DNA of 64,000 nucleotides from Octopus sinensis (lineage: Eukaryota), in NCBI RefSeq assembly GCF_006345805.1, contig NC_043023.1, forward strand, positions 18,476,001 through 18,540,000, in the 5' to 3' direction. Positions within the stretch are counted from its first letter, which is position 1; each line of letters starts with the position of its first letter. The translations under genes were made by a program, and so were the position numbers. Below, piece after piece: positions 1 through 64,000 of this stretch. The notes under the pieces were generated by a model. That model saw nothing but the letters and a program-made list of their open reading frames with translations. It did not search any database and had not been told where the DNA came from.

Positions 1-1528
1 GGCAATGGGCCGAGAGGAAACTGTCCCTAAAAGGTCGGGCGGAGGTGGCGAACACGTATATCGCGTCCGTCATCTACTACCGCCTGACCGACGTGCCTTG
101 TCCCGACCCTACCATCACCAAACTAGAACGCATTCTCTTTCGCTTCTTGTGGAAAGGATGCGTCCCGATTGTCAGGCGATCCATTTGCTGTCAACACCCG
201 TTAGAAGGAGGACTGGGCATGCCGTGGTTGATGATGCGAAGACACGCGCTGAGACTGCGACATCTCAGGCTCTTCGTAGACGACGGTGAACAGGTGTGGT
301 CGCCGTTTGTGAGGCACGCTTTCCCGCAGCTCGTCTCCATGACCGAACTGCAGTCGTGGATCAAAAAGAGGCCGAGGAAGGGCGAATGGCACCGCGAGTG
401 TCCCGTTGCTCTCAAGCAACTCTGCCGTCCCGGGTCGACCTTGAGTGACTTCATCACAACCAAAGCATTCTATAGGGGATTAGTGGAGGGGAGGTACGAC
501 GACGAGGTCGGGGCGAACCTGGACGTCGACGAGGAGTACCTGACCCACCTGTTCGAGACGACTTTCGGGCCAGGGCCCATGGACAACTTCCAGAGATCCT
601 TGGCCTGGCAGTGCTACCGAGAAGCGCTACCCGCTCGGGATAAGCTCTACAGACACGGCTCGATAAACACGGGGCCGACCTGCCCGAGACGAAACCGTTC
701 TGCATGCACTCGTGCAGTGTCCAACAATTTGCGACCTGTGGGATAATGTCGAACAACTGCTGTCACGTGTGGGACGAGTCGGTTTATCAGCTGAGTCTAT
801 CGTCAATATTGTCACGCCTCCTTCCTTCAAACGGGAAGGAAGAGCTATTTTCATCATCCTTGTGGCTATGGCGAAAGAATGTATCTGGTGGACGCGTCTG
901 AAAGGATTAGAGACAAACACTTTCCTCTCTGGTCAATTTCTCATCAACTTCTTCAAGTACCACTTGAAAAGGAAAGTGAGAGTAGAGAGGCAAGTTTTGT
1001 CTAGCGAATGTTTTAAAAAAAGATGGGTGAATGTAGCAAGGATGGCACGTATGAATGACGAAGCCACCTTGAGCATAATCCTATGAACCCAGAAATTGAA
1101 AACAGTGGGTTACCCACTTGCAAACAAATGTGGTAACATATAACAATATTGGCCAAGGTTACCGTGGTCTTTTTCGTAGGCTTTTCTTCCCACAGATAAA
1201 CCTTACTTGATTTCCACTTTACATCATATATCATAACACTGTGATACACGATCCCTATTGATCGTTTTTTTTCCGCTTCCCTTTTTTCCCCCTTTTCCTT
1301 CTTTTTTCATTTCTCTTTCCTTTTGTTCCTTTTCCTTTTCCTCTTTTTTTAATTTTTAATTTTTCTTATTTTTTTCCCTTTTACGATCCCTTTAGATCGA
1401 AAACCTACGCCACATTTTTTTGTTTCTTTTGTTTTTTTGTTTTTTTGTTTTTTTCATCCCCCAAAAGAAAAGCTCTACCTTGTAACTTGTCTCATCTGTG
1501 TGCAGCGCTGTGTGGCCAATAAAGAAAC

Positions 1529-1529
<1 letters not shown>
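1..1529 (+). mobile_element. Tx1/L1-clade non-LTR retrotransposon, 3' part (ORF2 C-terminus, 3' UTR), frameshifted near 690
   Basis: ORFs 45-746 and 712-1086 give LFRFLWKG, WQCYREALP and a broken CCHC region (14-bp deletion vs the copy at 4458). AATAAA at 1518-1523, then (TATC)n. Confidence 0.9.
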
Positions 1530-1582
<53 letters not shown>

Positions 1583-1627
1583 GTCTGTCTATCTATCTAT
1601 ATATCTATCTATCTATCTATCTGTCTG

Positions 1628-1661
<34 letters not shown>
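1530..1661 (+). repeat. (TATC)n microsatellite
   Basis: Read directly; separates Tx1 copies 1 and 2. Confidence 0.98.
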
Positions 1662-4197
1662 GATAGAAGGTTGCGTCGTCAGAGCTAAAATGCGTGCCTT
1701 AAGGAACGAAGGGATCGAAGCTACGCGAGAGGCCCGGGTAGCAGAGGCGCTTCGTGGCAACAGATCAACCATTCGGTCTCTAATAGATCAACAGGGATGC
1801 AGTTTACTCGAACCCGAAAGGATGTGTGAGGCCTTTCAACAGCACTTTGCTCGACTGTTTGGTGCGAGTGGTGGGTCGGAACACGGGATGGATTTCAGTG
1901 CCTACCTGACCGACCTGCCGCGGCTCTCGGCAAGAGAAGCGGAGTGTTGTGAAAGTCCCATCACAGCCGCTGACGTGTGGGATGCGATGGCGGGCTGAGC
2001 GAGGGATAAGTCACCTGGATTGGATGGTTTACCCTACGAGCTGTATTGTCGAATGCCAGACTTGTTTGGCCACCTCTTGGCATCAGTCTACTGCAACTGG
2101 CAACAAAACGGGAGAATCCCCGGTTTCGTGAGCCGAGGTGCAGTGACGTTGCTGAAGAACGACTCAAACAAAGGGAATTTTATAGATAATTTCAGGCTCA
2201 TCACTCTGCTCAACGCAGATTTGAAAATTTTGGCCAAAGTAATAGCCGAGAGGTTGGCGCTTGTCATTGGTAAACTGGTCGACAGGGCGCAAACATGCGC
2301 CGTGCCGGGCAGAACCATACATGACAACCTCCATCTGATGCGCTACATTGTGGACAGGGTAGTTAAGGATCCTGGCATGGGTGGGGCGCTGATAAATTTG
2401 GATCAGTCTAAAGCCTTCGATAGGGTCGACCATAGGTACTTGGCGGCCGTCCTCAGGGCGGCTGGCTTCGGTCCCGTCTTTCGCGGTTGGATCGCTGCCT
2501 TGTATAGCGGCATCCGATCGGTGATTCGGGTGAACGGTCACCTGTCGAAACCGTTTGACATCACGCGTTCGGTTCGTCAGGGGTGTCCCCTGTCGGCGCT
2601 TCTGTATGTATTGACTCTTGAGCCGCTACTGCGGAAGCTGGCGACACTGAGGGGCATCCCACGGGAACTGGGTTGCGGGACGAGCGTGTCGGCATATGCG
2701 GACGATGTCACCGTCATAGTGTCGAGCGACAAACACATCAAGATGATAGGCGAGACACTAAGAAAATATGAAACGGTGACGGGAGCAAAGATTAACCCGG
2801 AAAAGTCAGTGGGTTTGCTACTCGGCACCTGGAGAAGCAAGTCCATGCCGTCCGACTGCGGCTCAGTAGTGGGACGCTGGACGGACGGACCGGTTAAATT
2901 GCTCGGGGTCTGGTTCAGTCCGGACCTCCAAATGGATAAGAACTGGGACGAGATCACGAGTAGAGTGGTCGCTCTCAGCTAAACATGGGCCGAGAGAAAG
3001 CTGTCTATAAAAGGCCGGGCGGAGGTGGCGAACGCGTACATCGCATCCGTCATCGATTACCGCCTGACCGTCGTACCTTGTCCCGACGCCACCATCACCA
3101 AACTGGAACGCATACTCTTCCGCTTCCTATGGAAGGGTGGCGTTCCGATGGTGAGGAAGTCCATTTGCTGTCAACATCCGTTGAATGGAGGACTGGGCAT
3201 GCCGTGGTTGATGATGCGCAGGCATGCGCTGAGACTGCGACATCTCTGGAAATTCATCGACGACGGTGAACAGGTGTGGGCGCCGTTTGTGAGGCGCGAC
3301 TTCCCGCAGCTCGTCTCACTGACCGAACTGCAAACGTGGATCAAAAAGAGACCGAAACTGGGCGATTGGCACCGAGAGTGTCGCCAAGCTCTACAGCAGC
3401 TCTGCCGACCGGGGTCAAACTTGTGCAACTTCCAAACGACTAAAGCGTTCTATAGAGGACTAGTGGAGGGGAGGTCCGGCGACACACACGGGGCAAACCT
3501 GGGCGTCGACGAGGAATTCCTAACCCGCCTGTTCAGAACGACGTTCGGGCCGGGGCCTATGGATAACTTCCAGAAATTCCTGGCTTGGCAGTGCTATCGA
3601 GACGCATTACCTGTTCGAGAGAAGAGCTACAGACACGGTTCGAAAACCATCACCGGACCGAACTACCCGAGATGCGGTCAGAGCGACGAAACCGTTCTGC
3701 ACGGACTCGTGCAGTGTCCAGATATTTCAGAGCTGTGGTCCTTCGTCGAACAGCTGTTTTCACGTGTAGGTCAGGCTCGCCTATCGGCCGAGTCTGTCGT
3801 GAATATTGTTCCACCACCTTCCTTTAAACGGGAAGGGAAAACGGTTTTCGTTACGCTGATGGCTATGGCGAAAGAATGTGTGGTGGACACGTTTGAAAGG
3901 ACTGCAAACAAACACCTTCCTCTCTGGTCAGTCTCTCGTCAACTTTTTCAAGTACCACTTGAAAAGGAGGATGAGAATAGAGAGGAAGGCTTTGTAGAAC
4001 GAATGTTTTAATAAAAAGTGGGTAAAAGTGGCAAAAATGGTCAGTATGAAAGACGACACTATTTTAAGCATAAATCTGTAACCAAAAGAGACAACGAGAA
4101 GTAAGGCGACTTACTCATGTGTTCCTTTTCGAATTGCCTGAGGTGACCTTGGTCGTTTTTGTAGGTTTTTCTTTCCAAGGCTACACCTAAACTGTGA

Positions 4198-4236
<39 letters not shown>

Positions 4237-4392
4237 CTTTTTTATACACCACACAACCCACAGATCCCTATTGATCAAACGTTTTTTTTTTCTTTTTTTG
4301 CCCCACCCATCCCACCTCGAAAAGAAAAAATTCTACATCGTATTTCGTCCATTTTTATTCTGTGTTTAGCCCTGTGTGGCTACAATAAAACG

Positions 4393-4393
<1 letters not shown>
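1662..4393 (+). mobile_element. 5'-truncated Tx1/L1-clade LINE (RT domain to 3' UTR), divergent subfamily, pseudogenised
   Basis: ORFs 1498-1998, 2020-2982 and 3025-4011 share one frame broken by TGA (1996) and TAA (2980). RT motifs KSPGLDGLPYELY, LDQSKAFDRVDH, RQGCPLS, SAYADD. AATAAA at 4384, then (TATC)n. Confidence 0.93.

Positions 4394-4457
<64 letters not shown>
4394..4457 (+). repeat. (TATC)n microsatellite
   Basis: Read directly; separates Tx1 copies 2 and 3. Confidence 0.98.
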
Positions 4458-4459
<2 letters not shown>

Positions 4460-5815
4460 CTTGTGGAAAGGATGCGTCCCGATGGTCAGGCGATCCATTT
4501 GCTGTCAACACCCGTTAAAAGGAGGGCTGGGCATGCCGTGGTTGATGATGCGCAGACATGCGCTGAGACTGCGACATCTCCGGCTCTATGTAGACGACGG
4601 TGAACAGGTGTGGTCGCCGTTTGTGAGGCACGCATTCCCGCAACTCGTCTCCATGACCGAACTACAGTCGTGGATCAAAAAGAGGCCGAAGAAGGGCGAA
4701 TGGCACCGCGAGTGTCGCGTTGCTCTCAAGCAACTCTGCCGTCCCGGGTCGACCTTGAGTGACTTCAACACAACCAAAGCATTCTATAGGGGATTAGTGG
4801 AGGGGAGGTACGACGACGAGCTCGGGGCAAACCTGGGCGTCGACGAGGAATACCTGACCCGCCTGTTTCAAACGACTTTCGGCCCGGGACCTATGGACAA
4901 CTTCCAGAGATCCTTGGCCTGGCGGTGCTACCGAGAAGCGCTACCCGTTCGGGATAAGCTCTATAGGCATGGCTCGAGAAACACGGGGCCGACCTGCCCG
5001 AGATGCGGGCAGAGCGACGAAACCGCTCTGCACACAATCGTGCAGTGTCCAGCAATTTCCCACCTGTGGGCTTATGTCGAACGACTGCTGTCACGTGTGG
5101 GACATGTCGGTTTATCAGCCGAGTCTATCGTTAATATCGTCACGCCTCCTTCCTTCAAACGGGAAGGAAGAGCTATTTTTATCATACTTGTGGCTATGGC
5201 GAAAGAATGTATCTGGTGGACGCGTCAGAAAGGATTAGAGACAAACACTTTCCTCTCTGGTCAATCTCTCATCAACTTCTTCAAGTATCACTTGAAGAAA
5301 AAAGTGAGAGTAGAGAGGCAAGTTTTGTCTAGTGAATGTTTTAAAAAAAGATGGGTGAATGTAGCAAGGATGGCACGTATGAATGACGAAGCCACCTTGA
5401 CTATGATTCTATGAACCGTAAAAATTAATACAGAGAGTTGCTTATTTGCAAAAAAAAAAAAAGAAATATAACATGTAACTTCATTGACCGAGGTTACCGT
5501 GGTCTTTTCCGTAGGCTTTTCTTTCCACGGGTAAACCTCACCTGTCCTCCTCTTTACACTTCATATTGACATTTCTGTGATAACGATCCCTATTGATCAA
5601 TTTTTTTTCCTCTCCCCCTTTTTTTTAACCCCCCCTTTTTTTGTCCTCTTTCTCTCCTTTTACGATCCCTTTTGATCGACTCCCCCCTTTTTTTTATTTT
5701 ATTTTAATTTTATTTTTTTATTTTTTATTTTTTTATTTTTAAACCTTGAAAAGAAAAGCTCTACCTTGTAATTTGTTCTATCTGTGTGCAGCCCTGTGTG
5801 GCTAATAAAGAAACA
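4458..5815 (+). mobile_element. 5'-truncated Tx1/L1-clade LINE, ORF2 C-terminus still open
   Basis: ORF 4461-5414 uninterrupted, with CPRCGQSDETALHTIVQC zinc knuckle. Very similar to copy 1. AATAAA at 5804, then (TATC)n. Confidence 0.92.
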
Positions 5816-5839
5816 TATCTATCTATCTATGTATCTATG

Positions 5840-5882
<43 letters not shown>

Positions 5883-5893
5883 ATATCTGTCTT

Positions 5894-5936
<43 letters not shown>

Positions 5937-5941
5937 GTCTG

Positions 5942-5987
<46 letters not shown>

Positions 5988-6023
5988 CATCTATCAATCT
6001 ATCTATCTATCTATCTATCTATG

Positions 6024-6058
<35 letters not shown>

Positions 6059-6103
6059 TTATCTATCTATCTATCTTTCTATCTGTCTATCAATCTATCT
6101 ATA

Positions 6104-6180
<77 letters not shown>

Positions 6181-6220
6181 ATCTGTCTATCAATCTATCT
6201 ATCTATCTATCTATCCATCC

Positions 6221-6255
<35 letters not shown>

Positions 6256-6369
6256 CATCTATCTATCCATCTATCTATCTATCTATCTATGTATCTATCT
6301 ATCTATCTATCTATCCATCTATCAATCTATCTGTCTATCTGTCTGTCTATCTATCTATCCACCTATCAA
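5816..6369 (+). repeat. Long imperfect (TATC)n array
   Basis: Read directly; source of the YLSI low-complexity ORFs. Confidence 0.98.
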
Positions 6370-6469
6370 TCTTTTCGCCTTCCTTCTTGTATGTTATTTT
6401 GTCAAAGACGTATTCAACATCAACTACGTAGCATACGTGGTGCCCCTTGACCACCACCACCACCACCCG

Positions 6470-6770
6470 GTCTGATATGTTATCTTTAATCACCTGATCT
6501 GTTTGGATCGGAAGATCTCAGAGGATTTTGCTACCCTCTGCAGTTTATTCTAATACCACATCTTGGCCCCCTCTAGTCCTCACTTTTCGCATAATTTCCA
6601 ATGTAGCACTTTCGCCACCTGGTCGTGCCGCCACATCTTGTGGTTTCGGACAAATCTAGGGTGTTCGCTCGTGATAGGGGCAATGATTTCTTCCACTCTG
6701 TTGCAGATGCGGCACTTCGGAAAAACTTATTACTAAGACTGAACCTCCGGGCAGGGGTTTGGTCTTGCGC
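6470..6770 (-). mobile_element. Degenerate R4/Dong-like (RLE-type) non-LTR fragment
   Basis: Minus-strand translation gives PKCRICNRVEE and RHDQVAKVLHWKLCEK with stops, homologous to the better copy at 16599-17246. Confidence 0.7.
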
Positions 6771-6773
6771 TTA

Positions 6774-6886
6774 TCATCATCATCATCATAACCACCACCA
6801 CCACCACCACCACCGCCACCACCACCACCACCACCACCACCACCACCTCCACCATCATCGTCGTCGTCGTCGTAGTCGTCGTCGTC

Positions 6887-6929
<43 letters not shown>

Positions 6930-6962
6930 TAACAATAATAATAATAATTATTATCATTATTA
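6774..6962. repeat. Compound trinucleotide microsatellite (CAT/CAC/CGT/TAA)
   Basis: Read directly. Confidence 0.95.
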
Positions 6963-6965
6963 TTT

Positions 6966-8051
6966 CCGCTGAGGTCGACTTTGCCTTTCATCCTTTCGGG
7001 GTCGATAAATTAAGTAGCAATTACGCAATGGGGTCGATGTAATCGACTTAATCAATTTGTCTGTCCTTGTTTGTCCCTTCTGTGTTTAGCCCCTTGTGGG
7101 TAGTAAAGAAATAGGTATTTCGTCTGCCGTTACGTTCTGAGTTCAAATTCCGCCGAGGTCGACTTTGCATTTCATGCTTTCGGGGTCAATAAATTAAGTA
7201 CCCGTTACGCAAAGGGGTCGATGTAATCGGCTTAATCCGTTTGTCTGTCTTTGTTCGTCCCCTCTGTGTTTAGCCCCTTGTGGGTAGTAAAGAAATAGGT
7301 ATTTCGTCTGCCGTTACGTTCTGAGTTCAAATTCCGCCGAGGTCGACTTTGCCTTTCATCCTTTCGGGGACGATAAATTAAGTACCTGTTACGCAAAGGG
7401 GTCGATGTAATCGGCTTAATCCGTTTGTCTGTCTTTGTTCGTCCCCTCTGTGTTTAGCCCCTTGAGGGTAGTAATGAAATAGGTATTTCGGCTGCCGCTA
7501 CGTTCTGTGTTCATACTCGAACGAGGTCAACTTTGCATTTCATCCTTTCGGGGTCGATAAATTAAGTGCCAGTTACGCACTGGGGTCGATATAATCGACT
7601 TAATCCGTTTATCTGTCCTTGATTGTCTCCTCTGTTTAGCCCCTTGTGGATAGTAAAGAAATAAGTATTTCGTCTGCCGCTACGTTTTGAGTTCAAATTC
7701 CGCTGAGGTCGACTTTGCCTTTCATCCATTCGGGGTCGACTTTGCCTTTCATCCTTTCGTGGTCGATAAATTAAGTACCAGTTACGCACTGGGATCGATA
7801 TAATCGACTTAATCCCTTTGTCTGTCCTTCTTTGTCCCCTCTATGTTTAGCCCCTTGTGGGCAGTAAAGAAATAGGTATTTCGTCTGCCGTTACGTTCTG
7901 AGTTCAAATTCCGCCGAGGTCGACTTTGCCTTTTATCGTTTGGGGATCGATTAAATAAATACCAGTTACGCACTGGGCCGATGTAATCAGCTTAATCCAT
8001 TTCACTGTTCTTTTTTGTCCCCTCTATGTTTACCCCCTTGTGGGTAGTAAA
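6966..8051 (+). repeat. Head-to-tail array of about six ~184-bp SINE-body units (B-box, central domain, tail; no A-box)
   Basis: Unit starts near 7114, 7298, 7482, 7664, 7875. Each has GAGTTCAAATTCC and GGTCGACTTTGCCTTTCATCCTTTCGGGGTCGATAAATTAAGTACC. Confidence 0.9.
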
Positions 8052-8391
8052 GTAGTATATACATAGTTATATTTTGACAAACTTAAAAATAATTATTTTT
8101 AGGCATCACACATGACTTCTAAGCTTGGAATATCGCTGGTGAGTTTCCTCTAAATTTACTCTTTATACTATTTATACAATTTCCAAGCGCTGAAATTATA
8201 ACTTTTGTTTTGCGGATGCATGTAGGTTCCTACTGAAGAAGATTCTCCCAATTCTAATGAGAGAACTTCTGAGACTTTTACCATTCTATTAATTTTCGTT
8301 TTTGGATTTGGTTTGCAAGATTCTTTATATGAGTTCGTGTGTTGAAACATATTCTGTTGTCTGGGGACAGTCTATAATATAACACACTCAC

Positions 8392-8582
8392 CGGTAAAAT
8401 TTCCAATCTTTTCTTATTTTTATTTTCCTAAAATTTTCCTTGTGTCTTGCAACCTTTTCAATAGTCTTTCCCACAAATTTAAATAGAGGAGTAGTTTTAT
8501 GAAAGAATGTATTCGTCTCTCCTGTAACGTGGTACCTAAACGACCTGCCATAGTAGTCAGCCAAGAGAGGCCGCTGCCACAC
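8392..8582 (-). CDS. Candidate internal coding exon (191 nt), product unknown
   Basis: Acceptor TTTCTAATAG, donor GTGAGT. One frame is open throughout: VWQRPLLADYYGRSFRYHVTGETNTFFHKTTPLFKFVGKTIEKVARHKENFRKIKIRKDWKFY. No partner exon found. Confidence 0.4.
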
Positions 8583-8798
8583 CTATTAGAAACAGCAAAG
8601 AAACTACAAACAATAAAACACAATACTGTAAGCAAGTGTGACGAAGACGACGATGACGACGACTACAACAAGGACAACACTAATACCAGTGTGAACTGCA
8701 ACGACTCCTACAATAGCAAGAACTAAAGCACAACAATACGGTGTAATCAGCAGCAGCAATAATGCTATCCATTATGACGTCAACAGGTTTAGCAGCAG

Positions 8799-9665
8799 CA
8801 GAAATGTTAGCACACCGGGCGAAATGCAAGCCGTATTCGTCTGCCGCTACGTACTGAGTTCAAATTCCGCCGAGGTCGACTTTGCCTCTCATCCTTTCGG
8901 GATCGATTAAATAAGTACCAGTTACGCACTGGGGTCCATATAACCGACTTAATCCGTTTGTCTGTCCTTGTCTGTCCTGTCTGTGTTTAGCCCCTTGTGG
9001 GTAGTAAAGAAATAGGTATTTCGTCTGCGCTTACATTATGAGTTCAAATTCCGCCGAGGTCCACTTTGCCATTCATCCTTTCGGGGTCGATTAAATAAGT
9101 ACCTATTTCTTTATTACCCACAAGGGGCTAAACATAGATGGGACAAACAAGGACAGACATAGGTATTAAGTCGATTCCATCGACCCCAGTGGGTAACTGG
9201 TATTTAATTTATCGACCCCGAAAGGATAAAAGGCAAAGTCGACCTCGGCGGAATTTGAACTCAGAACGTAGCGGCAGACGAAATACGGCTACGCATTTCG
9301 CCCGGTGTGCTAACGTTTCTTCCAGCTCGCCACCTTATCTGCCAGCTCGCCGCCTTTCTGCCAGCTCGCCGCCTTAAATAAGTACCAGTTACGCACTGGG
9401 GTCGATATAATCGACTTAATCTGTTTATCTGTCCTTGTTTGTCCTCTCTGTGTTTATCCCCTTTTGGGTAGTAAAGAAATAGGTATTTCGTCTGCCGCTA
9501 CGTACTGAGTTCAAATTCCGCCGTGGTCAACTTTGCTTTTCATCCTTTCAGGGTCGATTAAATAAGTACCAGTTACGCACCTAGGTCGATGTAATCGACT
9601 TAATCCGTTTGTCTGTCCTTGTTTGTCCCCTCTGTGTTTAGCCCCTTGTGGGTAATAAAGAAATA
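8799..9665. mobile_element. Cluster of tRNA-derived SINEs, including a minus-strand copy (9104-9373) nested in a plus-strand copy
   Basis: tRNA-like head with A-box (TGGCAGAAACGTTAG) and B-box (GTTCAAATTCC). The central domain resembles the Meta domain (from recall). TTAAATAAGTACC duplicated at 9091-9103 and 9374-9386. Confidence 0.85.
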
Positions 9666-10150
9666 GGTTTATTTCTTTATCTCTGGCCACAATTTTTCGA
9701 TCATATGTTCCTTTCCACTTGAAAAGGAAGCTTTGGCTGGCGAAGAGATGTCTGTCGGAGTGTACGTTCCAAAAGAGATGGAAGCATGTTGCACGAGTGT
9801 TGTGCGTGCAAGGAACCGTGTGAATAGACGGGGGGGGGAGAAGAAAAAGGTATCAGCGATAGATCGGGGCTTGTGGGGTCGGAGCGTGGTCTGATCATCG
9901 CTTCATTTGTATTGTCTTTGTATTGTTAATTCCATTCGATTTTTTATATATTATATTTAAATTTTTAAAGTCACATTATATGTAAAATCATATCGCTTCA
10001 CTGATCCCATCAGTTGTTCAGTCCATTTCTATGTTTGGCCCCCGGTGGGTAGTAAAAAATAGGTATTTCGTCTGTCTTTACGTTCTGTGTTCAAATTCCG
10101 CCGAGATCGACTTCGATTTTCATGCTTTCAGGGCCGATAAATTAAGTACC

Positions 10151-10377
10151 TATTTCTTTACTAACCACAGGGGGCTAAACACAGAGGGGACAAACAAGGA
10201 CAGACAAACGGATTAGGTCGATCACATCGACCCCAGTGCGTAACTGGTACTTATTTAATCGACCCCGAAAGGATGAAAGGCAAAGTCGACCTCGGCGGAA
10301 TTTGAACTCAGAACGTAGCAGCAGACGAAATACGGCTACGCATTTGGCCCGGCGTACTACGTTTCTGCCAGCTCGCC
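10151..10377 (-). mobile_element. Full-length tRNA-derived SINE nested in another SINE copy
   Basis: Flanked by CGATAAATTAAGTACC at 10135-10150 and 10380-10395; same arrangement near 14000 and 19740. Confidence 0.85.
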
Positions 10378-10702
10378 ATCGATAAATTAAGTACCTGTTG
10401 CGTACTGGGGTCGGTCTAATCGAATGGGCCCCTCCCCCAAAATTTCGCGTTTTGCCCAGCAAAATAATCTGCGAGTTTTCATCACATAATAATTCTTTCT
10501 ACAATAGGCACAAAGCCTGAAATTTTAAGGTAGAGGGCTTGTCAATTACATCGACCCCTGTGTTTTACTGGTACTTGTCTAATCGACCCCGAAAGGACGA
10601 AAAGCAAAGGCAGACTCGGCCGAATTTGAACTCAGAACGTTGCGGCTGTTTTCGACACAATAATAAAAACAATAATAGGACGTCCAATAATAATGATGAT
10701 AC

Positions 10703-11437
10703 ATGTGTGTGTGTGTGTATGCGTGTGTGTGTGTGTGAGTTTGTGTGTGTGCTTGTGTGTGTGTGTGCGTGTGTGTGTGCGTGCGTGTGTGTGTGTATGC
10801 GTGTGTGCGTGTGTGTGTGTGTGGATGGATACGTATTAATATATGTGTGTGAAAGTGTGTTCTTGTGTGTGTGTGTGTGTGTGTGTATGTGTGCTTGTGT
10901 GTATGTGGATGGATGGATGAATGGATGGATACCTATTGCTATGTGGGTGCGTGGGTGCTTGTGTGTGCTTGTGTGTCTGTGTGTGTGTGTGTGGATGGAT
11001 GGATGGATGAATGGATGGATACGTATTAATATATATGTGTGTACCTGCGTGCTTGTGTGTGTGTGTTTGTTTGTGTGTGTGTGGATGGACGGATAGGTAT
11101 TAATATATATGTGTGTTTGTGCGTGTGTGCTTTTGCGTGCGAGTGTGTGCTTGTGTGTTTGTGGATGGATGGATGAATGGATGGATATATATTAATATAT
11201 GTGTGTTTACGTGTGTGTGTGTGTGTGTGTGTGTGCGTATGTGCATGTGTATTTGTGTGTGTGTGGATGGATTAATGGATGGATACGTATTAATACATAT
11301 GTGTATACGTGTGTGCTTGTGTGTGTGTGTGTGTGCGTACGTGCGTGTGTATTTGTGTGTGTGTGTTTGGATGGATGAATGGATGGATACGTATTAATAT
11401 ATATGTGTATACGTGTGTGTGTGTGTGCGTGTGTGTA
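10703..11437. repeat. Compound (GT)n/(GGAT)n minisatellite punctuated by GGATACGTATTAATATAT; paralogs at ~14557-15291, 20306-20792, 24197-24806
   Basis: Read directly. Confidence 0.9.
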
Positions 11438-11717
11438 GTCCAAAGATGAGATTTAGAGATATTTGGCGTAGAAAACACTAAATAGCGCTCAAAAGATTCA
11501 AGAGTCCAATGTCTTTCCAGGGGATCATTCACAAAAGAATAAAGAATTACTGTAAGGAGGATCGAGTTGAGTGGATATAGAGTTAATTATGCGGATAAAC
11601 AAATTAAACACATCAAATATATTAAATACACGAAATATAATAGTTTGAGTATGAAATACTCAATATGTATACATATATACGTGCAAAACGTAAGAATACA
11701 AAATGAGGAGACTTTCA

Positions 11718-11736
11718 GATCAGGGATTTTTTAGGG

Positions 11737-11821
<85 letters not shown>

Positions 11822-11841
11822 TGATGATGATGATGAAAATG

Positions 11842-11895
<54 letters not shown>
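11718..11895. repeat. (TAA)n/(TGA)n array, empty state of an insertion site
   Basis: Same flanks as the array at 15591 that is split by ~1.7 kb of insertions. Confidence 0.9.
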
Positions 11896-12069
11896 GTCAT
11901 TTCTACAATAGGCACAAGACCTGAATTTTGGGGAAAAGGGGACTAGTCGATTACATCTGGTACTTAATTATCGACCCCGAAAGGATGAAAGGCAAAGTCG
12001 ACCTTGGCGGAATAATAATAATAATAATGATGATGATGATGATGATAATAAAAATATTAATAATAATAA

Positions 12070-12100
<31 letters not shown>

Positions 12101-12571
12101 AATGATACATTTATATATCAATATGTCAGTTGTAATCGAAGCTACCTGTTTCCGTGCTACATCAAAATTTACGAGATGACAGGAATAGAGAGAGAAAAAA
12201 CAAATTTAGTGACATACCTGATATGAAAGGCTGCGTTCAACTGATGATATATTTTATATTTACTGTGAAATGTGTGCCTTCGTTTCTCTTATCAAAATGA
12301 AGTTAAAATAACGTATTATATATTAAATATTAACCTGCGTCAACTAGGATTTTACTTTACTATCCAATCAAACCTACGAACCTTTATTGTGAATTGTATA
12401 TATTTTTAACTGCTTTCCTCAATCGATTTCCAACCAACCAGATACCTTTCGACGCAACAAACTTATTTTCTTCTATTCATATATGTGTGTGTGTATGTGC
12501 GTACGTATGGGTGTGTATGTAAGCATGTACGTATGCATGTGTATATGTATGTGTGTATCTCTATGTGTGTG

Positions 12572-12613
<42 letters not shown>

Positions 12614-12645
12614 AAAAGAAGTCTTCTTATATTGAAATTTATATA

Positions 12646-12683
<38 letters not shown>

Positions 12684-15590
12684 CATGTATGCAGGAAGTG
12701 TTCTTTTATTGTATTTACCTCGATAACAACGACTTGTTTTGTGTTAAATCAAGTGTGAAGCACATCGACGATTTCAAAGGCGGATTTACGTATATGTGAC
12801 ACACCTGTTCTGACTTTGAACATGGCATTTGTTTGAGACTCTCAGTTCACTAGGTCATAAAAACATATGCATATGTGCCCACATGCCCACGCGCATGTAC
12901 ACATGCACGTGAGCGCGCGTACACGCACACATACACACACACACACACGCATGCATACACACATATTTCACCTGTGTCATATGTTTCTTTACTGCCCACA
13001 AGGGGCTAAACACAGAAGGGACAAACAAGGACAGACAAACGGATTAAGTCGATTACATCGACCCCAGTGCGTAACTGGTGCTTAATTTATCGACCTCGGC
13101 GGAATTTGAACTCACAGCGTACCGACAGACGAAATAAGGCTACGCATTTCGCCCGGCGTGCTAACGTTTCTGCCAGCTCGCCGCCTTATCTGCCAGCTCG
13201 CCGCCTTTCTGCCAGCTCGCCGCCTTAAATAAGTACCAGTTACGCACTGGGGTCGATATAATCGACTTAATCTGTTTATCTGTCCTTGTTTGTCCTCTCT
13301 GTGTTTATCCCCTTTTGGGTAGTAAAGAAATAGGTATTTCGTCTGCCGCTACGTACTGAGTTCAAATTCCGCCGTGGTCAACTTTGCTTTTCATCCTTTC
13401 AGGGTCGATTAAATAAGTACCAGTTACGCACCTAGGTCGATGTAATCGACTTAATCCGTTTGTCTGTCCTTGTTTGTCCCCTCTGTGTTTAGCCCCTTGT
13501 GGGCAATAAAGAAATAGGTTTATTTCTTTATCTCTGGCCACAATTTTTCGATCATATGTTCCTTTCCACTTGAAAAGGAAGCTTTGGCTGGCGAAGAGAT
13601 GTCTGTCGGAGTGTACGTTCCAAAAGAGATGGAAGCATGTTGCACGAGTGTTGTGCGTGCAAGGAACCGTGTGAATAGACGGGGGGGGGGGAGAAGAAAA
13701 AGGTATCAGCGATAGATCGGGGCTTGTGGGGTCGGAGCGTGGTCTGATCATCGCTTCATTTGTATTGTCTTTGTATTGTTAATTCCATTCGATTTTTTAT
13801 ATATTATATTTAAATTTTTAAAGTCACATTATATGTAAAATCATATCGCTTCACTGATCCCATCAGTTGTTCAGTCCATTTCTATGTTTGGCCCCCGGTG
13901 GGTAGTAAAGAAATAGGTATTTCGTCTGTCTTTACGTTCTGTGTTCAAATTCCGCCGAGATCGACTTCGATTTTCATGCTTTCAGGGCCGATAAATTAAG
14001 TACCTATTTCTTTACTAACCACAGGGGGCTAAACACAGAGGGGACAAACGAGGACAGACAAACGGATTAGGTCGATCACATCGACCCCAGTGCGTAACTG
14101 GTACTTATTTAATCGACCCCGAAAGGATGAAAGGCAAAGTCGACCTCGGCGGAATTTGAACTCAGAACGTAGCAGCAGACGAAATACGGCTACGCATTTG
14201 GCCCGGCGTACTACGTTTCTGCCAGCTCGCCATCGATAAATTAAGTACCTGTTGCGTACTGGGGTCGGTCTAATCGAATGGGCCCCTCCCCCAAAATTTC
14301 GCGTTTTGCCCAGCAAAATAATCTGCGAGTTTTCATCACATAATAATTCTTTCTACAATAGGCACAAAGCCTGAAATTTTAAGGTAGAGGGCTTGTCAAT
14401 TACATCGACCCCTGTGTTTTACTGGTACTTGTCTAATCGACCCCGAAAGGACGAAAAGCAAAGGCAGACTCGGCCGAATTTGAACTCAGAACGTTGCGGC
14501 TGTTTTCGACACAATAATAAAAACAATAATAGGACGTCCAATAATAATGATGATACATGTGTGTGTGTGTATGCGTGTGTGTGTGTGTGAGTTTGTGTGT
14601 GTGCTTGTGTGTGTGTGTGCGTGTGTGTGTGCGTGCGTGTGTGTGTGTATGCGTGTGTGCGTGTGTGTGTGTGTGGATGGATACGTATTAATATATGTGT
14701 GTGAAAGTGTGTTCTTGTGTGTGTGTGTGTGTGTGTATGTGTGCTTGTGTGTATGTGGATGGATGGATGAATGGATGGATACCTATTGCTATGTGGGTGC
14801 GTGGGTGCTTGTGTGTGCTTGTGTGTCTGTGTGTGTGTGTGTGTGGATGGATGGATGGATGAATGGATGGATACGTATTAATATATATGTGTGTACCTGC
14901 GTGCTTGTGTGTGTGTGTTTGTTTGTGTGTGTGTGGATGGACGGATAGGTATTAATATATATGTGTGTTTGTGCGTGTGTGCTTTTGCGTGCGAGTGTGT
15001 GCTTGTGTGTTTGTGGATGGATGGATGAATGGATGGATATATATTAATATATGTGTGTTTACGTGTGTGTGTGTGTGTGTGTGTGTGCGTATGTGCATGT
15101 GTATTTGTGTGTGTGTGGATGGATTAATGGATGGATACGTATTAATACATATGTGTATACGTGTGTGCTTGTGTGTGTGTGTGTGTGTGCGTACGTGCGT
15201 GTGTATTTGTGTGTGTGTGTTTGGATGGATGAATGGATGGATACGTATTAATATATATGTGTATACGTGTGTGTGTGTGTGCGTGTGTGTAGTCCAAAGA
15301 TGAGATTTAGAGATATTTGGCGTAGAAAACACTAAATAGCGCTCAAAAGATTCAAGAGTCCAATGTCTTTCCAGGGGATCATTCACAAAAGAATAAAGAA
15401 TTACTGTAAGGAGGATCGAGTTGAGTGGATATAGAGTTAATTATGCGGATAAACAAATTAAACACATCAAATATATTAAATACACGAAATATAATAGTTT
15501 GAGTATGAAATACTCAATATGTATACATATATACGTGCAAAACGTAAGAATACAAAATGAGGAGACTTTCAGATCAGGGATTTTTTAGGG

Positions 15591-15669
<79 letters not shown>

Positions 15670-15689
15670 TGATGATGATGATGAAAATG

Positions 15690-15741
<52 letters not shown>

Positions 15742-15752
15742 TAATAATAATT

Positions 15753-16290
15753 ACCCTGCCCTGATGCAGTACCAGACAGTGGATTCTGATCTTAACTGAT
15801 TGGGAGTGTTATATCATGTACATTGTTTTGTCTTGGTATAAAAGATGGCTACAGCAAATATTCTGCTCAATACCACAGATTTGCTTGTCAGTTGTTTGAC
15901 CTTAACCAGTTGAGCAAGTTCCCTTGGTGGATGACGATATGTGCATCTCTGATCATGAGCAGAAGTAGTGGGGGAACATCATAGCTTTGTGTTGAAAGGG
16001 ATTCTTTGGAGTTTGGATAATTCACCTTTGGAAACATGGGTGTTTCGTTCAACATCCTTAAGCAACCCTTATTCATTGACCTTTTGAGCGGGATGGGTTA
16101 CTCGACTAGAAGTAAATTCTAACTGGGCCCCCACCTGCAAGGGCATGTGCTGTTTATCCTCACCATGTCGCGCACATATGGTTGTGATGCATGTGCCTAG
16201 TGTACCCTTATCAGACGGGTAGTCATGATGGGTATACTGGGCTTCGTATATTTTACCCCAGTGTCACTTTGATGGCATGCTCTCTCACAC
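15753..16290 (+). mobile_element. Unclassified non-coding interspersed element embedded in (TAA)n; further copies ~21106-21545, ~21629-21975 and a fragment at 16525-16600
   Basis: Three or more similar copies, mostly bounded by TAA repeats; no coding capacity. Confidence 0.65.
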
Positions 16291-16309
16291 AATAATAATA
16301 ATAATAATG

Positions 16310-16371
<62 letters not shown>

Positions 16372-16598
16372 TTCTACTATAGGCACAGGACCTGAATTTT
16401 TGGAAAAAAGGGGACAAGTCGATTACATCTACTCCCAGCGTTTCACTGGTACTTAATTTATCGACCCCGAAAGGATGAAAGGCAAAGCTGACCTCGGCGG
16501 AATAATAATAATAATAATAATAATAGGATTCTTTGGGGTTTGTTTAATCCACCTTTGGAAACATGGGTGTTTCGTTCAACATCCTTAAACAACCCTTA

Positions 16599-17403
16599 TT
16601 CATAATGGCAGCACAAGATCAAAGCTTGTTTACCAGAAATTACCAGGCTAACGTTCTCCGAAACGGTACTGACCCTAAATGCAGATTCTGCGACACATTT
16701 GACGAATAGATAGGCCATCTCGTTTCGGGATGTCCTGTGCTGACACCAAACGAATACAAAAATCGTCACGATAGGGTAGGACAGTATATACATTGGAAGA
16801 TATGTAAACACTACAAATCCGACACTCCTGCTAACTGGTATGAACACCATCCTCAGCCAGTTGTTGAAGGTAAAGATGTCACCATCCTCTGGGATTTTCC
16901 AGTCAACACTGACAGAACGATCAAGGCTAATCGACCAGACATAATTGTTAAAGACAGGGAAGAAAATACCTGCAGACTAATAGAAGTAAGCGTCCCCACT
17001 GATAAAAATGTATCTGTCAAGGAATTTGACAAACTTAGTAAATATAAGGACCTGGAAATCGAAATACAGAGGATGTGGAAACTTAAAACAAAAACTGTTC
17101 CTGTTATTGTAGGTGCCCTAGGTATGATAAAAAAGGGATGTCAGAAACAATTAGACAATATCCCTGGAAAACCATGTCTCAAGGAAATCCAAAAGATTGT
17201 GCTAACAAATACTGCACACATCCTTAGAAAAACCCTATCAATGTAAATGTTTGTGTTTGCATTACATGGAGATATATCTCTACTTCCCCTCCCCAAGCTT
17301 TCAGCTATATTTCAACAACTCTTAACCTTCACTTGCCCTAGGGCGCTGGGTGTGCCCCGGCAGGTGATCGCACCAAACATGCAGATTAAAAGTAAATGAC
17401 AAT
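16599..17403 (+). mobile_element. 5'-truncated R4/Dong-like non-LTR retrotransposon (CCHC knuckle plus restriction-like endonuclease), followed by (TAA)n
   Basis: Frame from 16605: MAAQDQSLFTRNYQ...KCRFCDTFDE*IGHLVSGC, then ORF 16737-17246 with ILWDFPVNTD, ANRPDIIV, LIEVSVP, KYKDL, VPVIVGALG. One stop at 16707. Confidence 0.88.
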
Positions 17404-17404
17404 G

Positions 17405-17461
<57 letters not shown>

Positions 17462-17636
17462 GTCATTTCTACAATAGGCACAAGACCTGAATTTTGGGGA
17501 AAAGGGGACTAGTCGATTACATCTGGTACTTAATTTATCGACCCCGAAAGGATGAAAGGCAAAGTCGACCTTGGCGGAATAATAATAATAATAATGATGA
17601 TGATGATGATGATAATAAAAATATTAATAATAATAA

Positions 17637-17667
<31 letters not shown>

Positions 17668-18138
17668 AATGATACATTTATATATCAATATGTCAGTTGT
17701 AATCGAAGCTACCTGTTTCCGTTGCTACATCAAAATTTACGAGATGACAGGAATAGAGAGAGAAAAACAAATTTAGTGACATACCTGATATGAAAGGCTG
17801 CGTTCAACTGATGATATATTTTATATTTACTGTGAAATGTGTGCCTTCGTTTCTCTTATCAAAATGAAGTTAAAATAACGTATTATATATTAAATATTAA
17901 CCTGCGTCAACTAGGATTTTACTTTACTATCCAATCAAACCTACGAACCTTTATTGTGAATTGTATATATTTTTAACTGCTTTCCTCAATCGATTTCCAA
18001 CCAACCAGATACCTTTCGACGCAACAAACTTATTTTCTTCTATTCATATATGTGTGTGTGTATGTGCGTACGTATGGGTGTGTATGTAAGCATGTACGTA
18101 TGCATGTGTATATGTATGTGTGTATCTCTATGTGTGTG

Positions 18139-18182
<44 letters not shown>

Positions 18183-18216
18183 AAAAGAAGTCTTCTTATA
18201 TTGAAATTTATATATC

Positions 18217-18248
<32 letters not shown>

Positions 18249-21200
18249 CATGTATGCAGGAAGTGTTCTTTTATTGTATTTACCTCGATAACAACGACTT
18301 GTTTTGTGTTAAATCAAGTGTGAAGCACATCGACGATTTCAAAGGCGGATTTACGTATATGTGACACACCTGTTCTGACTTTGAACATGGCATTTGTTTG
18401 AGACTCTCAGTTCACTAGGTCATAAAAACATATGCATATGTGCCCACATGCCCACGCGCATGTACACATGCACGTGAGCGCGCGTACACGCACACATACA
18501 CACACACACACACGCATGCATACACACATATTTCACCTGTGTCATATGTTTCTTTACTGCCCACAAGGGGCTAAACACAGAAGGGACAAACAAGGACAGA
18601 CAAACGGATTAAGTCGATTACATCGACCCCAGTGCGTAACTGGTGCTTAATTTATCGACCTCGGCGGAATTTGAACTCACAGCGTACCGACAGACGAAAT
18701 ACGGCTACGCATTTCGCCCGGCGTGCTAACGTTTCTGCCAGCTCGCCGCCTTATCTGCCAGCTCGCCGCCTTTCTGCCAGCTCGCCGCCTTAAATAAGTA
18801 CCAGTTACGCACAGGAGTCGATATAATCGACTTAATCTGTTTGTCTGTCCTTGTTTTTCCTCTCTGTGTTTATCCCCTTGTGGGTGGTAAAGAAATAGGT
18901 ATTTCGTCTGCCGCTAAGTACTGAGTTCAAATTCCGCCGAGGTCGACTTTGCTTTTCATCCTTTCAGGGTCGATAGATTAAGTATCAGTTACGCACTGGG
19001 TCGATATAACCGACTTAATCCGTTTGTCTGTCCTTGTTTGTCCCCTCTGTATTTATCCCATTGTGGGTAGTAAAGAAATAGGTATTTCGTCTGCCGCTAC
19101 GTTCTGAGTTCAAATTCCGCCGAGGTTGTCTTTGCCTTTCATCTTTTCGGGGTCGATTAAATAAGTACCAGTTACGCACTGGGGTCGATGAAATCGACTT
19201 AATCTGTTTGTCTGTCCTTGTTTGTCCCCTCTGTGTTTAGCCCCTTGTGGGTAATAATGAAATAGGTTTATTTCTTTATCTCTGGCAACAAATTTTCGAT
19301 CATATTTTCCTTTCCACTTGAAAAGGAAGCTTTGACTGGAGAAGAGATGTCTGTCGGAGTGTACGTTCCAAAAGAGATGGAAGCATGTTGCACGAGTGTT
19401 GTGCGTGCAAGGAACCGTGTGAATAGACGGGGGGGGGGAGAAAAAGGTATCAGCGGTAGATCGGGGCTTGTGGGGTCGGAGCGTGGTCTGATCATCGCTT
19501 CATTTGTATTGTCTTTGTATTGTTAATTCCATTCGATTTTTTATATATTATATTTAAATTTTTAAAGTCACATTATATGTAAAATCATATCGCTTCACTG
19601 ATCCCATCAGTTGTTCAGTCCATTTCTATGTTTGGCCCCCGGTGGGTAGTAAAGAAATAGGTATTTCGTCTGTCTTTACGTTCTGTGTTCAAATTCCGCC
19701 GAGATCGACTTCGATTTCCATGCTTTCAGGGCCTATAAATTAAGTACCTATCTTTTTACTAACCACAAGGGGCTAAACACAGAGGGGACAAACAAAGACA
19801 TACAAACGGATTAAGTCGGTTATATCGACCCCAGTGCGTAACTGGTACTTATTTAATCGACCCCGAAAGGATGAAAGGCAAAGTCGACCTCGGCGGAATT
19901 TGAACTCAGAACGTAGCAGCAGACGAAATACGGCTACGCATTTCGCCCGGCGTGCTACGTTTCTGCCAGCTCGCCGTCGATAAATTAAGTACCAGTTGCG
20001 TACTGGGGTCGGTAAAAAATCGAATGGGCCCGTCCTCGAAAATTTAGGGTTTTGCCCAGCAAAATAATCTGCGAGTTTTCATCACATAATAATAATTCTT
20101 TCTACAATAGGCACAAAGCCTGAAATTTTAGGGTAGGGGGTTTGTCAATTATATCGACCCCAGTGTTTTACTGGTACTTGTTTAATCGACCCCGAAAGAA
20201 CGAAAAGCAAAGTCAGACTCGGCCGAATTTGAACTCAGAACGTTGCGGCTGTTTTCGACACAATAATAAAAACAATAATAGGACGTCCAATAATAATGAT
20301 GATACATGTGTGTGTGTGTATGTATGCGTGTGTGTGTGAGTTTGTGTGTGTGTGTGCGTGTGTGCTTGTGTATGTGTGCGTGTGTGCGTGTGTGTGCGTG
20401 TGTGTGTATGCGTGTGCGTGTGTGTGGATGGATACGTATTAATATATGTGTGTGAACGTGTGTGCTTGTGTGTGTGTGTGTTTGTGTGTATGTGGATGGA
20501 TTGATGAATGGATGGATACGTATTAATATATATATGTGTACGTGCGTGCTTGTGTGTGTGTGTGTGTTTGTGTGTGTGTGGATGGACGGATACGTATTAA
20601 TATATATGTGGGTGCGTGTGTGCTTGTGTTTGTGCGTGTGTGCTTTTGCGTGTTAGTGTGTGCTTATGTGTGTATGTTTGTTTGTGTGTGCGTACGTGCG
20701 TAGGTGAGTGTGTGTGTATGGATGGATGGATGAATGGATGGATACGTATTAATATATATGTGTATACGTGTGTGTGTGTATGCGTGTGTGTAGTCCAGAG
20801 AAGTGATTTAGAGATATTTGGCGTAGAAAACACTAAATAGCGCTCAAAAGATTCAAGAGTCCAATGTCTTTCCAGGGGATCATTCACAAAAGAATAAAGA
20901 ATTACTGTAAGGAGGATCGAGTTGAGTGGATATAGAGTTAATTATGCGGATAAACAAATTAAACACATCAAATATATTAAATACACGAAATATAATAGTT
21001 TGAGTATGAAATACTCAATATGTATACATATATACGTGCAAAACGTAAGAATACAAAATGAGGAGACTTTCAGATCAGGGATTTTTTAGGTATAATAATA
21101 ATAATACTGCTCAATACCACAGATTTGCTTGTCAGTTGTTTGACCTTAACCAGTTGAGCATGTCCCTTAGTGGCTGACAATATGTGCATCTCTGATCACG

Positions 21201-21595
21201 AGCAGAAGTAGTGGGGGAGCATCATAGCCATGTGTTGAGAGGGATTCTTTGGGGTTTGAATGATTCACCTCTGTAAACATGGGTGGTTCTTTCAACATCC
21301 TTAAACAACCCTAATTCAGGGACTTTTGAGCGGGATGGGCTACTCATCCTGAAGAAAATTCGAACTGGGCCCCACCTGCAAGGTCATGTGCTGTTTATCT
21401 TGATATGAGATCACCATGTCGCGCACATATGGTTGAGATACATGTGCCTGGTGTATCTTTATCAGACGGGTAGTCATGATGGGTATATTGGGTTTCGTAT
21501 ATTTTACCCCAGTGTCACTTTGATGGCATGCACTGCACTCTCACTCAATAATAATAATAATAATATTAATTATAATAATAATAATAATGATGATG

Positions 21596-21627
<32 letters not shown>

Positions 21628-22206
21628 TACCCTGCCATGATGCAGTACCAGACAGTGGCTTCTGATCTTAACTGATTGGAAGTTTTATCATGTACATTGT
21701 TTTGTCTTGGTATAAAAGATGGGCTACAGCAAATATTCTGCTCAATACCACAGATTTGCTTGTCAGTTGTTTGACCTTAACCAGTTGAGCAAGTTCCCTT
21801 GGTGGATGACGATATGTGCATCTCTCATCACGAACAGAAGTAGTGGGGGAACATCATAGCTTTGTGTTGAAAGGGATTCTTTGGAGTTTGGATAATTCAC
21901 CTTTGGAAACATGGGTGTTTCGTTCAACATCCTTAAGCAACCCTTATTCATTGACCTTTTGAGCGGGATGGGTTACATGCCCACGCGCATGTACACATGC
22001 ACGTGAGCGCGCGTACACGCACACACACACACACACACACACGCATGCATACACACATATTTCACCTGTGTCATATGTTTCTTTACTGCCCACAAGGGGC
22101 TAAACACAGAAGGGACAAACAAGGGCAGACAAACGGATTAAGTCGATTACATCGACCCAATTTCGTAAGTGGTACTTGATTTATCGACCCCGAAAATGTG
22201 AAAGGC

Positions 22207-23245
22207 AAAGTCGACCTCGGCGGAATTTGAACTCAGAACGTAATGGCAGACGAAATACGGCCACGCATTTCGCCCGGTGTGCTAACGGTTCTGTCAGCTC
22301 GCCGCCCTGCAAAGTCGACCTCGGCGGAATTTGAACTCAGAACATAACGGCAGACAAAATATGGCCACGCATTTCGCCCGGTGTGCTAACGGTTCTGCCA
22401 TCTCGCCGCTCTGCAAAGTCGACCTCAGCAGAATTTGAACCCAGAACGTAACGGCAGACGAAATACGGCTACGAATTTCGCCCAGCGTGCTAACGGTTCT
22501 GCCAGCTCGCCGCCCTGCAGAATCGACCTCGGCGGAATTTGAACTCAGAACGTAACGGCAGACGAAATACGGCCACGCATTTCACCCGGTGTGCTAACGG
22601 TTCTGCCAGCTCTCCGCCCTGCAGAATCGACCTCGGCGGAATTTGAAGTCAGAACGTAACGGCAGACGAAATACGGCCACGCATTTCACCCGGTGTGCTA
22701 ACGGTTCTGCCAGCTCTCCGCCCTGCAGAATCGACCTCGGCGGAATTTGAACTCAGAACGTAACGGCAGACGAAATACGGCCACGCATTTCGCCCAGCGT
22801 GCTAACGGTTCTGCCAGCTCGCCGCCCTGCAAAGTCGACCTCGGCGGAATTTGAACCCAGAACGTAACGGCAGACGAAATACGGCTACGCATTTCGCCCG
22901 GTGTGCTAACGGTTCTGCCAGCTCGCCGCCCTGCAAAGTCGACCTCGGCGGAATTTGAACCCAGAACGTAACGGCAGACGAAATACGGCTACGCATTTCG
23001 CCCGGTGTGCTAACGGTTCTGCCAGCTCGCCGCCCTGCAGAATCGACCTCGGCGGAATTTGAACCCAGAACGTAACGGCAGACGAAATACGGCTACGCAT
23101 TTCGCCCGGTGTGCTAACGGTTCTGCCAGCTCGCCGCCCTGCAAAGTCGACCTCGGCGGAATTTGAACTCAGAACATAACGCCAGACAAAATACGGCTAC
23201 GCACTTCGCCCGGCGTGCTAACGTTTCTGCCAGCTCGCCGCCTTA
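22207..23245 (-). repeat. Ten tandem 104-bp copies of the SINE tRNA-like head (A-box and B-box in each)
   Basis: TCGACCTC motif at 22211, 22315, 22419, 22523, 22627, 22731, 22835, 22939, 23043, 23147; period exactly 104. Confidence 0.95.
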
Positions 23246-23383
23246 TTTCTCCTGTGTCATTGTGATTCGGTGAATGTTTTGACACGAACTCAGTATACAG
23301 GGGAGAAAAGTAGAAATAATGTGTCCCCTTTATTGGATAGAAAATATACAGCCTTCTACTTGTGATGAAAGGTATCTATTAAG

Positions 23384-23900
23384 GGCTGCGAGCTGGCAGA
23401 AACGTTAACATGCCGAGCGAAATGCTGAGCGGTATTTCGTCTGCAGCTACGTTCTGAGTTCAAATTCCCCCGAGGTCAACTTTGCCTTTCATCCTTTCGG
23501 GATCGATAAATTAAGTACCAGTTACGCACTGGGGTCGATGTAATCGACTTAATCCCTTTGTCTGTCCTTGTTTGTTCCCTCTATGTTTAGCCCCTTGTGG
23601 GTAGTAAAGAAAAAGGTACTTCGTCTGCGGCTACGTTCAGAGTTCAAATTCCCCCGAGGTCGACTTTGCCGTTCAACCTTTCGGGATCGATAAATTAATT
23701 ACCAGTTACGCACTGGGGTCGATATAATCGACTTAATCCGTTTGTCTGTCCTTTTTTGTTCCCTCTGTGTTTAGCCCCTTGTGGGTAGTAAAGAAATAGG
23801 TATTTCATCTGTCGTTACGTTCTGTGTTCAAATCCCGCCGAGGTCGGTTTTGCCTTTCATGCTTTCAGGGCTGATAAATTAAGTACCAGTTGCGTACTGG
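23384..23900 (+). mobile_element. tRNA-derived SINE with tandem body units
   Basis: Head GGCTGCGAGCTGGCAGAAACG followed by repeated B-box/central/tail units. Confidence 0.8.
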
Positions 23901-25479
23901 GGTCGGTCTTATCGAATGGGCCCCTTCCCCCTAATTTCGGGTTTTGCCCAGCAAAATAATCTGCGAGTTTTCATCACATAATAATAATTCTTTCTACAAT
24001 AGGCACAAAGCCTGAAATTTTAGGGTAGGGTGCTTGTCAATTACATCGACCCCAGTGTTTTACTGGTACTTGTCTAATCGACCCCAAAAGGACGAAAACC
24101 AAAGTCAGACTCGACCGAATTTGAACTCAGAACGTTGCGGCTGTTCTCGACACAATAATAAAAACAATAATAGGACGTCCAATAATAATGATGATACATG
24201 TGTGTGTGTGTGTATGCATGTGTGTGTGAGTTTGTGTGTGTGTGCGTGTGTGTGTGCGTGTGTGTGTGTGTGGATGGATATGTATTAATATATGTGTGTG
24301 AATGTATGTGTGTGTGTGTGTAGGTGTGTGTGTGGACGGATTATTGGCTGGATACATATTAATATATGTGTGTGTGTGTGCGTGTGTGCTTGTGTGTGCA
24401 TGTGTGTGTGTGCGTATGTGTGTGTATGTGTGTGTGTGTATGTTTGTGTGTGTGTGGATGGATGAATGGATGGACATATATTAAAATATGTGTGTGCGTG
24501 TGTGCGTGTGTGTATGTGTGTGTGGATGGATACGTATTAATATATGTGTGAGAACGTGTGTGCTTGCGTGTCTTTGTGTGTGTAAATATGTGTGTGTGTG
24601 TGTGTGTGTGTGTGGATGGACTGATACGTATTAATATATATATGTGTGCGTGTGTGTGTGTGTGCACGTGTGTGGATGAATGGATGAAATGGATATCTTT
24701 TAATATATATGTGTGTGCGTGTGTGCTTGTGTGTGTGTGTGTGAGGATGGATGGATATGTATTAATATATGTGTATGCGTTTCTGTTTGGGTGTATGTGT
24801 GTGTTTTTAGAGGACATGAATTAGGTATTTAACTTCAATAAGCTCACTGCAGTTTCTATTAGTTACAGTGCATGCAGAGATGAGTGCTTGGGAATAAGCT
24901 TATAGTTTCTTCGAAGCTTCTAAAACGAAGTGCTTGTTTGTTTTGGAAAGCATTTATATACGTGGAAAAGATTAGCATGGAAAGCGTAAAAATGCATAGG
25001 AAATGCTGGAGAATTTGAAGAATAGAAAAGACATCCAGAAATAATCAGATTTAGAGACAGAGAGAGTGTGAGTGTGTGTGGGGGGGGTGAGTGACTGAGT
25101 GAGTGGGGAGGGAGGGAGTGTCTGTGTGATTGTATATATATATATATACGTGTGTGTGTGTGTGTGTGTAGGTGCATAATGAAGCCACATATTAATGAGT
25201 GTTCATACATATTTATACAAAATACAAAAAGTATATATGTTAATATTTATTGTACGTATCACTGACTTTAAGAATCCAGACAAAAGAAAAAGGAAATGGA
25301 AAATGAGAGACTCTAAAATTTAAAAAGAAAAAAATAGAAAGTGAAGAGAAATACTATGAAACACTTATAAAGGAATACTGTGTTAAGGTCGCAAATCTAT
25401 CCACGTGTTTGTGGCCTTACAGTCTCTTGCATGACTGACAATCTGACTTATCATAATGCTAGAAGAAGGCATACACACA

Positions 25480-26400
25480 CACTGGTAATTCTTGTAATAC
25501 ACATTGTACAGTATCATAACGTCAGGGTATGGGAACTCAATCGGATAAAGAATACAGTGCAGGAAGAATTGGTCAAAAGAATAAACTACCAACGAAAACT
25601 AATAGACACATGAGACAAAATAATTCAACTGCTCATATCATTGCGAACTGTTCAAATCCTGTACAACACACTCGATTAAATAAGCCAAACAACACATATA
25701 GGAATCAGCCTATATTTCCTCATCCTAACACGATCCCTAAAGTAGTAGAGAACTGGTACCTTGCTAACCTCCACGAAAGAGACAGATATATTGGCTAACA
25801 TCTGCAACTCAGCATCCTCACCTTGCGCTCTAATAAGCTGCTCTCTAGAAAGAAGACCTGAAGGGCCACTACCCATTGAAGAGAAGTCATCAGCCTCTAA
25901 TTTATAAAACAAAATGATCCAAGTAATACCTGACAAATCACGAATGGAATCATTCGGCAAAGAAGACTTGGAAGAAATGTCTGTCGACATCGAACAAGTC
26001 ACAGCACATGGAGGAAAAAATACCAGGAAACTCATCCTCCAACTGTTCTGTATTACCTGAACTCCCTGGAGAAATAGTGACAATAGGATCAACACCAAAT
26101 TGGACCCCATAACATCACTTTCGATCAACACCCAGAAGAGTCAAGAACACCTACACTCACCTCACCAGAAATCATATCTGAAGTTAAATTCAGAAAATGG
26201 AGAGGAGCAGAAGAATTGACGCATTATACCCTGAAACAAAACATCTGAGTTCCCTGACGACTCATCAAAAAAAGACAAAATAGCCTTCGAAATCCGAGAC
26301 TGGAGAGCTCCAGTATCCCTCAAAATTGTTACGGGACGTGGGAGAGACGTATCTCTCATACGTGACACAGAACATGTTGAAACAAAGGGCAAAAGCTCAC
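25480..26400 (-). mobile_element. Degenerate Gypsy LTR-retrotransposon pol fragment (protease then integrase N-terminal region, Gmr1-like)
   Basis: ORF 26162-26392 PVTILRDTGALQS; ORF 25676-26131 EQLIRAQGEDAEL...YYFRDRVRMRKYR; decayed His/Cys motif downstream. Confidence 0.75.
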
Positions 26401-26506
26401 TCCGAACTATGGAATCTGAGGGTTTACAAACAAAACTCTCCGAAAAGAAAGGCTTAGGTGCGACAAATACAAAAGCATTTTGGGGACCTGTGAACTAAAC
26501 CCCTAT

Positions 26507-26595
<89 letters not shown>

Positions 26596-26597
26596 GT

Positions 26598-26721
26598 ACT
26601 CCGGGTTCAGTCCCACTGCGTGGCACCTTGGGCGAGTGTCTTCGTCTATAGTCTCAGGCACACCAAAGCCTTATGAGTGGATTTGGTAGAAGGAAACTGA
26701 AAGAAGCCCGTCGTATATATG

Positions 26722-26752
<31 letters not shown>

Positions 26753-26951
26753 TTGTATGTCTGTGTTTGTCCCTCTAGCTTTGTTTGACAACCGACGCTG
26801 GTGTGTTTATGTCCCCGTTACTTAGCGGTTCGGCAAAAAGAGACTGATAGAATAAGTATTGGGGTTACAAAAGAATAGGTCCCGGGGTCGAGTAGCTCGA
26901 TTAAAGGCGGTGCTCCACCATGGCCGCAGTCAAATGACTGAAACAAGTAAA
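26598..26951 (+). mobile_element. Fragments of other tRNA-derived SINE families (CORE-like ACCTTGGGCGAGTGTCTT; tail GACTGAAACAAGTAAAA)
   Basis: Related copies at ~27860-28140 (-) and ~45820-45990 (+). Confidence 0.7.
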
Positions 26952-26988
26952 ATAGTAAAAGAGTATATATATATATATATATATATAT

Positions 26989-27412
26989 ATCACAATCAAG
27001 GAACGGCCATAATAGGCCATTCACCCACTAGAAATAACAGCCAAAGCTTCAACCGCAAAATAACATTAATTCCGTAAACCAGGAGAAAATTAAAAAACAT
27101 TTACCCTGTAATTTCTTATACGATGCACCGTTTCATCTACTGTTTAATGGTAAACTAACCTGATTAAATTAAATCAAGCCAATCTTCCATAGGCCCTTAG
27201 ATTCGGGCCTATGGAAGATTGGCTTGATTTAATTTAATCAGGTTAGTTTACCATTAAACAGTTGATGAAACGGTGCATCGTATAAGAAATTACAGGGTAA
27301 ATGTTTTTTAATTTTCTCCTGGTTTACGGAATTAATGTTATTTTGCGGTTGAAGCTTTGGCTGTTATTTCTAGTGGGTGAATGGCCTATTATGGCCGTTC
27401 CTTGATTGTGAT
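26989..27412. repeat. Near-perfect palindrome: 208-bp arms, 8-nt loop, one mismatch
   Basis: 26989-27196 is the reverse complement of 27205-27412; loop TTAGATTC. Confidence 0.97.
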
Positions 27413-27508
27413 GTTGAACTTAAAAATGGTCTATGACTATTTAATTTTTTCCCACTAGGCCGCTGGTGGCAAAAAAATTCTACAAAATTTTTTGCCACCC
27501 TATATTGA

Positions 27509-27562
<54 letters not shown>

Positions 27563-28943
27563 TCACAGGTTATTTAAACGATTAGGTACCATAATAAGTA
27601 CTGTAACAGATTACTAAGGCTCTAAGGTTATATCCGAGACGCAGTATAGAGCCATTGGAGATTTCCGAGGCAGCGGATATATAATTGGTAAACAGGACGT
27701 CAAACATCTCAAGTCATATACAATATTATATCATATTATATTATATATATATATATTTATATATATATCATGTATGTATAAATGTATTTGTGCACGTGTA
27801 TATTCATTTACTTTTTCAGTCATTTATACAGAATTTATTGTTTGCCAGACTAGTATTCATTCTATCACTTTCCCTTGTCAACCCTCTCCATTACAGGGAC
27901 GTAAACACACCAACATCAGTTGTCAAGTGAGAGTGAGGGGGACAAAGACAGACACAAAGACACACATAAGTATATACATAGATATAAGACGGGTTTATTA
28001 CAGTTACTCTCTACTAAATACACTCACAAGGCTTTGGTCGACCCGAGGATATAGTAGAAGACACTTGCCCAAGATGCCATGCAGCGGAACTGAACCGGAA
28101 TCTATGTGTTTGGGAAGCAAGTTTCTTACCACACAACCACGTCTCCGTCTTCACACAGCTCCGCCTCCGCGAGACATAAATATGCATATATGTGTTTGCG
28201 TAAGAGTGTGTGAATGCGTCTGTGTGTATGCAGTGGGGACCCAGGATCTTTTTCGTTTCCAAAAAATTACTATATTAGTTGGGAATCGCAATTTGTAACA
28301 AATGGACACATTTTTATGTATTCTATGTTGTAAGAGACCAGAAACATAAAACAGTTATGCTCTGAAAAACCTTGGTCCCGGCCCTATTTTTGGTGTCGGA
28401 TGGGCCAGAAAGGGTTTTACCCGGGCAACTAGGACAACATCCCTGCCTCAACCACTGGTATCTATGTAGACATGTAAGCTTGCTGCATTTATATGTGGAT
28501 GGATGGATGGATGGATGGATGGATGGACGCATGTATGCAGGTAAGCTTGATGTATGTATGTATGTGTGTATGTATGTATGTATGTAAGTATTATGAATGT
28601 GTATGCGTGTGTGATTTATTGAGTCACCACTATACAAAAGGCAAACAATTCAAATTTCTAAGAGAGAGAAAGTTGTGTGAAATATATTGAGAAGAGGATT
28701 GTTGACTATTTTAAGACCAAAGCTTTGTTGTTTACTACACTTGACTTAACATTTAGAACATACTTAAACAACCTGCAACTGTCTTGTCGGTCTCGACTAC
28801 TACAATGTATCAGAATTTTAACGAAATGACAACGATGCATTTGTGCATCATCATCATCAACATCATCATCATCATCACCCACAGGTTTATATTATATATA
28901 CGTATGTATAGGTATATTATAGATACATATGTATATGTGGGCG

Positions 28944-28975
<32 letters not shown>

Positions 28976-28999
28976 CATACATATAGACATACAGATAGA

Positions 29000-29122
29000 T
29001 AAATAAATAGATAGATAAGATAGATTCATAGGTAGATAAGATAGGTATATATATATGTATATATATGTAGATAGATAGGTAGATAGATCGATAGATAGAA
29101 AAATAGATAGATAGATAGATAT

Positions 29123-29199
<77 letters not shown>

Positions 29200-29240
29200 A
29201 AAATAGATAGATAGATAGAAAAATAGATAGGTAGATAGAT
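29000..29240. repeat. (GATA)n microsatellite
   Basis: Read directly. Confidence 0.95.
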
Positions 29241-29525
29241 ATAATATATGTGTGTGTCTGTATAATTATAATAAGGGCTTATAAATAAATTTCTTAGCTA
29301 TATGCTGAAAAAAAGACGCTAAATCGCCTCATCACTGAAAGAAGTCAGAAACACATGTTAAATTCGATGCAACAAGCCAACGGAAATTTTCGATAAGATA
29401 GTTCTGTATTAGCTAAAATTTGGATCTGCCCAAATGCTCTCCCATCTTCAGCAGAAACATACTATAGATATAAATCAGATATTTATTAATTCATATAGGA
29501 AAGCGATACGCAAAGCCATAAATAC

Positions 29526-29800
29526 TCATAAATTCCCCATCTGCTGCCAGTTTGCGTAGACGCAGACCAGCAAGTGTCCGAGCAAGTCCGGCATACTACG
29601 ATAAAATTCATAGGGCAGACCATCCAGCCCCGGAGACTTGTTCCTGGTGCATTCATCTAGCCCATCCGCGACCTCCGCAGCTGTAATCGACCCTTCACAA
29701 CATTCGGTCTCCCGCGCCGAGAATCGCGGCTCGCCGGCGAAGAAGTCCTTTAGGGACTCCCCACGGTCCAGCGCCCCGCTCGTCCCAAACCACCGGTCGA
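29526..29800 (-). mobile_element. Tx1-clade LINE fragment (pre-RT region), left part of the element split by the CR1
   Basis: CCEGSITAAEV...KSPGLDGLPYEFYRSMPDLLGHLL, homologous to 1940-2100. Confidence 0.88.
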
Positions 29801-29813
29801 AATCTCTAAAGAT

Positions 29814-30374
29814 TTGTCCACGTCCACTGTGGAACGAGCACTTCACCCAGTCGATATCGGTCTACTAGGTTATAGCTTGCTATTAATGTTTTTTAGACCA
29901 GAATATCCCCTTCTTTTTGCCCACTCAAGATCGGCAATAATATATGGCAAAGCGGAATCCACCTGTGATACAGGCATAAACCGCCTAAAAGATGACATTA
30001 ATTTTGTTTCCATTTTGGTTGGAAAATTGTTCTCTGTGAACGAAAATGTCAGTGTTCTTAAGGTCGCTCGGCTAGGAAGATTCCAAGCGAACCCAACCGC
30101 AGATACTAGACCACGCCCAATAAGGGTAATCTTTTCTTCTGATCGGGAGGCTTCAGTCTTTCTGAACAGAGCTCAGACGCATGCCTGGGAGGACCCCAAT
30201 ATGGGTTTTCGCGAGGAATACTCACTAAGAGAGAGAATTCGCCGGAGGAACCTGATATCCGAGCTAAAGATGAGGAAACAAATGGGAGAGAAGGGTTTAC
30301 GAATCCAAGATGGACAGATAATCAAGTCCTACCTCTGGTCCCATGCTGTAGTGCTGACAGGGAAAGTGATGTGA
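29814..30374 (+). CDS. CR1-type ORF1 C-terminal portion
   Basis: IIYGKAES...VARLG...RPRPIRVIF pattern typical of CR1/L2/Jockey ORF1; its stop overlaps the start of the ORF2 frame. Confidence 0.7.
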   Translation: MSTSTVERALHPVDIGLLGYSLLLMFFRPEYPLLFAHSRSAIIYGKAESTCDTGINRLKDDINFVSILVGKLFSVNENVSVLKVARLGRFQANPTADTRPRPIRVIFSSDREASVFLNRAQTHAWEDPNMGFREEYSLRERIRRRNLISELKMRKQMGEKGLRIQDGQIIKSYLWSHAVVLTGKVM

Positions 30375-33258
30375 GGGCAAATCGAAGTGAAGTTGATACC
30401 CCCGTCAACGATGCTATCTCTGATGCCCTTTATTCTGCTTGTTCCCCAACTCCCGCCCCTCGGACTTCACAGCTCAGCATCGTCTACACCAACTCGTGCT
30501 CCTTATTCCCAAAGTTCAGTGAACTATTTACACTGGCCCTACGCGACTCCCCTGATGTGATAGCTATCACCGAGACTTGGCTGACTCCAGCAGTAAAGGA
30601 CTCAGAGATCCACCTGCAGGGCTACGTCCTTTTCAGATGTGACAGAGGAAAAAGGCGAGGTGGAGGTGTTGCTGTGTATGTTAAGTCTGAGCACAAACCG
30701 TCCTGCGGTATTCTACCCACAAATGCTCAACCTACAACCAAATTCGATGCCGTCTATTGCAAGCTGAGCCTATCTGAGTTTTGCCTGCCCGTGTTGGCTG
30801 TCTACAGGCCGCCTCTAGCCGATCCCCAGGACGATGCTCATTTACTCGAGGCGATAAGATTCGTTTCAGCTTCGCATGACTGCTTGGTACTAGGCGACTT
30901 CAACGCTCCCATGATCGATTGGCCCGCATCAATTTGTACAACATCTTCCCGGTCGGCCAGGCCCTTCTTGACGTGGCTGAAGATCGTTTTCTATCGCAAC
31001 ATGTTGAATATCCGACAAGGCATCGGTCTGGGCAGCAGCCATCTATGCTAGATCTGGTATTCTCCCGCTATCCAAGATCAGTGTCAGACGTATCTGTGTG
31101 CGCCCCTCTTGCCAAGTGTGATCATGCGGTCCTGAAGTTCGTCATGCACACAACTTTTTCCACGCCCACGATTACTTCGCTGCCACGTAGAGTCTTCTCT
31201 GCAATTAATCTTGAAATTCTAACCGAAGCTTCCGCGCTTCTGGACTGGCGTTCCCTGATGACGTTGTCCTCAGTTGACGAACTATGGTCATCCCTCAAAG
31301 CATATGTAATCTGTTTGACTGACCAGGCAGTTCCCGTTGGACTTCCCAAGAGGAAGAAACACAAGCCCTGGGTGACGAAGAAGGTTAAACGAGAACGTCG
31401 ACTCAGAGATATTGCTTGGGCTGAATTCAAAAATCTGGATTCGACTGCAGCTTTTGGGGTGTACAAAACTCAACGAGACCGAGCCGTGAAAATTGAAAAG
31501 AAAGAACGCTTCAGTTATGAATACAAAATCGCGGCAAATGCCAGTAGCAATCCAAAAACCTTCTTTGCCCATGTCCAGCGGAATTCCCGCTTGAACAACC
31601 AGATTGTAACATTGGTAGACTCAACAGGCGTATCGATTGAGGACCCTTATCAACAGAGTCAATTATTTGCCGAGGCTTTTTCAACTATTTTCAAACAAGA
31701 TGATGGTCGTGAACCCCCTCCATTTGATAGATCGGTACCTCCAATGCTTCGATTGATCATCACGCGGGACCAAGTCAAACGTGTTATTCAAGGCCTCGAT
31801 GTCAACAAGGGTCACGGCCCTGACGGCATACACCCACGGGTTATCAAAGCGTTGGCTCCGGTCATCTGCGAGCCCTTAACACGACTATTCAATATGTCAT
31901 TGGCGACGGGTGTTATACCTGCAGACTGGAGAACAGCGATAATCTGCCCAATTTTCAAGAAAGGGAGCCGCGAAGACCCGCTTAACTACCGACCGGTTTC
32001 CCTTACATCAATAATCAGCAAGATGTTCGAAACCATCCTTAAGAAAAGTATGATGCTCCACCTCCTAAGCACAGCCTCGATCACTGATTCCCAACACGGC
32101 TTCGTGCCGAGGAGATCATGCTTGACCAACTTACTAGTAATGGAAGAATTGGTGACGCGCATCCTCGATGATAGTGATGCTGTTGACATCGTTTTATTGG
32201 ACTTTGCCAAAGCTTTTGACTCGGTAAACCACCGCCTACTACTTGTCAAGCTTCAAGCATATAGTTTCCATCCGGATATTGTACGATGGGTTGGTGCCTT
32301 CCTCTCAGATCGCTCCTTCCAAGTTCAAGTTAATGGTTCGCGGTCCGACGTCTCCAGTGCGAGCAGTGGCGTGCCTCAAGGTTCAGTGCTTGGGCCCTTG
32401 TTGTTCTTAGTCTTCATAAATGACTTGCCCGACGACCTCACGCAACACACCCTTCTATTTGCCGACGATATCAAACTGGTCGCTCCTCGCGGTAGTATAG
32501 AGGATCTTCATCGATGCCTCCACCAAATTTGGAAGTGGTCTAACGATTGGGACCTGTGTCTGAACGTGTCAAAGTGCTGTCATCTGCCTGTCGGCTCTAC
32601 TCCTGCAACTCAACTTGATTTCGAGCCGGGTCCTCTGCTGCTGGAGAGGACCGATCAGGTAAAGGACCTGGGTATCTTGGTGGATTCCTCCTTTTTGCCT
32701 TCGGCCCAGTGCGTCCATGCTGCCAACAAAGCACGCGGAATTCTGTTTTTGATTCGACGGTCATTCGGAGTGCTCACAGCAGCCATATTCCTGCCACTCT
32801 ATGTCACGCTGGTGAGACCCATATTGGAGTATGGGATTCAAGCCTCTTCTCCTTATCTCCTCAAAGACATACAGCACCTCGAAAGAGTCCAGAGGCTGGC
32901 TACCCGCCTGGTTCATGGTCTCAAAAATTTGTCCTACGAAGAAAGGCTGAGGACGCTCGACCTTTATTCTCTTGAAAAACGCCGCCGCCGTGGTGATCTC
33001 ATTCTCGCCCACAACATCATAAGCGGGAAGTGTAACCTCTCGAAAGAGCTGTTCTTCACTCCTGCTCCGGAGCGTCGGCTGCGGGGTCATTCCGAAAAGC
33101 TCTACCTGCGACGATTTCATCTCAATCGAAGGAGAGGAGCTTTCTCCGTCCGGGTTGCGGATCCGTGGAACAAGCTGCCAGATGAGATGGTGAAGATGCC
33201 AACGACCGCTTTGTTCAAAGCCTCCCTGGACCTCAAGTGGCCTGAACTCTTTACATGA
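30371..33258 (+). CDS. CR1 ORF2 (APE endonuclease plus reverse transcriptase) split by one frameshift at ~30948-30950
   Basis: APE motifs IAITETWL, VYRPP, LGDFNAP, LDLVF; RT motifs NYRPVSLTS, LDFAKAFDSV, GVPQGSVLGPLLF, LFADDIKL. One extra C at the CCC run would fuse ORFs 30371-31051 and 30919-33258. Confidence 0.9.
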
Positions 33259-33352
33259 ACACCACCCTGTACTTAACTCCATGTCCCCCTACATGGCCTT
33301 GCTATTTGCTTTTGAGCCAAATTAACTAACTAACTAACTAACTAACTTCTAT

Positions 33353-34700
33353 CGGTCGAGCCAACACTATCCACCCTTGCTTCGAGAATGGTGTTAACGT
33401 CTCCTACTATATCTAGACTTTTAGACGTCACCAGAAAGCTCTCCAGGTCTCGAAATAAAACAGCTTGTCTTCCCTCTTTCGGAGCGTAGACCGCTACCGA
33501 CCTGAAGGACTGCTTACTTGCTTGTCACATCTAGGACGACCAACCTAACTTCTCGGTCCAGAAAGACTCTACTTATTTGTATGTCCAAGCTTTTTCTGAA
33601 CAACACCACCAGGCCCCCGTCTCCCCGTCGACTAGGAGAAATAAATTTCTCATAGCCATTTAGAAGAGACGGGAACGTCTGTGGCCCGTTCAACTTCCAC
33701 TCAGTCGCAACATATATATCAGTTTCTAGTGAACTGGAGTCGTTCAGGAGACAAGTTTGCTTCGATCCCAGGCCACGAATATTTATACTACCTAACTTAA
33801 TTTCCATGGTAAAAATTAAAGAAGCCCACACATGTTAAGTATGCGGAGAGGCTGCACAAATTCTCCAGCCTCCCCTTACTTTTTCTTTCTGAGATGTAGC
33901 CGCTGGGCTAAGAACAAATCCTTTGTTGCCAAACTCTTGGTTAACATCTTGTATGTCCTACGGGTATCTCTCTTTAGATTGTTTAAATAGTTCTGCAACT
34001 ATCCTTGCCAACCGTATATTCGGTTGTATACCATGTATCGTCTGGCCTTGATTCGACTATTTTGTTTCAGGCTTGAACCACCATCTCGAGTGCTTGGCCT
34101 TTCCAGTTTAGAGCCTCTCCCTTTTTCATTTGCGGTATTGATATTTCTTCTGCGTCGTAAATTACGGCCGCTGCAATGCAAGGTAGGTCGGGAGCAACAT
34201 TATCTCCTCATTCTTTAGCGTTTGAGTCGATATTTCTTCTGCTAATTCAGCGTTTTCAAATTGCGCCTCAATAGTGGAGCTTCTTCGTCCTCGACCGACA
34301 TAGGTATAATTGTTCCCGGGGGGGGGGCACTTCTCTACAGCTTCGTTCTTCACTGACAATATTCTTTTTTTTCCTTTACGGTTGTATGTTTTGTATACTA
34401 CCGTTCTGGCAGTAAAATCTTTCATCATGTCCTGTTGTGGCAGAAGTTTGGTTTCGTTGCTACTTTTCTTTATAAGGTAGCAAAACTTAAATAAATGTTC
34501 CTTATATAGCTCCAATTTACTGAAATTGCCACCAATAGCAGCAGAAAAACTTGGCTTTTCCTTTCCTTCCTGGTTACAAACTTGCTTATTTCTTCATGGC
34601 CGGGAAACCCTCTCTCAGGACTGAATGGATATTCGACAACAAATTCAAGTCCATTTTTACAAATGGCCTCCGAATAACAGAAAAATAATAAGTATTTTTG
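33353..34700 (-). mobile_element. Tx1-clade LINE 5' part (decayed ORF1 plus APE N-terminus)
   Basis: MEIKLGSINIRGL...SFRSVAVYAP...IVGDVNTIL; upstream ORF1-like RTVVYKTYN...LLPTY (34162-34515). The 5' boundary is approximate. Confidence 0.8.
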
Positions 34701-35049
34701 TCAAAATGCCAAAAATTAATTTTTTACCCTACAATGGGTAAAAAAAAACACAAAAAGCAGTCCAACAAGTTATGCATCAATTAATTTTCTGCCCCGTGGG
34801 GCGAAAAGTTTCGTTAAAACGACGACAACAGTTCGATTCCAAGAAGCGCACAAGCGTAACAATTTCAACATATAATCAACAACAAAAATACATTAACCAA
34901 ATAAACTCACTAAGCCAGAGCAGCCGAAAGCAGAAGGACTCCAGTCTGGAGTAATTTCTTTATTATGATAATATCTTTCACATGACGTTACAAATATATA
35001 GATGAGCTAAGTGAGTTTATCATTAAAACCTGAATGAATCCCATATACA

Positions 35050-36665
35050 ATTTAAATACAATTTTCTCATATATGCTTCACGACATTTGTCTCTTCTCCT
35101 GCCCTGTCTTGCTCTTCAGGATATGAAGGACCCTGTCTTTTTATTTCCTTGCATTCTTGTTTTTCCATGCATACTCTTTCATTACTGCAATCGTACGCAG
35201 AAAACATGCCTCACTTTCCTTTATAGTCCGTTGGCGGTACAGTCTTTATCACAGACTCAGATGATAGCTGTATTCTTTCCCAGGTATGACAACACGTGTT
35301 CTATGTAAATTATCAAGCCCAAAAGCTGCAGACACTGTACAAGAGCGTACATGTCAGTTTCCCTGTCTTACCCGCACATTGGGTAAGCCAGTGGCACTGA
35401 TATTCCTTGCCTGGACAATTTATCGCGGACAGGTAACTCATCCCTGTGACACTACCAGGTCAGGGATCTTTGGTAATTATCCAAATACCCCGATCTGAAG
35501 GTGTTTTGAAACAGTTTGGCTAGCTGGTTCTCATTGAACCCCAGAGCCCCTTCTAGGACGCCATAGCTCTTATACTCTACCATCCCTTTATAAAATACAG
35601 AGGTGGTATTTCCGCTGCCGGCCTTGCCCGCACTGTGGATTAGCGCGAGTGCCTAACGGCACTCCTTTTACCATTCAGTTGTATTCTGTCTTTTTATCAA
35701 AATGGGTGTAGATTCCTCCAAGGCGGCCGGTCGTGGAAAGAATTCCCCTGCAAGCGAATTCCACACCTGGCCACCATCCAGGTAGAGCCAGGGCGGCCTT
35801 AGCCTCAGTGTATGTCTGCATATCAATAGCCAGGGCAGCCCTAGCCTACACTTTAGCGGTTCTACGGATCGCCTCACAAGCGGTTTTCCCTTCCACAAGA
35901 AGCGGAAGAGAAGTCGCACCAACTTGCATAGCCACGAATCGGGACAAGGGACAACGGTCAGACGGTAGGTGATAACAGATGCAATAAACAAATGTAACAC
36001 CTCAGCCCTCTCTTTCAGAGACAGCGCTTTTCCAGACCAGGTCCGGACTAGGGCATCCACCCTGTCTGCCACCTCACTCCAATTCTTCTCCGTTTGGGAG
36101 TCTGGACCAAACCAAACTCCAAGCAACTTAACAGGACCATCTGTTCAGTGCCCCACGACACTGGACGTATCGGCTTGCCACTCACGTGCCGTCTCGCAAT
36201 CCGATGTACTTGTCCTTGTTATCTTTTGCCCCTGCCACCGCCTTGTATCCTTTGATTGCATCCTGTTCACAAGGTAGCTGAGCTACATTGGCACGGTGAT
36301 GTGACGTCATCCGCATATGCAGAATCAGACTTACCACATCCTATTTCATTGGGGATGTCCCCCAAATTCTCCAACCCTCGCATCAATGGCTCAAGAGTCA
36401 ATAGATACAGAAGCGGAGCCAGGGAGGAACCCTTGCTGAACCCAGCGCTGAATCTCAAATCGTTTTGACAGGTAACTGTGGATTTGATGCCACCATAAAT
36501 GGCCTTGATCCAACCGCGGAAGTCCGAGCCTAGCCCAGCCGCCTCAAGGACTGACGCCAGGTACTAGTGGTCTACCTTATCGAAAGTTTTACTTTGGTCT
36601 AAATGGACCAATGCCCCACCTTTACCGGATAATTTATCCACCCTTTCTAAGATGTAGTGTAAGAG
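35050..36665 (-). mobile_element. Degenerate 5'-truncated Tx1-clade LINE (RT to C-terminus)
   Basis: LHLLHYIL...LVHLDQSKTFDKVDH, SAYADD, LGVWFGPD, LFRFLWKG, YLDNYQRSL across frameshifts. Confidence 0.85.
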
Positions 36666-37300
36666 ATGAAGTTTAGGGATACCGGATAATAAACTTGATT
36701 TGCACTTGAAGTTGGTGATGTAATCGTACTCCATGTCTGTGAGACCTTCTCGGTATGAGTTGATTAATGTCCTGAGGTTATTCATTATTTTTGATTGATT
36801 ATAATGTTGGACCCCTTGCTAGTATGTCTCATATCCTAATAGGGATAGTACTAAATTTTATAATCATTTGTGTTCATTAATACTACCGCGTTGCCCCCAT
36901 CGGCCACCTTGATTGTTATGGTTTTACCTTCTCTTAGTTTGATGAGGTCGTTGCATTCTCTTTTGTCGAAGTTTGGTCTGTATTTTTGCCTATTGGTGAG
37001 TTGAAAAGGGAAATTGGTTATGTAGTCACAAAAGCGGTCTAGAGCTTTATTCTTTCCTTGGTAGGGGTGTAGTCGCTGTTGTTTCTAGCTAATGGATTCG
37101 TCATCCATTTGTTTGCCATGATATTCCTCGCAAGTCTTAATTTCCTACAAAATTCCGAATATCGTCTTTCGTTTCATAGTAATTTGGACGTTGTGGGTTG
37201 GGTAACTTTAAGTCCTTTGTGGATAGTATGCTTATTTCGTTAGGTGTAAGTCTTTGTTTGAGAGATTGATTATTTTAATTACCTGTGGTTTCTTTTGTTT
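36666..37300 (-). mobile_element. Penelope-like element, RT N-terminal fragment
   Basis: ITIKVADGGNAVVLMNT and LTDMEYDYITNFKCKSSLLSGIPKLH match the PLE IKxADKG and YGLPKIHK regions. Confidence 0.7.
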
Positions 37301-39418
37301 GTCCGTTGCCATCGTGTGTCCCTGTTCCTGTATGTAAGTCTAAAAAATGGTTGGTGTGTTTATTTTGAAAAACACTGTTTATCTCTCCTGTTGTTGTAAT
37401 TTTTAGAGTGGGTTTGTGGTGCTTCTGTTTTGTAGCGTATTTTGAACCGCGTGTTCCGTCTTAGTGTATCAGGTATATAGTGTTGGTAGTTGTTTATTCT
37501 GTAGTGTGTTTGTTGTTTGTTAAGGTTGTATAGTTGGTTCCTAGAGTAGAGGTTCGGTAGTTGAGTCTTAGTTGGGTTATGTAGATTGTAGTTAATAGAA
37601 TTGTGTGTTGCATTACTATGGTTCTTGAAATGGTGTGGTGGGTCCCTGTAGGTGTTTTGGGGTTGATTTAGCTAGTGTGGGGTGCGTTTAAAATGTCTTT
37701 CTCTGATAGAGAATATATTTAGATTTCTTGGTGGTTGTTCCGTTCTGTTGGCAAGTGGTTTTGTTTTGCTTAATTTTACGAAAGGGGTTGTTGGACATGT
37801 GTTCAGTTTTGAAGTTCTGTCTGTCTGTATGTATGTATGTTATGTCAGGTCACTTTCGAGTGCTGCTGGTACATGTAACCCAGTACAACCTGTTGCATGT
37901 CGGACGTCGGCGACTAAACCGGCAACCCCACCAAGCTTGCTTGGTGAGGAGGGCGTTTATTGGACACTCCTGCGGGACATGAAAAACAAACCCGTCAAAT
38001 TGCGGAGGAACTAACCTGAGAGTCAACGGCCATCCAATGAATGTCTTAAGGTTGTATCATGCGCGGGGACATAGAATAATCGAACTGAATACCCGATTTC
38101 GCGGTTAAAACCGTTGGGAGTGAAGGACTCCTAGCCTTTGTTAGGGGATCCTTCTAGAGAAGGTAACGCAGGTAACTGGGATAACTCCGACATAAAACCT
38201 GCGGCTCAGTGTTACCATGATGTTGACTTGTTCTTCTTTTCGGATTATGGCTGCTGTTGCTTAGTGAGTGGGATTCACTCAGTGCACAGCCTTTCCTCAC
38301 TTAAAACAAAATCTTCTTGCACGATAACAACATTGATTATGCTTCGTGCAATGGCCATACTCGATAACGAGGAGACAACCACCATGTATGGATGGATGTA
38401 TGACTGTTTGTATGTGATTATCCAGTTTTATATGTAGAGGGTGAGCCGGATTCTAACCTAGATCCAATGTACCTTCATTGGAATTTCAACATCACAGGGT
38501 ACATTTGCTTGAATGTATGAGAATATTAGCCGTATTTGAAATTAGTACACGTGCAGATTTGTATATTTGGTTTTGGGTATGTATCCTCATACATATATTT
38601 AAATGATAAATTTCTGGAAACATTTAGATTTTAAGAGATCCAGTGGTGGCCTGGATCTGTAGATTTCGAATCAGCTTTTTCCCGTCTAGTTTTGGGAAGC
38701 CTAATTTCTCGGGATTAGACAGTGTGTTGCATATCCAAGTGTCCCAATAATTACAGATTACAAGTTCAAGTCTATACGTTAACTGATAATATAGGACGTG
38801 TAACTGTAGATTTCTCAAGAGTTCAAGAATTCTTTTTATGATCTTTAGATTTATGTTAACATCCGCTGGTCAGCTCATTTCCACAGCTGTACACAGATTG
38901 TCTTCCCTGAGTCAAATCTTCTCTGTCACGTCGATTATGGTCACGTTTTATTGAGGGTTTCACTGGGACATTTCAAAAATACTCCTTATTAGTGGCTATA
39001 GCTTTTACTATCTTGTGGGTTCTCACTATATATGTATGTATGTATGTATTATGAATCTTTGTGTGTATGTGTGTTATTTGTTGAGGCACCACATCACAAA
39101 AGCTAAATAATGCTTATCTTTTAGATAGAGAAAATAGGCTAGAGAAATAGAAAGAGAGAGAGTAGTATATAATACTTTGAGAAAGGAAGGGATGTTGTCT
39201 GTTCCATTTGACTTAACATTTAGAACATATGTTAACAATGTTTGGTGTGTTTGCTTACTACTATGTATTGAAATTTTAATACACAATGGGTGACGCAATG
39301 TAGTAGTAAGCAATATTCACCATAGTATTTAGCAATATTATACATACATATATGTGTATGTGTGCGTGAGTATGTCTGTCTGTGTACATAGATATATACA
39401 TGTTTGGTATACATATAT

Positions 39419-39464
<46 letters not shown>

Positions 39465-39639
39465 TATTATAATGTCTACATACATCTCTTTAATACACAT
39501 ACATAAAGAGACACACAGACACCACCCATATAATATTTATATATATATATATATATTATATATATATATTAGAATATATATCATCTGTTGTTTCTGTAGT
39601 AGACATCGGCCAAGTTGGCGCACCCCCTTGAATAATATT

Positions 39640-39739
39640 NNNNNNNNNNNNNNNNNNNNNNNNNNNNNNNNNNNNNNNNNNNNNNNNNNNNNNNNNNNNN
39701 NNNNNNNNNNNNNNNNNNNNNNNNNNNNNNNNNNNNNNN
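39640..39739. other. Assembly gap (100 N)
   Basis: Read directly. Confidence 1.
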
Positions 39740-39759
39740 ACTCTTGTGGGTTATAGGCA

Positions 39760-40850
39760 GTTAGCAGCAGCTAGTTCGTTATGAATTATTTTCTTTGATT
39801 GTTTAAGCAGTAGTAGTATTGACGAAGAAGAAGAATGATGGGGGGCTATGACAGTTGTAGAATGTTGATGGAATCTTCGTAAATGGTCATGTACCTAAAA
39901 GTGACTCGTTGTGGATGATATTAGTTATTGAAATCGTTCTGAATAAATTCTTGAGAGGACGGTTTTGAATATATCGTTTTTAAAATACTTGCTTGGGTAT
40001 TGTTCTACGGCCCTGGTGATAGCGTCATTTGTTGTGGATGCGTTCAAAAGAGGTTTGTATTTTGTAATAAAGAATGACTCTTCATTATTGCGCCGACTAC
40101 AGATTGTATCGTCCCTGAATCGATAGAGTGGAAATATTATGAAGCTTGGTTGTTTGTTATTGGCACAAATGTCGTTGAGTTCGTTGAATGCTGTTTCTCT
40201 GATTTTCGGAATTTTGATCTGGGATCTGTGCAGAGCAATCCTTTGTCATAGACTGTTTTTTGCTTGGACAATGTATTGCTCTCGACACCCAGCCCAGCTT
40301 AATACGTATATCAGGCTCTCCGAAGTACATGTGAAGTTGCTTTTCACTGTGAAACCTTGGCTTTGTTTGAAAGAGTAACTCTGATCCTTAAATTAGATCG
40401 ACACATAGTTAGGCCTTCCTGTATCTTTTAACTGACGGATTCAGTGTTGTTGTTGAGCGTATTCTGCCTTGCGTTAGGATACTTTTCATAGATTTGGGCT
40501 GACGTTTGCTTTTATGATGTGTGCGTTTCGGGGACTAAATTCGTTCTGTGGTCCCTTTTTAGTAGGGGGATGTTTTGGAGAATGGTGTCGAAGGCTTCAT
40601 TGTTAAGAGGGTTGTGTGTGGAGATGTATGGTAGGGCTTTTGGCTGTTAATCTTTCATTAATTTGGGAATGTATGAGTTCGTGAATGTTGAGGTGTAGGC
40701 CACGTTGAAAGCATGTTTATGTAGTCGTGTGTCCTTGGTGCATGGAATAGAAACTATAGTACAAATCGTTTTTGCTAGGTTGAAAGGGATATTCATTCTA
40801 GTATGTCTGGGGTGGCATGAGTGGAACGGTAGGAAATGATTCAATGTAAC
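39760..40850 (-). mobile_element. Penelope-like element 3' half (RT thumb plus GIY-YIG), degenerate; inverted partial copy at ~41250-41430
   Basis: FLPFHSCHPRHTRMNIPFNLAKTICTIV; NFTCTSESLIYVLSWAGCREQYI. 41250-41430 is the reverse complement of ~39880-40050. Confidence 0.75.
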
Positions 40851-41477
40851 ATGTTATAAAATGCATTTATAATGAATGCACGACTCTAATTGCAAAGATG
40901 ATTATTCAGCAAAATGACGTTTAATGATGTCTTCATTAAGGTCTCTGCTAACAATTCATTATTATTCTCTTAGAAACTGAAACATTACGAATGACATCTT
41001 TCAACTGATCTATTCATTCATTTTGAGGAATGAATGAAAATAACAAAGCTCTCGGGTATTTCATTCAATTCCAAGACAAGTAAAAGCACTTAAGATATTA
41101 AAGGATTTCAATGTGATTATGTGGAGGGGGTCACCTGCACGGCAGGCTACAGTATGTTATGGATGTACATTTCACAATATAACCGTAATACATGTGTCAA
41201 TCTACTTGAAGGATCAGAGTTCTCTTTGAAACAAAGTCAACGTTTCACAGTTGACTCTGTTTGAATGCATTCACAACAAATGACACTACCGCCTGGGCAG
41301 TAGAACAACACTCACATAAGTATTGTAAGAACGATATATTCAAAACCGTCCCCTCAAGAATTTATTCTGAACGATTTCAATAACTAATATCATCCACAAC
41401 GAGTCACTTTTAGATTACTTGACCATTTAAAATGATTCCACCAAAATTCTGCTACTCTCATACCTCTCCGCATATTT

Positions 41478-41517
41478 TTTTCTTCTTCGTCTTCTTCTTC
41501 TTCTTCTTCTTCTTCTT

Positions 41518-41548
<31 letters not shown>

Positions 41549-41715
41549 ATCTTCTTCTTCTTCTTCATCTTCTTCTTCTTCTTCTTCCTCTTCTTCATCT
41601 TCTTCTTCTTCATCTTCTTCTTCTTCATCTTCTTCTTCTTCATCTTCTTCTTCTTCATCTTCTTCTTCTTCATCTTCTTCTTCTTCATCTTCTTCTTCTT
41701 CTTCTTCTTCTTCTT
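41478..41715. repeat. (CTT)n with periodic CAT interruptions; a separate (GAA)n lies at ~42995-43075
   Basis: Read directly. Confidence 0.95.
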
Positions 41716-42155
41716 TTTCTGCTTTAATACTAATACTTCTTAAACAACCAAAGACAAGAATTCATATCTAACTAGTTGCAGGTAACTACCTACAACCCAA
41801 AAGATTAAAAAAAGAGAGACAGAGGCAGGCAAAAAAAGGAAAATGTCCCTTGCACTGGAAAACTATGGAAATATATATATTTTAAAAAACAATTCATTTT
41901 AAGTTTTCCACAATTTAATTGTTTTTTATGCTTTAGTCTAAGTTGAAAAAGTCGCAAAGACTGAAACCAGTACTAAAATGATATTGATGATAAAATTATT
42001 TTAGCATTTTCTACCTTGTCTTATTTTCCTTATACATATCAAATCGTGTGTCCCTTTTCAACCGTCTACACAAAAACATATCGAATAATTCCCATTTGGT
42101 GACATCTTAGATATTCTTATATGTATGTATGTATGTATGTATACACACACACACA

Positions 42156-42205
<50 letters not shown>

Positions 42206-42407
42206 CCATGGTAATACAAAATATATATTATCTCAGACGTTCAAAGATATTCACAAACAGTCACATACATCTACTGAGAGAGAGAGAGAGAGAGAGAGAT
42301 TATAGGTGTGGGACTAAGGAGAGCTATAAATGGGAGATGAGAAAACATTAAATATTTACAAATATATACATTCAATGAAATAAATCAATATAAATGATCC
42401 AACTTAC

Positions 42408-42479
42408 AGATCTGTTAAACTGGGAAGATTTTGGAAGGCTCCTGATTCGATTTTCCTGATATCATTATAAGCCAAAACT
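42408..42479 (-). CDS. LRR exon 8 of 8 seen: VLAYNDIRKIESGAFQNLPSLTD(L)
   Basis: 72 nt, GTTACAG acceptor, GTAAGT donor, phase 2 on both sides, LRR consensus. Confidence 0.93.
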
Positions 42480-43392
42480 CTGTAACATCAAGTTCAATTG
42501 ATGAGAAATTGAATGGAACAGATTTGTGATATACTATCACATATTAGACTAAACAATTGAACGACGGAAGAAAGAAAGTGGATTACCGGTGAAGGTGATA
42601 AGCATAAAGATAACGATGAAGAAAGGAGAGGGAAAAAGTTGGTACCAATGATGTAATAATGAAGTTAATGGTAATTATTCTGATAATGATGCTCATTAGT
42701 ACGTTTATCTTTATGATGATTATGATATTGAGGATGACTGTTGGCCATGATAGTGATGGGGAAGATATTTGAAGTGGATTATAGCAATGAATGATATTGA
42801 AGATGAAGATGATAATGAATGTGACGATGTAGACAGTTAAGGAAAGATAAGAATTGTGACAATGATTAGGGTGAGGATAACGAAAAAGGCCTCATTAGAT
42901 GCCAAGATGGTGATATAAATTACAATTATTGAGATGAATAGAAAACTAGCGAAAGATAAAAGAAAATACGAAGAAAATATGGAACATAAGAGAGAAGAAG
43001 AAGAAGAAGAAGAAGAAGAAGAAGAAGAAGAAGAAGAGAAGAAGAAGAAGAAGAAGAAGAAGAAGAAGAAGAATTCTAAGTATAGAAAAGTTAGCAAATT
43101 ACATTTTAGAAATAAGAGAAGATGAAGAAATATTGGAAGAAATTTAAATATGAAGAATGTACTTCTAAATAGAAAAATGAAATAAGACTTCAATATGCTG
43201 ATCAGCGTTAATCTAATGGTAAACTCAGTACATGACATCTAGACTGGATTACAGACACACGTTGATAATCTCGCATATTCGAATCTAGACACAATATATA
43301 TATATCTAATATAGGATAAAAATTCTCGAAAAATATTTTATCAATGGCCAGCATATTAAAAAAATACCTTTAAAGGTTAAATTTTATAAACA

Positions 43393-43813
43393 ACTTATGA
43401 ACAAGGGCAAAAGAAAAATGTTTCCATGCCAAATATACCGAAATATAGATTTAATTGTCAATAACCATATAATTTATCCCTATAAGCACGCGTCTCGAAA
43501 GCAAGCCGATAGAAATTTCTAAACAATATCGTTATTATCGGATCGGTCCCAATTTCTGAGTTAATTAATTTAGAATTTTTCGTCATCAGCGACAAATAAG
43601 ATAAGAAAATAAACGAGATACTTCCTTGTACCCATGGAAGAATTAACTCAGAAATTGGGACTGATCCGATAATAACGAAATTTTTTAGAAATTTCTATCG
43701 GCTTGCTTTCGAGACGCAAGCTTATAGTGAAAACTTATATGGTTATTGAAAATTAAGTCTATATTTCGGCATTTTTGGCATTGGGATTTTTTCTTTTGCC
43801 CTTGTTTATAAGT
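43393..43813. repeat. Imperfect inverted repeat (~175-bp arms, ~75-bp spacer), MITE/foldback-like
   Basis: 43393-43566 pairs with 43641-43813. Confidence 0.85.
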
Positions 43814-43824
43814 GGTATATATAT

Positions 43825-43868
<44 letters not shown>

Positions 43869-44111
43869 CAAAAGAAACCAGGACGCAAAGGATTTTGCGG
43901 TACATATTTTCGGGCTCTATAGAACACCTTATTCTTATATCAATGCTTTTTCTTATACAACAATAAGTTGTTCAATAAAACCCGAAACATATGTACCGCA
44001 AAATCCTTTGCATCCTGTTTTTCTTTTGATACATATATACAATCACCTATACCACTAGCTGGCATATATAGGTGCTTCATTTATCAAGTATTCACCCTGA
44101 ATTTATATATA

Positions 44112-44152
<41 letters not shown>

Positions 44153-44377
44153 TGAATAAAATGGTTCGTCTGATGTGTCAAACTCACATATATAAAAACA
44201 GATACTCATATTCCCTCAGACATGACATTCACAAGCAATCATACGTTCTTATTAGGGGAGAATGAGAATATTGGGAGAGAATAACTGAGAGAGTGGGAAA
44301 GTAAGGATGTGAAGATATTAAATATTAAGAAAGATATTGTCAATGAAATGCTAGCAACAAGTCTGATCTTCACTTAC

Positions 44378-44449
44378 AATGTTGTTAAACTGGGGAGATT
44401 TTGAAAGGATCCGGCTTTGAGTTCTTTTATATCATTGTAATGCAAATAT
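44378..44449 (-). CDS. LRR exon 7 (A type): YLHYNDIKELKAGSFQNLPSLTT(L)
   Basis: 72 nt, CTTACAG acceptor, GTAAGT donor, phase 2. Confidence 0.93.
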
Positions 44450-44592
44450 CTGTAAGATTAAATTAATTTGAAAAGAAATATCATGGAATAGGTATCTGAT
44501 AAAATGACACATATTATGACAAAATAATAAGATGAGGGAAAAAGAAAGTAGATAATGATGAGGATAAATTTCAAGATGATGGAGATAATGGT

Positions 44593-44802
44593 GGCGGTAT
44601 CGTTAGCACGCCGGCCGAAAATGCTTAGCGGTATTTCGTCTGCCGTTACGTTATGAGTTCAAATTCCGCCGAGGTCGATTTGCCTTTCATCCTTTCGGGG
44701 TCTATAAATTAAGTACCAGTTGCGCACCGGGGTCGATATAATCGACTTAATCTGTTTGTCCTCTCTGTGTTTAGCCCCTTGTGGGTAGTAAAGTAATAGG
44801 TA
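44593..44802 (+). mobile_element. tRNA-derived SINE, intronic
   Basis: Same family as the copies at 7-24 kb. Confidence 0.8.
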
Positions 44803-45104
44803 TATGAACGTTGCATATGTTTTGATATATTTTCTTCCGAATCCTATTTTGGGAATATAAGGGAGATAGGTATAAGGAAAGAAGAATAAAATGGTGAAAA
44901 GAGAAAGCAGGAAACAAAGGAAGAAAGAAAGAATAAGAAGGAAGGCGAACAGGAGGAGGAGGAGGAAGAAGCAGGAGGAGGAGGAAATGGAGGACTCAGA
45001 AGAAAGAGAAGGAAATATAGAAGAGTAATAAGATGTAAAAGAAGAGGTAGAGGAAGAAGAGAAAGAAGACGCATGTGTCATGGAGAGAGAAGTGTGGGTG
45101 GGCA

Positions 45105-45550
45105 AACCATCATGGTTTGGGTGCGATAGGGATGGATCAGAGAATTGGGCAGCACGAGTTCCCTGATGTTGGTGCAGGCAGAGGGAATAGCATCACAGCG
45201 CAGTTCTAAGTTGACCAGATCCTAAGACCTCACATTGTGCCATTCTTCGAGCGTCACCATAGCCGCGTGTTCCGTCAGAACAATGCTCTGTGCCACATGG
45301 CCAGGTTCGCCATGGACTCCTGCGTTAGCACAACATCATAATCAGTGCGTGGCCGGCTCTCAGCCCGGATTTGAATACAAGTGGACACCGCTGGGATGAA
45401 ATCCTGAGGAAGCTGAACCAGGGGCTCCCAAGGCCGACAACTCATGTGCCTCATGTTGGGGGCACAGGTACCCCTGACTTTTGTGAACCGCCTCATCCAC
45501 TCCATGTATATGGCCGTTTTGAACACCCAGAGAAAGCATATACGGTATCG
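45105..45550 (+). mobile_element. Tc1/mariner transposase C-terminal fragment, degenerate
   Basis: TIMVW, ILRPHIVPF, QNNALCHMAR (DNA motif decayed), WPALSPDLN, HRWDEI, RLIHSM across frameshifts. Confidence 0.8.
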
Positions 45551-45985
45551 AAGCCCTACAATCTCGATGGACTGGATTTCACCCACTACCAGAACACATG
45601 GCAACGACCCATAGACTGTGGTCAAAGCGCATCCTAGAAATTGATTTCATCAGATATATCAAAATTATTTCTGTGATAATGAAATTGAAACATATTTCAC
45701 AGTGACACAGGTCTTGTGTTTATTTTGCAGATCAGTTTTTGTGTTGTGTGTGTGTGTGTATACATGTACATATGTGTGTGTATATATGTATATGTATATA
45801 TATTATATGCATATATCAAATAGGCGAATGAGTGGCTGAGCAGTAAGAAGCTTGCTAGCGAACCACATGTTTCAGGGTTGAGTCCCACTGATTGGCTCCT
45901 TGAACAAGTGTCTTCTTCTATAGCCTCACGCCGACCAAAGCGTTGTGAGTGGATTTGGAAGATGGAAACTAATAGAAGCCCTTCG

Positions 45986-46077
<92 letters not shown>

Positions 46078-46276
46078 TATATATACACATATATATATAT
46101 ATATATAATATTAATTAGAGACAAAACCACTATTATGCAAATCAAACAAAGAAAGATTTAATCCAACACATAAAAAATTTTATATAATTAAATATAATTA
46201 AGATATCCACTACGATCGTTTCTTGTCACTTCTATTGACATTCATCAGTTTAAAACTTGCAAAGAATGTCTTGAAA

Positions 46277-46322
46277 CCACCTGATGAATGTCAATAGAAG
46301 TGACAAGAAACGATCGTAGTGG
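46277..46322 (+). ncRNA. Minimal type-I hammerhead ribozyme motif (PLE-type)
   Basis: CCAC-CTGATGA-a-TGTCA(atagaag)TGACA-a-GAAA-C(GATC)G-TA/GTGG: stems I and II pair, palindromic tetraloop in stem III, predicted cut 46318/46319. Confidence 0.75.
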
Positions 46323-46504
46323 ATATCTTAATTATATTTAATTTATATAAATTTTTTTATGTATTGGATTAAGTCTTTCTTTGTTTGATTTGCATAATAG
46401 TGGTTTTGTCTCTAATTAATATTATATTATATTTTACTATAAAATTGGATTCAATCCTAAATCTGATTTTCCCTGTAAATTTGGATTTATTCCCTAATAT
46501 TTAT

Positions 46505-46537
<33 letters not shown>

Positions 46538-47249
46538 AATGTTTGTCTGTGTGTGTGTGTGTGTGTTTGTGTGTGTAAGAGATAATAGTGTCACTGAGAG
46601 CCAAAGGTGTCAGGTAATGCTGAATAAGTGATATAGACAGACCATAGTTAAGTTTCAGATTCGGTAATATTGCGAATAAAGGGTTCAACGTTGGTTCTAT
46701 GTCAGCGTGTGTATATACGAATTGTTTGCGTAATGAGATAAAAACCAAGGCTGTATAGATATTAGAGCATTTATAGATAGAAGGTCTTACAGCTGTTTCT
46801 AAGATATTAATTATTAATATCCCTTCATCGGATATTAATAATATCCCTTATTTATCTCTCTCTCTCACTCTCTCTCTCTCTCTCTTTCATTCCTCTCTTC
46901 TTATTTTCAATTTAACCATACTAATACATTCCTTATTTCTAGGTCAGTTTAAATACAAACCTTGAATCTGTTACACTCTGTATAAATTACCTACTGAGAA
47001 TGGCCATCTTTAAGGAATTTTACATTGCTTATAAACTCTATATCTGGATGGATTAATATTAAACTCTGTTGGACTTTTGGATTTTACTCAAAGGATATTG
47101 GAATATTAGACATATATACCATTATGCCCATAAAACGGATTTACGAACTCAATACCCATATATATCTTACATCTATTTTCTTTCCTCCACCTCACTCTCC
47201 ATTTGTATCACATCGAAACTAATTAGGACTTAATTTTTCCTCTCACACC

Positions 47250-47301
47250 GTCTCTGATGAAGGAATATTATTAATGAATATCTTATAAACAGCTGTAAGA
47301 C
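47250..47301 (+). ncRNA. Hammerhead-like motif of a second PLE-type family; variant copies at 51867-51918, 55566-55617, inverted partial 46729-46832
   Basis: GTCT-CTGATGA...AAAC-AGCT-GTA-AGAC. Each copy has a core change (GAAA to TAAA, or CTGATGA to CCGATGA/CCGATAA). Confidence 0.6.
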
Positions 47302-47378
47302 CTTCTATCTATAAATGCTCTAATATCTATACAGCCTTGGTTTTTATCTCATTACGAAAAAAAATTCTTATATATAAG

Positions 47379-47409
<31 letters not shown>

Positions 47410-47602
47410 TTGTAGACAACAAACAGGCGTTTTAGTATAACGCTCGGGAAGTGGAAAAGTCTTTAACGTTTCGAGCCTACGCTCCTCCGCAGGAAGGAAC
47501 ACAGAAAGAAACAAGGAGAGATAATAAAGAAGGAGAGAAAATAAAGAGAAAAAATAAAATTAAAAAAAAAATATGTCTGTGTGTGTGTGTGTGTGTGTGT
47601 GT

Positions 47603-47895
47603 GGAGGCGCAATGGCCAGTGGTTAGGGCAGTGGACTCGCGGTCGTAGGATCGCGGTTTCGATTCCAGACCAGGCGTTGTGAGTGTTTTTTGAGCGAAAC
47701 ACCTAAAGCTCCACGCGGCTCCGGCAGGGGGTGGTGGTGATCCCTGCTGTACTCTTTCGCCACAACATTCTCTCACTCTTTCTTCTGTTGGCCTGCTCTC
47801 TTCGCCAGCGGAGTGGCATCATTTGAAGGCTAAAACAATGCGAAGCGCATTGTGACCAGCGATGTGTAGCAACATCTGATAGCCTGGTCGATCCC
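47603..47895 (+). mobile_element. tRNA-derived SINE of a further family
   Basis: GGAGGCGCAATGGCCAGTGGTTAG A-box and GGTTTCGATTCC B-box followed by a non-tRNA body. Confidence 0.75.
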
Positions 47896-48214
47896 GGTGA
47901 TATCCATATATATACATATAAATACACACACACATATATATACACATATATACATATATATAAAGGTGGGTGAGCAAAATGATAACCCTCATGCATCACA
48001 CACCCATATATACCAAATGTATACCAACACACTCTCATATTCCCTTTCAGAGACATTCAAAGATATTCACAAACAATCACGCGCTCTTACTAAGGGAGAG
48101 TAAAAATATAGGGAGAGATTAGTTGAGAGAGCAATACAAGGACGATGTGAAGAAATTAAATACTTCGGAATATATCATCAATGAAATGTTATCACTGGGA
48201 ATGTTCAAACTTAC

Positions 48215-48286
48215 ATCGCATCTAACCTAGGAAGATTCTGGAAGGCTCCTGCATGGATTTCCTTAATATCATTTTCATGCAAAACC
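48215..48286 (-). CDS. LRR exon 6 (B type): VLHENDIKEIHAGAFQNLPRLDA(I)
   Basis: 72 nt, ATTACAG acceptor, GTAAGT donor, phase 2. Confidence 0.93.
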
Positions 48287-49120
48287 CTGTAATATAAAAT
48301 TCAGCTGAGCAAAAATTGTATGCAATACATGTGGTTAAAATTAATTAGGTGATGGTAAAAATGGATGTAGATTAAAGCGATGATGATAGCGGCGTTATTA
48401 GTGATTAATGAAAGGAAGAGGGGGAGAAGGAATATGGTGTTAGCGATGATGATGATGATGGTATTATCATAGTCATCGTGGTGGGAGAGTGAAGCTGATT
48501 CTTCTTATAATGATGTTCATTAGTATATTTATGGTGATGATGATCATGATATTGAGGCTGATCATAATGGTAGAGATGCTTTATGATGAAGAATTATGTT
48601 GATAACGAAAATAATGATGACGGTGATTATGACGAGGGCGGCGACATTATGATGATGGTGACGGTGGTGGTGATAACAACAGTACAAGTATTAGACGAGT
48701 CAAAAAGGGCAATCAGTGTTATTCTAAAGGTAAACACAGTCCATGCTTTGCAGACTGACTTAGAAACACATTGATATTCTCGCATCGATTCATGCATAAA
48801 CAACGATAAAGAAGCACACACACACACACACATACACACACACACATACACACAGGCCCACAAACACACACAGAGGCCCACACACAAGGTTCAAGACAGC
48901 AGAGGCAAAGGGCACTGATGAAATTTGCACCGAACATGACATCAGATTGCATATCCCACATTGTACAGTCGATGCAGCTAAAACGCGTGTAGGTCCAGTA
49001 AAAGATGGTGTTAATAACTATTAAATAACAGTAAAGATGTGAAAAAGTACGCTCTTCTTATTAATACTAAATATATATGTAAATATCTATCTATCTATCT
49101 ATCTATCTATCTTCTTTACT

Positions 49121-49217
<97 letters not shown>

Positions 49218-49336
49218 TATAATCATAATTGTTAAATTTTATGTTTCTAGTTCGACAATAGAGTTTATTATAGGTAAACTTATTATGTTTAAAAATATTG
49301 TTTAAATATTTCTGTTTATATTTTAGATGTTTAATT

Positions 49337-49399
49337 CACCTGAAGATTGACTGTAACTCGAATTATTATGAATTGTACAGCCATGAAACGATCGTAGTG
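49337..49399 (+). ncRNA. Minimal hammerhead motif, relative of the 46277 copy
   Basis: CAC-CTGAAGA-[TGACTGTA...TACAGCCA]-GAAAC-GATC-GTA-GTG; downstream ~200 bp similar to 46330-46500. Confidence 0.6.
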
Positions 49400-50299
49400 T
49401 TACTCTTTATGATTTATTAATCTTACAATACTTTTGATATTTTAAAATAATATAAATTAATTTTATGTATTGGCTTATGTTTTTCATTGTGTGATTTGCC
49501 TAATAGTGGTTTTATCTCTAATATAATATATATATTTATACTATAAAATTGGATTTAATGCTAAATCTGATATTTCCCTGTAAGTTTGGATTTATTCCCT
49601 AATATTTAATTATATATATATATATATTATAATATATATATATATATACGAAAAGAAATAATATTTGGTTCTTTTTAAGGATACAAAATGGTTTATAGGA
49701 CTGCAAATGTAAGTGCTCAATTGTAAATGAGATTAAGATAAAGAAACATTGATCATAGAACAAACATCAAATGTGAGTCGACGATTTTATATATAACACC
49801 ATACCTCGATCATGTAGTCATATGTAAATATTACCATGGTCTTTGAACATATAAAATATACATTTACATAAAAAAAGAGAAGGTAAAAATATATATGCGA
49901 ATAAAATAAAAAATATATATAGAACAGCCTATCAAAAAGGTAAATATAAAAAACTAAAAATTCCTAAGAATTATAAAGCGTGTCACACTACAAAAAAAAC
50001 TAATAAACTAAGATGAAACAAAATATCAAACGACTAAAAATATTTTTAAATGTTCTTTTTTACTCCCTTCACAAAACGTACGTCCAAAATATTCAATTCT
50101 TAAAACCATGGTAGGTTACAGTCCATGAGCAAGGAGAGTTCCACAAGGTCAATTCAAACAAACCTATGGCCATTTCGATTATATTAAAGTGTATAACGGC
50201 AATGTCCCTCTCTTCAGGATGAACAGGAACCAGGAAACACGCACAGAGCAAAACTAAAATGTTCATATAACGCCACATGGCTAATTGTAAGATAAACCC

Positions 50300-51240
50300 G
50301 TCATTGCAGCAAAATTTTCTAACACATAAAGAAACACCGAATTATTTTATTGCTAAACATGCAGGTGGCTGTTGTTAAGAGAAATTTATACTCGCTGGTT
50401 TCAAAACCCTATAAAATTAACCATTATTTACTACATCTACTTTTATTTCTAAACTCTTTCAGAAAAGTAGACGGAAACATATGGGTGTAAAAAGGGATCA
50501 CCTCAGTAACTTTATTTAAGCCCAAAAGACTTAAGGATGGCAAGGGATTCCCTTACACATAACCTATTGAAATTAACTGTGAAATAAGGAGCCCTCGAAA
50601 TAACAGACCATTCAAGAGAATATCTTTTAGTTATTCCTCTTTAAACTCTGTATATAAGAATCAAATGTAGTAGAATAACAGTATTCATCGTTGGAAAACG
50701 AATTCATGTGAGCCCTATACATAGTCTTAAGATTTACAGCACTGCCTATATAAAACTTATCCAAATTAACATCCTCTTTAACAAAGCATTTATATATTGT
50801 TTAATAGAGAGGCAAAGCCAATCAAGGAGACATAATACAGTGTTTCTACAATTATACGATTTACCAAAGCCATTCCTAACTTTATTACTACAACTGACAT
50901 TATTTGTCTGGCTTCCCACCTTCTTTCCTTCAGATATCCCATTACTAGGATTCGATAAGACCGGTGGGAGCAAATTGTTTGTAGCACTAAACTTAGGCAT
51001 ATAAGAGAATATCTGGCCAGTAGCAGGGTTTTCCAGCAGAAGAATACTTCCTCAGCCCTTTCCCAATTAACTTGCTTCTATTAAGAGACGCAATAATGGA
51101 GGTCATAGTTGGCGTTACTGAGTAAGAGAATTTGATGGAAGACTTATTGCAAATGCTGCAGTATTTATGATTGTTTGGGAAAATCTTCTTCAGAATCTTA
51201 AACAACAATTTGGTCAAGGTTCTTTCTCTAAGAGAAAAAG
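50300..51240 (-). mobile_element. Penelope-like element 3' fragment (linker plus GIY-YIG C-terminus), intronic; paralog ~53660-54600
   Basis: FPNNHKYCSICNKSSIKFSYSVTPTMTSII, YNCRNTVLCLLDWLC, WSVISRAPY match PLE FPxxHKLxKIFNRNxxKxSYS, CNCRxxxxCPL and WxIxxxAxxY motifs. Confidence 0.75.
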
Positions 51241-51660
51241 TCAGGGGCGAACCATATTGTATCCGGTATGCTAGAACGTGAGTTCTTGCTTTTATTGTCT
51301 CCTCTCTTTCACTATTTCGCTTCCTCTATCTATTCCTAACATCTTTACATATGTCACACCTTACAATCTCGATGGACTGGATCCACCCACTACCAGAACA
51401 CATGATAACGACCCATATATATATATTTACATGCGTGCATAAAATGGTTCGTCTGATGTGTCACACTCACGTATATAAAAACAGATACTCTTATTCCCTC
51501 AGAGATGACATTCATAAGCAATCATACGTTCTTATTAGGGGAGAGAGTGAATATTGGGAGTGAACAAATGAGAGAGTGGGAAAGTAAGGATGTGAAGATA
51601 TTAAAAATTTAGAAAGATATTGTCAATGAAATGCTAGCAACAAGTCTGATCTTTACTTAC

Positions 51661-51732
51661 AATGTTCTTAAACTGGAGAGATTTTGGAAGGATCCGGCTT
51701 TGAGTTCTTTTATATCATTGTTATTCAAATAT
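51661..51732 (-). pseudogene. LRR exon 5 (A type) lacking its splice acceptor: YLNNNDIKELKAGSFQNLSSLRT(L)
   Basis: Open 72-nt LRR with GTAAGT donor, but the upstream side reads ...CACCACCGTC with no AG; ~310 bp deleted relative to 55123-55433. Confidence 0.8.
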
Positions 51733-52011
51733 GACGGTGGTGGCGACTAAAACGCGACAGCATAATGATGATGGATGGTGAGCATGGAGGTGATGATTTA
51801 GTAGAAGTATTAGATGAATAGGAAAACTTGTGACATACAAGAATAAATTGTATTTCCTCTCACACCGTCTCCGATGAAGGGATAATATTACTTAATATCC
51901 CAGAAACAGGTGTAAGACCTTCTATCTATAAATGCTCTAATATCTATAGAGCCTTGGTTCTATCTCATTACGAAAAAAATTCTTATATATATGAATATAT
52001 ATATATATTAT

Positions 52012-52064
<53 letters not shown>

Positions 52065-52318
52065 TTGTGTGTGTGTATGTTTGTAGACAACAAATATGTG
52101 TATTAGTATAACGCTCGGGAAGTGAAAATTCTTTAACTTTTCGAGCCAACGCTCCTCCACAGGAAAGATCACAGAAAGAAACAAGGATAGATAAAAAGGA
52201 GTGAAAATAAAGAAAATAGAAAGAAAAAATAAAGTGAAAAAGTGAAAAGAGAATATATAAATATATTTATATATATATATATACAAATATATATATACAT
52301 AAATATACATAAATATAC

Positions 52319-52407
<89 letters not shown>

Positions 52408-52705
52408 CATATTTATACATATCTATACATATATATATACACATATATACATGTATATAAGTGTGGGTGTGCAAAGTGATTACCCACATGCATCACACAC
52501 CCGTATATACCAAATGTATACCAACACACTCTCATATTCCCTCTCAGACACATTCGAAGCTATTCACAAACAATCTCTTACTGCGGGAGAGTGAAAATAT
52601 AGGGAGAGATTAGTTGAGAGAGCAATACGAGGATGATGTGAAGAAATTAAATACTTCGGAATATATCATCAATGAAATGTTATCACTGAGACTGTTCAAA
52701 CTTAC

Positions 52706-52777
52706 AAATCTACTAAGTTGGGAAGTTTCTGGAAGGCTTCTACATGGATTTCACTAATATTATTTTCACGTAAATAC
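52706..52777 (-). CDS. LRR exon 4 (B type): YLRENNISEIHVEAFQKLPNLVD(L)
   Basis: 72 nt, ATTACAG acceptor, GTAAGT donor, phase 2. Confidence 0.93.
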
Positions 52778-55050
52778 CTGTAATATAAAATTCAGCTGAG
52801 CAAAAATTGTATGCAATACATGTGGTTAAAATTAATTAGATGATGGTAAAAATGGATGCAGATTAAAACGATGATGATAGCGGCGTTATTAGTGATTAAT
52901 GAGAGGAAGAGGGGGAGAAGGAATAGAAGGAATATGGAGAACGAGTTAGCGATGATGACGTTGGTATTATTATAGGCATCGTGGTGGGAGAGTGAAGCCG
53001 ATTCTTCTTATAATGATGTTCATATTTGTCTTTATTTATGGAAATTTAAGGATTTATAGGACTGCAAAAAAGAAGTGCTCAATTGTAAATGAGATTAAGA
53101 TAAAGAAACATTGATCATAGAACAAACATCAAATGTGAGTCGACGATTTTATATATAACACCATACCTCGATCATTTAGTCATATGTAAATATTACCATG
53201 GTCCTTAAACATATATAAAATATACATTTACATAAAAACACAGAAGGTAAAATTATATATGCGAATAAAATAAAAATATATAGAACAGCCTATCAAAAAG
53301 GTAAATATAAAAGACTAAAAATTCCTAAGAATTATAAAGCGTGTCATGCTACAAAAACAACTAATAAACTAAGATAAAACAAAATATCAAACGACTAAAA
53401 ATATTTTTAAAAGTTCTTTTTTACTCCCTTCACAAAACGTACGTCCAAAAACTTCAATTCTTAAAACCATGGTAGGTTACAGTCCATGAGCAAAGAGAGT
53501 TCCACAAGGTCAATTCAAACAAACCTATGGCCATTTCGATTATATTAAAGTGCATAACGGCAATGTCCCTCTCTTCAGGATGAACAGGAACCAGGAAACA
53601 CGCACAGAGCAAAACTAAAACGTTCATACAACGCCACATGGCTAATTGTAAGATAAATCCGTCATTGCAGCAACATTTTCTAACACATAAAGAAACACCG
53701 AATAATTTTATTGCTAAACATGCAGGTGGCTGTTGTGAATAGAAATTTATACTCGCTATTTCAAAACCCTATAAAATTAACCATTATTTACTACATCTAC
53801 TTTTACTTCTAAACTCTTTCGGAAAAGTAGACGGAAACTTATGGCTGTATAAAGGCATCACCTCAGCAAATTTATTTAAGCCCAAAAGACTTAGGGATGG
53901 CAAGGGATTCCCATACTCATAACTTTCACTTATTTATATTAACTCTGAAATAAGGAGCCCTCGAAATAACAGACCATTCAAGAGAATATCTTTTAGTTAT
54001 TCCTCTTTAAACTCTGTATATAAGAATCAAATGTAGTAGAATAACAGTATTTTTCGTTGGAAAACGAATTCATGTGAGCCCTATACATAGTCTTAAAATT
54101 TACAGCACTGCCTATATAAAACTTATCCAAATTAACATCCTCTTTAACAAAGGATTTTTATATTGCATTAGTAGAGATACAGAGCCAATCAAGGAGACAT
54201 AATACAGTGTTTCTACAATTATACGATTTACCAAAGCCATTCCTAACTTTATTACTACAACTAACATTATTTGTCTGGCTTCCCACCTTCTTTCCTTCAG
54301 ATATCCCATTACTGGGGTTCGATAAGACTGGTGGAAGCAAATGGTTTGTAGCACTAAACTTAGGCATATAAGAGCTTACCTGGCCAGTACCAGGGTTTTC
54401 CAGCAGAAGAATATTTATTCAGCCCTTGCCCATTTAATTTGCTTCTATTAAGAGACGCAATAATGGAGGCCATAGTTGGCATTACTGAGTAAAAGAATTT
54501 GATGGAAGACTTATAGCAAATGCTGCAGTGTTTATGATTGTTTGGGAAAATCTTCTTCAGAATCTTAAACAACAGTTTGGTCAAGGTTCTTTCTCTAAGA
54601 GAAAAATGCAGGGGCGAACCATCTTATATCCCGTATGCTAGAACGTGAGTTCTTGCTTTTATTATCTCTTCTTTTCCACTATTTCGCTTCCTGCGTCTAT
54701 TCCTAACATCTTTACATATGTCACGCCCTACAATCTCGATGGACTGGATCCACCCTCTACCAGAACACATGATAACGACCCATATATAAATATATATATA
54801 TATATATTTATACATATATATGCGTGCATAAAATGGTTCGTCTGATATATCACACTCACATATATAAAAACAGATGCTCTTATTCCCTCAGACATGACAT
54901 TCACAAGCAACCATACGTTCTTATTAGGGGAGACTGAGATTATAGAGACTGAACAAGTGAGAGAGTGGGAAAGCAAGGATGTGAAGATATTAAAATATCT
55001 AGAAAGACATTGTCAATGAAATGCTAGCAACAATTGTGATATTTACTTAC

Positions 55051-55122
55051 AATACTCTTAAATTGGGGAGATTTTCGAAGGATCCGGCTTTGAGTTCTTT
55101 TATGTCATTATCATACAATAAT
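55051..55122 (-). CDS. LRR exon 3 (A type): LLYDNDIKELKAGSFENLPNLRV(L)
   Basis: 72 nt, CTTACAG acceptor, GTAAGT donor, phase 2. Confidence 0.93.
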
Positions 55123-55692
55123 CTGTAAGATTAAATTCATTTGAAAAGAAATATCATGGATTAGGTATCTGATAAAATGACACATATTATGACAAAATAA
55201 TAAGATGAGGGACAAAGAAAGTAGGTACTGATGAGGATGATTTTCATGATGATGGTGATAATGGAGTCGGTAGTAGTGATAAATATGAGGCGGAGGAATG
55301 TACTGGTAGTGGTGATGAAGATACTGTCATGCGGTTGAAGGTGGGAATAATAATATTGGTTATGATGAAGACAATAATAAGTTAGACAATGTTGATGCTT
55401 GAGTACAGAAGAAGATGACGAAGATCATGATGACGGTGGTGGCAACAAAAACGCGACAGCATAATGATGGTGGATGGTGAGCATGGAGGTGATGATTTAG
55501 TAGAAGTATTAGATGAAAAGGAAAACTTGTGACATACAAGAATAAATTGTATTTCCTCTCACACCGTCTCCGATAAAGGGATATTATTACTTAATATCCC
55601 AGAAACAGGTGTAAGACCTTCTATCTATAAATGCTCTAATATCTATAGAGCCTTGGTTTTTATCTCATTACGAAAAAAATTCTTATATATAC

Positions 55693-55734
<42 letters not shown>

Positions 55735-56304
55735 GTGTGTGTGTGTGTGTGGGTGTGTGTGTATGTTTGTAGACAACAAACAGGTGTATTACTTTAACGC
55801 TCGGGAAGTGAAAAATCTTTAACGTTTCGAGTCTAGGCTCCTCCACAGAAAGGAACACAGAAAGAAACAAGGATAGATAATAAAGAAGGTGAAAAAATGA
55901 AGAAAATAAAAATAAAAAATAAAGTGAAAGAATAAAAAGAGAATATATATATATATATATATAATATATATATATATATATACAAATATATATACATATT
56001 TATACATATCTATACATATATATATATATATATATATACCCATATATACATATATATAAACATGCGTAAGCAAAATGATTACCCTCATGCATCACACACC
56101 CATATATACCAAATGTATACCAACACACTTTCATATTCCCTCTGAGACACATTCAAAGATATTCACAAACAATCTCTTACTGAGGGAGAGTGAAAATATA
56201 GGGAGAGATTAGTTGAGAGAGCAATACAAAGACGATGTGAAGAAATTAAATACTTCGGAATATATCATCAATGAAATGTTATCACTGAGAGTGTTCAAAC
56301 TTAC

Positions 56305-56376
56305 ATTTCTCTTAAGCTGGGAAGATTCTGGAAGGCTCCTGCATGGATTTCCTTAATATCATTTTTATGCGAAACC
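56305..56376 (-). CDS. LRR exon 2 (B type): VSHKNDIKEIHAGAFQNLPSLRE(I)
   Basis: 72 nt, ATTACAG acceptor, GTAAGT donor, phase 2. Confidence 0.92.
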
Positions 56377-56993
56377 CTGTAATATAAAATTCAGCTGAGC
56401 AAAAATTGTATGCAATACATGTGGTTAAAATTAATTAGGTGATGGTAAAAATGGATGTAGATTAAAGCGATGATGATAGCGGCGTTGTTAGTGATTAATG
56501 AGAGGAAGAGGGGGAGAAGGAATATGGTGTTAGCGATGATGACAATGGTATAATCATAGGCATCATGGCGAAGCCGACTCTTCTTATAATGATGTTCATT
56601 GGTATATTTATGGTGATGATGATCATGATATTGAGGCTGATGATAATGGTAGAGATGCTTTATGATGAAGAATTATGTTGATAACGAAAACAATGATCAA
56701 GTAATCGATGTTGTTGGTTAATTCTTATATATAAGTATAAATATAGTAAATCCAAACAAGAAAGCACAAAAAAACACAACAACGCGAGGACGTACAACAA
56801 ATATAGTATTATTGGACGCTCAGGAAAGAAGGAAAGAAGGAGGGTTTAGCGTTTCGAGCGGAGCTCTTAATCGGAAACATAGAAAAAGGAAAGATTTAAG
56901 GAAGGGAAGAAAGGAAAAAAAATCTCCAACGGTACACACGAGGTCACATTTTGAAAGACCGGTAGGAAAAGTGTGAAGAAAGATGTTTTCAAA

Positions 56994-57032
<39 letters not shown>

Positions 57033-57790
57033 GTGTGTGCTTGTTTGTAGATAACAAACAGGTGTATTACTATATCGCTCGGGAAGTGAAAAATCTTTAA
57101 AGTTTCGAGCCAACGCTCTTCCACAGGAAGGAACACAGAAATAAACAAGGAAAGATAATAAAGAAGGTGAGAAAATAAAGAAAATAAAAAGAGAAAATAA
57201 AGTGAAAAAAATAAAAAAAGTGCTTAATTGTAAATGAGATTAAGATAAAGAAACATTGATCATAGAACAAACATCAAATGTGAGTTAACGATTTTATATA
57301 TAACACCATACCTCAATCATTTAGTCATATGAAATTACTACCATGGTCCTTAAACATATAAAATATACATAGACATAAAATCAGAGAAGGTAAAATTATA
57401 TATGCGAATAAAATAATAAATATATAGAACAGCCGATCAAAAATGTAAATATAAAAAACTAAAACTTCCTAAGAATTATAAAGCGTGTCACGCTACAAAA
57501 AAAATCTAATAAACTAAGATAAAACAAAATATCAAACGACTAAAAATATTTTTAAAAGTTCTTTTTTACTCCCTTCACAAAACGTACATCCAAAATGTTC
57601 AATTCTTAAAACCATGGTAGGTTACAGTCCATGAGCAAAGAGAGTTCCACAAGGTCAATTCAAACAAACCTATGGCCATTTCGATTATATTAAAGTGCAT
57701 AACGGCAATGTCCCTCTCTTGAGGATGAACAGGAACCAGGAAACACGCATAGAGCAAAACTAAAAAGTTCATACAACGCCACATGGCTAA

Positions 57791-58544
57791 TCTCTCTTTA
57801 TATAAACGGTAGTTTGTCTGTCTGTGTGTCTGTCAGTTTGTACCCTCACCCTGACCACGGTTTTCAACTGATTCTGATGAAACCTGACACACACATAGAC
57901 CAATCTCATAATTCAAAACTAACGCAGTGACACTTCTGAAACGTTTCCCCAGTTTTGAAAAAATCGATAAATTCGACATGGGGTTGAAAATCTAAGCTTT
58001 TTATATTCAACACATTTTCTGTTGTAGTTTTCGCAACTTGCAATCGAATTTCACCAAAGTCATGGTGAAGCTTAATGTTACCCTAGCAAACTTAATTCTG
58101 GCGTTAGTTTTCCGTGCAATACCTTACCCTCAGAAAGAATCGATAAAATCATGCCATTTTGGGAAATCGCGTTTAAATTCATGATGACATATTTTCGACA
58201 ATATCTTTCATAAATTGGCAGGAATCTTTTTAAAATTCACAGCGAGCATCATGTCTGCTCCAAGGAGGTATATGGCTATTTTATTCCAATAGGATACTTT
58301 ATTACTGGAAAAAATCGGTTAATTAAATCATATGTGACACACATAGCAAACCGATTTATGTATTAAACACGAACGAGAGGCTGTCTAAGGGACGCAACTC
58401 GACATTTTTATAGCCCAAAGGGACAGCTAGGAACGTCATATACACATGCGCCTTCGCTCCGTAGAGGGAAAGGACTAGATTGGGATTAGTCGTTGCCTAC
58501 TAGGGGCTCTTACATACCCGGGCAACGCCGGGATATGCTGTTAG
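57791..58544 (+). mobile_element. Non-autonomous Helitron-like insertion
   Basis: Absent at the paralogous sites (~50283, ~53644). Starts TC; subterminal hairpin CCCGGgcaacgCCGGG; ends CTGTTAG; no target-site duplication. Confidence 0.6.
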
Positions 58545-58619
58545 ATTTAAGTTAAACCCATCATTTCAGCAAAATTTTGTAAAACATAAAGAAACATCGA
58601 ATTATTTTATTGCTAAACA

Positions 58620-61600
58620 GGCAACTTGAATTTCTACAACCAACTTGAATTCCTTTTATGGTATTCTAAAACCTTCCCTTACCCTCATTCCTAAAACTAA
58701 AAAATTCTTATAGCAGTCTGACGTTGGATTTGCAAGCTTTCTAGCATACATTGCATTCAACGGTCTACACAGACATATAGGCAAAATAGTTGGAGGTTCG
58801 TTTTCCATGCGTTCGCAGATGTGATTTGAGGCCAGCAAAAGACAGGCATGATATGTCACAGACTGTACATACAAAAGGTCATTGTCATTCACCTTTTCGA
58901 TCGTTACATTCTTCCTTAGATCTCGTTTGAGTCTTATTTGCGTTATCCTCACCCCACTCCACACCTTTGTTCGCCATCCAACTCGATCCGAAGCAAGGGT
59001 TTCTATATCTTCTGGAACCATTCCAAGTGACTTCATAGTAGTCCTTATACAGTCCTTAAACCTCTTTTTAGATTTACGCCAATAGCATTCCCCCTCTGCA
59101 AACTCACCATGAAACAGCTGTTTCGGCATGCGTTCATCTGCCGTTCGAACAATACGGCTACACCATCTCAATTGGTTCCTCAAAATCATAGCTTTAATCG
59201 AGGTGATGCCTGCAGATGCAAGGACATCTGTGTTTGGAATAAAAGAACTCCATTTAATTTTTAAAATGCGCTGAAGGCATTTTTGGTGGAATTGTTGTAA
59301 CAGTTTAAAATACCTTTCATAACAAGTCCAAGTTTCACAGGAATACAACAGGGATGGTAAGACAAATGATATTAAAGTCACAGCTTTGTATTCTTATTTA
59401 TATTTCGCTGGTACCAAACGCGTTACACCAAGCCACCAAATGCTTTTGCTGCCCTTTGAATTCGCTGCTGTATTTCTGTATCAAGATTTCCATCATTTTG
59501 AAGAGAGCCTCCAAGTTAGACGAACGAATCAACAGCCGCGAGTAACTTTCCCTTGACAAAAATTTTAGTGTGGTTACAAACAGCACCACACACAGGGTGA
59601 TGCATAACAACTGTTTTTTTTTCAAGTCGATGGTCAAACCAAAATCAACACAAGCAGAGACAAATGCAGATACCAGAGACTGCAGACCTGTTTGAGAATT
59701 ACTGACAAGATCGCAATCTTCAGCATACAAAAGTTCCCTAATGAATGAAGTAAAAACCTTCGTTTTCAATTTCAGTCTGGTCAGATTATAAACATTCCCT
59801 GTTGTTCGATATTTTATGTAAATACCCTCCTCAGAGTTTTAAAAAGCAATATATATTGCTGTTGCAATATATATTGCAAAGAGGGTGGGTGCATAAAGGT
59901 CACCTTGCTTTACTCCATGTTCCACAACAAAAGATTTCGATGGCCTACCACTATAATTAACTCTAGCTTTTATATCTTAATGCAAAGCTCTGACCATATT
60001 TACAAATTTTTCAGGGCAACATTTTCCCTCAGAATTAGTCACAGAGCCTTTCGATTAACAGTTTCGAATGCGTTGCTCAAATCAACAAAGCAATGGTATA
60101 GAGGAAAATTCTGTTTAATGCACTTTTCTAGTAATTGTCTGACAGTAAAGATACAATCATCCTGGAGGAACGAAAACCACTCTAAGATTCAGACACTATA
60201 TTTGGAACTATGAAGATATTTAAACGCTCTAACCACAGACGAAACCGAAATCCCACGAAAATTACCACACAGATCCTTTGGCTCCGATTTCTTCGAGGAG
60301 ACTAAAATGGCATCAATCCAAGGACTGAGAAAGAAGTGTATTGTGCCTACGTTTTGCTTTTCTAAAAGTAGATTATGAATTTCTGCTGATCTATCTGAGT
60401 ACCAGTCACTGGATTTAGGAGATTTAAATCCTATTGACGAACTTGCAGCCTGAAATACTTTTGTTCTGAAATCTTCCAATAGATTGTTTGGGTCAAGATT
60501 GATACTTTCTATAGCATCGTGGAATCTTTGCAAGTTGCTTGATCAATTAATGTTTACAAATTTTAACTTTTTAAGTACGTTAGGACAAGACTGTCGATAT
60601 TGTAGGCATTATCGGAAAATCTATTTTTCCACGCACTAGATAATGGTCAGTTCAGCTTTCTGCTCTACTCATGACCTGGATGCTAGAAACGTCTTTCATA
60701 TCACGTTTCCTGATCAGAATATTATCTATGAGATGCCAGTGCTTAGATCTTGGGTACAACCAGGTGGTTTTATATTTATTTATCTGCTTAAACAGACTGA
60801 TGGTGACAACCAGATTATTCTCAGAACAAATCGTCAAAAGAGCTACTCCATTTTTATTGCATTATCCAATCTCACATCGACCTAAACCAGGCTATGAAAC
60901 GTAGTCCTTTCCACCTCTTACATTGAAATCTCCCAATATAACCGGCTTGTCAGAAATTGGTACTTTCCTCAAAATTGTGCTAGATCGTCAAAAATCTGTC
61001 CTACAGTTTCATCAGAATGGGACATTGTTGGCGTATAAATACTGACAACGGTAAGAAACCTACCATTTGTCAGTTTAATATGGCATGACGTGGTTCGTTC
61101 AGATATACCACTTGGAAGCTCTGCAATGGAGGATACTAATGAATTCTTGAGAGCAAATCCAACACCAGATTCTCTACGTTGACCCTTGTGTATGCCTCTC
61201 CAAAAGATAGTATATCCATAAGTAGGTTCATTTACTTGACCCTTACCAGAGAGACCAATTTCAAAGAGCGCAACTATATCAAGAAAATATTTCTTGAGCT
61301 CACATGCAGTAAGTGCAGTACACCTTTCTGGCTTCTTGTTGAAATTATCATCGAGACGTGTGCGCACATTGCAGAAACCAAAATTCAAAGGATGTCTATT
61401 TTGCTTTTCCTTGAAGATTGTTTGACCACAGTGGCAGGAGGACGACCGGGTCCAGCCTGTGATACACTGGGACACCTGCCGAGCTAGACCTGTTCCACTG
61501 ACGTTCCCAATCCTTTTTTGCCATTTACTGAATCTGTTTGTGACATCTTAGAGTAAGTTACAAGTACATTTTTAGGTTTCTGCCAACCAACCAATTCAAT

Positions 61601-61860
61601 GATTTTGCTATGGAGTACAGGAAGTACCTGTGCAGATGAATAATTTTCAGTGGGTGTAGCTTGCACTGCAATATTGGCCCAAGAAGACTTTCGCCAGTGT
61701 GACATGAAAATTGACAAAACCAGGAACATCCAAGACCTCAGGTTTTATTTCGGAGATTTCCTTCTCCTAGGTAGATTACCAACCAAGATTAAAGAGCTTC
61801 TATAAGCCCATGACGTAAGCTATCCCATCCCAGACACCAAAGCGACACTCAGACATTCTA
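58620..61860 (-). mobile_element. Near-full-length, heavily decayed RTE-clade (BovB-like) LINE in an intron of the LRR gene
   Basis: APE start LNFGFCNVRTRLDD...KPERCTAL...GVGFALK; HWHLIDNIL; RT GVKQGDLYAPTLF, LLYAEDCDLV; LPSLLYSCETW...RNQLRW...ERMPKQLF. Many frameshifts. Confidence 0.88.
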
Positions 61861-62461
61861 TAAAGTGATCAAATATCACTCTGGTGATCGACGTGGAGTA
61901 GCACATTCATAAAAAAAGGAAGGTACGATATGTGATTTGAAAATGTAAATAAGTATTATATATAAATATAAAAAAGTAAAAGATATGCGATAAATATAAA
62001 TGTATATATAAAAGTATACATATATATACACATATAGAGAAATAAAAAGGTATGATGTGTGAATAAACAATATTGTATAAAGAAAAGAAAAAGATAAGCA
62101 ATTATAAGATATAAAATAATATACATAAAGTAAAAATATACATATATATATAAATATACATATATATATATATATAAATATACATATATATAAAAATATA
62201 CATACATATATATATATATATATATACATATAAAAGTTATATGCACATTAACAGATATTTTGTTGGATGGCCGTTGACTGTTCAGGAGTTCATTATACAT
62301 ACATACATACATTTATATATAATCATCATACATACATACCTACATACATGCATACATACATACAGGCATACATACATACATAAATATATATACACACACA
62401 TATATATGCATGTATGTACGTAATGTATGTATGTATGTAAGTATGTATGTATGTATGTATG

Positions 62462-62495
<34 letters not shown>

Positions 62496-62698
62496 TGTTT
62501 GTTTGTATGCATGCACAAAATGCTTCTCTTGATGTATCATATTCACATATATGCAACAGGCACTCGTAGTCCATCACGCAAGTTCACAAACAAATACGTG
62601 CTGCAACTGGGTGTGTGTGAAATTATACGAAATGACAAGTTGAAAGAGCGGGAAAGAGAAGATGCGATGAATATATCAAGAAGACTGGTCTAACTTAC

Positions 62699-62770
62699 AA
62701 ATATCTTAAATTGGGAAGATTTTGGAAGGTTCCTGGTTTGATTTCGTTTATATGATTGGAATACGTTGTC
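62699..62770 (-). CDS. LRR exon 1 of 8 seen: TTYSNHINEIKPGTFQNLPNLRY(L)
   Basis: 72 nt, GTTACAG acceptor, GTAAGT donor, phase 2. Confidence 0.9.
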
Positions 62771-64000
62771 CTGTAACATAAATTTCAGTTGATTAGAAAT
62801 TGTGTAGAACAATATCGGTGATAAAATGTCACGCATTGTGGATAAAGAACTGGATGATGGAGAAAGGGTAACTAGATTATAATGACGTTGAAGATCATGA
62901 TGATGGGTATGATGGTGGCGATGTTAGTGGTAAATATTATATGAAGGAGGAGGAGGGGGAGGGGGAAGAGGGGAGGAGAAGGAAGAATGTGGTGATGGTG
63001 TTGATGACGATGATGTTATGATGCTAATGATGGGATTAATTAACTTGGTTGTAATTATTTGTGAGGGTGTTGTCGATTATGGTTCAGGATACTGATGATG
63101 ATGATGTTGATGGTGATGGTGTTATGATGATGAAGCAAACGATGATGAACTATACGATATTGATGATTAAAATACAGATGGCAAAGACCCTGGGGTCATT
63201 CATGATGACAAGAACGGGGACGATTAGGGTTAGGGTGAGGGTTAGGTCATGGCGTCGATGGTGGTGACATAAATAGTGCAAGTATTAGTTGAGAAGAAAA
63301 GAATAAAAATAGTTGAAAGAGTAAGAAGGAGAAAAAGGAAAAGAAGTTGAAGAAGAATGAAGAGAAAAGAAAGAACAGAAGAAGAAGAAGAAGAAGAAGA
63401 GAAGACGAAGAAGGAGAACACATGTTAATACCGTTACATACAAGAATCTATGCACAATATGAGTGTGTGTGTGTGTGTGTGTGTGTGTGTCGAAATAGAC
63501 ACACTCTTACATAGATCTCTATATATGTATACACATGTATACATTTCCGTGTGTGGGCTCGCATGGGGGGGGGGCAGAAGTATGTAGAATTGGGGTGCTC
63601 AATTGTAAATGAGATTAAGATAAAGAAACATTGATTAAAGAACAAACATCAAATGTGAGTCAACCATTTTATATATAACACCATACCTCAATCATTTAGT
63701 CATATGTAAATATTACCATGGTCCTTAAACATATAAAATATACATTTACATAAAAACAGAGAAGGTAAAAATATATATGCGAATAAAATAAAAAATATAT
63801 AGAACAGCCTATCAAAAAGGTAAATATAAAAGACTAAAAATTCCTAAGAATTATAAAGCGTGTCATGCTACAAAAACAACTAATAAACTAAGATAAAACA
63901 AAATATCAAACGACTAAAAATATTTTTAAATGTTCTTTTTTACTCCCTTCACAAAACGTACGTCCAAAAAGTTCAATTCTTAAAACCATGGTTTGTTACA

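What the first reader, a model, noticed from the sequence alone, without database searches (positions are those of the whole stretch)
42408..62770. Hidden gene made of one-LRR-per-exon 72-nt cassettes
Seen: eight minus-strand exons of exactly 72 nt, all phase 2, all with GTAAGT donors and seven with TTACAG acceptors. They splice into a continuous solenoid: TTYSNHINEIKPGTFQNLPNLRYL-VSHKNDIKEIHAGAFQNLPSLREI-LLYDNDIKELKAGSFENLPNLRVL-YLRENNISEIHVEAFQKLPNLVDL-[YLNNNDIKELKAGSFQNLSSLRTL]-VLHENDIKEIHAGAFQNLPRLDAI-YLHYNDIKELKAGSFQNLPSLTTL-VLAYNDIRKIESGAFQNLPSLTDL. Known: phase-2, ~72-nt LRR exons typify LGR/relaxin-type receptor ectodomains, and GRL101-type LGRs are expanded in cephalopods. Inference: any exon can be skipped or duplicated in frame, giving a modular recognition protein whose repeat number and order may vary by splicing and by allele.
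Basis: partly seen in the sequence, partly recalled or inferred. Interest (0 to 1): 0.9.

Follow-up and report, generated by a model that had tools for sequence, protein, structure and literature searches.

The report
Octopus receptor gene's LRR cassette exons
The eight 72-base exons are real, but they are part of an already annotated Octopus sinensis gene that most likely encodes an adhesion-type receptor with a leucine-rich-repeat front end, and this one-repeat-per-exon layout is a known design.

Summary
Eight minus-strand exons of exactly 72 nt are present, all phase 2 with GTAAGT donors, and seven have TTACAG acceptors. Chance would give about 0.5 such exons per window.

The gene is not hidden. 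Exons e1, e2, e3, e6, e7 and e8 occur, 100% identical and contiguous, in RefSeq XP_036369864.1 ("leucine-rich repeat-containing protein 15-like", Octopus sinensis, 461 aa, gene range 229 kb). That model has a signal peptide, an LRRNT, four further cassettes upstream of the window and a 162-aa tail downstream of it.

The RefSeq model omits e4 and e5. A clean deletion of about 310 nt removed e5's acceptor, so e5 is dead. e4 looks splice-competent and is unannotated.

It is not an LGR. The tail defines an octopus-only family whose members continue into HRM, GAIN/GPS and a 7TM start. That makes it an LRR adhesion GPCR family, and this expansion is published (Ritschard 2019).

The array grew by tandem duplication of a two-exon unit of about 3.4–3.7 kb. 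Differences between cassettes cluster at the xxLxLxx concave-face positions.

Single-cassette skipping is annotated in a paralogue, but combinatorial diversity is untested. This is a new member of a known kind, of modest interest.

The parts
62699..62770 (-). Cassette e1 (TTYSNHINEIKPGTFQNLPNLRY+L). It is the 5th LRR of XP_036369864.1 and a framework-identical duplicate of that protein's first LRR.
   Evidence: It matches P0163 residues 156-179 at 100%. Acceptor TTACAG, donor GTAAGT.
56305..56376 (-). Cassette e2, A-type. It is the 6th LRR of the RefSeq protein.
   Evidence: Its flanking introns are 94-99% identical to those of e6.
55051..55122 (-). Cassette e3, B-type. It is the 7th LRR of the RefSeq protein.
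52706..52777 (-). Cassette e4, A-type. It is intact with consensus splice sites but absent from the RefSeq protein. It differs by 1 aa from RefSeq cassette c3, which lies outside the window. It is a candidate alternative or unused exon.
   Evidence: The upstream flank shown in the alignment (about 50 nt) is identical to that of e2 and e6.
51661..51732 (-). Cassette e5, B-type, a dead exon. Its open reading frame and donor are kept, but the acceptor and about 310 nt of upstream intron are deleted. It is absent from the RefSeq protein.
48215..48286 (-). Cassette e6, A-type. It is the 8th LRR of the RefSeq protein and is joined directly to e3 there.
44378..44449 (-). Cassette e7, B-type. It is the 9th LRR of the RefSeq protein.
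42408..42479 (-). Cassette e8, the 10th and last LRR of the RefSeq protein. In the protein it is followed by the Cys-cap exon, which is not in the window.
63595..64000 (-). Copy of the ~580-nt intronic element X that precedes e1. It is cut by the window end, which suggests the array continues upstream.
   Evidence: 94-97% identical to the three other copies.
57218..57791 (-). Element X copy preceding e2. It is part of the duplicated unit.
53068..53646 (-). Element X copy preceding e4.
49711..50285 (-). Element X copy preceding e6.
58656..61475 (-). ORFs that look like LINE retrotransposon remnants, inserted in the e1-e2 intron. This reading is from the sequence only.
   Evidence: One search lists the ORFs. 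The two ORFs tested had no Pfam hit.
1..42407 (-). At least 42 kb of the intron downstream of e8. It contains no further exon of this gene or family. It is filled with LINEs, SINE arrays and microsatellites, and has a 100-N assembly gap at 39639-39739.

Best explanation
The eight cassettes form the middle of the LRR-coding region of an annotated Octopus sinensis gene (RefSeq XP_036369864.1, 'LRRC15-like').

Shown: the annotated protein has a signal peptide, an LRRNT, ten 24-residue LRRs, a cysteine cap and a ~100-residue alpha/beta domain.

Inferred: the gene continues into HRM, GAIN/GPS and a class-B 7TM domain. That would make it an LRR adhesion GPCR of the octopus-specific expansion, and the 461-aa RefSeq product would be either a truncated model or a soluble N-terminal-fragment isoform.

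Shown: each LRR is one symmetric phase-2 72-nt exon. The array grew by tandem duplication of a ~3.4-3.7-kb unit carrying an A-type and a B-type exon, giving e2-e3, e4-e5 and e6-e7.

Shown: exon gain, loss or skipping keeps the reading frame and always leaves Leu, Ile or Met at the junction.

Shown: one duplicate unit is decaying. e5 lost its acceptor, and e4 is not used in the annotated mRNA.

Shown and inferred: residues that differ between cassettes sit at the xxLxLxx strand positions. On a typical LRR horseshoe these line the concave ligand-binding face, so the cassettes probably diversify binding surface on a constant scaffold.
For: - Exon anatomy and non-chance.
- Identity with the annotated protein: P0163 contains e1-e3 and e6-e8 exactly and in order. 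It is XP_036369864.1 on a 21.3-Mb scaffold, with a 229-kb gene range.
- Domains: LRRNT plus LRR_8 at 5.8e-65, and no Pfam match for the tail.
- Family: tail-based searches return only Octopus proteins. They are named adhesion GPCR G6-like, ADGRA2/3 GAIN domain-containing, slit-like and SLITRK-like.
- Family domains: GPS at 8.6e-14 and 2.9e-12. HRM at 0.013-0.048 at the same place in five members. GAIN at 8e-4. A 7TM start in P0215.
- Link from this gene to HRM and GAIN: unplaced O. sinensis scaffold L002 carries two exons whose amino-acid sequence is identical to the last two shared exons of P0163. They are spliced GAA A|GTAAGT...CAG|TG into HRM and GAIN exons.
- Tandem unit.
- e5 deletion.
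- Variable positions: the entropy maxima are at LRR positions 8, 3, 7, 2 and 5.
- Exon versus intron divergence: A-type exons diverged more than their introns for e2-e4 (p = 2e-4) and e4-e6 (p = 3e-5).
- Same cassette design in two paralogous loci.
- Literature: an octopus-specific adhesion-GPCR expansion with LRRs, co-localised genes, positive selection, and expression in axial nerve cord, suckers and skin (PMC6408891).
Against: - The RefSeq product ends with a stop (DEM-AVW*) and has no TM segment. For this exact gene, GAIN/GPS and 7TM were not seen.
- The link through L002 rests on amino-acid identity over about 74 residues on an unplaced scaffold. That scaffold could be a very recent paralogue rather than the same locus.
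- The HRM Pfam hits are below the curated cut-off.
- The excess of exon over intron divergence is not significant for e2-e6 (p = 0.06) and is absent for B-type exons. It could reflect intron homogenisation rather than positive selection.
- The concave-face reading is by analogy with solved LRR proteins. It was not modelled here.
Confidence: 0.7

Rival explanations
1. The gene encodes only a secreted LRR protein, as the RefSeq model says: signal peptide, LRRNT, 10 LRRs, a cap and a small domain, with no membrane anchor and no GPCR part.
For: XP_036369864.1 ends in a stop and has no hydrophobic segment. Several family models are also LRR-only.
Against: Most such models stop at contig ends or by reading into an intron. 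Identical terminal exons on L002 splice onward to HRM and GAIN. Single paralogue models join LRRs to HRM (P0186), and HRM to GPS (P0189). The two readings can coexist, because soluble N-terminal isoforms made through alternative 3' exons are common in mouse adhesion GPCRs (PMC6667449).
Confidence: 0.2
2. One reading: the cassettes are the ectodomain of an LGR/relaxin/GRL101-type class-A receptor.
For: 72-nt phase-2 LRR exons occur in gonadotropin-receptor genes (cited in PMC11378527). LGR4, LGR5 and RXFP1 are among the many solved LRR proteins that match.
Against: The PDB matches are generic. LRRC15, TLR3, IGFALS and LRIG1 score as well or better. There is no LDLa, hinge or 7tm_1 in the annotated protein, and no relatives of that type. 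All tail relatives are adhesion-type with HRM and GPS. The same exon design occurs in Slit and ROCO genes.
Confidence: 0.02
3. The array is a combinatorial diversity generator. Many cassette combinations are produced by regulated alternative splicing, or vary between alleles, giving a repertoire of recognition surfaces.
For: Frame-neutral cassettes and tolerant junction codons. Conserved intron flanks around each exon. An intact but unannotated e4. RefSeq isoforms X1-X3 of a paralogue each lack one cassette. There are precedents in brown-algal ROCO and NLRP3 (PMC11378527, PMC6642158).
Against: Only one isoform is annotated for this gene. The paralogue's variants are single-exon skips, not a repertoire. 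Flank conservation is explained by recent duplication. There is no evidence for reordering, which splicing cannot do. No transcript or population data were available.
Confidence: 0.12

Closest known systems
Octopus-specific adhesion GPCR expansion ('group 3' of Ritschard et al. 2019, PMC6408891); vertebrate ADGRA2/3 (GPR124/125) as the architectural analogue
   Same: N-terminal LRRs with LRRNT and a Cys cap, then HRM, GAIN/GPS and a class-B 7TM in family members. Genes are clustered. The published family is octopus-restricted with signs of positive selection.
   Different: For this gene the GAIN and 7TM part was not seen directly. The family has about 10 or more LRRs rather than the 4 of ADGRA. 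It has a ferredoxin-like ~100-aa domain, and in some members a Ly6/uPAR-like Cys-rich insert, where ADGRA has an Ig domain. The paper did not describe the cassette-exon array.
One-LRR-per-exon genes with 72-nt phase-2 exons: gonadotropin/LGR receptors, Slit, brown-algal ROCO
   Same: Exon length, phase symmetry, growth by exon duplication, and in-frame skipping. ROCO also shows diversifying selection and alternative splicing of LRR exons (PMC11378527). LRR exon modularity as a precondition for splicing is described in PMC6642158.
   Different: The protein families and downstream domains differ. Here duplication is of a two-exon unit with its introns, and the unit copies are still 88-92% identical, with the 240-300 nt of intron next to the A-type exons 92-94% identical.
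Octopus sinensis paralogue 'LRRC4-like' isoforms X1-X3 (P0007, P0018, P0015; scaffold VCDQ01005429.1)
   Same: 51-53% identity, the same signal peptide plus LRRNT first exon, and the same 72-nt phase-2 cassettes with YAG acceptors and GTAAGT donors.
   Different: It is a different locus with shorter models. Its isoforms differ by one cassette, and its model ends by reading through a donor into TAA.
Human LRRC15 (PDB 9oib), the best solved-structure match
   Same: Typical extracellular 24-residue LRRs with an LRRNT; E = 1.2e-61 over residues 59-307.
   Different: This is a generic LRR resemblance only. There is no shared C-terminal region, and the RefSeq name 'LRRC15-like' is not evidence of orthology.

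Membership tests
LGR / relaxin-receptor / GRL101-type class-A GPCR | Rhodopsin-type 7TM (7tm_1) downstream of the LRRs | tested here: not met
   No 7tm_1 in the annotated protein that carries these exons. Tail relatives lead to GPS and a class-B 7TM. The neighbouring family-type gene has 7tm_2.
LGR / relaxin-receptor / GRL101-type class-A GPCR | LDLa modules (type C/GRL101) or a Cys-rich hinge after the LRRs | tested here: not met
   Pfam on P0163 and its tail finds neither.
LGR / relaxin-receptor / GRL101-type class-A GPCR | About 72-nt phase-2 LRR exons | tested here: met
   The feature is shared with Slit, ROCO and others, so it is not diagnostic (PMC11378527, PMC6642158).
Adhesion GPCR (class B2), LRR-bearing, ADGRA-like | Extracellular adhesion modules: signal peptide, LRRNT and an LRR array | tested here: met
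   LRRNT at 1.2e-05 (25.2 bits, just under Pfam's 25.8-bit cut-off) and LRR_8 at 5.8e-65 in P0163. Six window exons are inside it.
Adhesion GPCR (class B2), LRR-bearing, ADGRA-like | Hormone-receptor motif (HRM) domain before GAIN | tested here: inconclusive
   HRM at E = 0.013-0.048, below the Pfam cut-off, at the equivalent place in five family members. These include P0185, whose first exons are identical to this gene's last exons.
Adhesion GPCR (class B2), LRR-bearing, ADGRA-like | GAIN domain with a GPS autoproteolysis motif | tested here: inconclusive
   GPS at 8.6e-14 (P0189) and 2.9e-12 (P0215) and GAIN at 8e-4, all in paralogues. For this gene only the first GAIN exons are seen, on L002.
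Adhesion GPCR (class B2), LRR-bearing, ADGRA-like | 7tm_2 domain | not testable with these tools
   The DNA of the 229-kb gene range could not be fetched. Only the 7TM start in P0215 and a precomputed 7tm_2 hit in the opposite-strand neighbour were seen.
Modular one-LRR-per-exon genes | Each LRR on its own exon of equal length, with the same intron phase on both sides | tested here: met
   Eight of eight exons in the window, and the same in paralogous loci L001 and L003.
Somatically or combinatorially diversified LRR receptors (VLR-like, Dscam-like logic) | Many distinct cassette combinations in transcripts or somatic DNA | not testable with these tools
   No RNA or read data. The only evidence is three RefSeq isoforms of a paralogue, each lacking one cassette.

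The most novel reading that the evidence does not exclude
The octopus LRR adhesion-GPCR genes may use their frame-neutral cassette exons, including unannotated ones such as e4, to make cell- or tissue-specific ectodomain variants. Rapid turnover of cassettes by unequal crossing-over, with diversification of concave-face residues, would then give this octopus-only family a recognition repertoire. Such a repertoire could complement the expanded protocadherins in the arm nerve cord and suckers.
Probability: 0.15. Interest if true: 0.7.

Novelty: new member of a known kind. Interest (0 to 1): 0.33.

Why it matters
Three practical points follow.

First, the RefSeq names in this family ('LRRC15-like', 'LRRC4-like', 'slit-like', 'SLITRK-like') hide a single octopus-specific family of LRR adhesion GPCRs. 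Its models are broken up by introns of up to more than 40 kb and by unplaced scaffolds, so counts and domain tables for the published expansion probably understate the LRR-bearing members.

Second, the locus records how an LRR ectodomain grows and decays. A two-exon unit was copied together with its introns. One copy was then disabled by a small deletion, and the concave-face codons changed while the scaffold codons and splice flanks stayed fixed.

Third, it gives concrete junctions to test whether octopus varies LRR number by splicing: e3-e4, e4-e6 and e3-e6.

None of this is a new kind of system.

Tried and rejected
- A search of the spliced 192-aa peptide in the 5.8-billion-protein set gave only hits of 53% identity or less, which at first suggested an unannotated gene. 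This was rejected when the exhaustive search seeded with the paralogue P0007 returned P0163, which carries six exons exactly.
- Further exons were sought in the window with tblastn of cassettes, a DNA profile, minus-strand ORFs downstream of e8, the P0163 N- and C-termini, and eleven family proteins including HRM, GAIN, GPS and 7TM parts on both strands. Nothing beyond the eight cassettes was found.
- The LRRNT exon of the paralogue was sought in the window and not found.
- DNA for the whole gene could not be fetched because its range is too long. The P0184 and P0188 loci are not on record.
- The tail domain has no Pfam match. An AlphaFold model gives a confident beta-alpha-beta-beta-alpha-beta fold for residues ~50-145 only, with mean pLDDT 54. 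Foldseek against the PDB gives only generic ferredoxin-like matches at E of 1.7e-3 or worse. A SEA-domain label is therefore suggested by topology but not established.
- Positive selection was tested. Overall pN/pS is about 1, ranging from 0.76 to 3.6 on very few sites. The exon-over-intron excess is significant only for pairs involving e4. The strong claim was dropped and only the positional pattern kept.
- A cryptic acceptor for e5 was sought. No in-frame AG lies within 120 nt.
- The claim that GRL101-type LGRs are expanded in cephalopods was not examined.


Full report
**Observation**

With their boundaries, the exons are:

| Exon | Coordinates |
|---|---|
| e1 | 62699-62770 |
| e2 | 56305-56376 |
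| e3 | 55051-55122 |
| e4 | 52706-52777 |
| e5 | 51661-51732 |
| e6 | 48215-48286 |
| e7 | 44378-44449 |
| e8 | 42408-42479 |

- Each exon is exactly 72 nt, made of one base, 23 codons and two bases. The introns on both sides are therefore phase 2.
- All eight donors are GTAAGT. Seven acceptors are TTACAG, and e5 has none.
- A blind scan for AG + 72 open nt + GTAAGT finds eight hits in the window. Seven are the LRR exons and one is unrelated, at 4115-4186. Shuffled sequence gives 0.55 on average.
- A nucleotide profile of exon plus flanks finds these eight copies and no more.
- The spliced peptide is a textbook extracellular LRR array, with LRR_8 at 2.9e-52.

**Organism and setting**

- The window is repeat-rich octopod DNA. 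It contains LINEs with endonuclease and RT domains, 184-bp SINE-like arrays, microsatellites and a 100-N assembly gap.
- Its repeats match an Octopus sinensis scaffold at 70-82% identity.

**The gene is annotated**

- A word-indexed protein search with the spliced peptide returned nothing above 53% identity.
- An exhaustive search seeded with the best hit, P0007, returned P0163.
- P0163 is 461 aa. It contains e1, e2, e3, e6, e7 and e8 exactly and contiguously.
- P0163 is RefSeq XP_036369864.1, [quoted passage not shown], on a 21.3-Mb scaffold. Its gene range is 229 kb.
- The protein begins with a signal peptide and an LRRNT. Four cassettes (c1-c4) follow that lie upstream of the window, then e1-e3 and e6-e8.
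- It ends with a 162-residue tail: a CxC...C...C cap and a domain of about 100 residues. The tail has no Pfam match and is not in the window.
- The intron after e8 is therefore at least 42 kb long.
- "Hidden" is not correct, although e4 and e5 are not in the model.

**e4 and e5**

- Against the e3 unit, the e5 unit has a clean deletion of about 310 nt. It ends at the first bases of the exon and removes the acceptor and polypyrimidine tract.
- No in-frame AG lies within 120 nt upstream of e5. e5 is a dead cassette.
- The upstream flank of e4 shown in the alignment (about 50 nt) is identical to that of e2 and e6, and e4 has the same donor. e4 also differs by one residue from the used cassette c3.
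- e4 therefore looks splice-competent. It is either an unannotated alternative cassette or a recently idled one. Skipping both e4 and e5 keeps the frame.

**How the array was built**

- About 150 nt upstream and 250 nt downstream of each exon are homologous between cassettes. They fall into A-type (e2, e4, e6) and B-type (e3, e5, e7). e1 and e8 are more distant.
- Self-comparison shows a tandem unit of about 3.4-3.7 kb carrying one A and one B exon, with blocks 88-92% identical. A ~580-nt element X, 94-97% identical between copies, sits before e1, e2, e4 and e6.
- The X copy at 63595-64000 is cut by the window end. This suggests the array continues upstream, where c1-c4 must lie.
- e1 is a framework-identical copy of c1. 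e4 and e5 are near-copies of c3 and c4. Larger blocks were therefore also duplicated.

**What varies between cassettes**

- Across twelve cassettes the entropy maxima are at LRR positions 8, 3, 7, 2 and 5. These are the x residues of xxLxLxx.
- N9, I11, F19, L22 and L1 are invariant.
- By analogy with solved typical LRR proteins, these x residues line the concave face. This is established knowledge and was not modelled here.
- A-type exons are 75-87.5% identical, while the 240-300 nt of intron on each side are 92-94% identical. Fisher p-values are 2e-4 for e2-e4, 3e-5 for e4-e6 and 0.06 for e2-e6.
- B-type exons show no such excess.
- Overall pN/pS is near 1 on very few sites.
- I read this as suggestive of diversification of the binding face. 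It is not proof, because intron homogenisation by gene conversion would give the same contrast.

**Consequences of the design**

- Junction codons are always TTG, TTA, CTG, CTA, ATA or ATG. Any in-frame join therefore puts Leu, Ile or Met at LRR position 4.
- Every donor, if read through, gives xxG TAA, which is an immediate stop.
- The RefSeq model of a paralogue ends exactly this way.

**What kind of protein**

- Searches with the tail return only Octopus proteins, from O. sinensis, O. vulgaris and O. bimaculoides. They are about 32 fragmentary models.
- Their names include "adhesion G-protein coupled receptor G6-like", "ADGRA2/3 GAIN domain-containing protein", "slit homolog 1-like, partial" and "SLIT and NTRK-like protein 4 isoform X4".
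- Overlapping members chain the architecture together:
  - LRRs
  - Cys cap
  - a Ly6/uPAR-like Cys-rich insert in some members (read from the cysteine pattern; no Pfam support)
  - an alpha/beta domain
  - HRM (E = 0.013-0.048, five members, below the cut-off)
  - GAIN (8e-4)
  - GPS (8.6e-14 and 2.9e-12)
  - the first TM helices
- An AlphaFold model of P0184 gives a confident beta-alpha-beta-beta-alpha-beta fold for the ~100-residue domain only. Foldseek finds only generic ferredoxin-like folds. The topology is SEA-like, but membership is unproven.
- For this gene specifically, unplaced scaffold VCDQ01005327.1 (L002) carries two exons identical in protein to the last two shared exons of P0163. 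They splice on (GAA A|GTAAGT ... CAG|TG GTC) into HRM and GAIN exons.
- XP_036369864.1 instead ends DEM-AVW-stop. It is probably a model truncated by assembly fragmentation, or a soluble N-terminal isoform. Such isoforms are common in mouse adhesion GPCRs (PMC6667449).
- In the same assembly a 1088-aa gene with LRR_8, GPS and 7tm_2 is called on the opposite strand over the whole range. This fits a cluster of paralogues.
- None of that gene's family-type exons lies in the window.

**Comparison with what is known**

- Ritschard et al. 2019 (PMC6408891) described an octopus-specific class-B expansion identified as adhesion GPCRs. LRRs were found in 5 of 22 sequences. The genes were co-localised, showed signs of positive selection, and were expressed in axial nerve cord, suckers and skin.
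- 72-nt phase-2 LRR exons that allow exon shuffling and alternative splicing are described for several gene families:
  - gonadotropin receptors and brown-algal ROCO genes (PMC11378527)
  - Slit and NLR genes (PMC6642158)
- PDB matches of the LRR region are generic: LRRC15, TLR3, IGFALS, LGR4/5, LRIG1 and VLRs.
- The LGR/GRL101 assignment fails its defining tests (no 7tm_1, no LDLa). The exon design it rested on is not diagnostic.

**The variable-receptor idea**

- Support is indirect. The cassettes are frame-neutral and e4 is intact but unused.
- The same 72-nt design occurs in two paralogous loci.
- RefSeq isoforms X1-X3 of a paralogue each lack one 24-aa cassette. The RNA evidence behind those models could not be inspected.
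- Reordering of cassettes is not something splicing can do.
- Allelic variation and a true repertoire remain untested.

**Verdict**

- This is a real feature and was correctly delineated.
- It is part of an annotated gene of a published octopus adhesion-GPCR expansion, built on a known exon design.
- The new details are the two-exon duplication unit, the dead e5, the unannotated e4 and the positional pattern of variation.
- Interest is modest unless transcript data reveal extensive cassette choice.

Noticed in passing
window 1-6400 (+): Three tandem LINE fragments are separated by long (TATC)n arrays at 1530-1661 and 5816-6372. RVT_1 scores 6.5e-31 at 2020-2982, and there is a weak zf-RVT match at 3025-4011.
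   Followed up: partly
window 6964-7739, 18792-19267, 22205-23242, 23431-23905: Tandem arrays of a 184-bp SINE-like unit, and a 104-bp array of 10 copies built from related sequence. A single copy of the same SINE sits about 150 nt upstream of cassette e7.
   Followed up: partly
window ~8000-21000: Large direct duplications with periods of about 3.85 and 5.6 kb. The same translated motifs recur at 9295/13146/18711, 10439/14293 and 11612/15466/20967, together with TG-rich arrays of about 100 bp.
   Followed up: no
window 29814-33258 (+): A near-intact LINE: an endonuclease ORF (Exo_endo_phos 6.8e-12) overlapping a 779-aa RT ORF (RVT_1 1e-31). It lies in the long intron downstream of e8, on the opposite strand to the gene.
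   Followed up: partly
window 39639-39739: A run of 100 N, which is an assembly gap inside the intron after e8. Sequence may be missing here.
   Followed up: no
all eight donors, e.g. window 42402-42409 (-): Read through, every xx|GTAAGT donor gives xxG TAA. Retention of any cassette's downstream intron therefore ends the protein after one more residue. The RefSeq paralogue model P0007 ends this way (L001 34969-34974).
   Followed up: partly
GCA_006345805.1 locus of XP_036369864.1 (outside the window): A 1088-aa gene with LRR_8, GPS and 7tm_2 is called on the opposite strand across the whole 229-kb range. No exon of that type is on the window's + strand.
   Followed up: partly
L001 33566-33634, 34054-34122, 34658-34699: In the paralogous locus, three truncated cassette copies run into CT-rich low-complexity sequence instead of a donor. 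This is further evidence of cassette birth and decay.
   Followed up: no
window 41480-41724: A (TTC)n-based microsatellite with a 15-nt period and about 16 copies lies just downstream of e8. It gives long poly-E and poly-K pseudo-ORFs on the minus strand.
   Followed up: no

What the first reader, a model, noticed from the sequence alone, without database searches (positions are those of the whole stretch)
44378..56376. Substitutions between duplicate LRR exons are mostly non-synonymous and cluster on the concave face
Seen (hand count): exon 2 vs 6 differ at 9 nt, 8 in amino-acid-changing codons, with the central 46 nt identical. Exon 7 vs 5: 4 non-synonymous, 1 synonymous. Exon 7 vs 3: 10 nt in changed codons, 2 synonymous. 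Changes concentrate at the exon ends, which form the xxLxLxx beta-strand, while NDIKE..AG.F.NL is kept. Known: these positions form the ligand-binding surface and are hypervariable in VLRs and plant LRR receptors. Inference: diversifying selection for ligand specificity.
Basis: partly seen in the sequence, partly recalled or inferred. Interest (0 to 1): 0.8.

Follow-up and report, generated by a model that had tools for sequence, protein, structure and literature searches.

The report
Octopus LRR exons diversify binding face
Recently duplicated 72-base exons of an Octopus sinensis leucine-rich-repeat receptor gene differ almost only in the five codons lining the protein's binding groove, at about seven times the rate of the surrounding introns; this is a familiar signature of receptor diversification, not a new kind of system.

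Summary
Its exon numbers follow gene order on the minus strand: exon 2 = 56305-56376, up to exon 7 = 44378-44449. Its main argument fails. About 80% of sites in these AT-rich codons are non-synonymous, so 22 of 26 differences in changed codons is what chance gives (p=0.38). Whole-exon dN/dS for its three pairs is 0.73-1.0.

Its second point, clustering at the exon ends, is real and stronger than it knew. The exons lie in a tandemly triplicated two-exon unit whose introns differ by 5-9%. The five solvent-exposed beta-strand codons (LRR positions 2,3,5,7,8) differ by 20-53% at nucleotide level (40-53% in five of six pairs). The rest of the exon sits at intron level unless exon X4 is involved. 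Non-synonymous change at those codons is 6.9x the intron expectation (P=8e-9).

The gene is Octopus sinensis "LRRC15-like" (P0133). It is probably the ectodomain of an LRR-adhesion GPCR from a known octopus-specific expansion.

Diversifying selection is the best reading, but it is not proven. Synonymous changes are also somewhat raised, and many codons carry 2-3 changes. Block import by micro-conversion therefore remains a live rival. Two of the compared exons (X4, X5) are absent from the annotated mRNA.

The parts
62699..62770 (-). Residues 156-179 of P0133.
   Evidence: 100% tblastn match to P0133
56305..56376 (-). It carries Ser at the normally Leu core position 6.
55051..55122 (-).
   Evidence: 100% match
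52706..52777 (-). Splice sites and reading frame are intact, but the annotated product P0133 skips it. It differs by 1 aa from repeat R3 of P0133, which lies outside the window.
51661..51732 (-). Its 3' splice acceptor is missing: about 300 nt present in the sister unit (55123-55429) are absent here. It is skipped in P0133 and is probably a dead exon.
48215..48286 (-).
44378..44449 (-).
   Evidence: 100% match
42408..42479 (-).
53022..56640 (-). Duplication unit III (approximate bounds). Holds X2 and X3. Introns are 92% identical to unit II.
49661..53022 (-). Duplication unit II (approximate bounds). Holds X4 and X5.
44100..49660 (-). Duplication unit I (approximate bounds). Holds X6 and X7. 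Extra sequence of about 2.6 kb lies between the two exons.
57213..57791 (.). One of four copies of a block of about 575 nt that starts each unit. The other copies are at 49711-50285, 53068-53646 and 63595-64000. Copies are 94-97% identical.

Best explanation
What it is. The window covers part of an Octopus sinensis gene, whose NCBI product is 'leucine-rich repeat-containing protein 15-like' (P0133). Its extracellular LRR domain is built from one 24-residue repeat per 72-nt phase-1 exon.

Shown.
- A unit of two exons (B then A, 3.4-5.6 kb including introns) was copied in tandem at least three times, recently enough that the introns still differ by only 5-9%.
- Since then the copies have changed mainly in the codons for the five solvent-exposed residues of the LxxLxLxxN beta-strand. 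These codons sit at the two ends of every exon.
- That change has run at about seven times the intron rate.
- The hydrophobic framework and the convex side stayed at background.

Inferred.
- This is adaptive diversification of the concave ligand-binding face. Each new repeat adds a differently lined segment to the binding groove.
- The raw variation came from point mutation and probably also from short-tract sequence exchange with other LRR exons of this large family.
- The protein is most likely the N-terminal ectodomain of an LRR-adhesion GPCR, so the changes would retune what that receptor binds.
For: Gene and exons.
- Exon anatomy, splice sites and reading frames.
- Tandem units with alignable introns.

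Exon against intron.
- Exon divergence is 12.5-25% against 4.9-7.3% for introns in 4 of 6 pairs (Fisher p from 0.015 to 8e-6).
- Concave codons differ at 40-53%, against 4-7% for the rest of the exon and 5-9% for introns.
- Pooled expectation from intron tree lengths: concave non-synonymous 16.9 observed against 2.44 expected (P=8e-9); other codons 12.0 against 8.7, not significant.
- Mask-sliding control over the introns: 0 of 3630 placements reach the observed count in four pairs.

Site class and position.
- pN/pS is 1.9 and 2.5 at concave codons against 0.75 and 0.29 elsewhere.
- The same direction appears in O. sinensis locus L001 (5.6 against 0.77) and O. bimaculoides locus L002 (1.5 against 0.46).
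- Several L001 and L002 duplicate pairs show concave codons above intron divergence.
- At protein level over all 12 repeats of the gene, 18 of 24 within-type changes fall at 5 of 24 positions (p=2e-8).

Against simple homogenisation.
- Intron flanks within about 60 nt of the B exons are nearly invariant: 0/62 upstream and 2/70 downstream.
- Homogenisation of the region would therefore have erased the exon-end differences too.

Structure and identity.
- The AlphaFold model of P0133 has pLDDT 92-98 over the LRRs, with strands at positions 3-5 across each exon junction.
- The model of paralogue P0034 has pLDDT 91, and its best Foldseek matches are LINGO-1, AMIGO-1, NGL, VLR, LGR4 and Slit2.
- X1, X2, X3, X6, X7 and X8 are each found exactly, as whole repeats, in P0133. 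tblastn shows 100% for X1, X3, X7 and X8. For X2 and X6 the only mismatch is the split junction codon.
- The C-terminal part of P0133 is 87-99% identical to GPS-containing octopus 'adhesion GPCR G6-like' proteins.
- The neighbouring gene combines LRR, GPS and 7tm_2 domains.
Against: - Whole-exon dN/dS is 0.73-1.17 in five of six within-type pairs.
- pN/pS above 1 at concave codons is not significant by itself.
- Synonymous change is also raised there, at 2.1 observed against 0.58 expected (P=0.12).
- By my reading, about five of six synonymous or silent-step changes sit inside or next to the non-synonymous patches.
- Several codons carry 2-3 changes (AGA to GAT, GAA to GCG, TAT to TTA).
- The 3' patches are followed by extra differences at intron positions +7 to +17. 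This looks like replacement of short blocks rather than codon-by-codon selection.
- Intron divergence is over-dispersed, with variance/mean of about 2-5, which hints at some conversion.
- In an older family member (L003, O. bimaculoides), concave codons are only as diverged as the introns: 0.20-0.33 against 0.23-0.28.
- X4 and X5 are not in the annotated mRNA, and X5 has no acceptor.
- X2 has Ser at a core Leu position.
- There is only one genome, six short exons, and no expression or population data.
Confidence: 0.55

Rival explanations
1. Micro-conversion without selection. Short tracts of about 10-30 nt are copied from the many other LRR exons of the family into the exon ends. Homology with distant paralogues exists only in the exon and the splice-site flanks of about 12 nt. 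Distant paralogues differ most at the unconstrained concave codons. Import therefore raises divergence there, with no adaptive drive.
For: - Differences come in dense patches: 7 of 13 nt at the 3' end of X6 vs X2, and 6 differences in the first 19 nt (5 in the first 13) at the 5' end of X3.
- Multi-hit codons are present, and silent changes lie inside the patches.
- Synonymous change at concave codons is 3.6x expectation.
- Splice flanks (tttatgttccag / gtaagttgaa) are conserved across loci and species and could anchor exchange.
- Intron divergence is over-dispersed.
- Between the old A and B types, concave pN (0.61) equals framework pS (0.62). Over the long term these sites look merely unconstrained.
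Against: - No donor for any variable end exists in the window or in loci L001 and L002 at 2 or fewer mismatches.
- Whole-exon import from a donor as diverged as A is from B would bring framework synonymous changes at about the same per-site rate as concave changes. The observed values are 0.12 against 0.47.
- Every copy in two exon types has acquired different patches within a time in which introns changed by about 6%. That needs a very high conversion rate, or selection to fix the imports.
Confidence: 0.2
2. Old repeats with concerted evolution. The repeats and their distinct concave residues are ancient and held by purifying selection, each repeat contacting its own part of a fixed ligand. 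Unequal crossing-over and gene conversion keep homogenising the introns and exon cores, which makes the copies look young.
For: - The odd-one-out unit differs between the A-exon and B-exon regions.
- Intron divergence varies from 1% to 13% per 100 nt along the unit.
- Silent changes cluster with the variable patches.
Against: - It needs conversion tracts that repeatedly stop within a few bases of both exon edges, plus separate tracts shorter than 46 nt for the exon core.
- Identity runs uninterrupted from intron into exon core in the B exons.
- Whole 3.4-kb units align end to end at 92%. That is what simple recent duplication gives.
Confidence: 0.12
3. Neutral decay or artefact. The compared exons are unused pseudo-exons drifting freely, or the tandem copies are an assembly artefact such as uncollapsed haplotypes.
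For: - X5 has lost its acceptor.
- X4 and X5 are skipped in P0133.
- X2 has Ser at core position 6, and X4 has Glu at Gly17 and Lys at Asn21.
- Whole-exon dN/dS is about 1.
- The assembly is a draft, with a 100-N gap at 39640-39739.
Against: - Drift cannot exceed the neutral rate, yet concave codons run at 6.9x the intron rate.
- The strongest contrasts involve exons that ARE in the mRNA, namely X2 vs X6 and X3 vs X7.
- All exons keep their frame, and all but X5 keep both splice sites.
- Copies differ by 5-9% plus kilobase indels and lie in a regular tandem order, with a further unit upstream in the protein. That is not a haplotig pattern.
Confidence: 0.05

Closest known systems
Plant LRR resistance-gene clusters (Cf-4/Cf-9, Xa21, NLR LRR domains): hypervariable solvent-exposed xxLxLxx residues. 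Recalled from my own knowledge (Parniske 1997; Michelmore & Meyers 1998), not tested here.
   Same: - Tandem duplication of LRR-coding units.
- Variation concentrated on the solvent-exposed beta-strand positions.
- Conserved framework and flanks.
- A mixture of sequence exchange between paralogues and diversifying selection.
   Different: - Here the duplicated unit is a pair of exons inside one animal gene, not whole genes.
- No immune role is shown.
- Ka/Ks above 1 is not significant by itself. The evidence comes from the comparison with introns.
Octopus-specific adhesion GPCR expansion ('group 3' of Ritschard et al. 2019, PMC6408891)
   Same: - An octopus lineage-specific, clustered family with GPS and 7TM domains, in which some members carry LRRs.
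- That paper's branch tests indicated accelerated evolution.
- The C-terminal part of P0133 is 87-99% identical to octopus 'adhesion GPCR G6-like' proteins, and the neighbouring gene has LRR, GPS and 7tm_2.
   Different: - That study found no individual sites under selection and did not examine the LRR exons.
- The annotated P0133 model stops before any GPS or 7TM domain, so membership is not shown for this gene.
Jawless-vertebrate variable lymphocyte receptors (VLR)
   Same: - The same 24-residue LRR fold with an LRRNT cap. VLRs are among the best Foldseek matches.
- Diversity sits on the concave beta-sheet positions.
   Different: - VLR diversity is somatic. It is assembled by a gene-conversion-like process from cassettes without splice sites into an incomplete germline gene.
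- Here the exons are ordinary spliced germline exons with AG/GTAAGT boundaries.
LGR and glycoprotein-hormone-receptor type gene structure (one LRR per phase-1 exon of about 72 nt). Recalled from my own knowledge.
   Same: - One repeat per symmetric 72-nt exon, so exon gain, loss or skipping keeps the reading frame.
- LGR4 is among the best structural matches.
   Different: - LGR repeats are ancient and conserved between species. They are not recent tandem copies with near-identical introns.
- The 7TM domain of this family is of the adhesion/secretin type (PF00002), not the rhodopsin type.
Names given by automatic annotation: LRRC15-like, LRRC4-like, TLR5, Slit-like
   Same: Extracellular 'typical' LRRs with an N-terminal Cys cap.
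   Different: - Identity to any of these families is only 25-40%.
- No TIR domain, no Ig domain and no EGF domain is found in P0133.
- The names reflect generic LRR similarity, not orthology.

Membership tests
Extracellular 'typical' 24-residue LRR domain | LxxLxLxxNxI/L consensus repeated with a 24-residue period | tested here: met
   All 8 exons fit the consensus. N9, I11, F19, L22 and L1 are invariant over 20 family exons. Pfam LRR_8 hits P0133 with E=5.8e-65.
Extracellular 'typical' 24-residue LRR domain | Curved solenoid with one short beta-strand per repeat on the concave side | tested here: met
   The AlphaFold model of P0133 has pLDDT 92-98 over residues 30-300, with strands every 24 residues at LRR positions 3-5. 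The P0034 model has pLDDT 91.4, and Foldseek gives probability 1.0 to LINGO-1, AMIGO-1, NGL, VLR, LGR4 and Slit2. Side-chain exposure itself was not measured.
Extracellular 'typical' 24-residue LRR domain | N-terminal Cys-rich cap (LRRNT) after a signal peptide | tested here: inconclusive
   P0133 residues 31-53 hit PF01462 at 25.2 bits, just below the 25.8-bit cut-off. That exon lies outside the window.
Sites under diversifying (positive) selection | dN/dS significantly above 1 at the candidate sites | tested here: inconclusive
   Whole-exon dN/dS is 0.73-1.17, with one pair at 4.2 that is not significant. Concave codons give pN/pS of 1.9-5.6 in the window and L001, and 1.5 in L002. Only about 2 synonymous changes occur there, so significance is not reached. 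No codon-model likelihood test was run.
Sites under diversifying (positive) selection | Replacement rate above an independent neutral rate | tested here: met
   Concave non-synonymous change is 16.9 observed against 2.44 expected from flanking-intron divergence (P=8e-9). The mask-sliding control agrees.
Sites under diversifying (positive) selection | Signal not produced by recombination or gene conversion | not testable with these tools
   This needs the whole genome to look for donors. None is found in the window, L001 or L002. Patchiness and multi-hit codons leave conversion open.
Adhesion GPCR (octopus group 3 expansion) | GAIN/GPS domain and secretin-type 7TM domain in the same product | tested here: inconclusive
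   P0133 has no GPS or 7tm_2 hit and ends at '...ELFDEMAVW'. The near-identical proteins P0217 and P0250 continue past that point into HormR-like and GPS regions. The neighbouring gene has LRR, GPS and 7tm_2. The rest of the gene is outside the window.
VLR-type somatically assembled LRR receptor | Incomplete germline gene flanked by cassettes that lack splice signals | tested here: not met
   The cassettes here are canonical exons (AG|72 nt|GTAAGT) joined in an annotated mRNA.
Toll-like receptor (name given to paralogue P0191) | Cytoplasmic TIR domain | tested here: not met
   P0133 has no TIR hit. No TIR family (PF01582 or PF13676) appears among the precomputed Pfam accessions listed for P0191.

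The most novel reading that the evidence does not exclude
The tandem 72-nt LRR exons may be a germline cassette library. All of them are phase 1-1, so any subset stays in frame.
- A paralogue already has three annotated isoforms that differ by single LRR exons (P0006, P0014, P0017).
- The intact exon X4 is skipped in P0133.
- Failure to splice any exon gives an immediate TAA stop.

Combinatorial exon inclusion, together with fast-evolving concave faces, could give one octopus adhesion-GPCR gene many ectodomains of different specificity. That would be a Dscam-like strategy built from VLR-like modules.
Probability: 0.1. Interest if true: 0.75.

Novelty: new member of a known kind. Interest (0 to 1): 0.4.

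Why it matters
Octopuses have lineage-specific expansions of adhesion GPCRs expressed in suckers, skin and the axial nerve cord. The ligands of these receptors are unknown. The earlier selection scan (PMC6408891) found accelerated branches but no selected sites.

If the present reading holds, it points to a concrete target of that acceleration, the concave face of the LRR ectodomain. It also points to a concrete mechanism of innovation, the intragenic duplication of two-exon cassettes followed by rapid re-lining of the groove. That gives a short list of residues to mutate or swap in binding assays.

The work also has a methodological lesson. In AT-rich short exons, 'mostly non-synonymous' carries no information. 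The co-duplicated introns are the informative control.

Tried and rejected
- Regex scans for LRRNT and LRRCT motifs in all six frames gave only microsatellite noise.
- tblastn with family N-termini and with the P0133 C-terminus found neither end of the gene in the window.
- The first homologue search with the spliced window exons missed the gene's own product. Its best hits were 35-54% identical. The exhaustive representative search with paralogue P0034 found it as P0133.
I did not pursue it, and used the database proteins P0034 and P0133 instead.
- DNA for P0034 is not on record. The P0133 gene spans 229 kb, so its DNA was not returned. The four upstream repeats R1-R4 could therefore be used only as protein.
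- A search for donors of the variable exon ends in the window, L001 and L002 at 2 or fewer mismatches found none.
- My first exon-versus-intron test used flanks that ran into microsatellites and overstated intron divergence. I redid it with masking.
- I first read X4's 12-13 private changes as a recent burst on one lineage. I rejected that reading because repeat R3 of P0133 shares them all but one. X4 belongs to a separate exon subtype, B2.
- Replication in L003 (O. bimaculoides, older duplicates) failed. Concave codons there are about as diverged as the introns.
- Literature searches found no description of these LRR exons.

Full report
WHAT IS THERE. The window is eukaryotic, rich in microsatellites and retrotransposons. 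On the minus strand it carries eight 72-nt exons. Each is bounded by AG| and |GTAAGT, is in phase 1-1, and encodes one 24-residue leucine-rich repeat. In gene order they are:
- X1 62699-62770
- X2 56305-56376
- X3 55051-55122
- X4 52706-52777
- X5 51661-51732
- X6 48215-48286
- X7 44378-44449
- X8 42408-42479

The codon for LRR position 4 is split across each intron. Positions 1-3 therefore end one exon, and positions 5-8 begin the next.

THE OBSERVATION. All three hand counts are exact.
- X2 vs X6: 9 nt differ, 8 in changed codons, and 46 central nt are identical.
- X7 vs X5: 4 non-synonymous and 1 synonymous.
- X7 vs X3: 10 in changed codons and 2 synonymous.

The counts do not show an excess of replacement change. 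Only about 13.8 of 69 sites are synonymous. Pooled, 22 of 26 against an expected 80% gives p=0.38. Nei-Gojobori dN/dS is 0.77, 1.00 and 0.73.

The clustering is real. An identical run of 46 nt or more, given nine random differences, has P=3e-4.

THE DUPLICATION. The exons alternate between two types: B (NDIKEIHAGAF) and A (NDIKELKAGSF).
- Self-comparison shows a tandem unit of two exons plus introns.
- Unit II (about 49661-53022) and unit III (about 53022-56640) align end to end at 92%.
- Unit I (about 44100-49660) aligns in blocks at 87-93%.
- X5 has lost its acceptor. About 300 nt present at 55123-55429 in unit III are missing beside it.

THE KEY TEST. Because the introns were duplicated with the exons, they give a local neutral yardstick.
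- After masking simple repeats and gap edges, introns differ by 4.9-9.1%.
- Exons differ by 12.5-25% in four of six within-type pairs (Fisher p from 0.015 to 8e-6).
- I split the exon by the a-priori structural class, the codons of LRR positions 2,3,5,7,8 (15 nt). These differ at 40-53% in five of six pairs.
- The other 57 nt differ at 4-7%, which is intron level, unless X4 is involved (18-19%).
- Using intron tree lengths as the expectation, concave non-synonymous change is 16.9 observed against 2.44 expected (6.9x, P=8e-9).
- Concave synonymous change is 2.1 against 0.58 (P=0.12).
- In the remaining codons, non-synonymous change is 12.0 against 8.7 and synonymous change is 4.0 against 2.2. 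Neither is significant.
- I slid the same 15-nt mask across the aligned introns, without any masking. It never reaches the observed count in four pairs (0/1925, 0/948, 0/482, 0/275). It does so in 6/400 placements for X6 vs X4 and 17/175 for X7 vs X5.
- The intron within about 60 nt of the B exons is almost invariant: 0/62 upstream and 2/70 downstream. The contrast at the exon borders is therefore sharp.

SITE CLASSES AND REPLICATION.
- pN/pS at concave codons is 1.9 within types and 2.5 between A and B. Elsewhere it is 0.75 and 0.29.
- Related octopus loci show the same direction. L001 (O. sinensis VCDQ01005429) gives 5.6 against 0.77. L002 (O. bimaculoides CM046629.1) gives 1.5 against 0.46.
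- Several of their duplicate pairs have concave codons well above intron divergence. One example is 6/15 against 29/323, with 1/57 in the rest of the exon.
- An older family gene in O. bimaculoides (L003) does not replicate this. Concave codons differ at 0.20-0.33, introns at 0.23-0.28, and the framework at 0.12-0.18. Those sites therefore look merely unconstrained there.

IDENTITY OF THE GENE.
- An exhaustive HMMER search with paralogue P0034 returned P0133 (461 aa). This is 'leucine-rich repeat-containing protein 15-like [Octopus sinensis]', on a 21.3-Mb contig of GCA_006345805.1.
- Its sequence contains X1, X2, X3, X6, X7 and X8 exactly, in that order, and omits X4 and X5.
- Upstream of X1 it has four more repeats, of types C, A, B2 and A. 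The B2 repeat differs from X4 by one residue, and the last A repeat differs from X5 by one residue. Unit II is therefore a copy of an upstream unit outside the window.
- Over the four exon types of the whole gene, 18 of 24 amino-acid changes fall at the five concave positions (p=2e-8).
- The gene spans 229 kb, so its DNA could not be fetched. The overlapping gene on the other strand encodes LRRs, GPS and 7tm_2.
- After the LRRs, P0133 has an LRRCT-like Cys motif. It then has a region 87-99% identical to octopus 'adhesion GPCR G6-like' proteins that carry GPS and 7TM domains.
- This fits the octopus-specific adhesion-GPCR expansion described by Ritschard et al. 2019. That study reported LRRs in 5 of 22 members, accelerated branches, and no identifiable selected sites.
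- P0133 itself has no GPS, 7TM, TIR or Ig hit. Membership is therefore probable, not shown.

STRUCTURE.
- AlphaFold models of P0034 (pLDDT 91) and P0133 (pLDDT 92-98 over the LRRs) give a regular solenoid. One strand falls every 24 residues at LRR positions 3-5, which is across each exon junction.
- The best Foldseek matches are LINGO-1, AMIGO-1, NGL-2/3, VLRs, LGR4 and Slit2.
- That the x positions of LxxLxLxx line the concave binding surface is established knowledge (Kobe & Kajava 2001). I did not measure exposure.

INTERPRETATION. Neutral drift, relaxed constraint or pseudo-exon decay cannot exceed the intron rate, so they do not explain a seven-fold excess. Homogenisation by gene conversion would have erased the end differences along with everything else.

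Two readings remain.
- The first is positive diversifying selection on the binding face.
- The second is import of short blocks from other family exons.
- For block import: changes are patchy (7 of 13 nt at one exon end); several codons carry 2-3 changes; silent changes sit inside the patches; and extra differences follow at intron positions +7 to +17.
- Against pure import: no donor is found in the sequence at hand. In addition, framework synonymous sites did not change in step with concave sites, as whole-exon import from diverged paralogues would require (0.12 against 0.47).

I judge a combination the most likely, as in plant LRR gene clusters. Variation would come from mutation and exchange, and would be fixed by selection for new binding surfaces. 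My confidence is 0.55.

VERDICT. This is a new example of a well-known pattern, in a poorly annotated octopus receptor family. It is not a new kind of system.

Noticed in passing
all LRR exon 3' ends, e.g. window 56305, 48215, 44378 (minus strand); L001 34970-34974; L002 11911-11915 and 19861-19865: Each exon ends with two bases of a codon followed by GTAAGT. Failure to splice therefore reads xxG TAA, an immediate stop. Three NCBI gene models of the family (P0006, P0035 and the 181-aa gene in L002) end on exactly that TAA. They are probably truncated models or intron-terminated transcripts.
   Followed up: partly
window 51733-51760 compared with 55123-55429: Exon X5 has lost its 3' splice acceptor through a deletion of about 300 nt relative to the sister unit. 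The nearest upstream AG would add 14 nt and shift the frame.
   Followed up: partly
window 52706-52777: Exon X4 has intact splice sites and an intact reading frame, but it is absent from the annotated product P0133. A near-identical repeat (1 aa different) is used further upstream in the same protein.
   Followed up: partly
L001 (O. sinensis VCDQ01005429) exons at 17471, 26535, 31972 and 34899: Three annotated isoforms of a paralogue (P0006, P0014, P0017) differ only by inclusion of single 72-nt LRR exons. Cassette-exon use appears to occur in this family.
   Followed up: partly
window 48287-48348 and 48143-48214, and the matching flanks at 52778+ and 56377+: The intron within about 60 nt of the B-type exons is almost invariant among the three copies (0/62 and 2/70 variable), against about 10% further out. 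The family-wide motifs tttatgttccag and gtaagttgaa are conserved across loci and species.
   Followed up: no
window 49711-50285, 53068-53646, 57213-57791, 63595-64000: A block of about 575 nt, 94-97% identical in four copies, marks the start of each duplication unit. The last copy is cut by the window end and implies a further unit beyond 64000. That agrees with the extra repeats in P0133.
   Followed up: partly
window 58656-61475 (minus strand): ORF fragments inside the 6.3-kb intron between X1 and X2 look like a degraded non-LTR retrotransposon, but none hits Pfam. Clear reverse-transcriptase ORFs (RVT_1) lie at 2020-2982 and 30919-33258 on the plus strand.
   Followed up: partly
window 9239-11895 and 13090-15749; 11839-13519 and 17405-19083; 22205-23242; 39640-39739: Two local segmental duplications at 98-99% identity, a satellite with a 104-nt period, and an assembly gap of 100 N.
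   Followed up: no
the locus around P0133 in GCA_006345805.1 (not in the window): A 1088-aa gene on the opposite strand spans more than 249 kb, overlaps the P0133 gene, and combines LRRs, GPS and 7tm_2. The region is a cluster of LRR-adhesion GPCR genes with very long introns.
   Followed up: no
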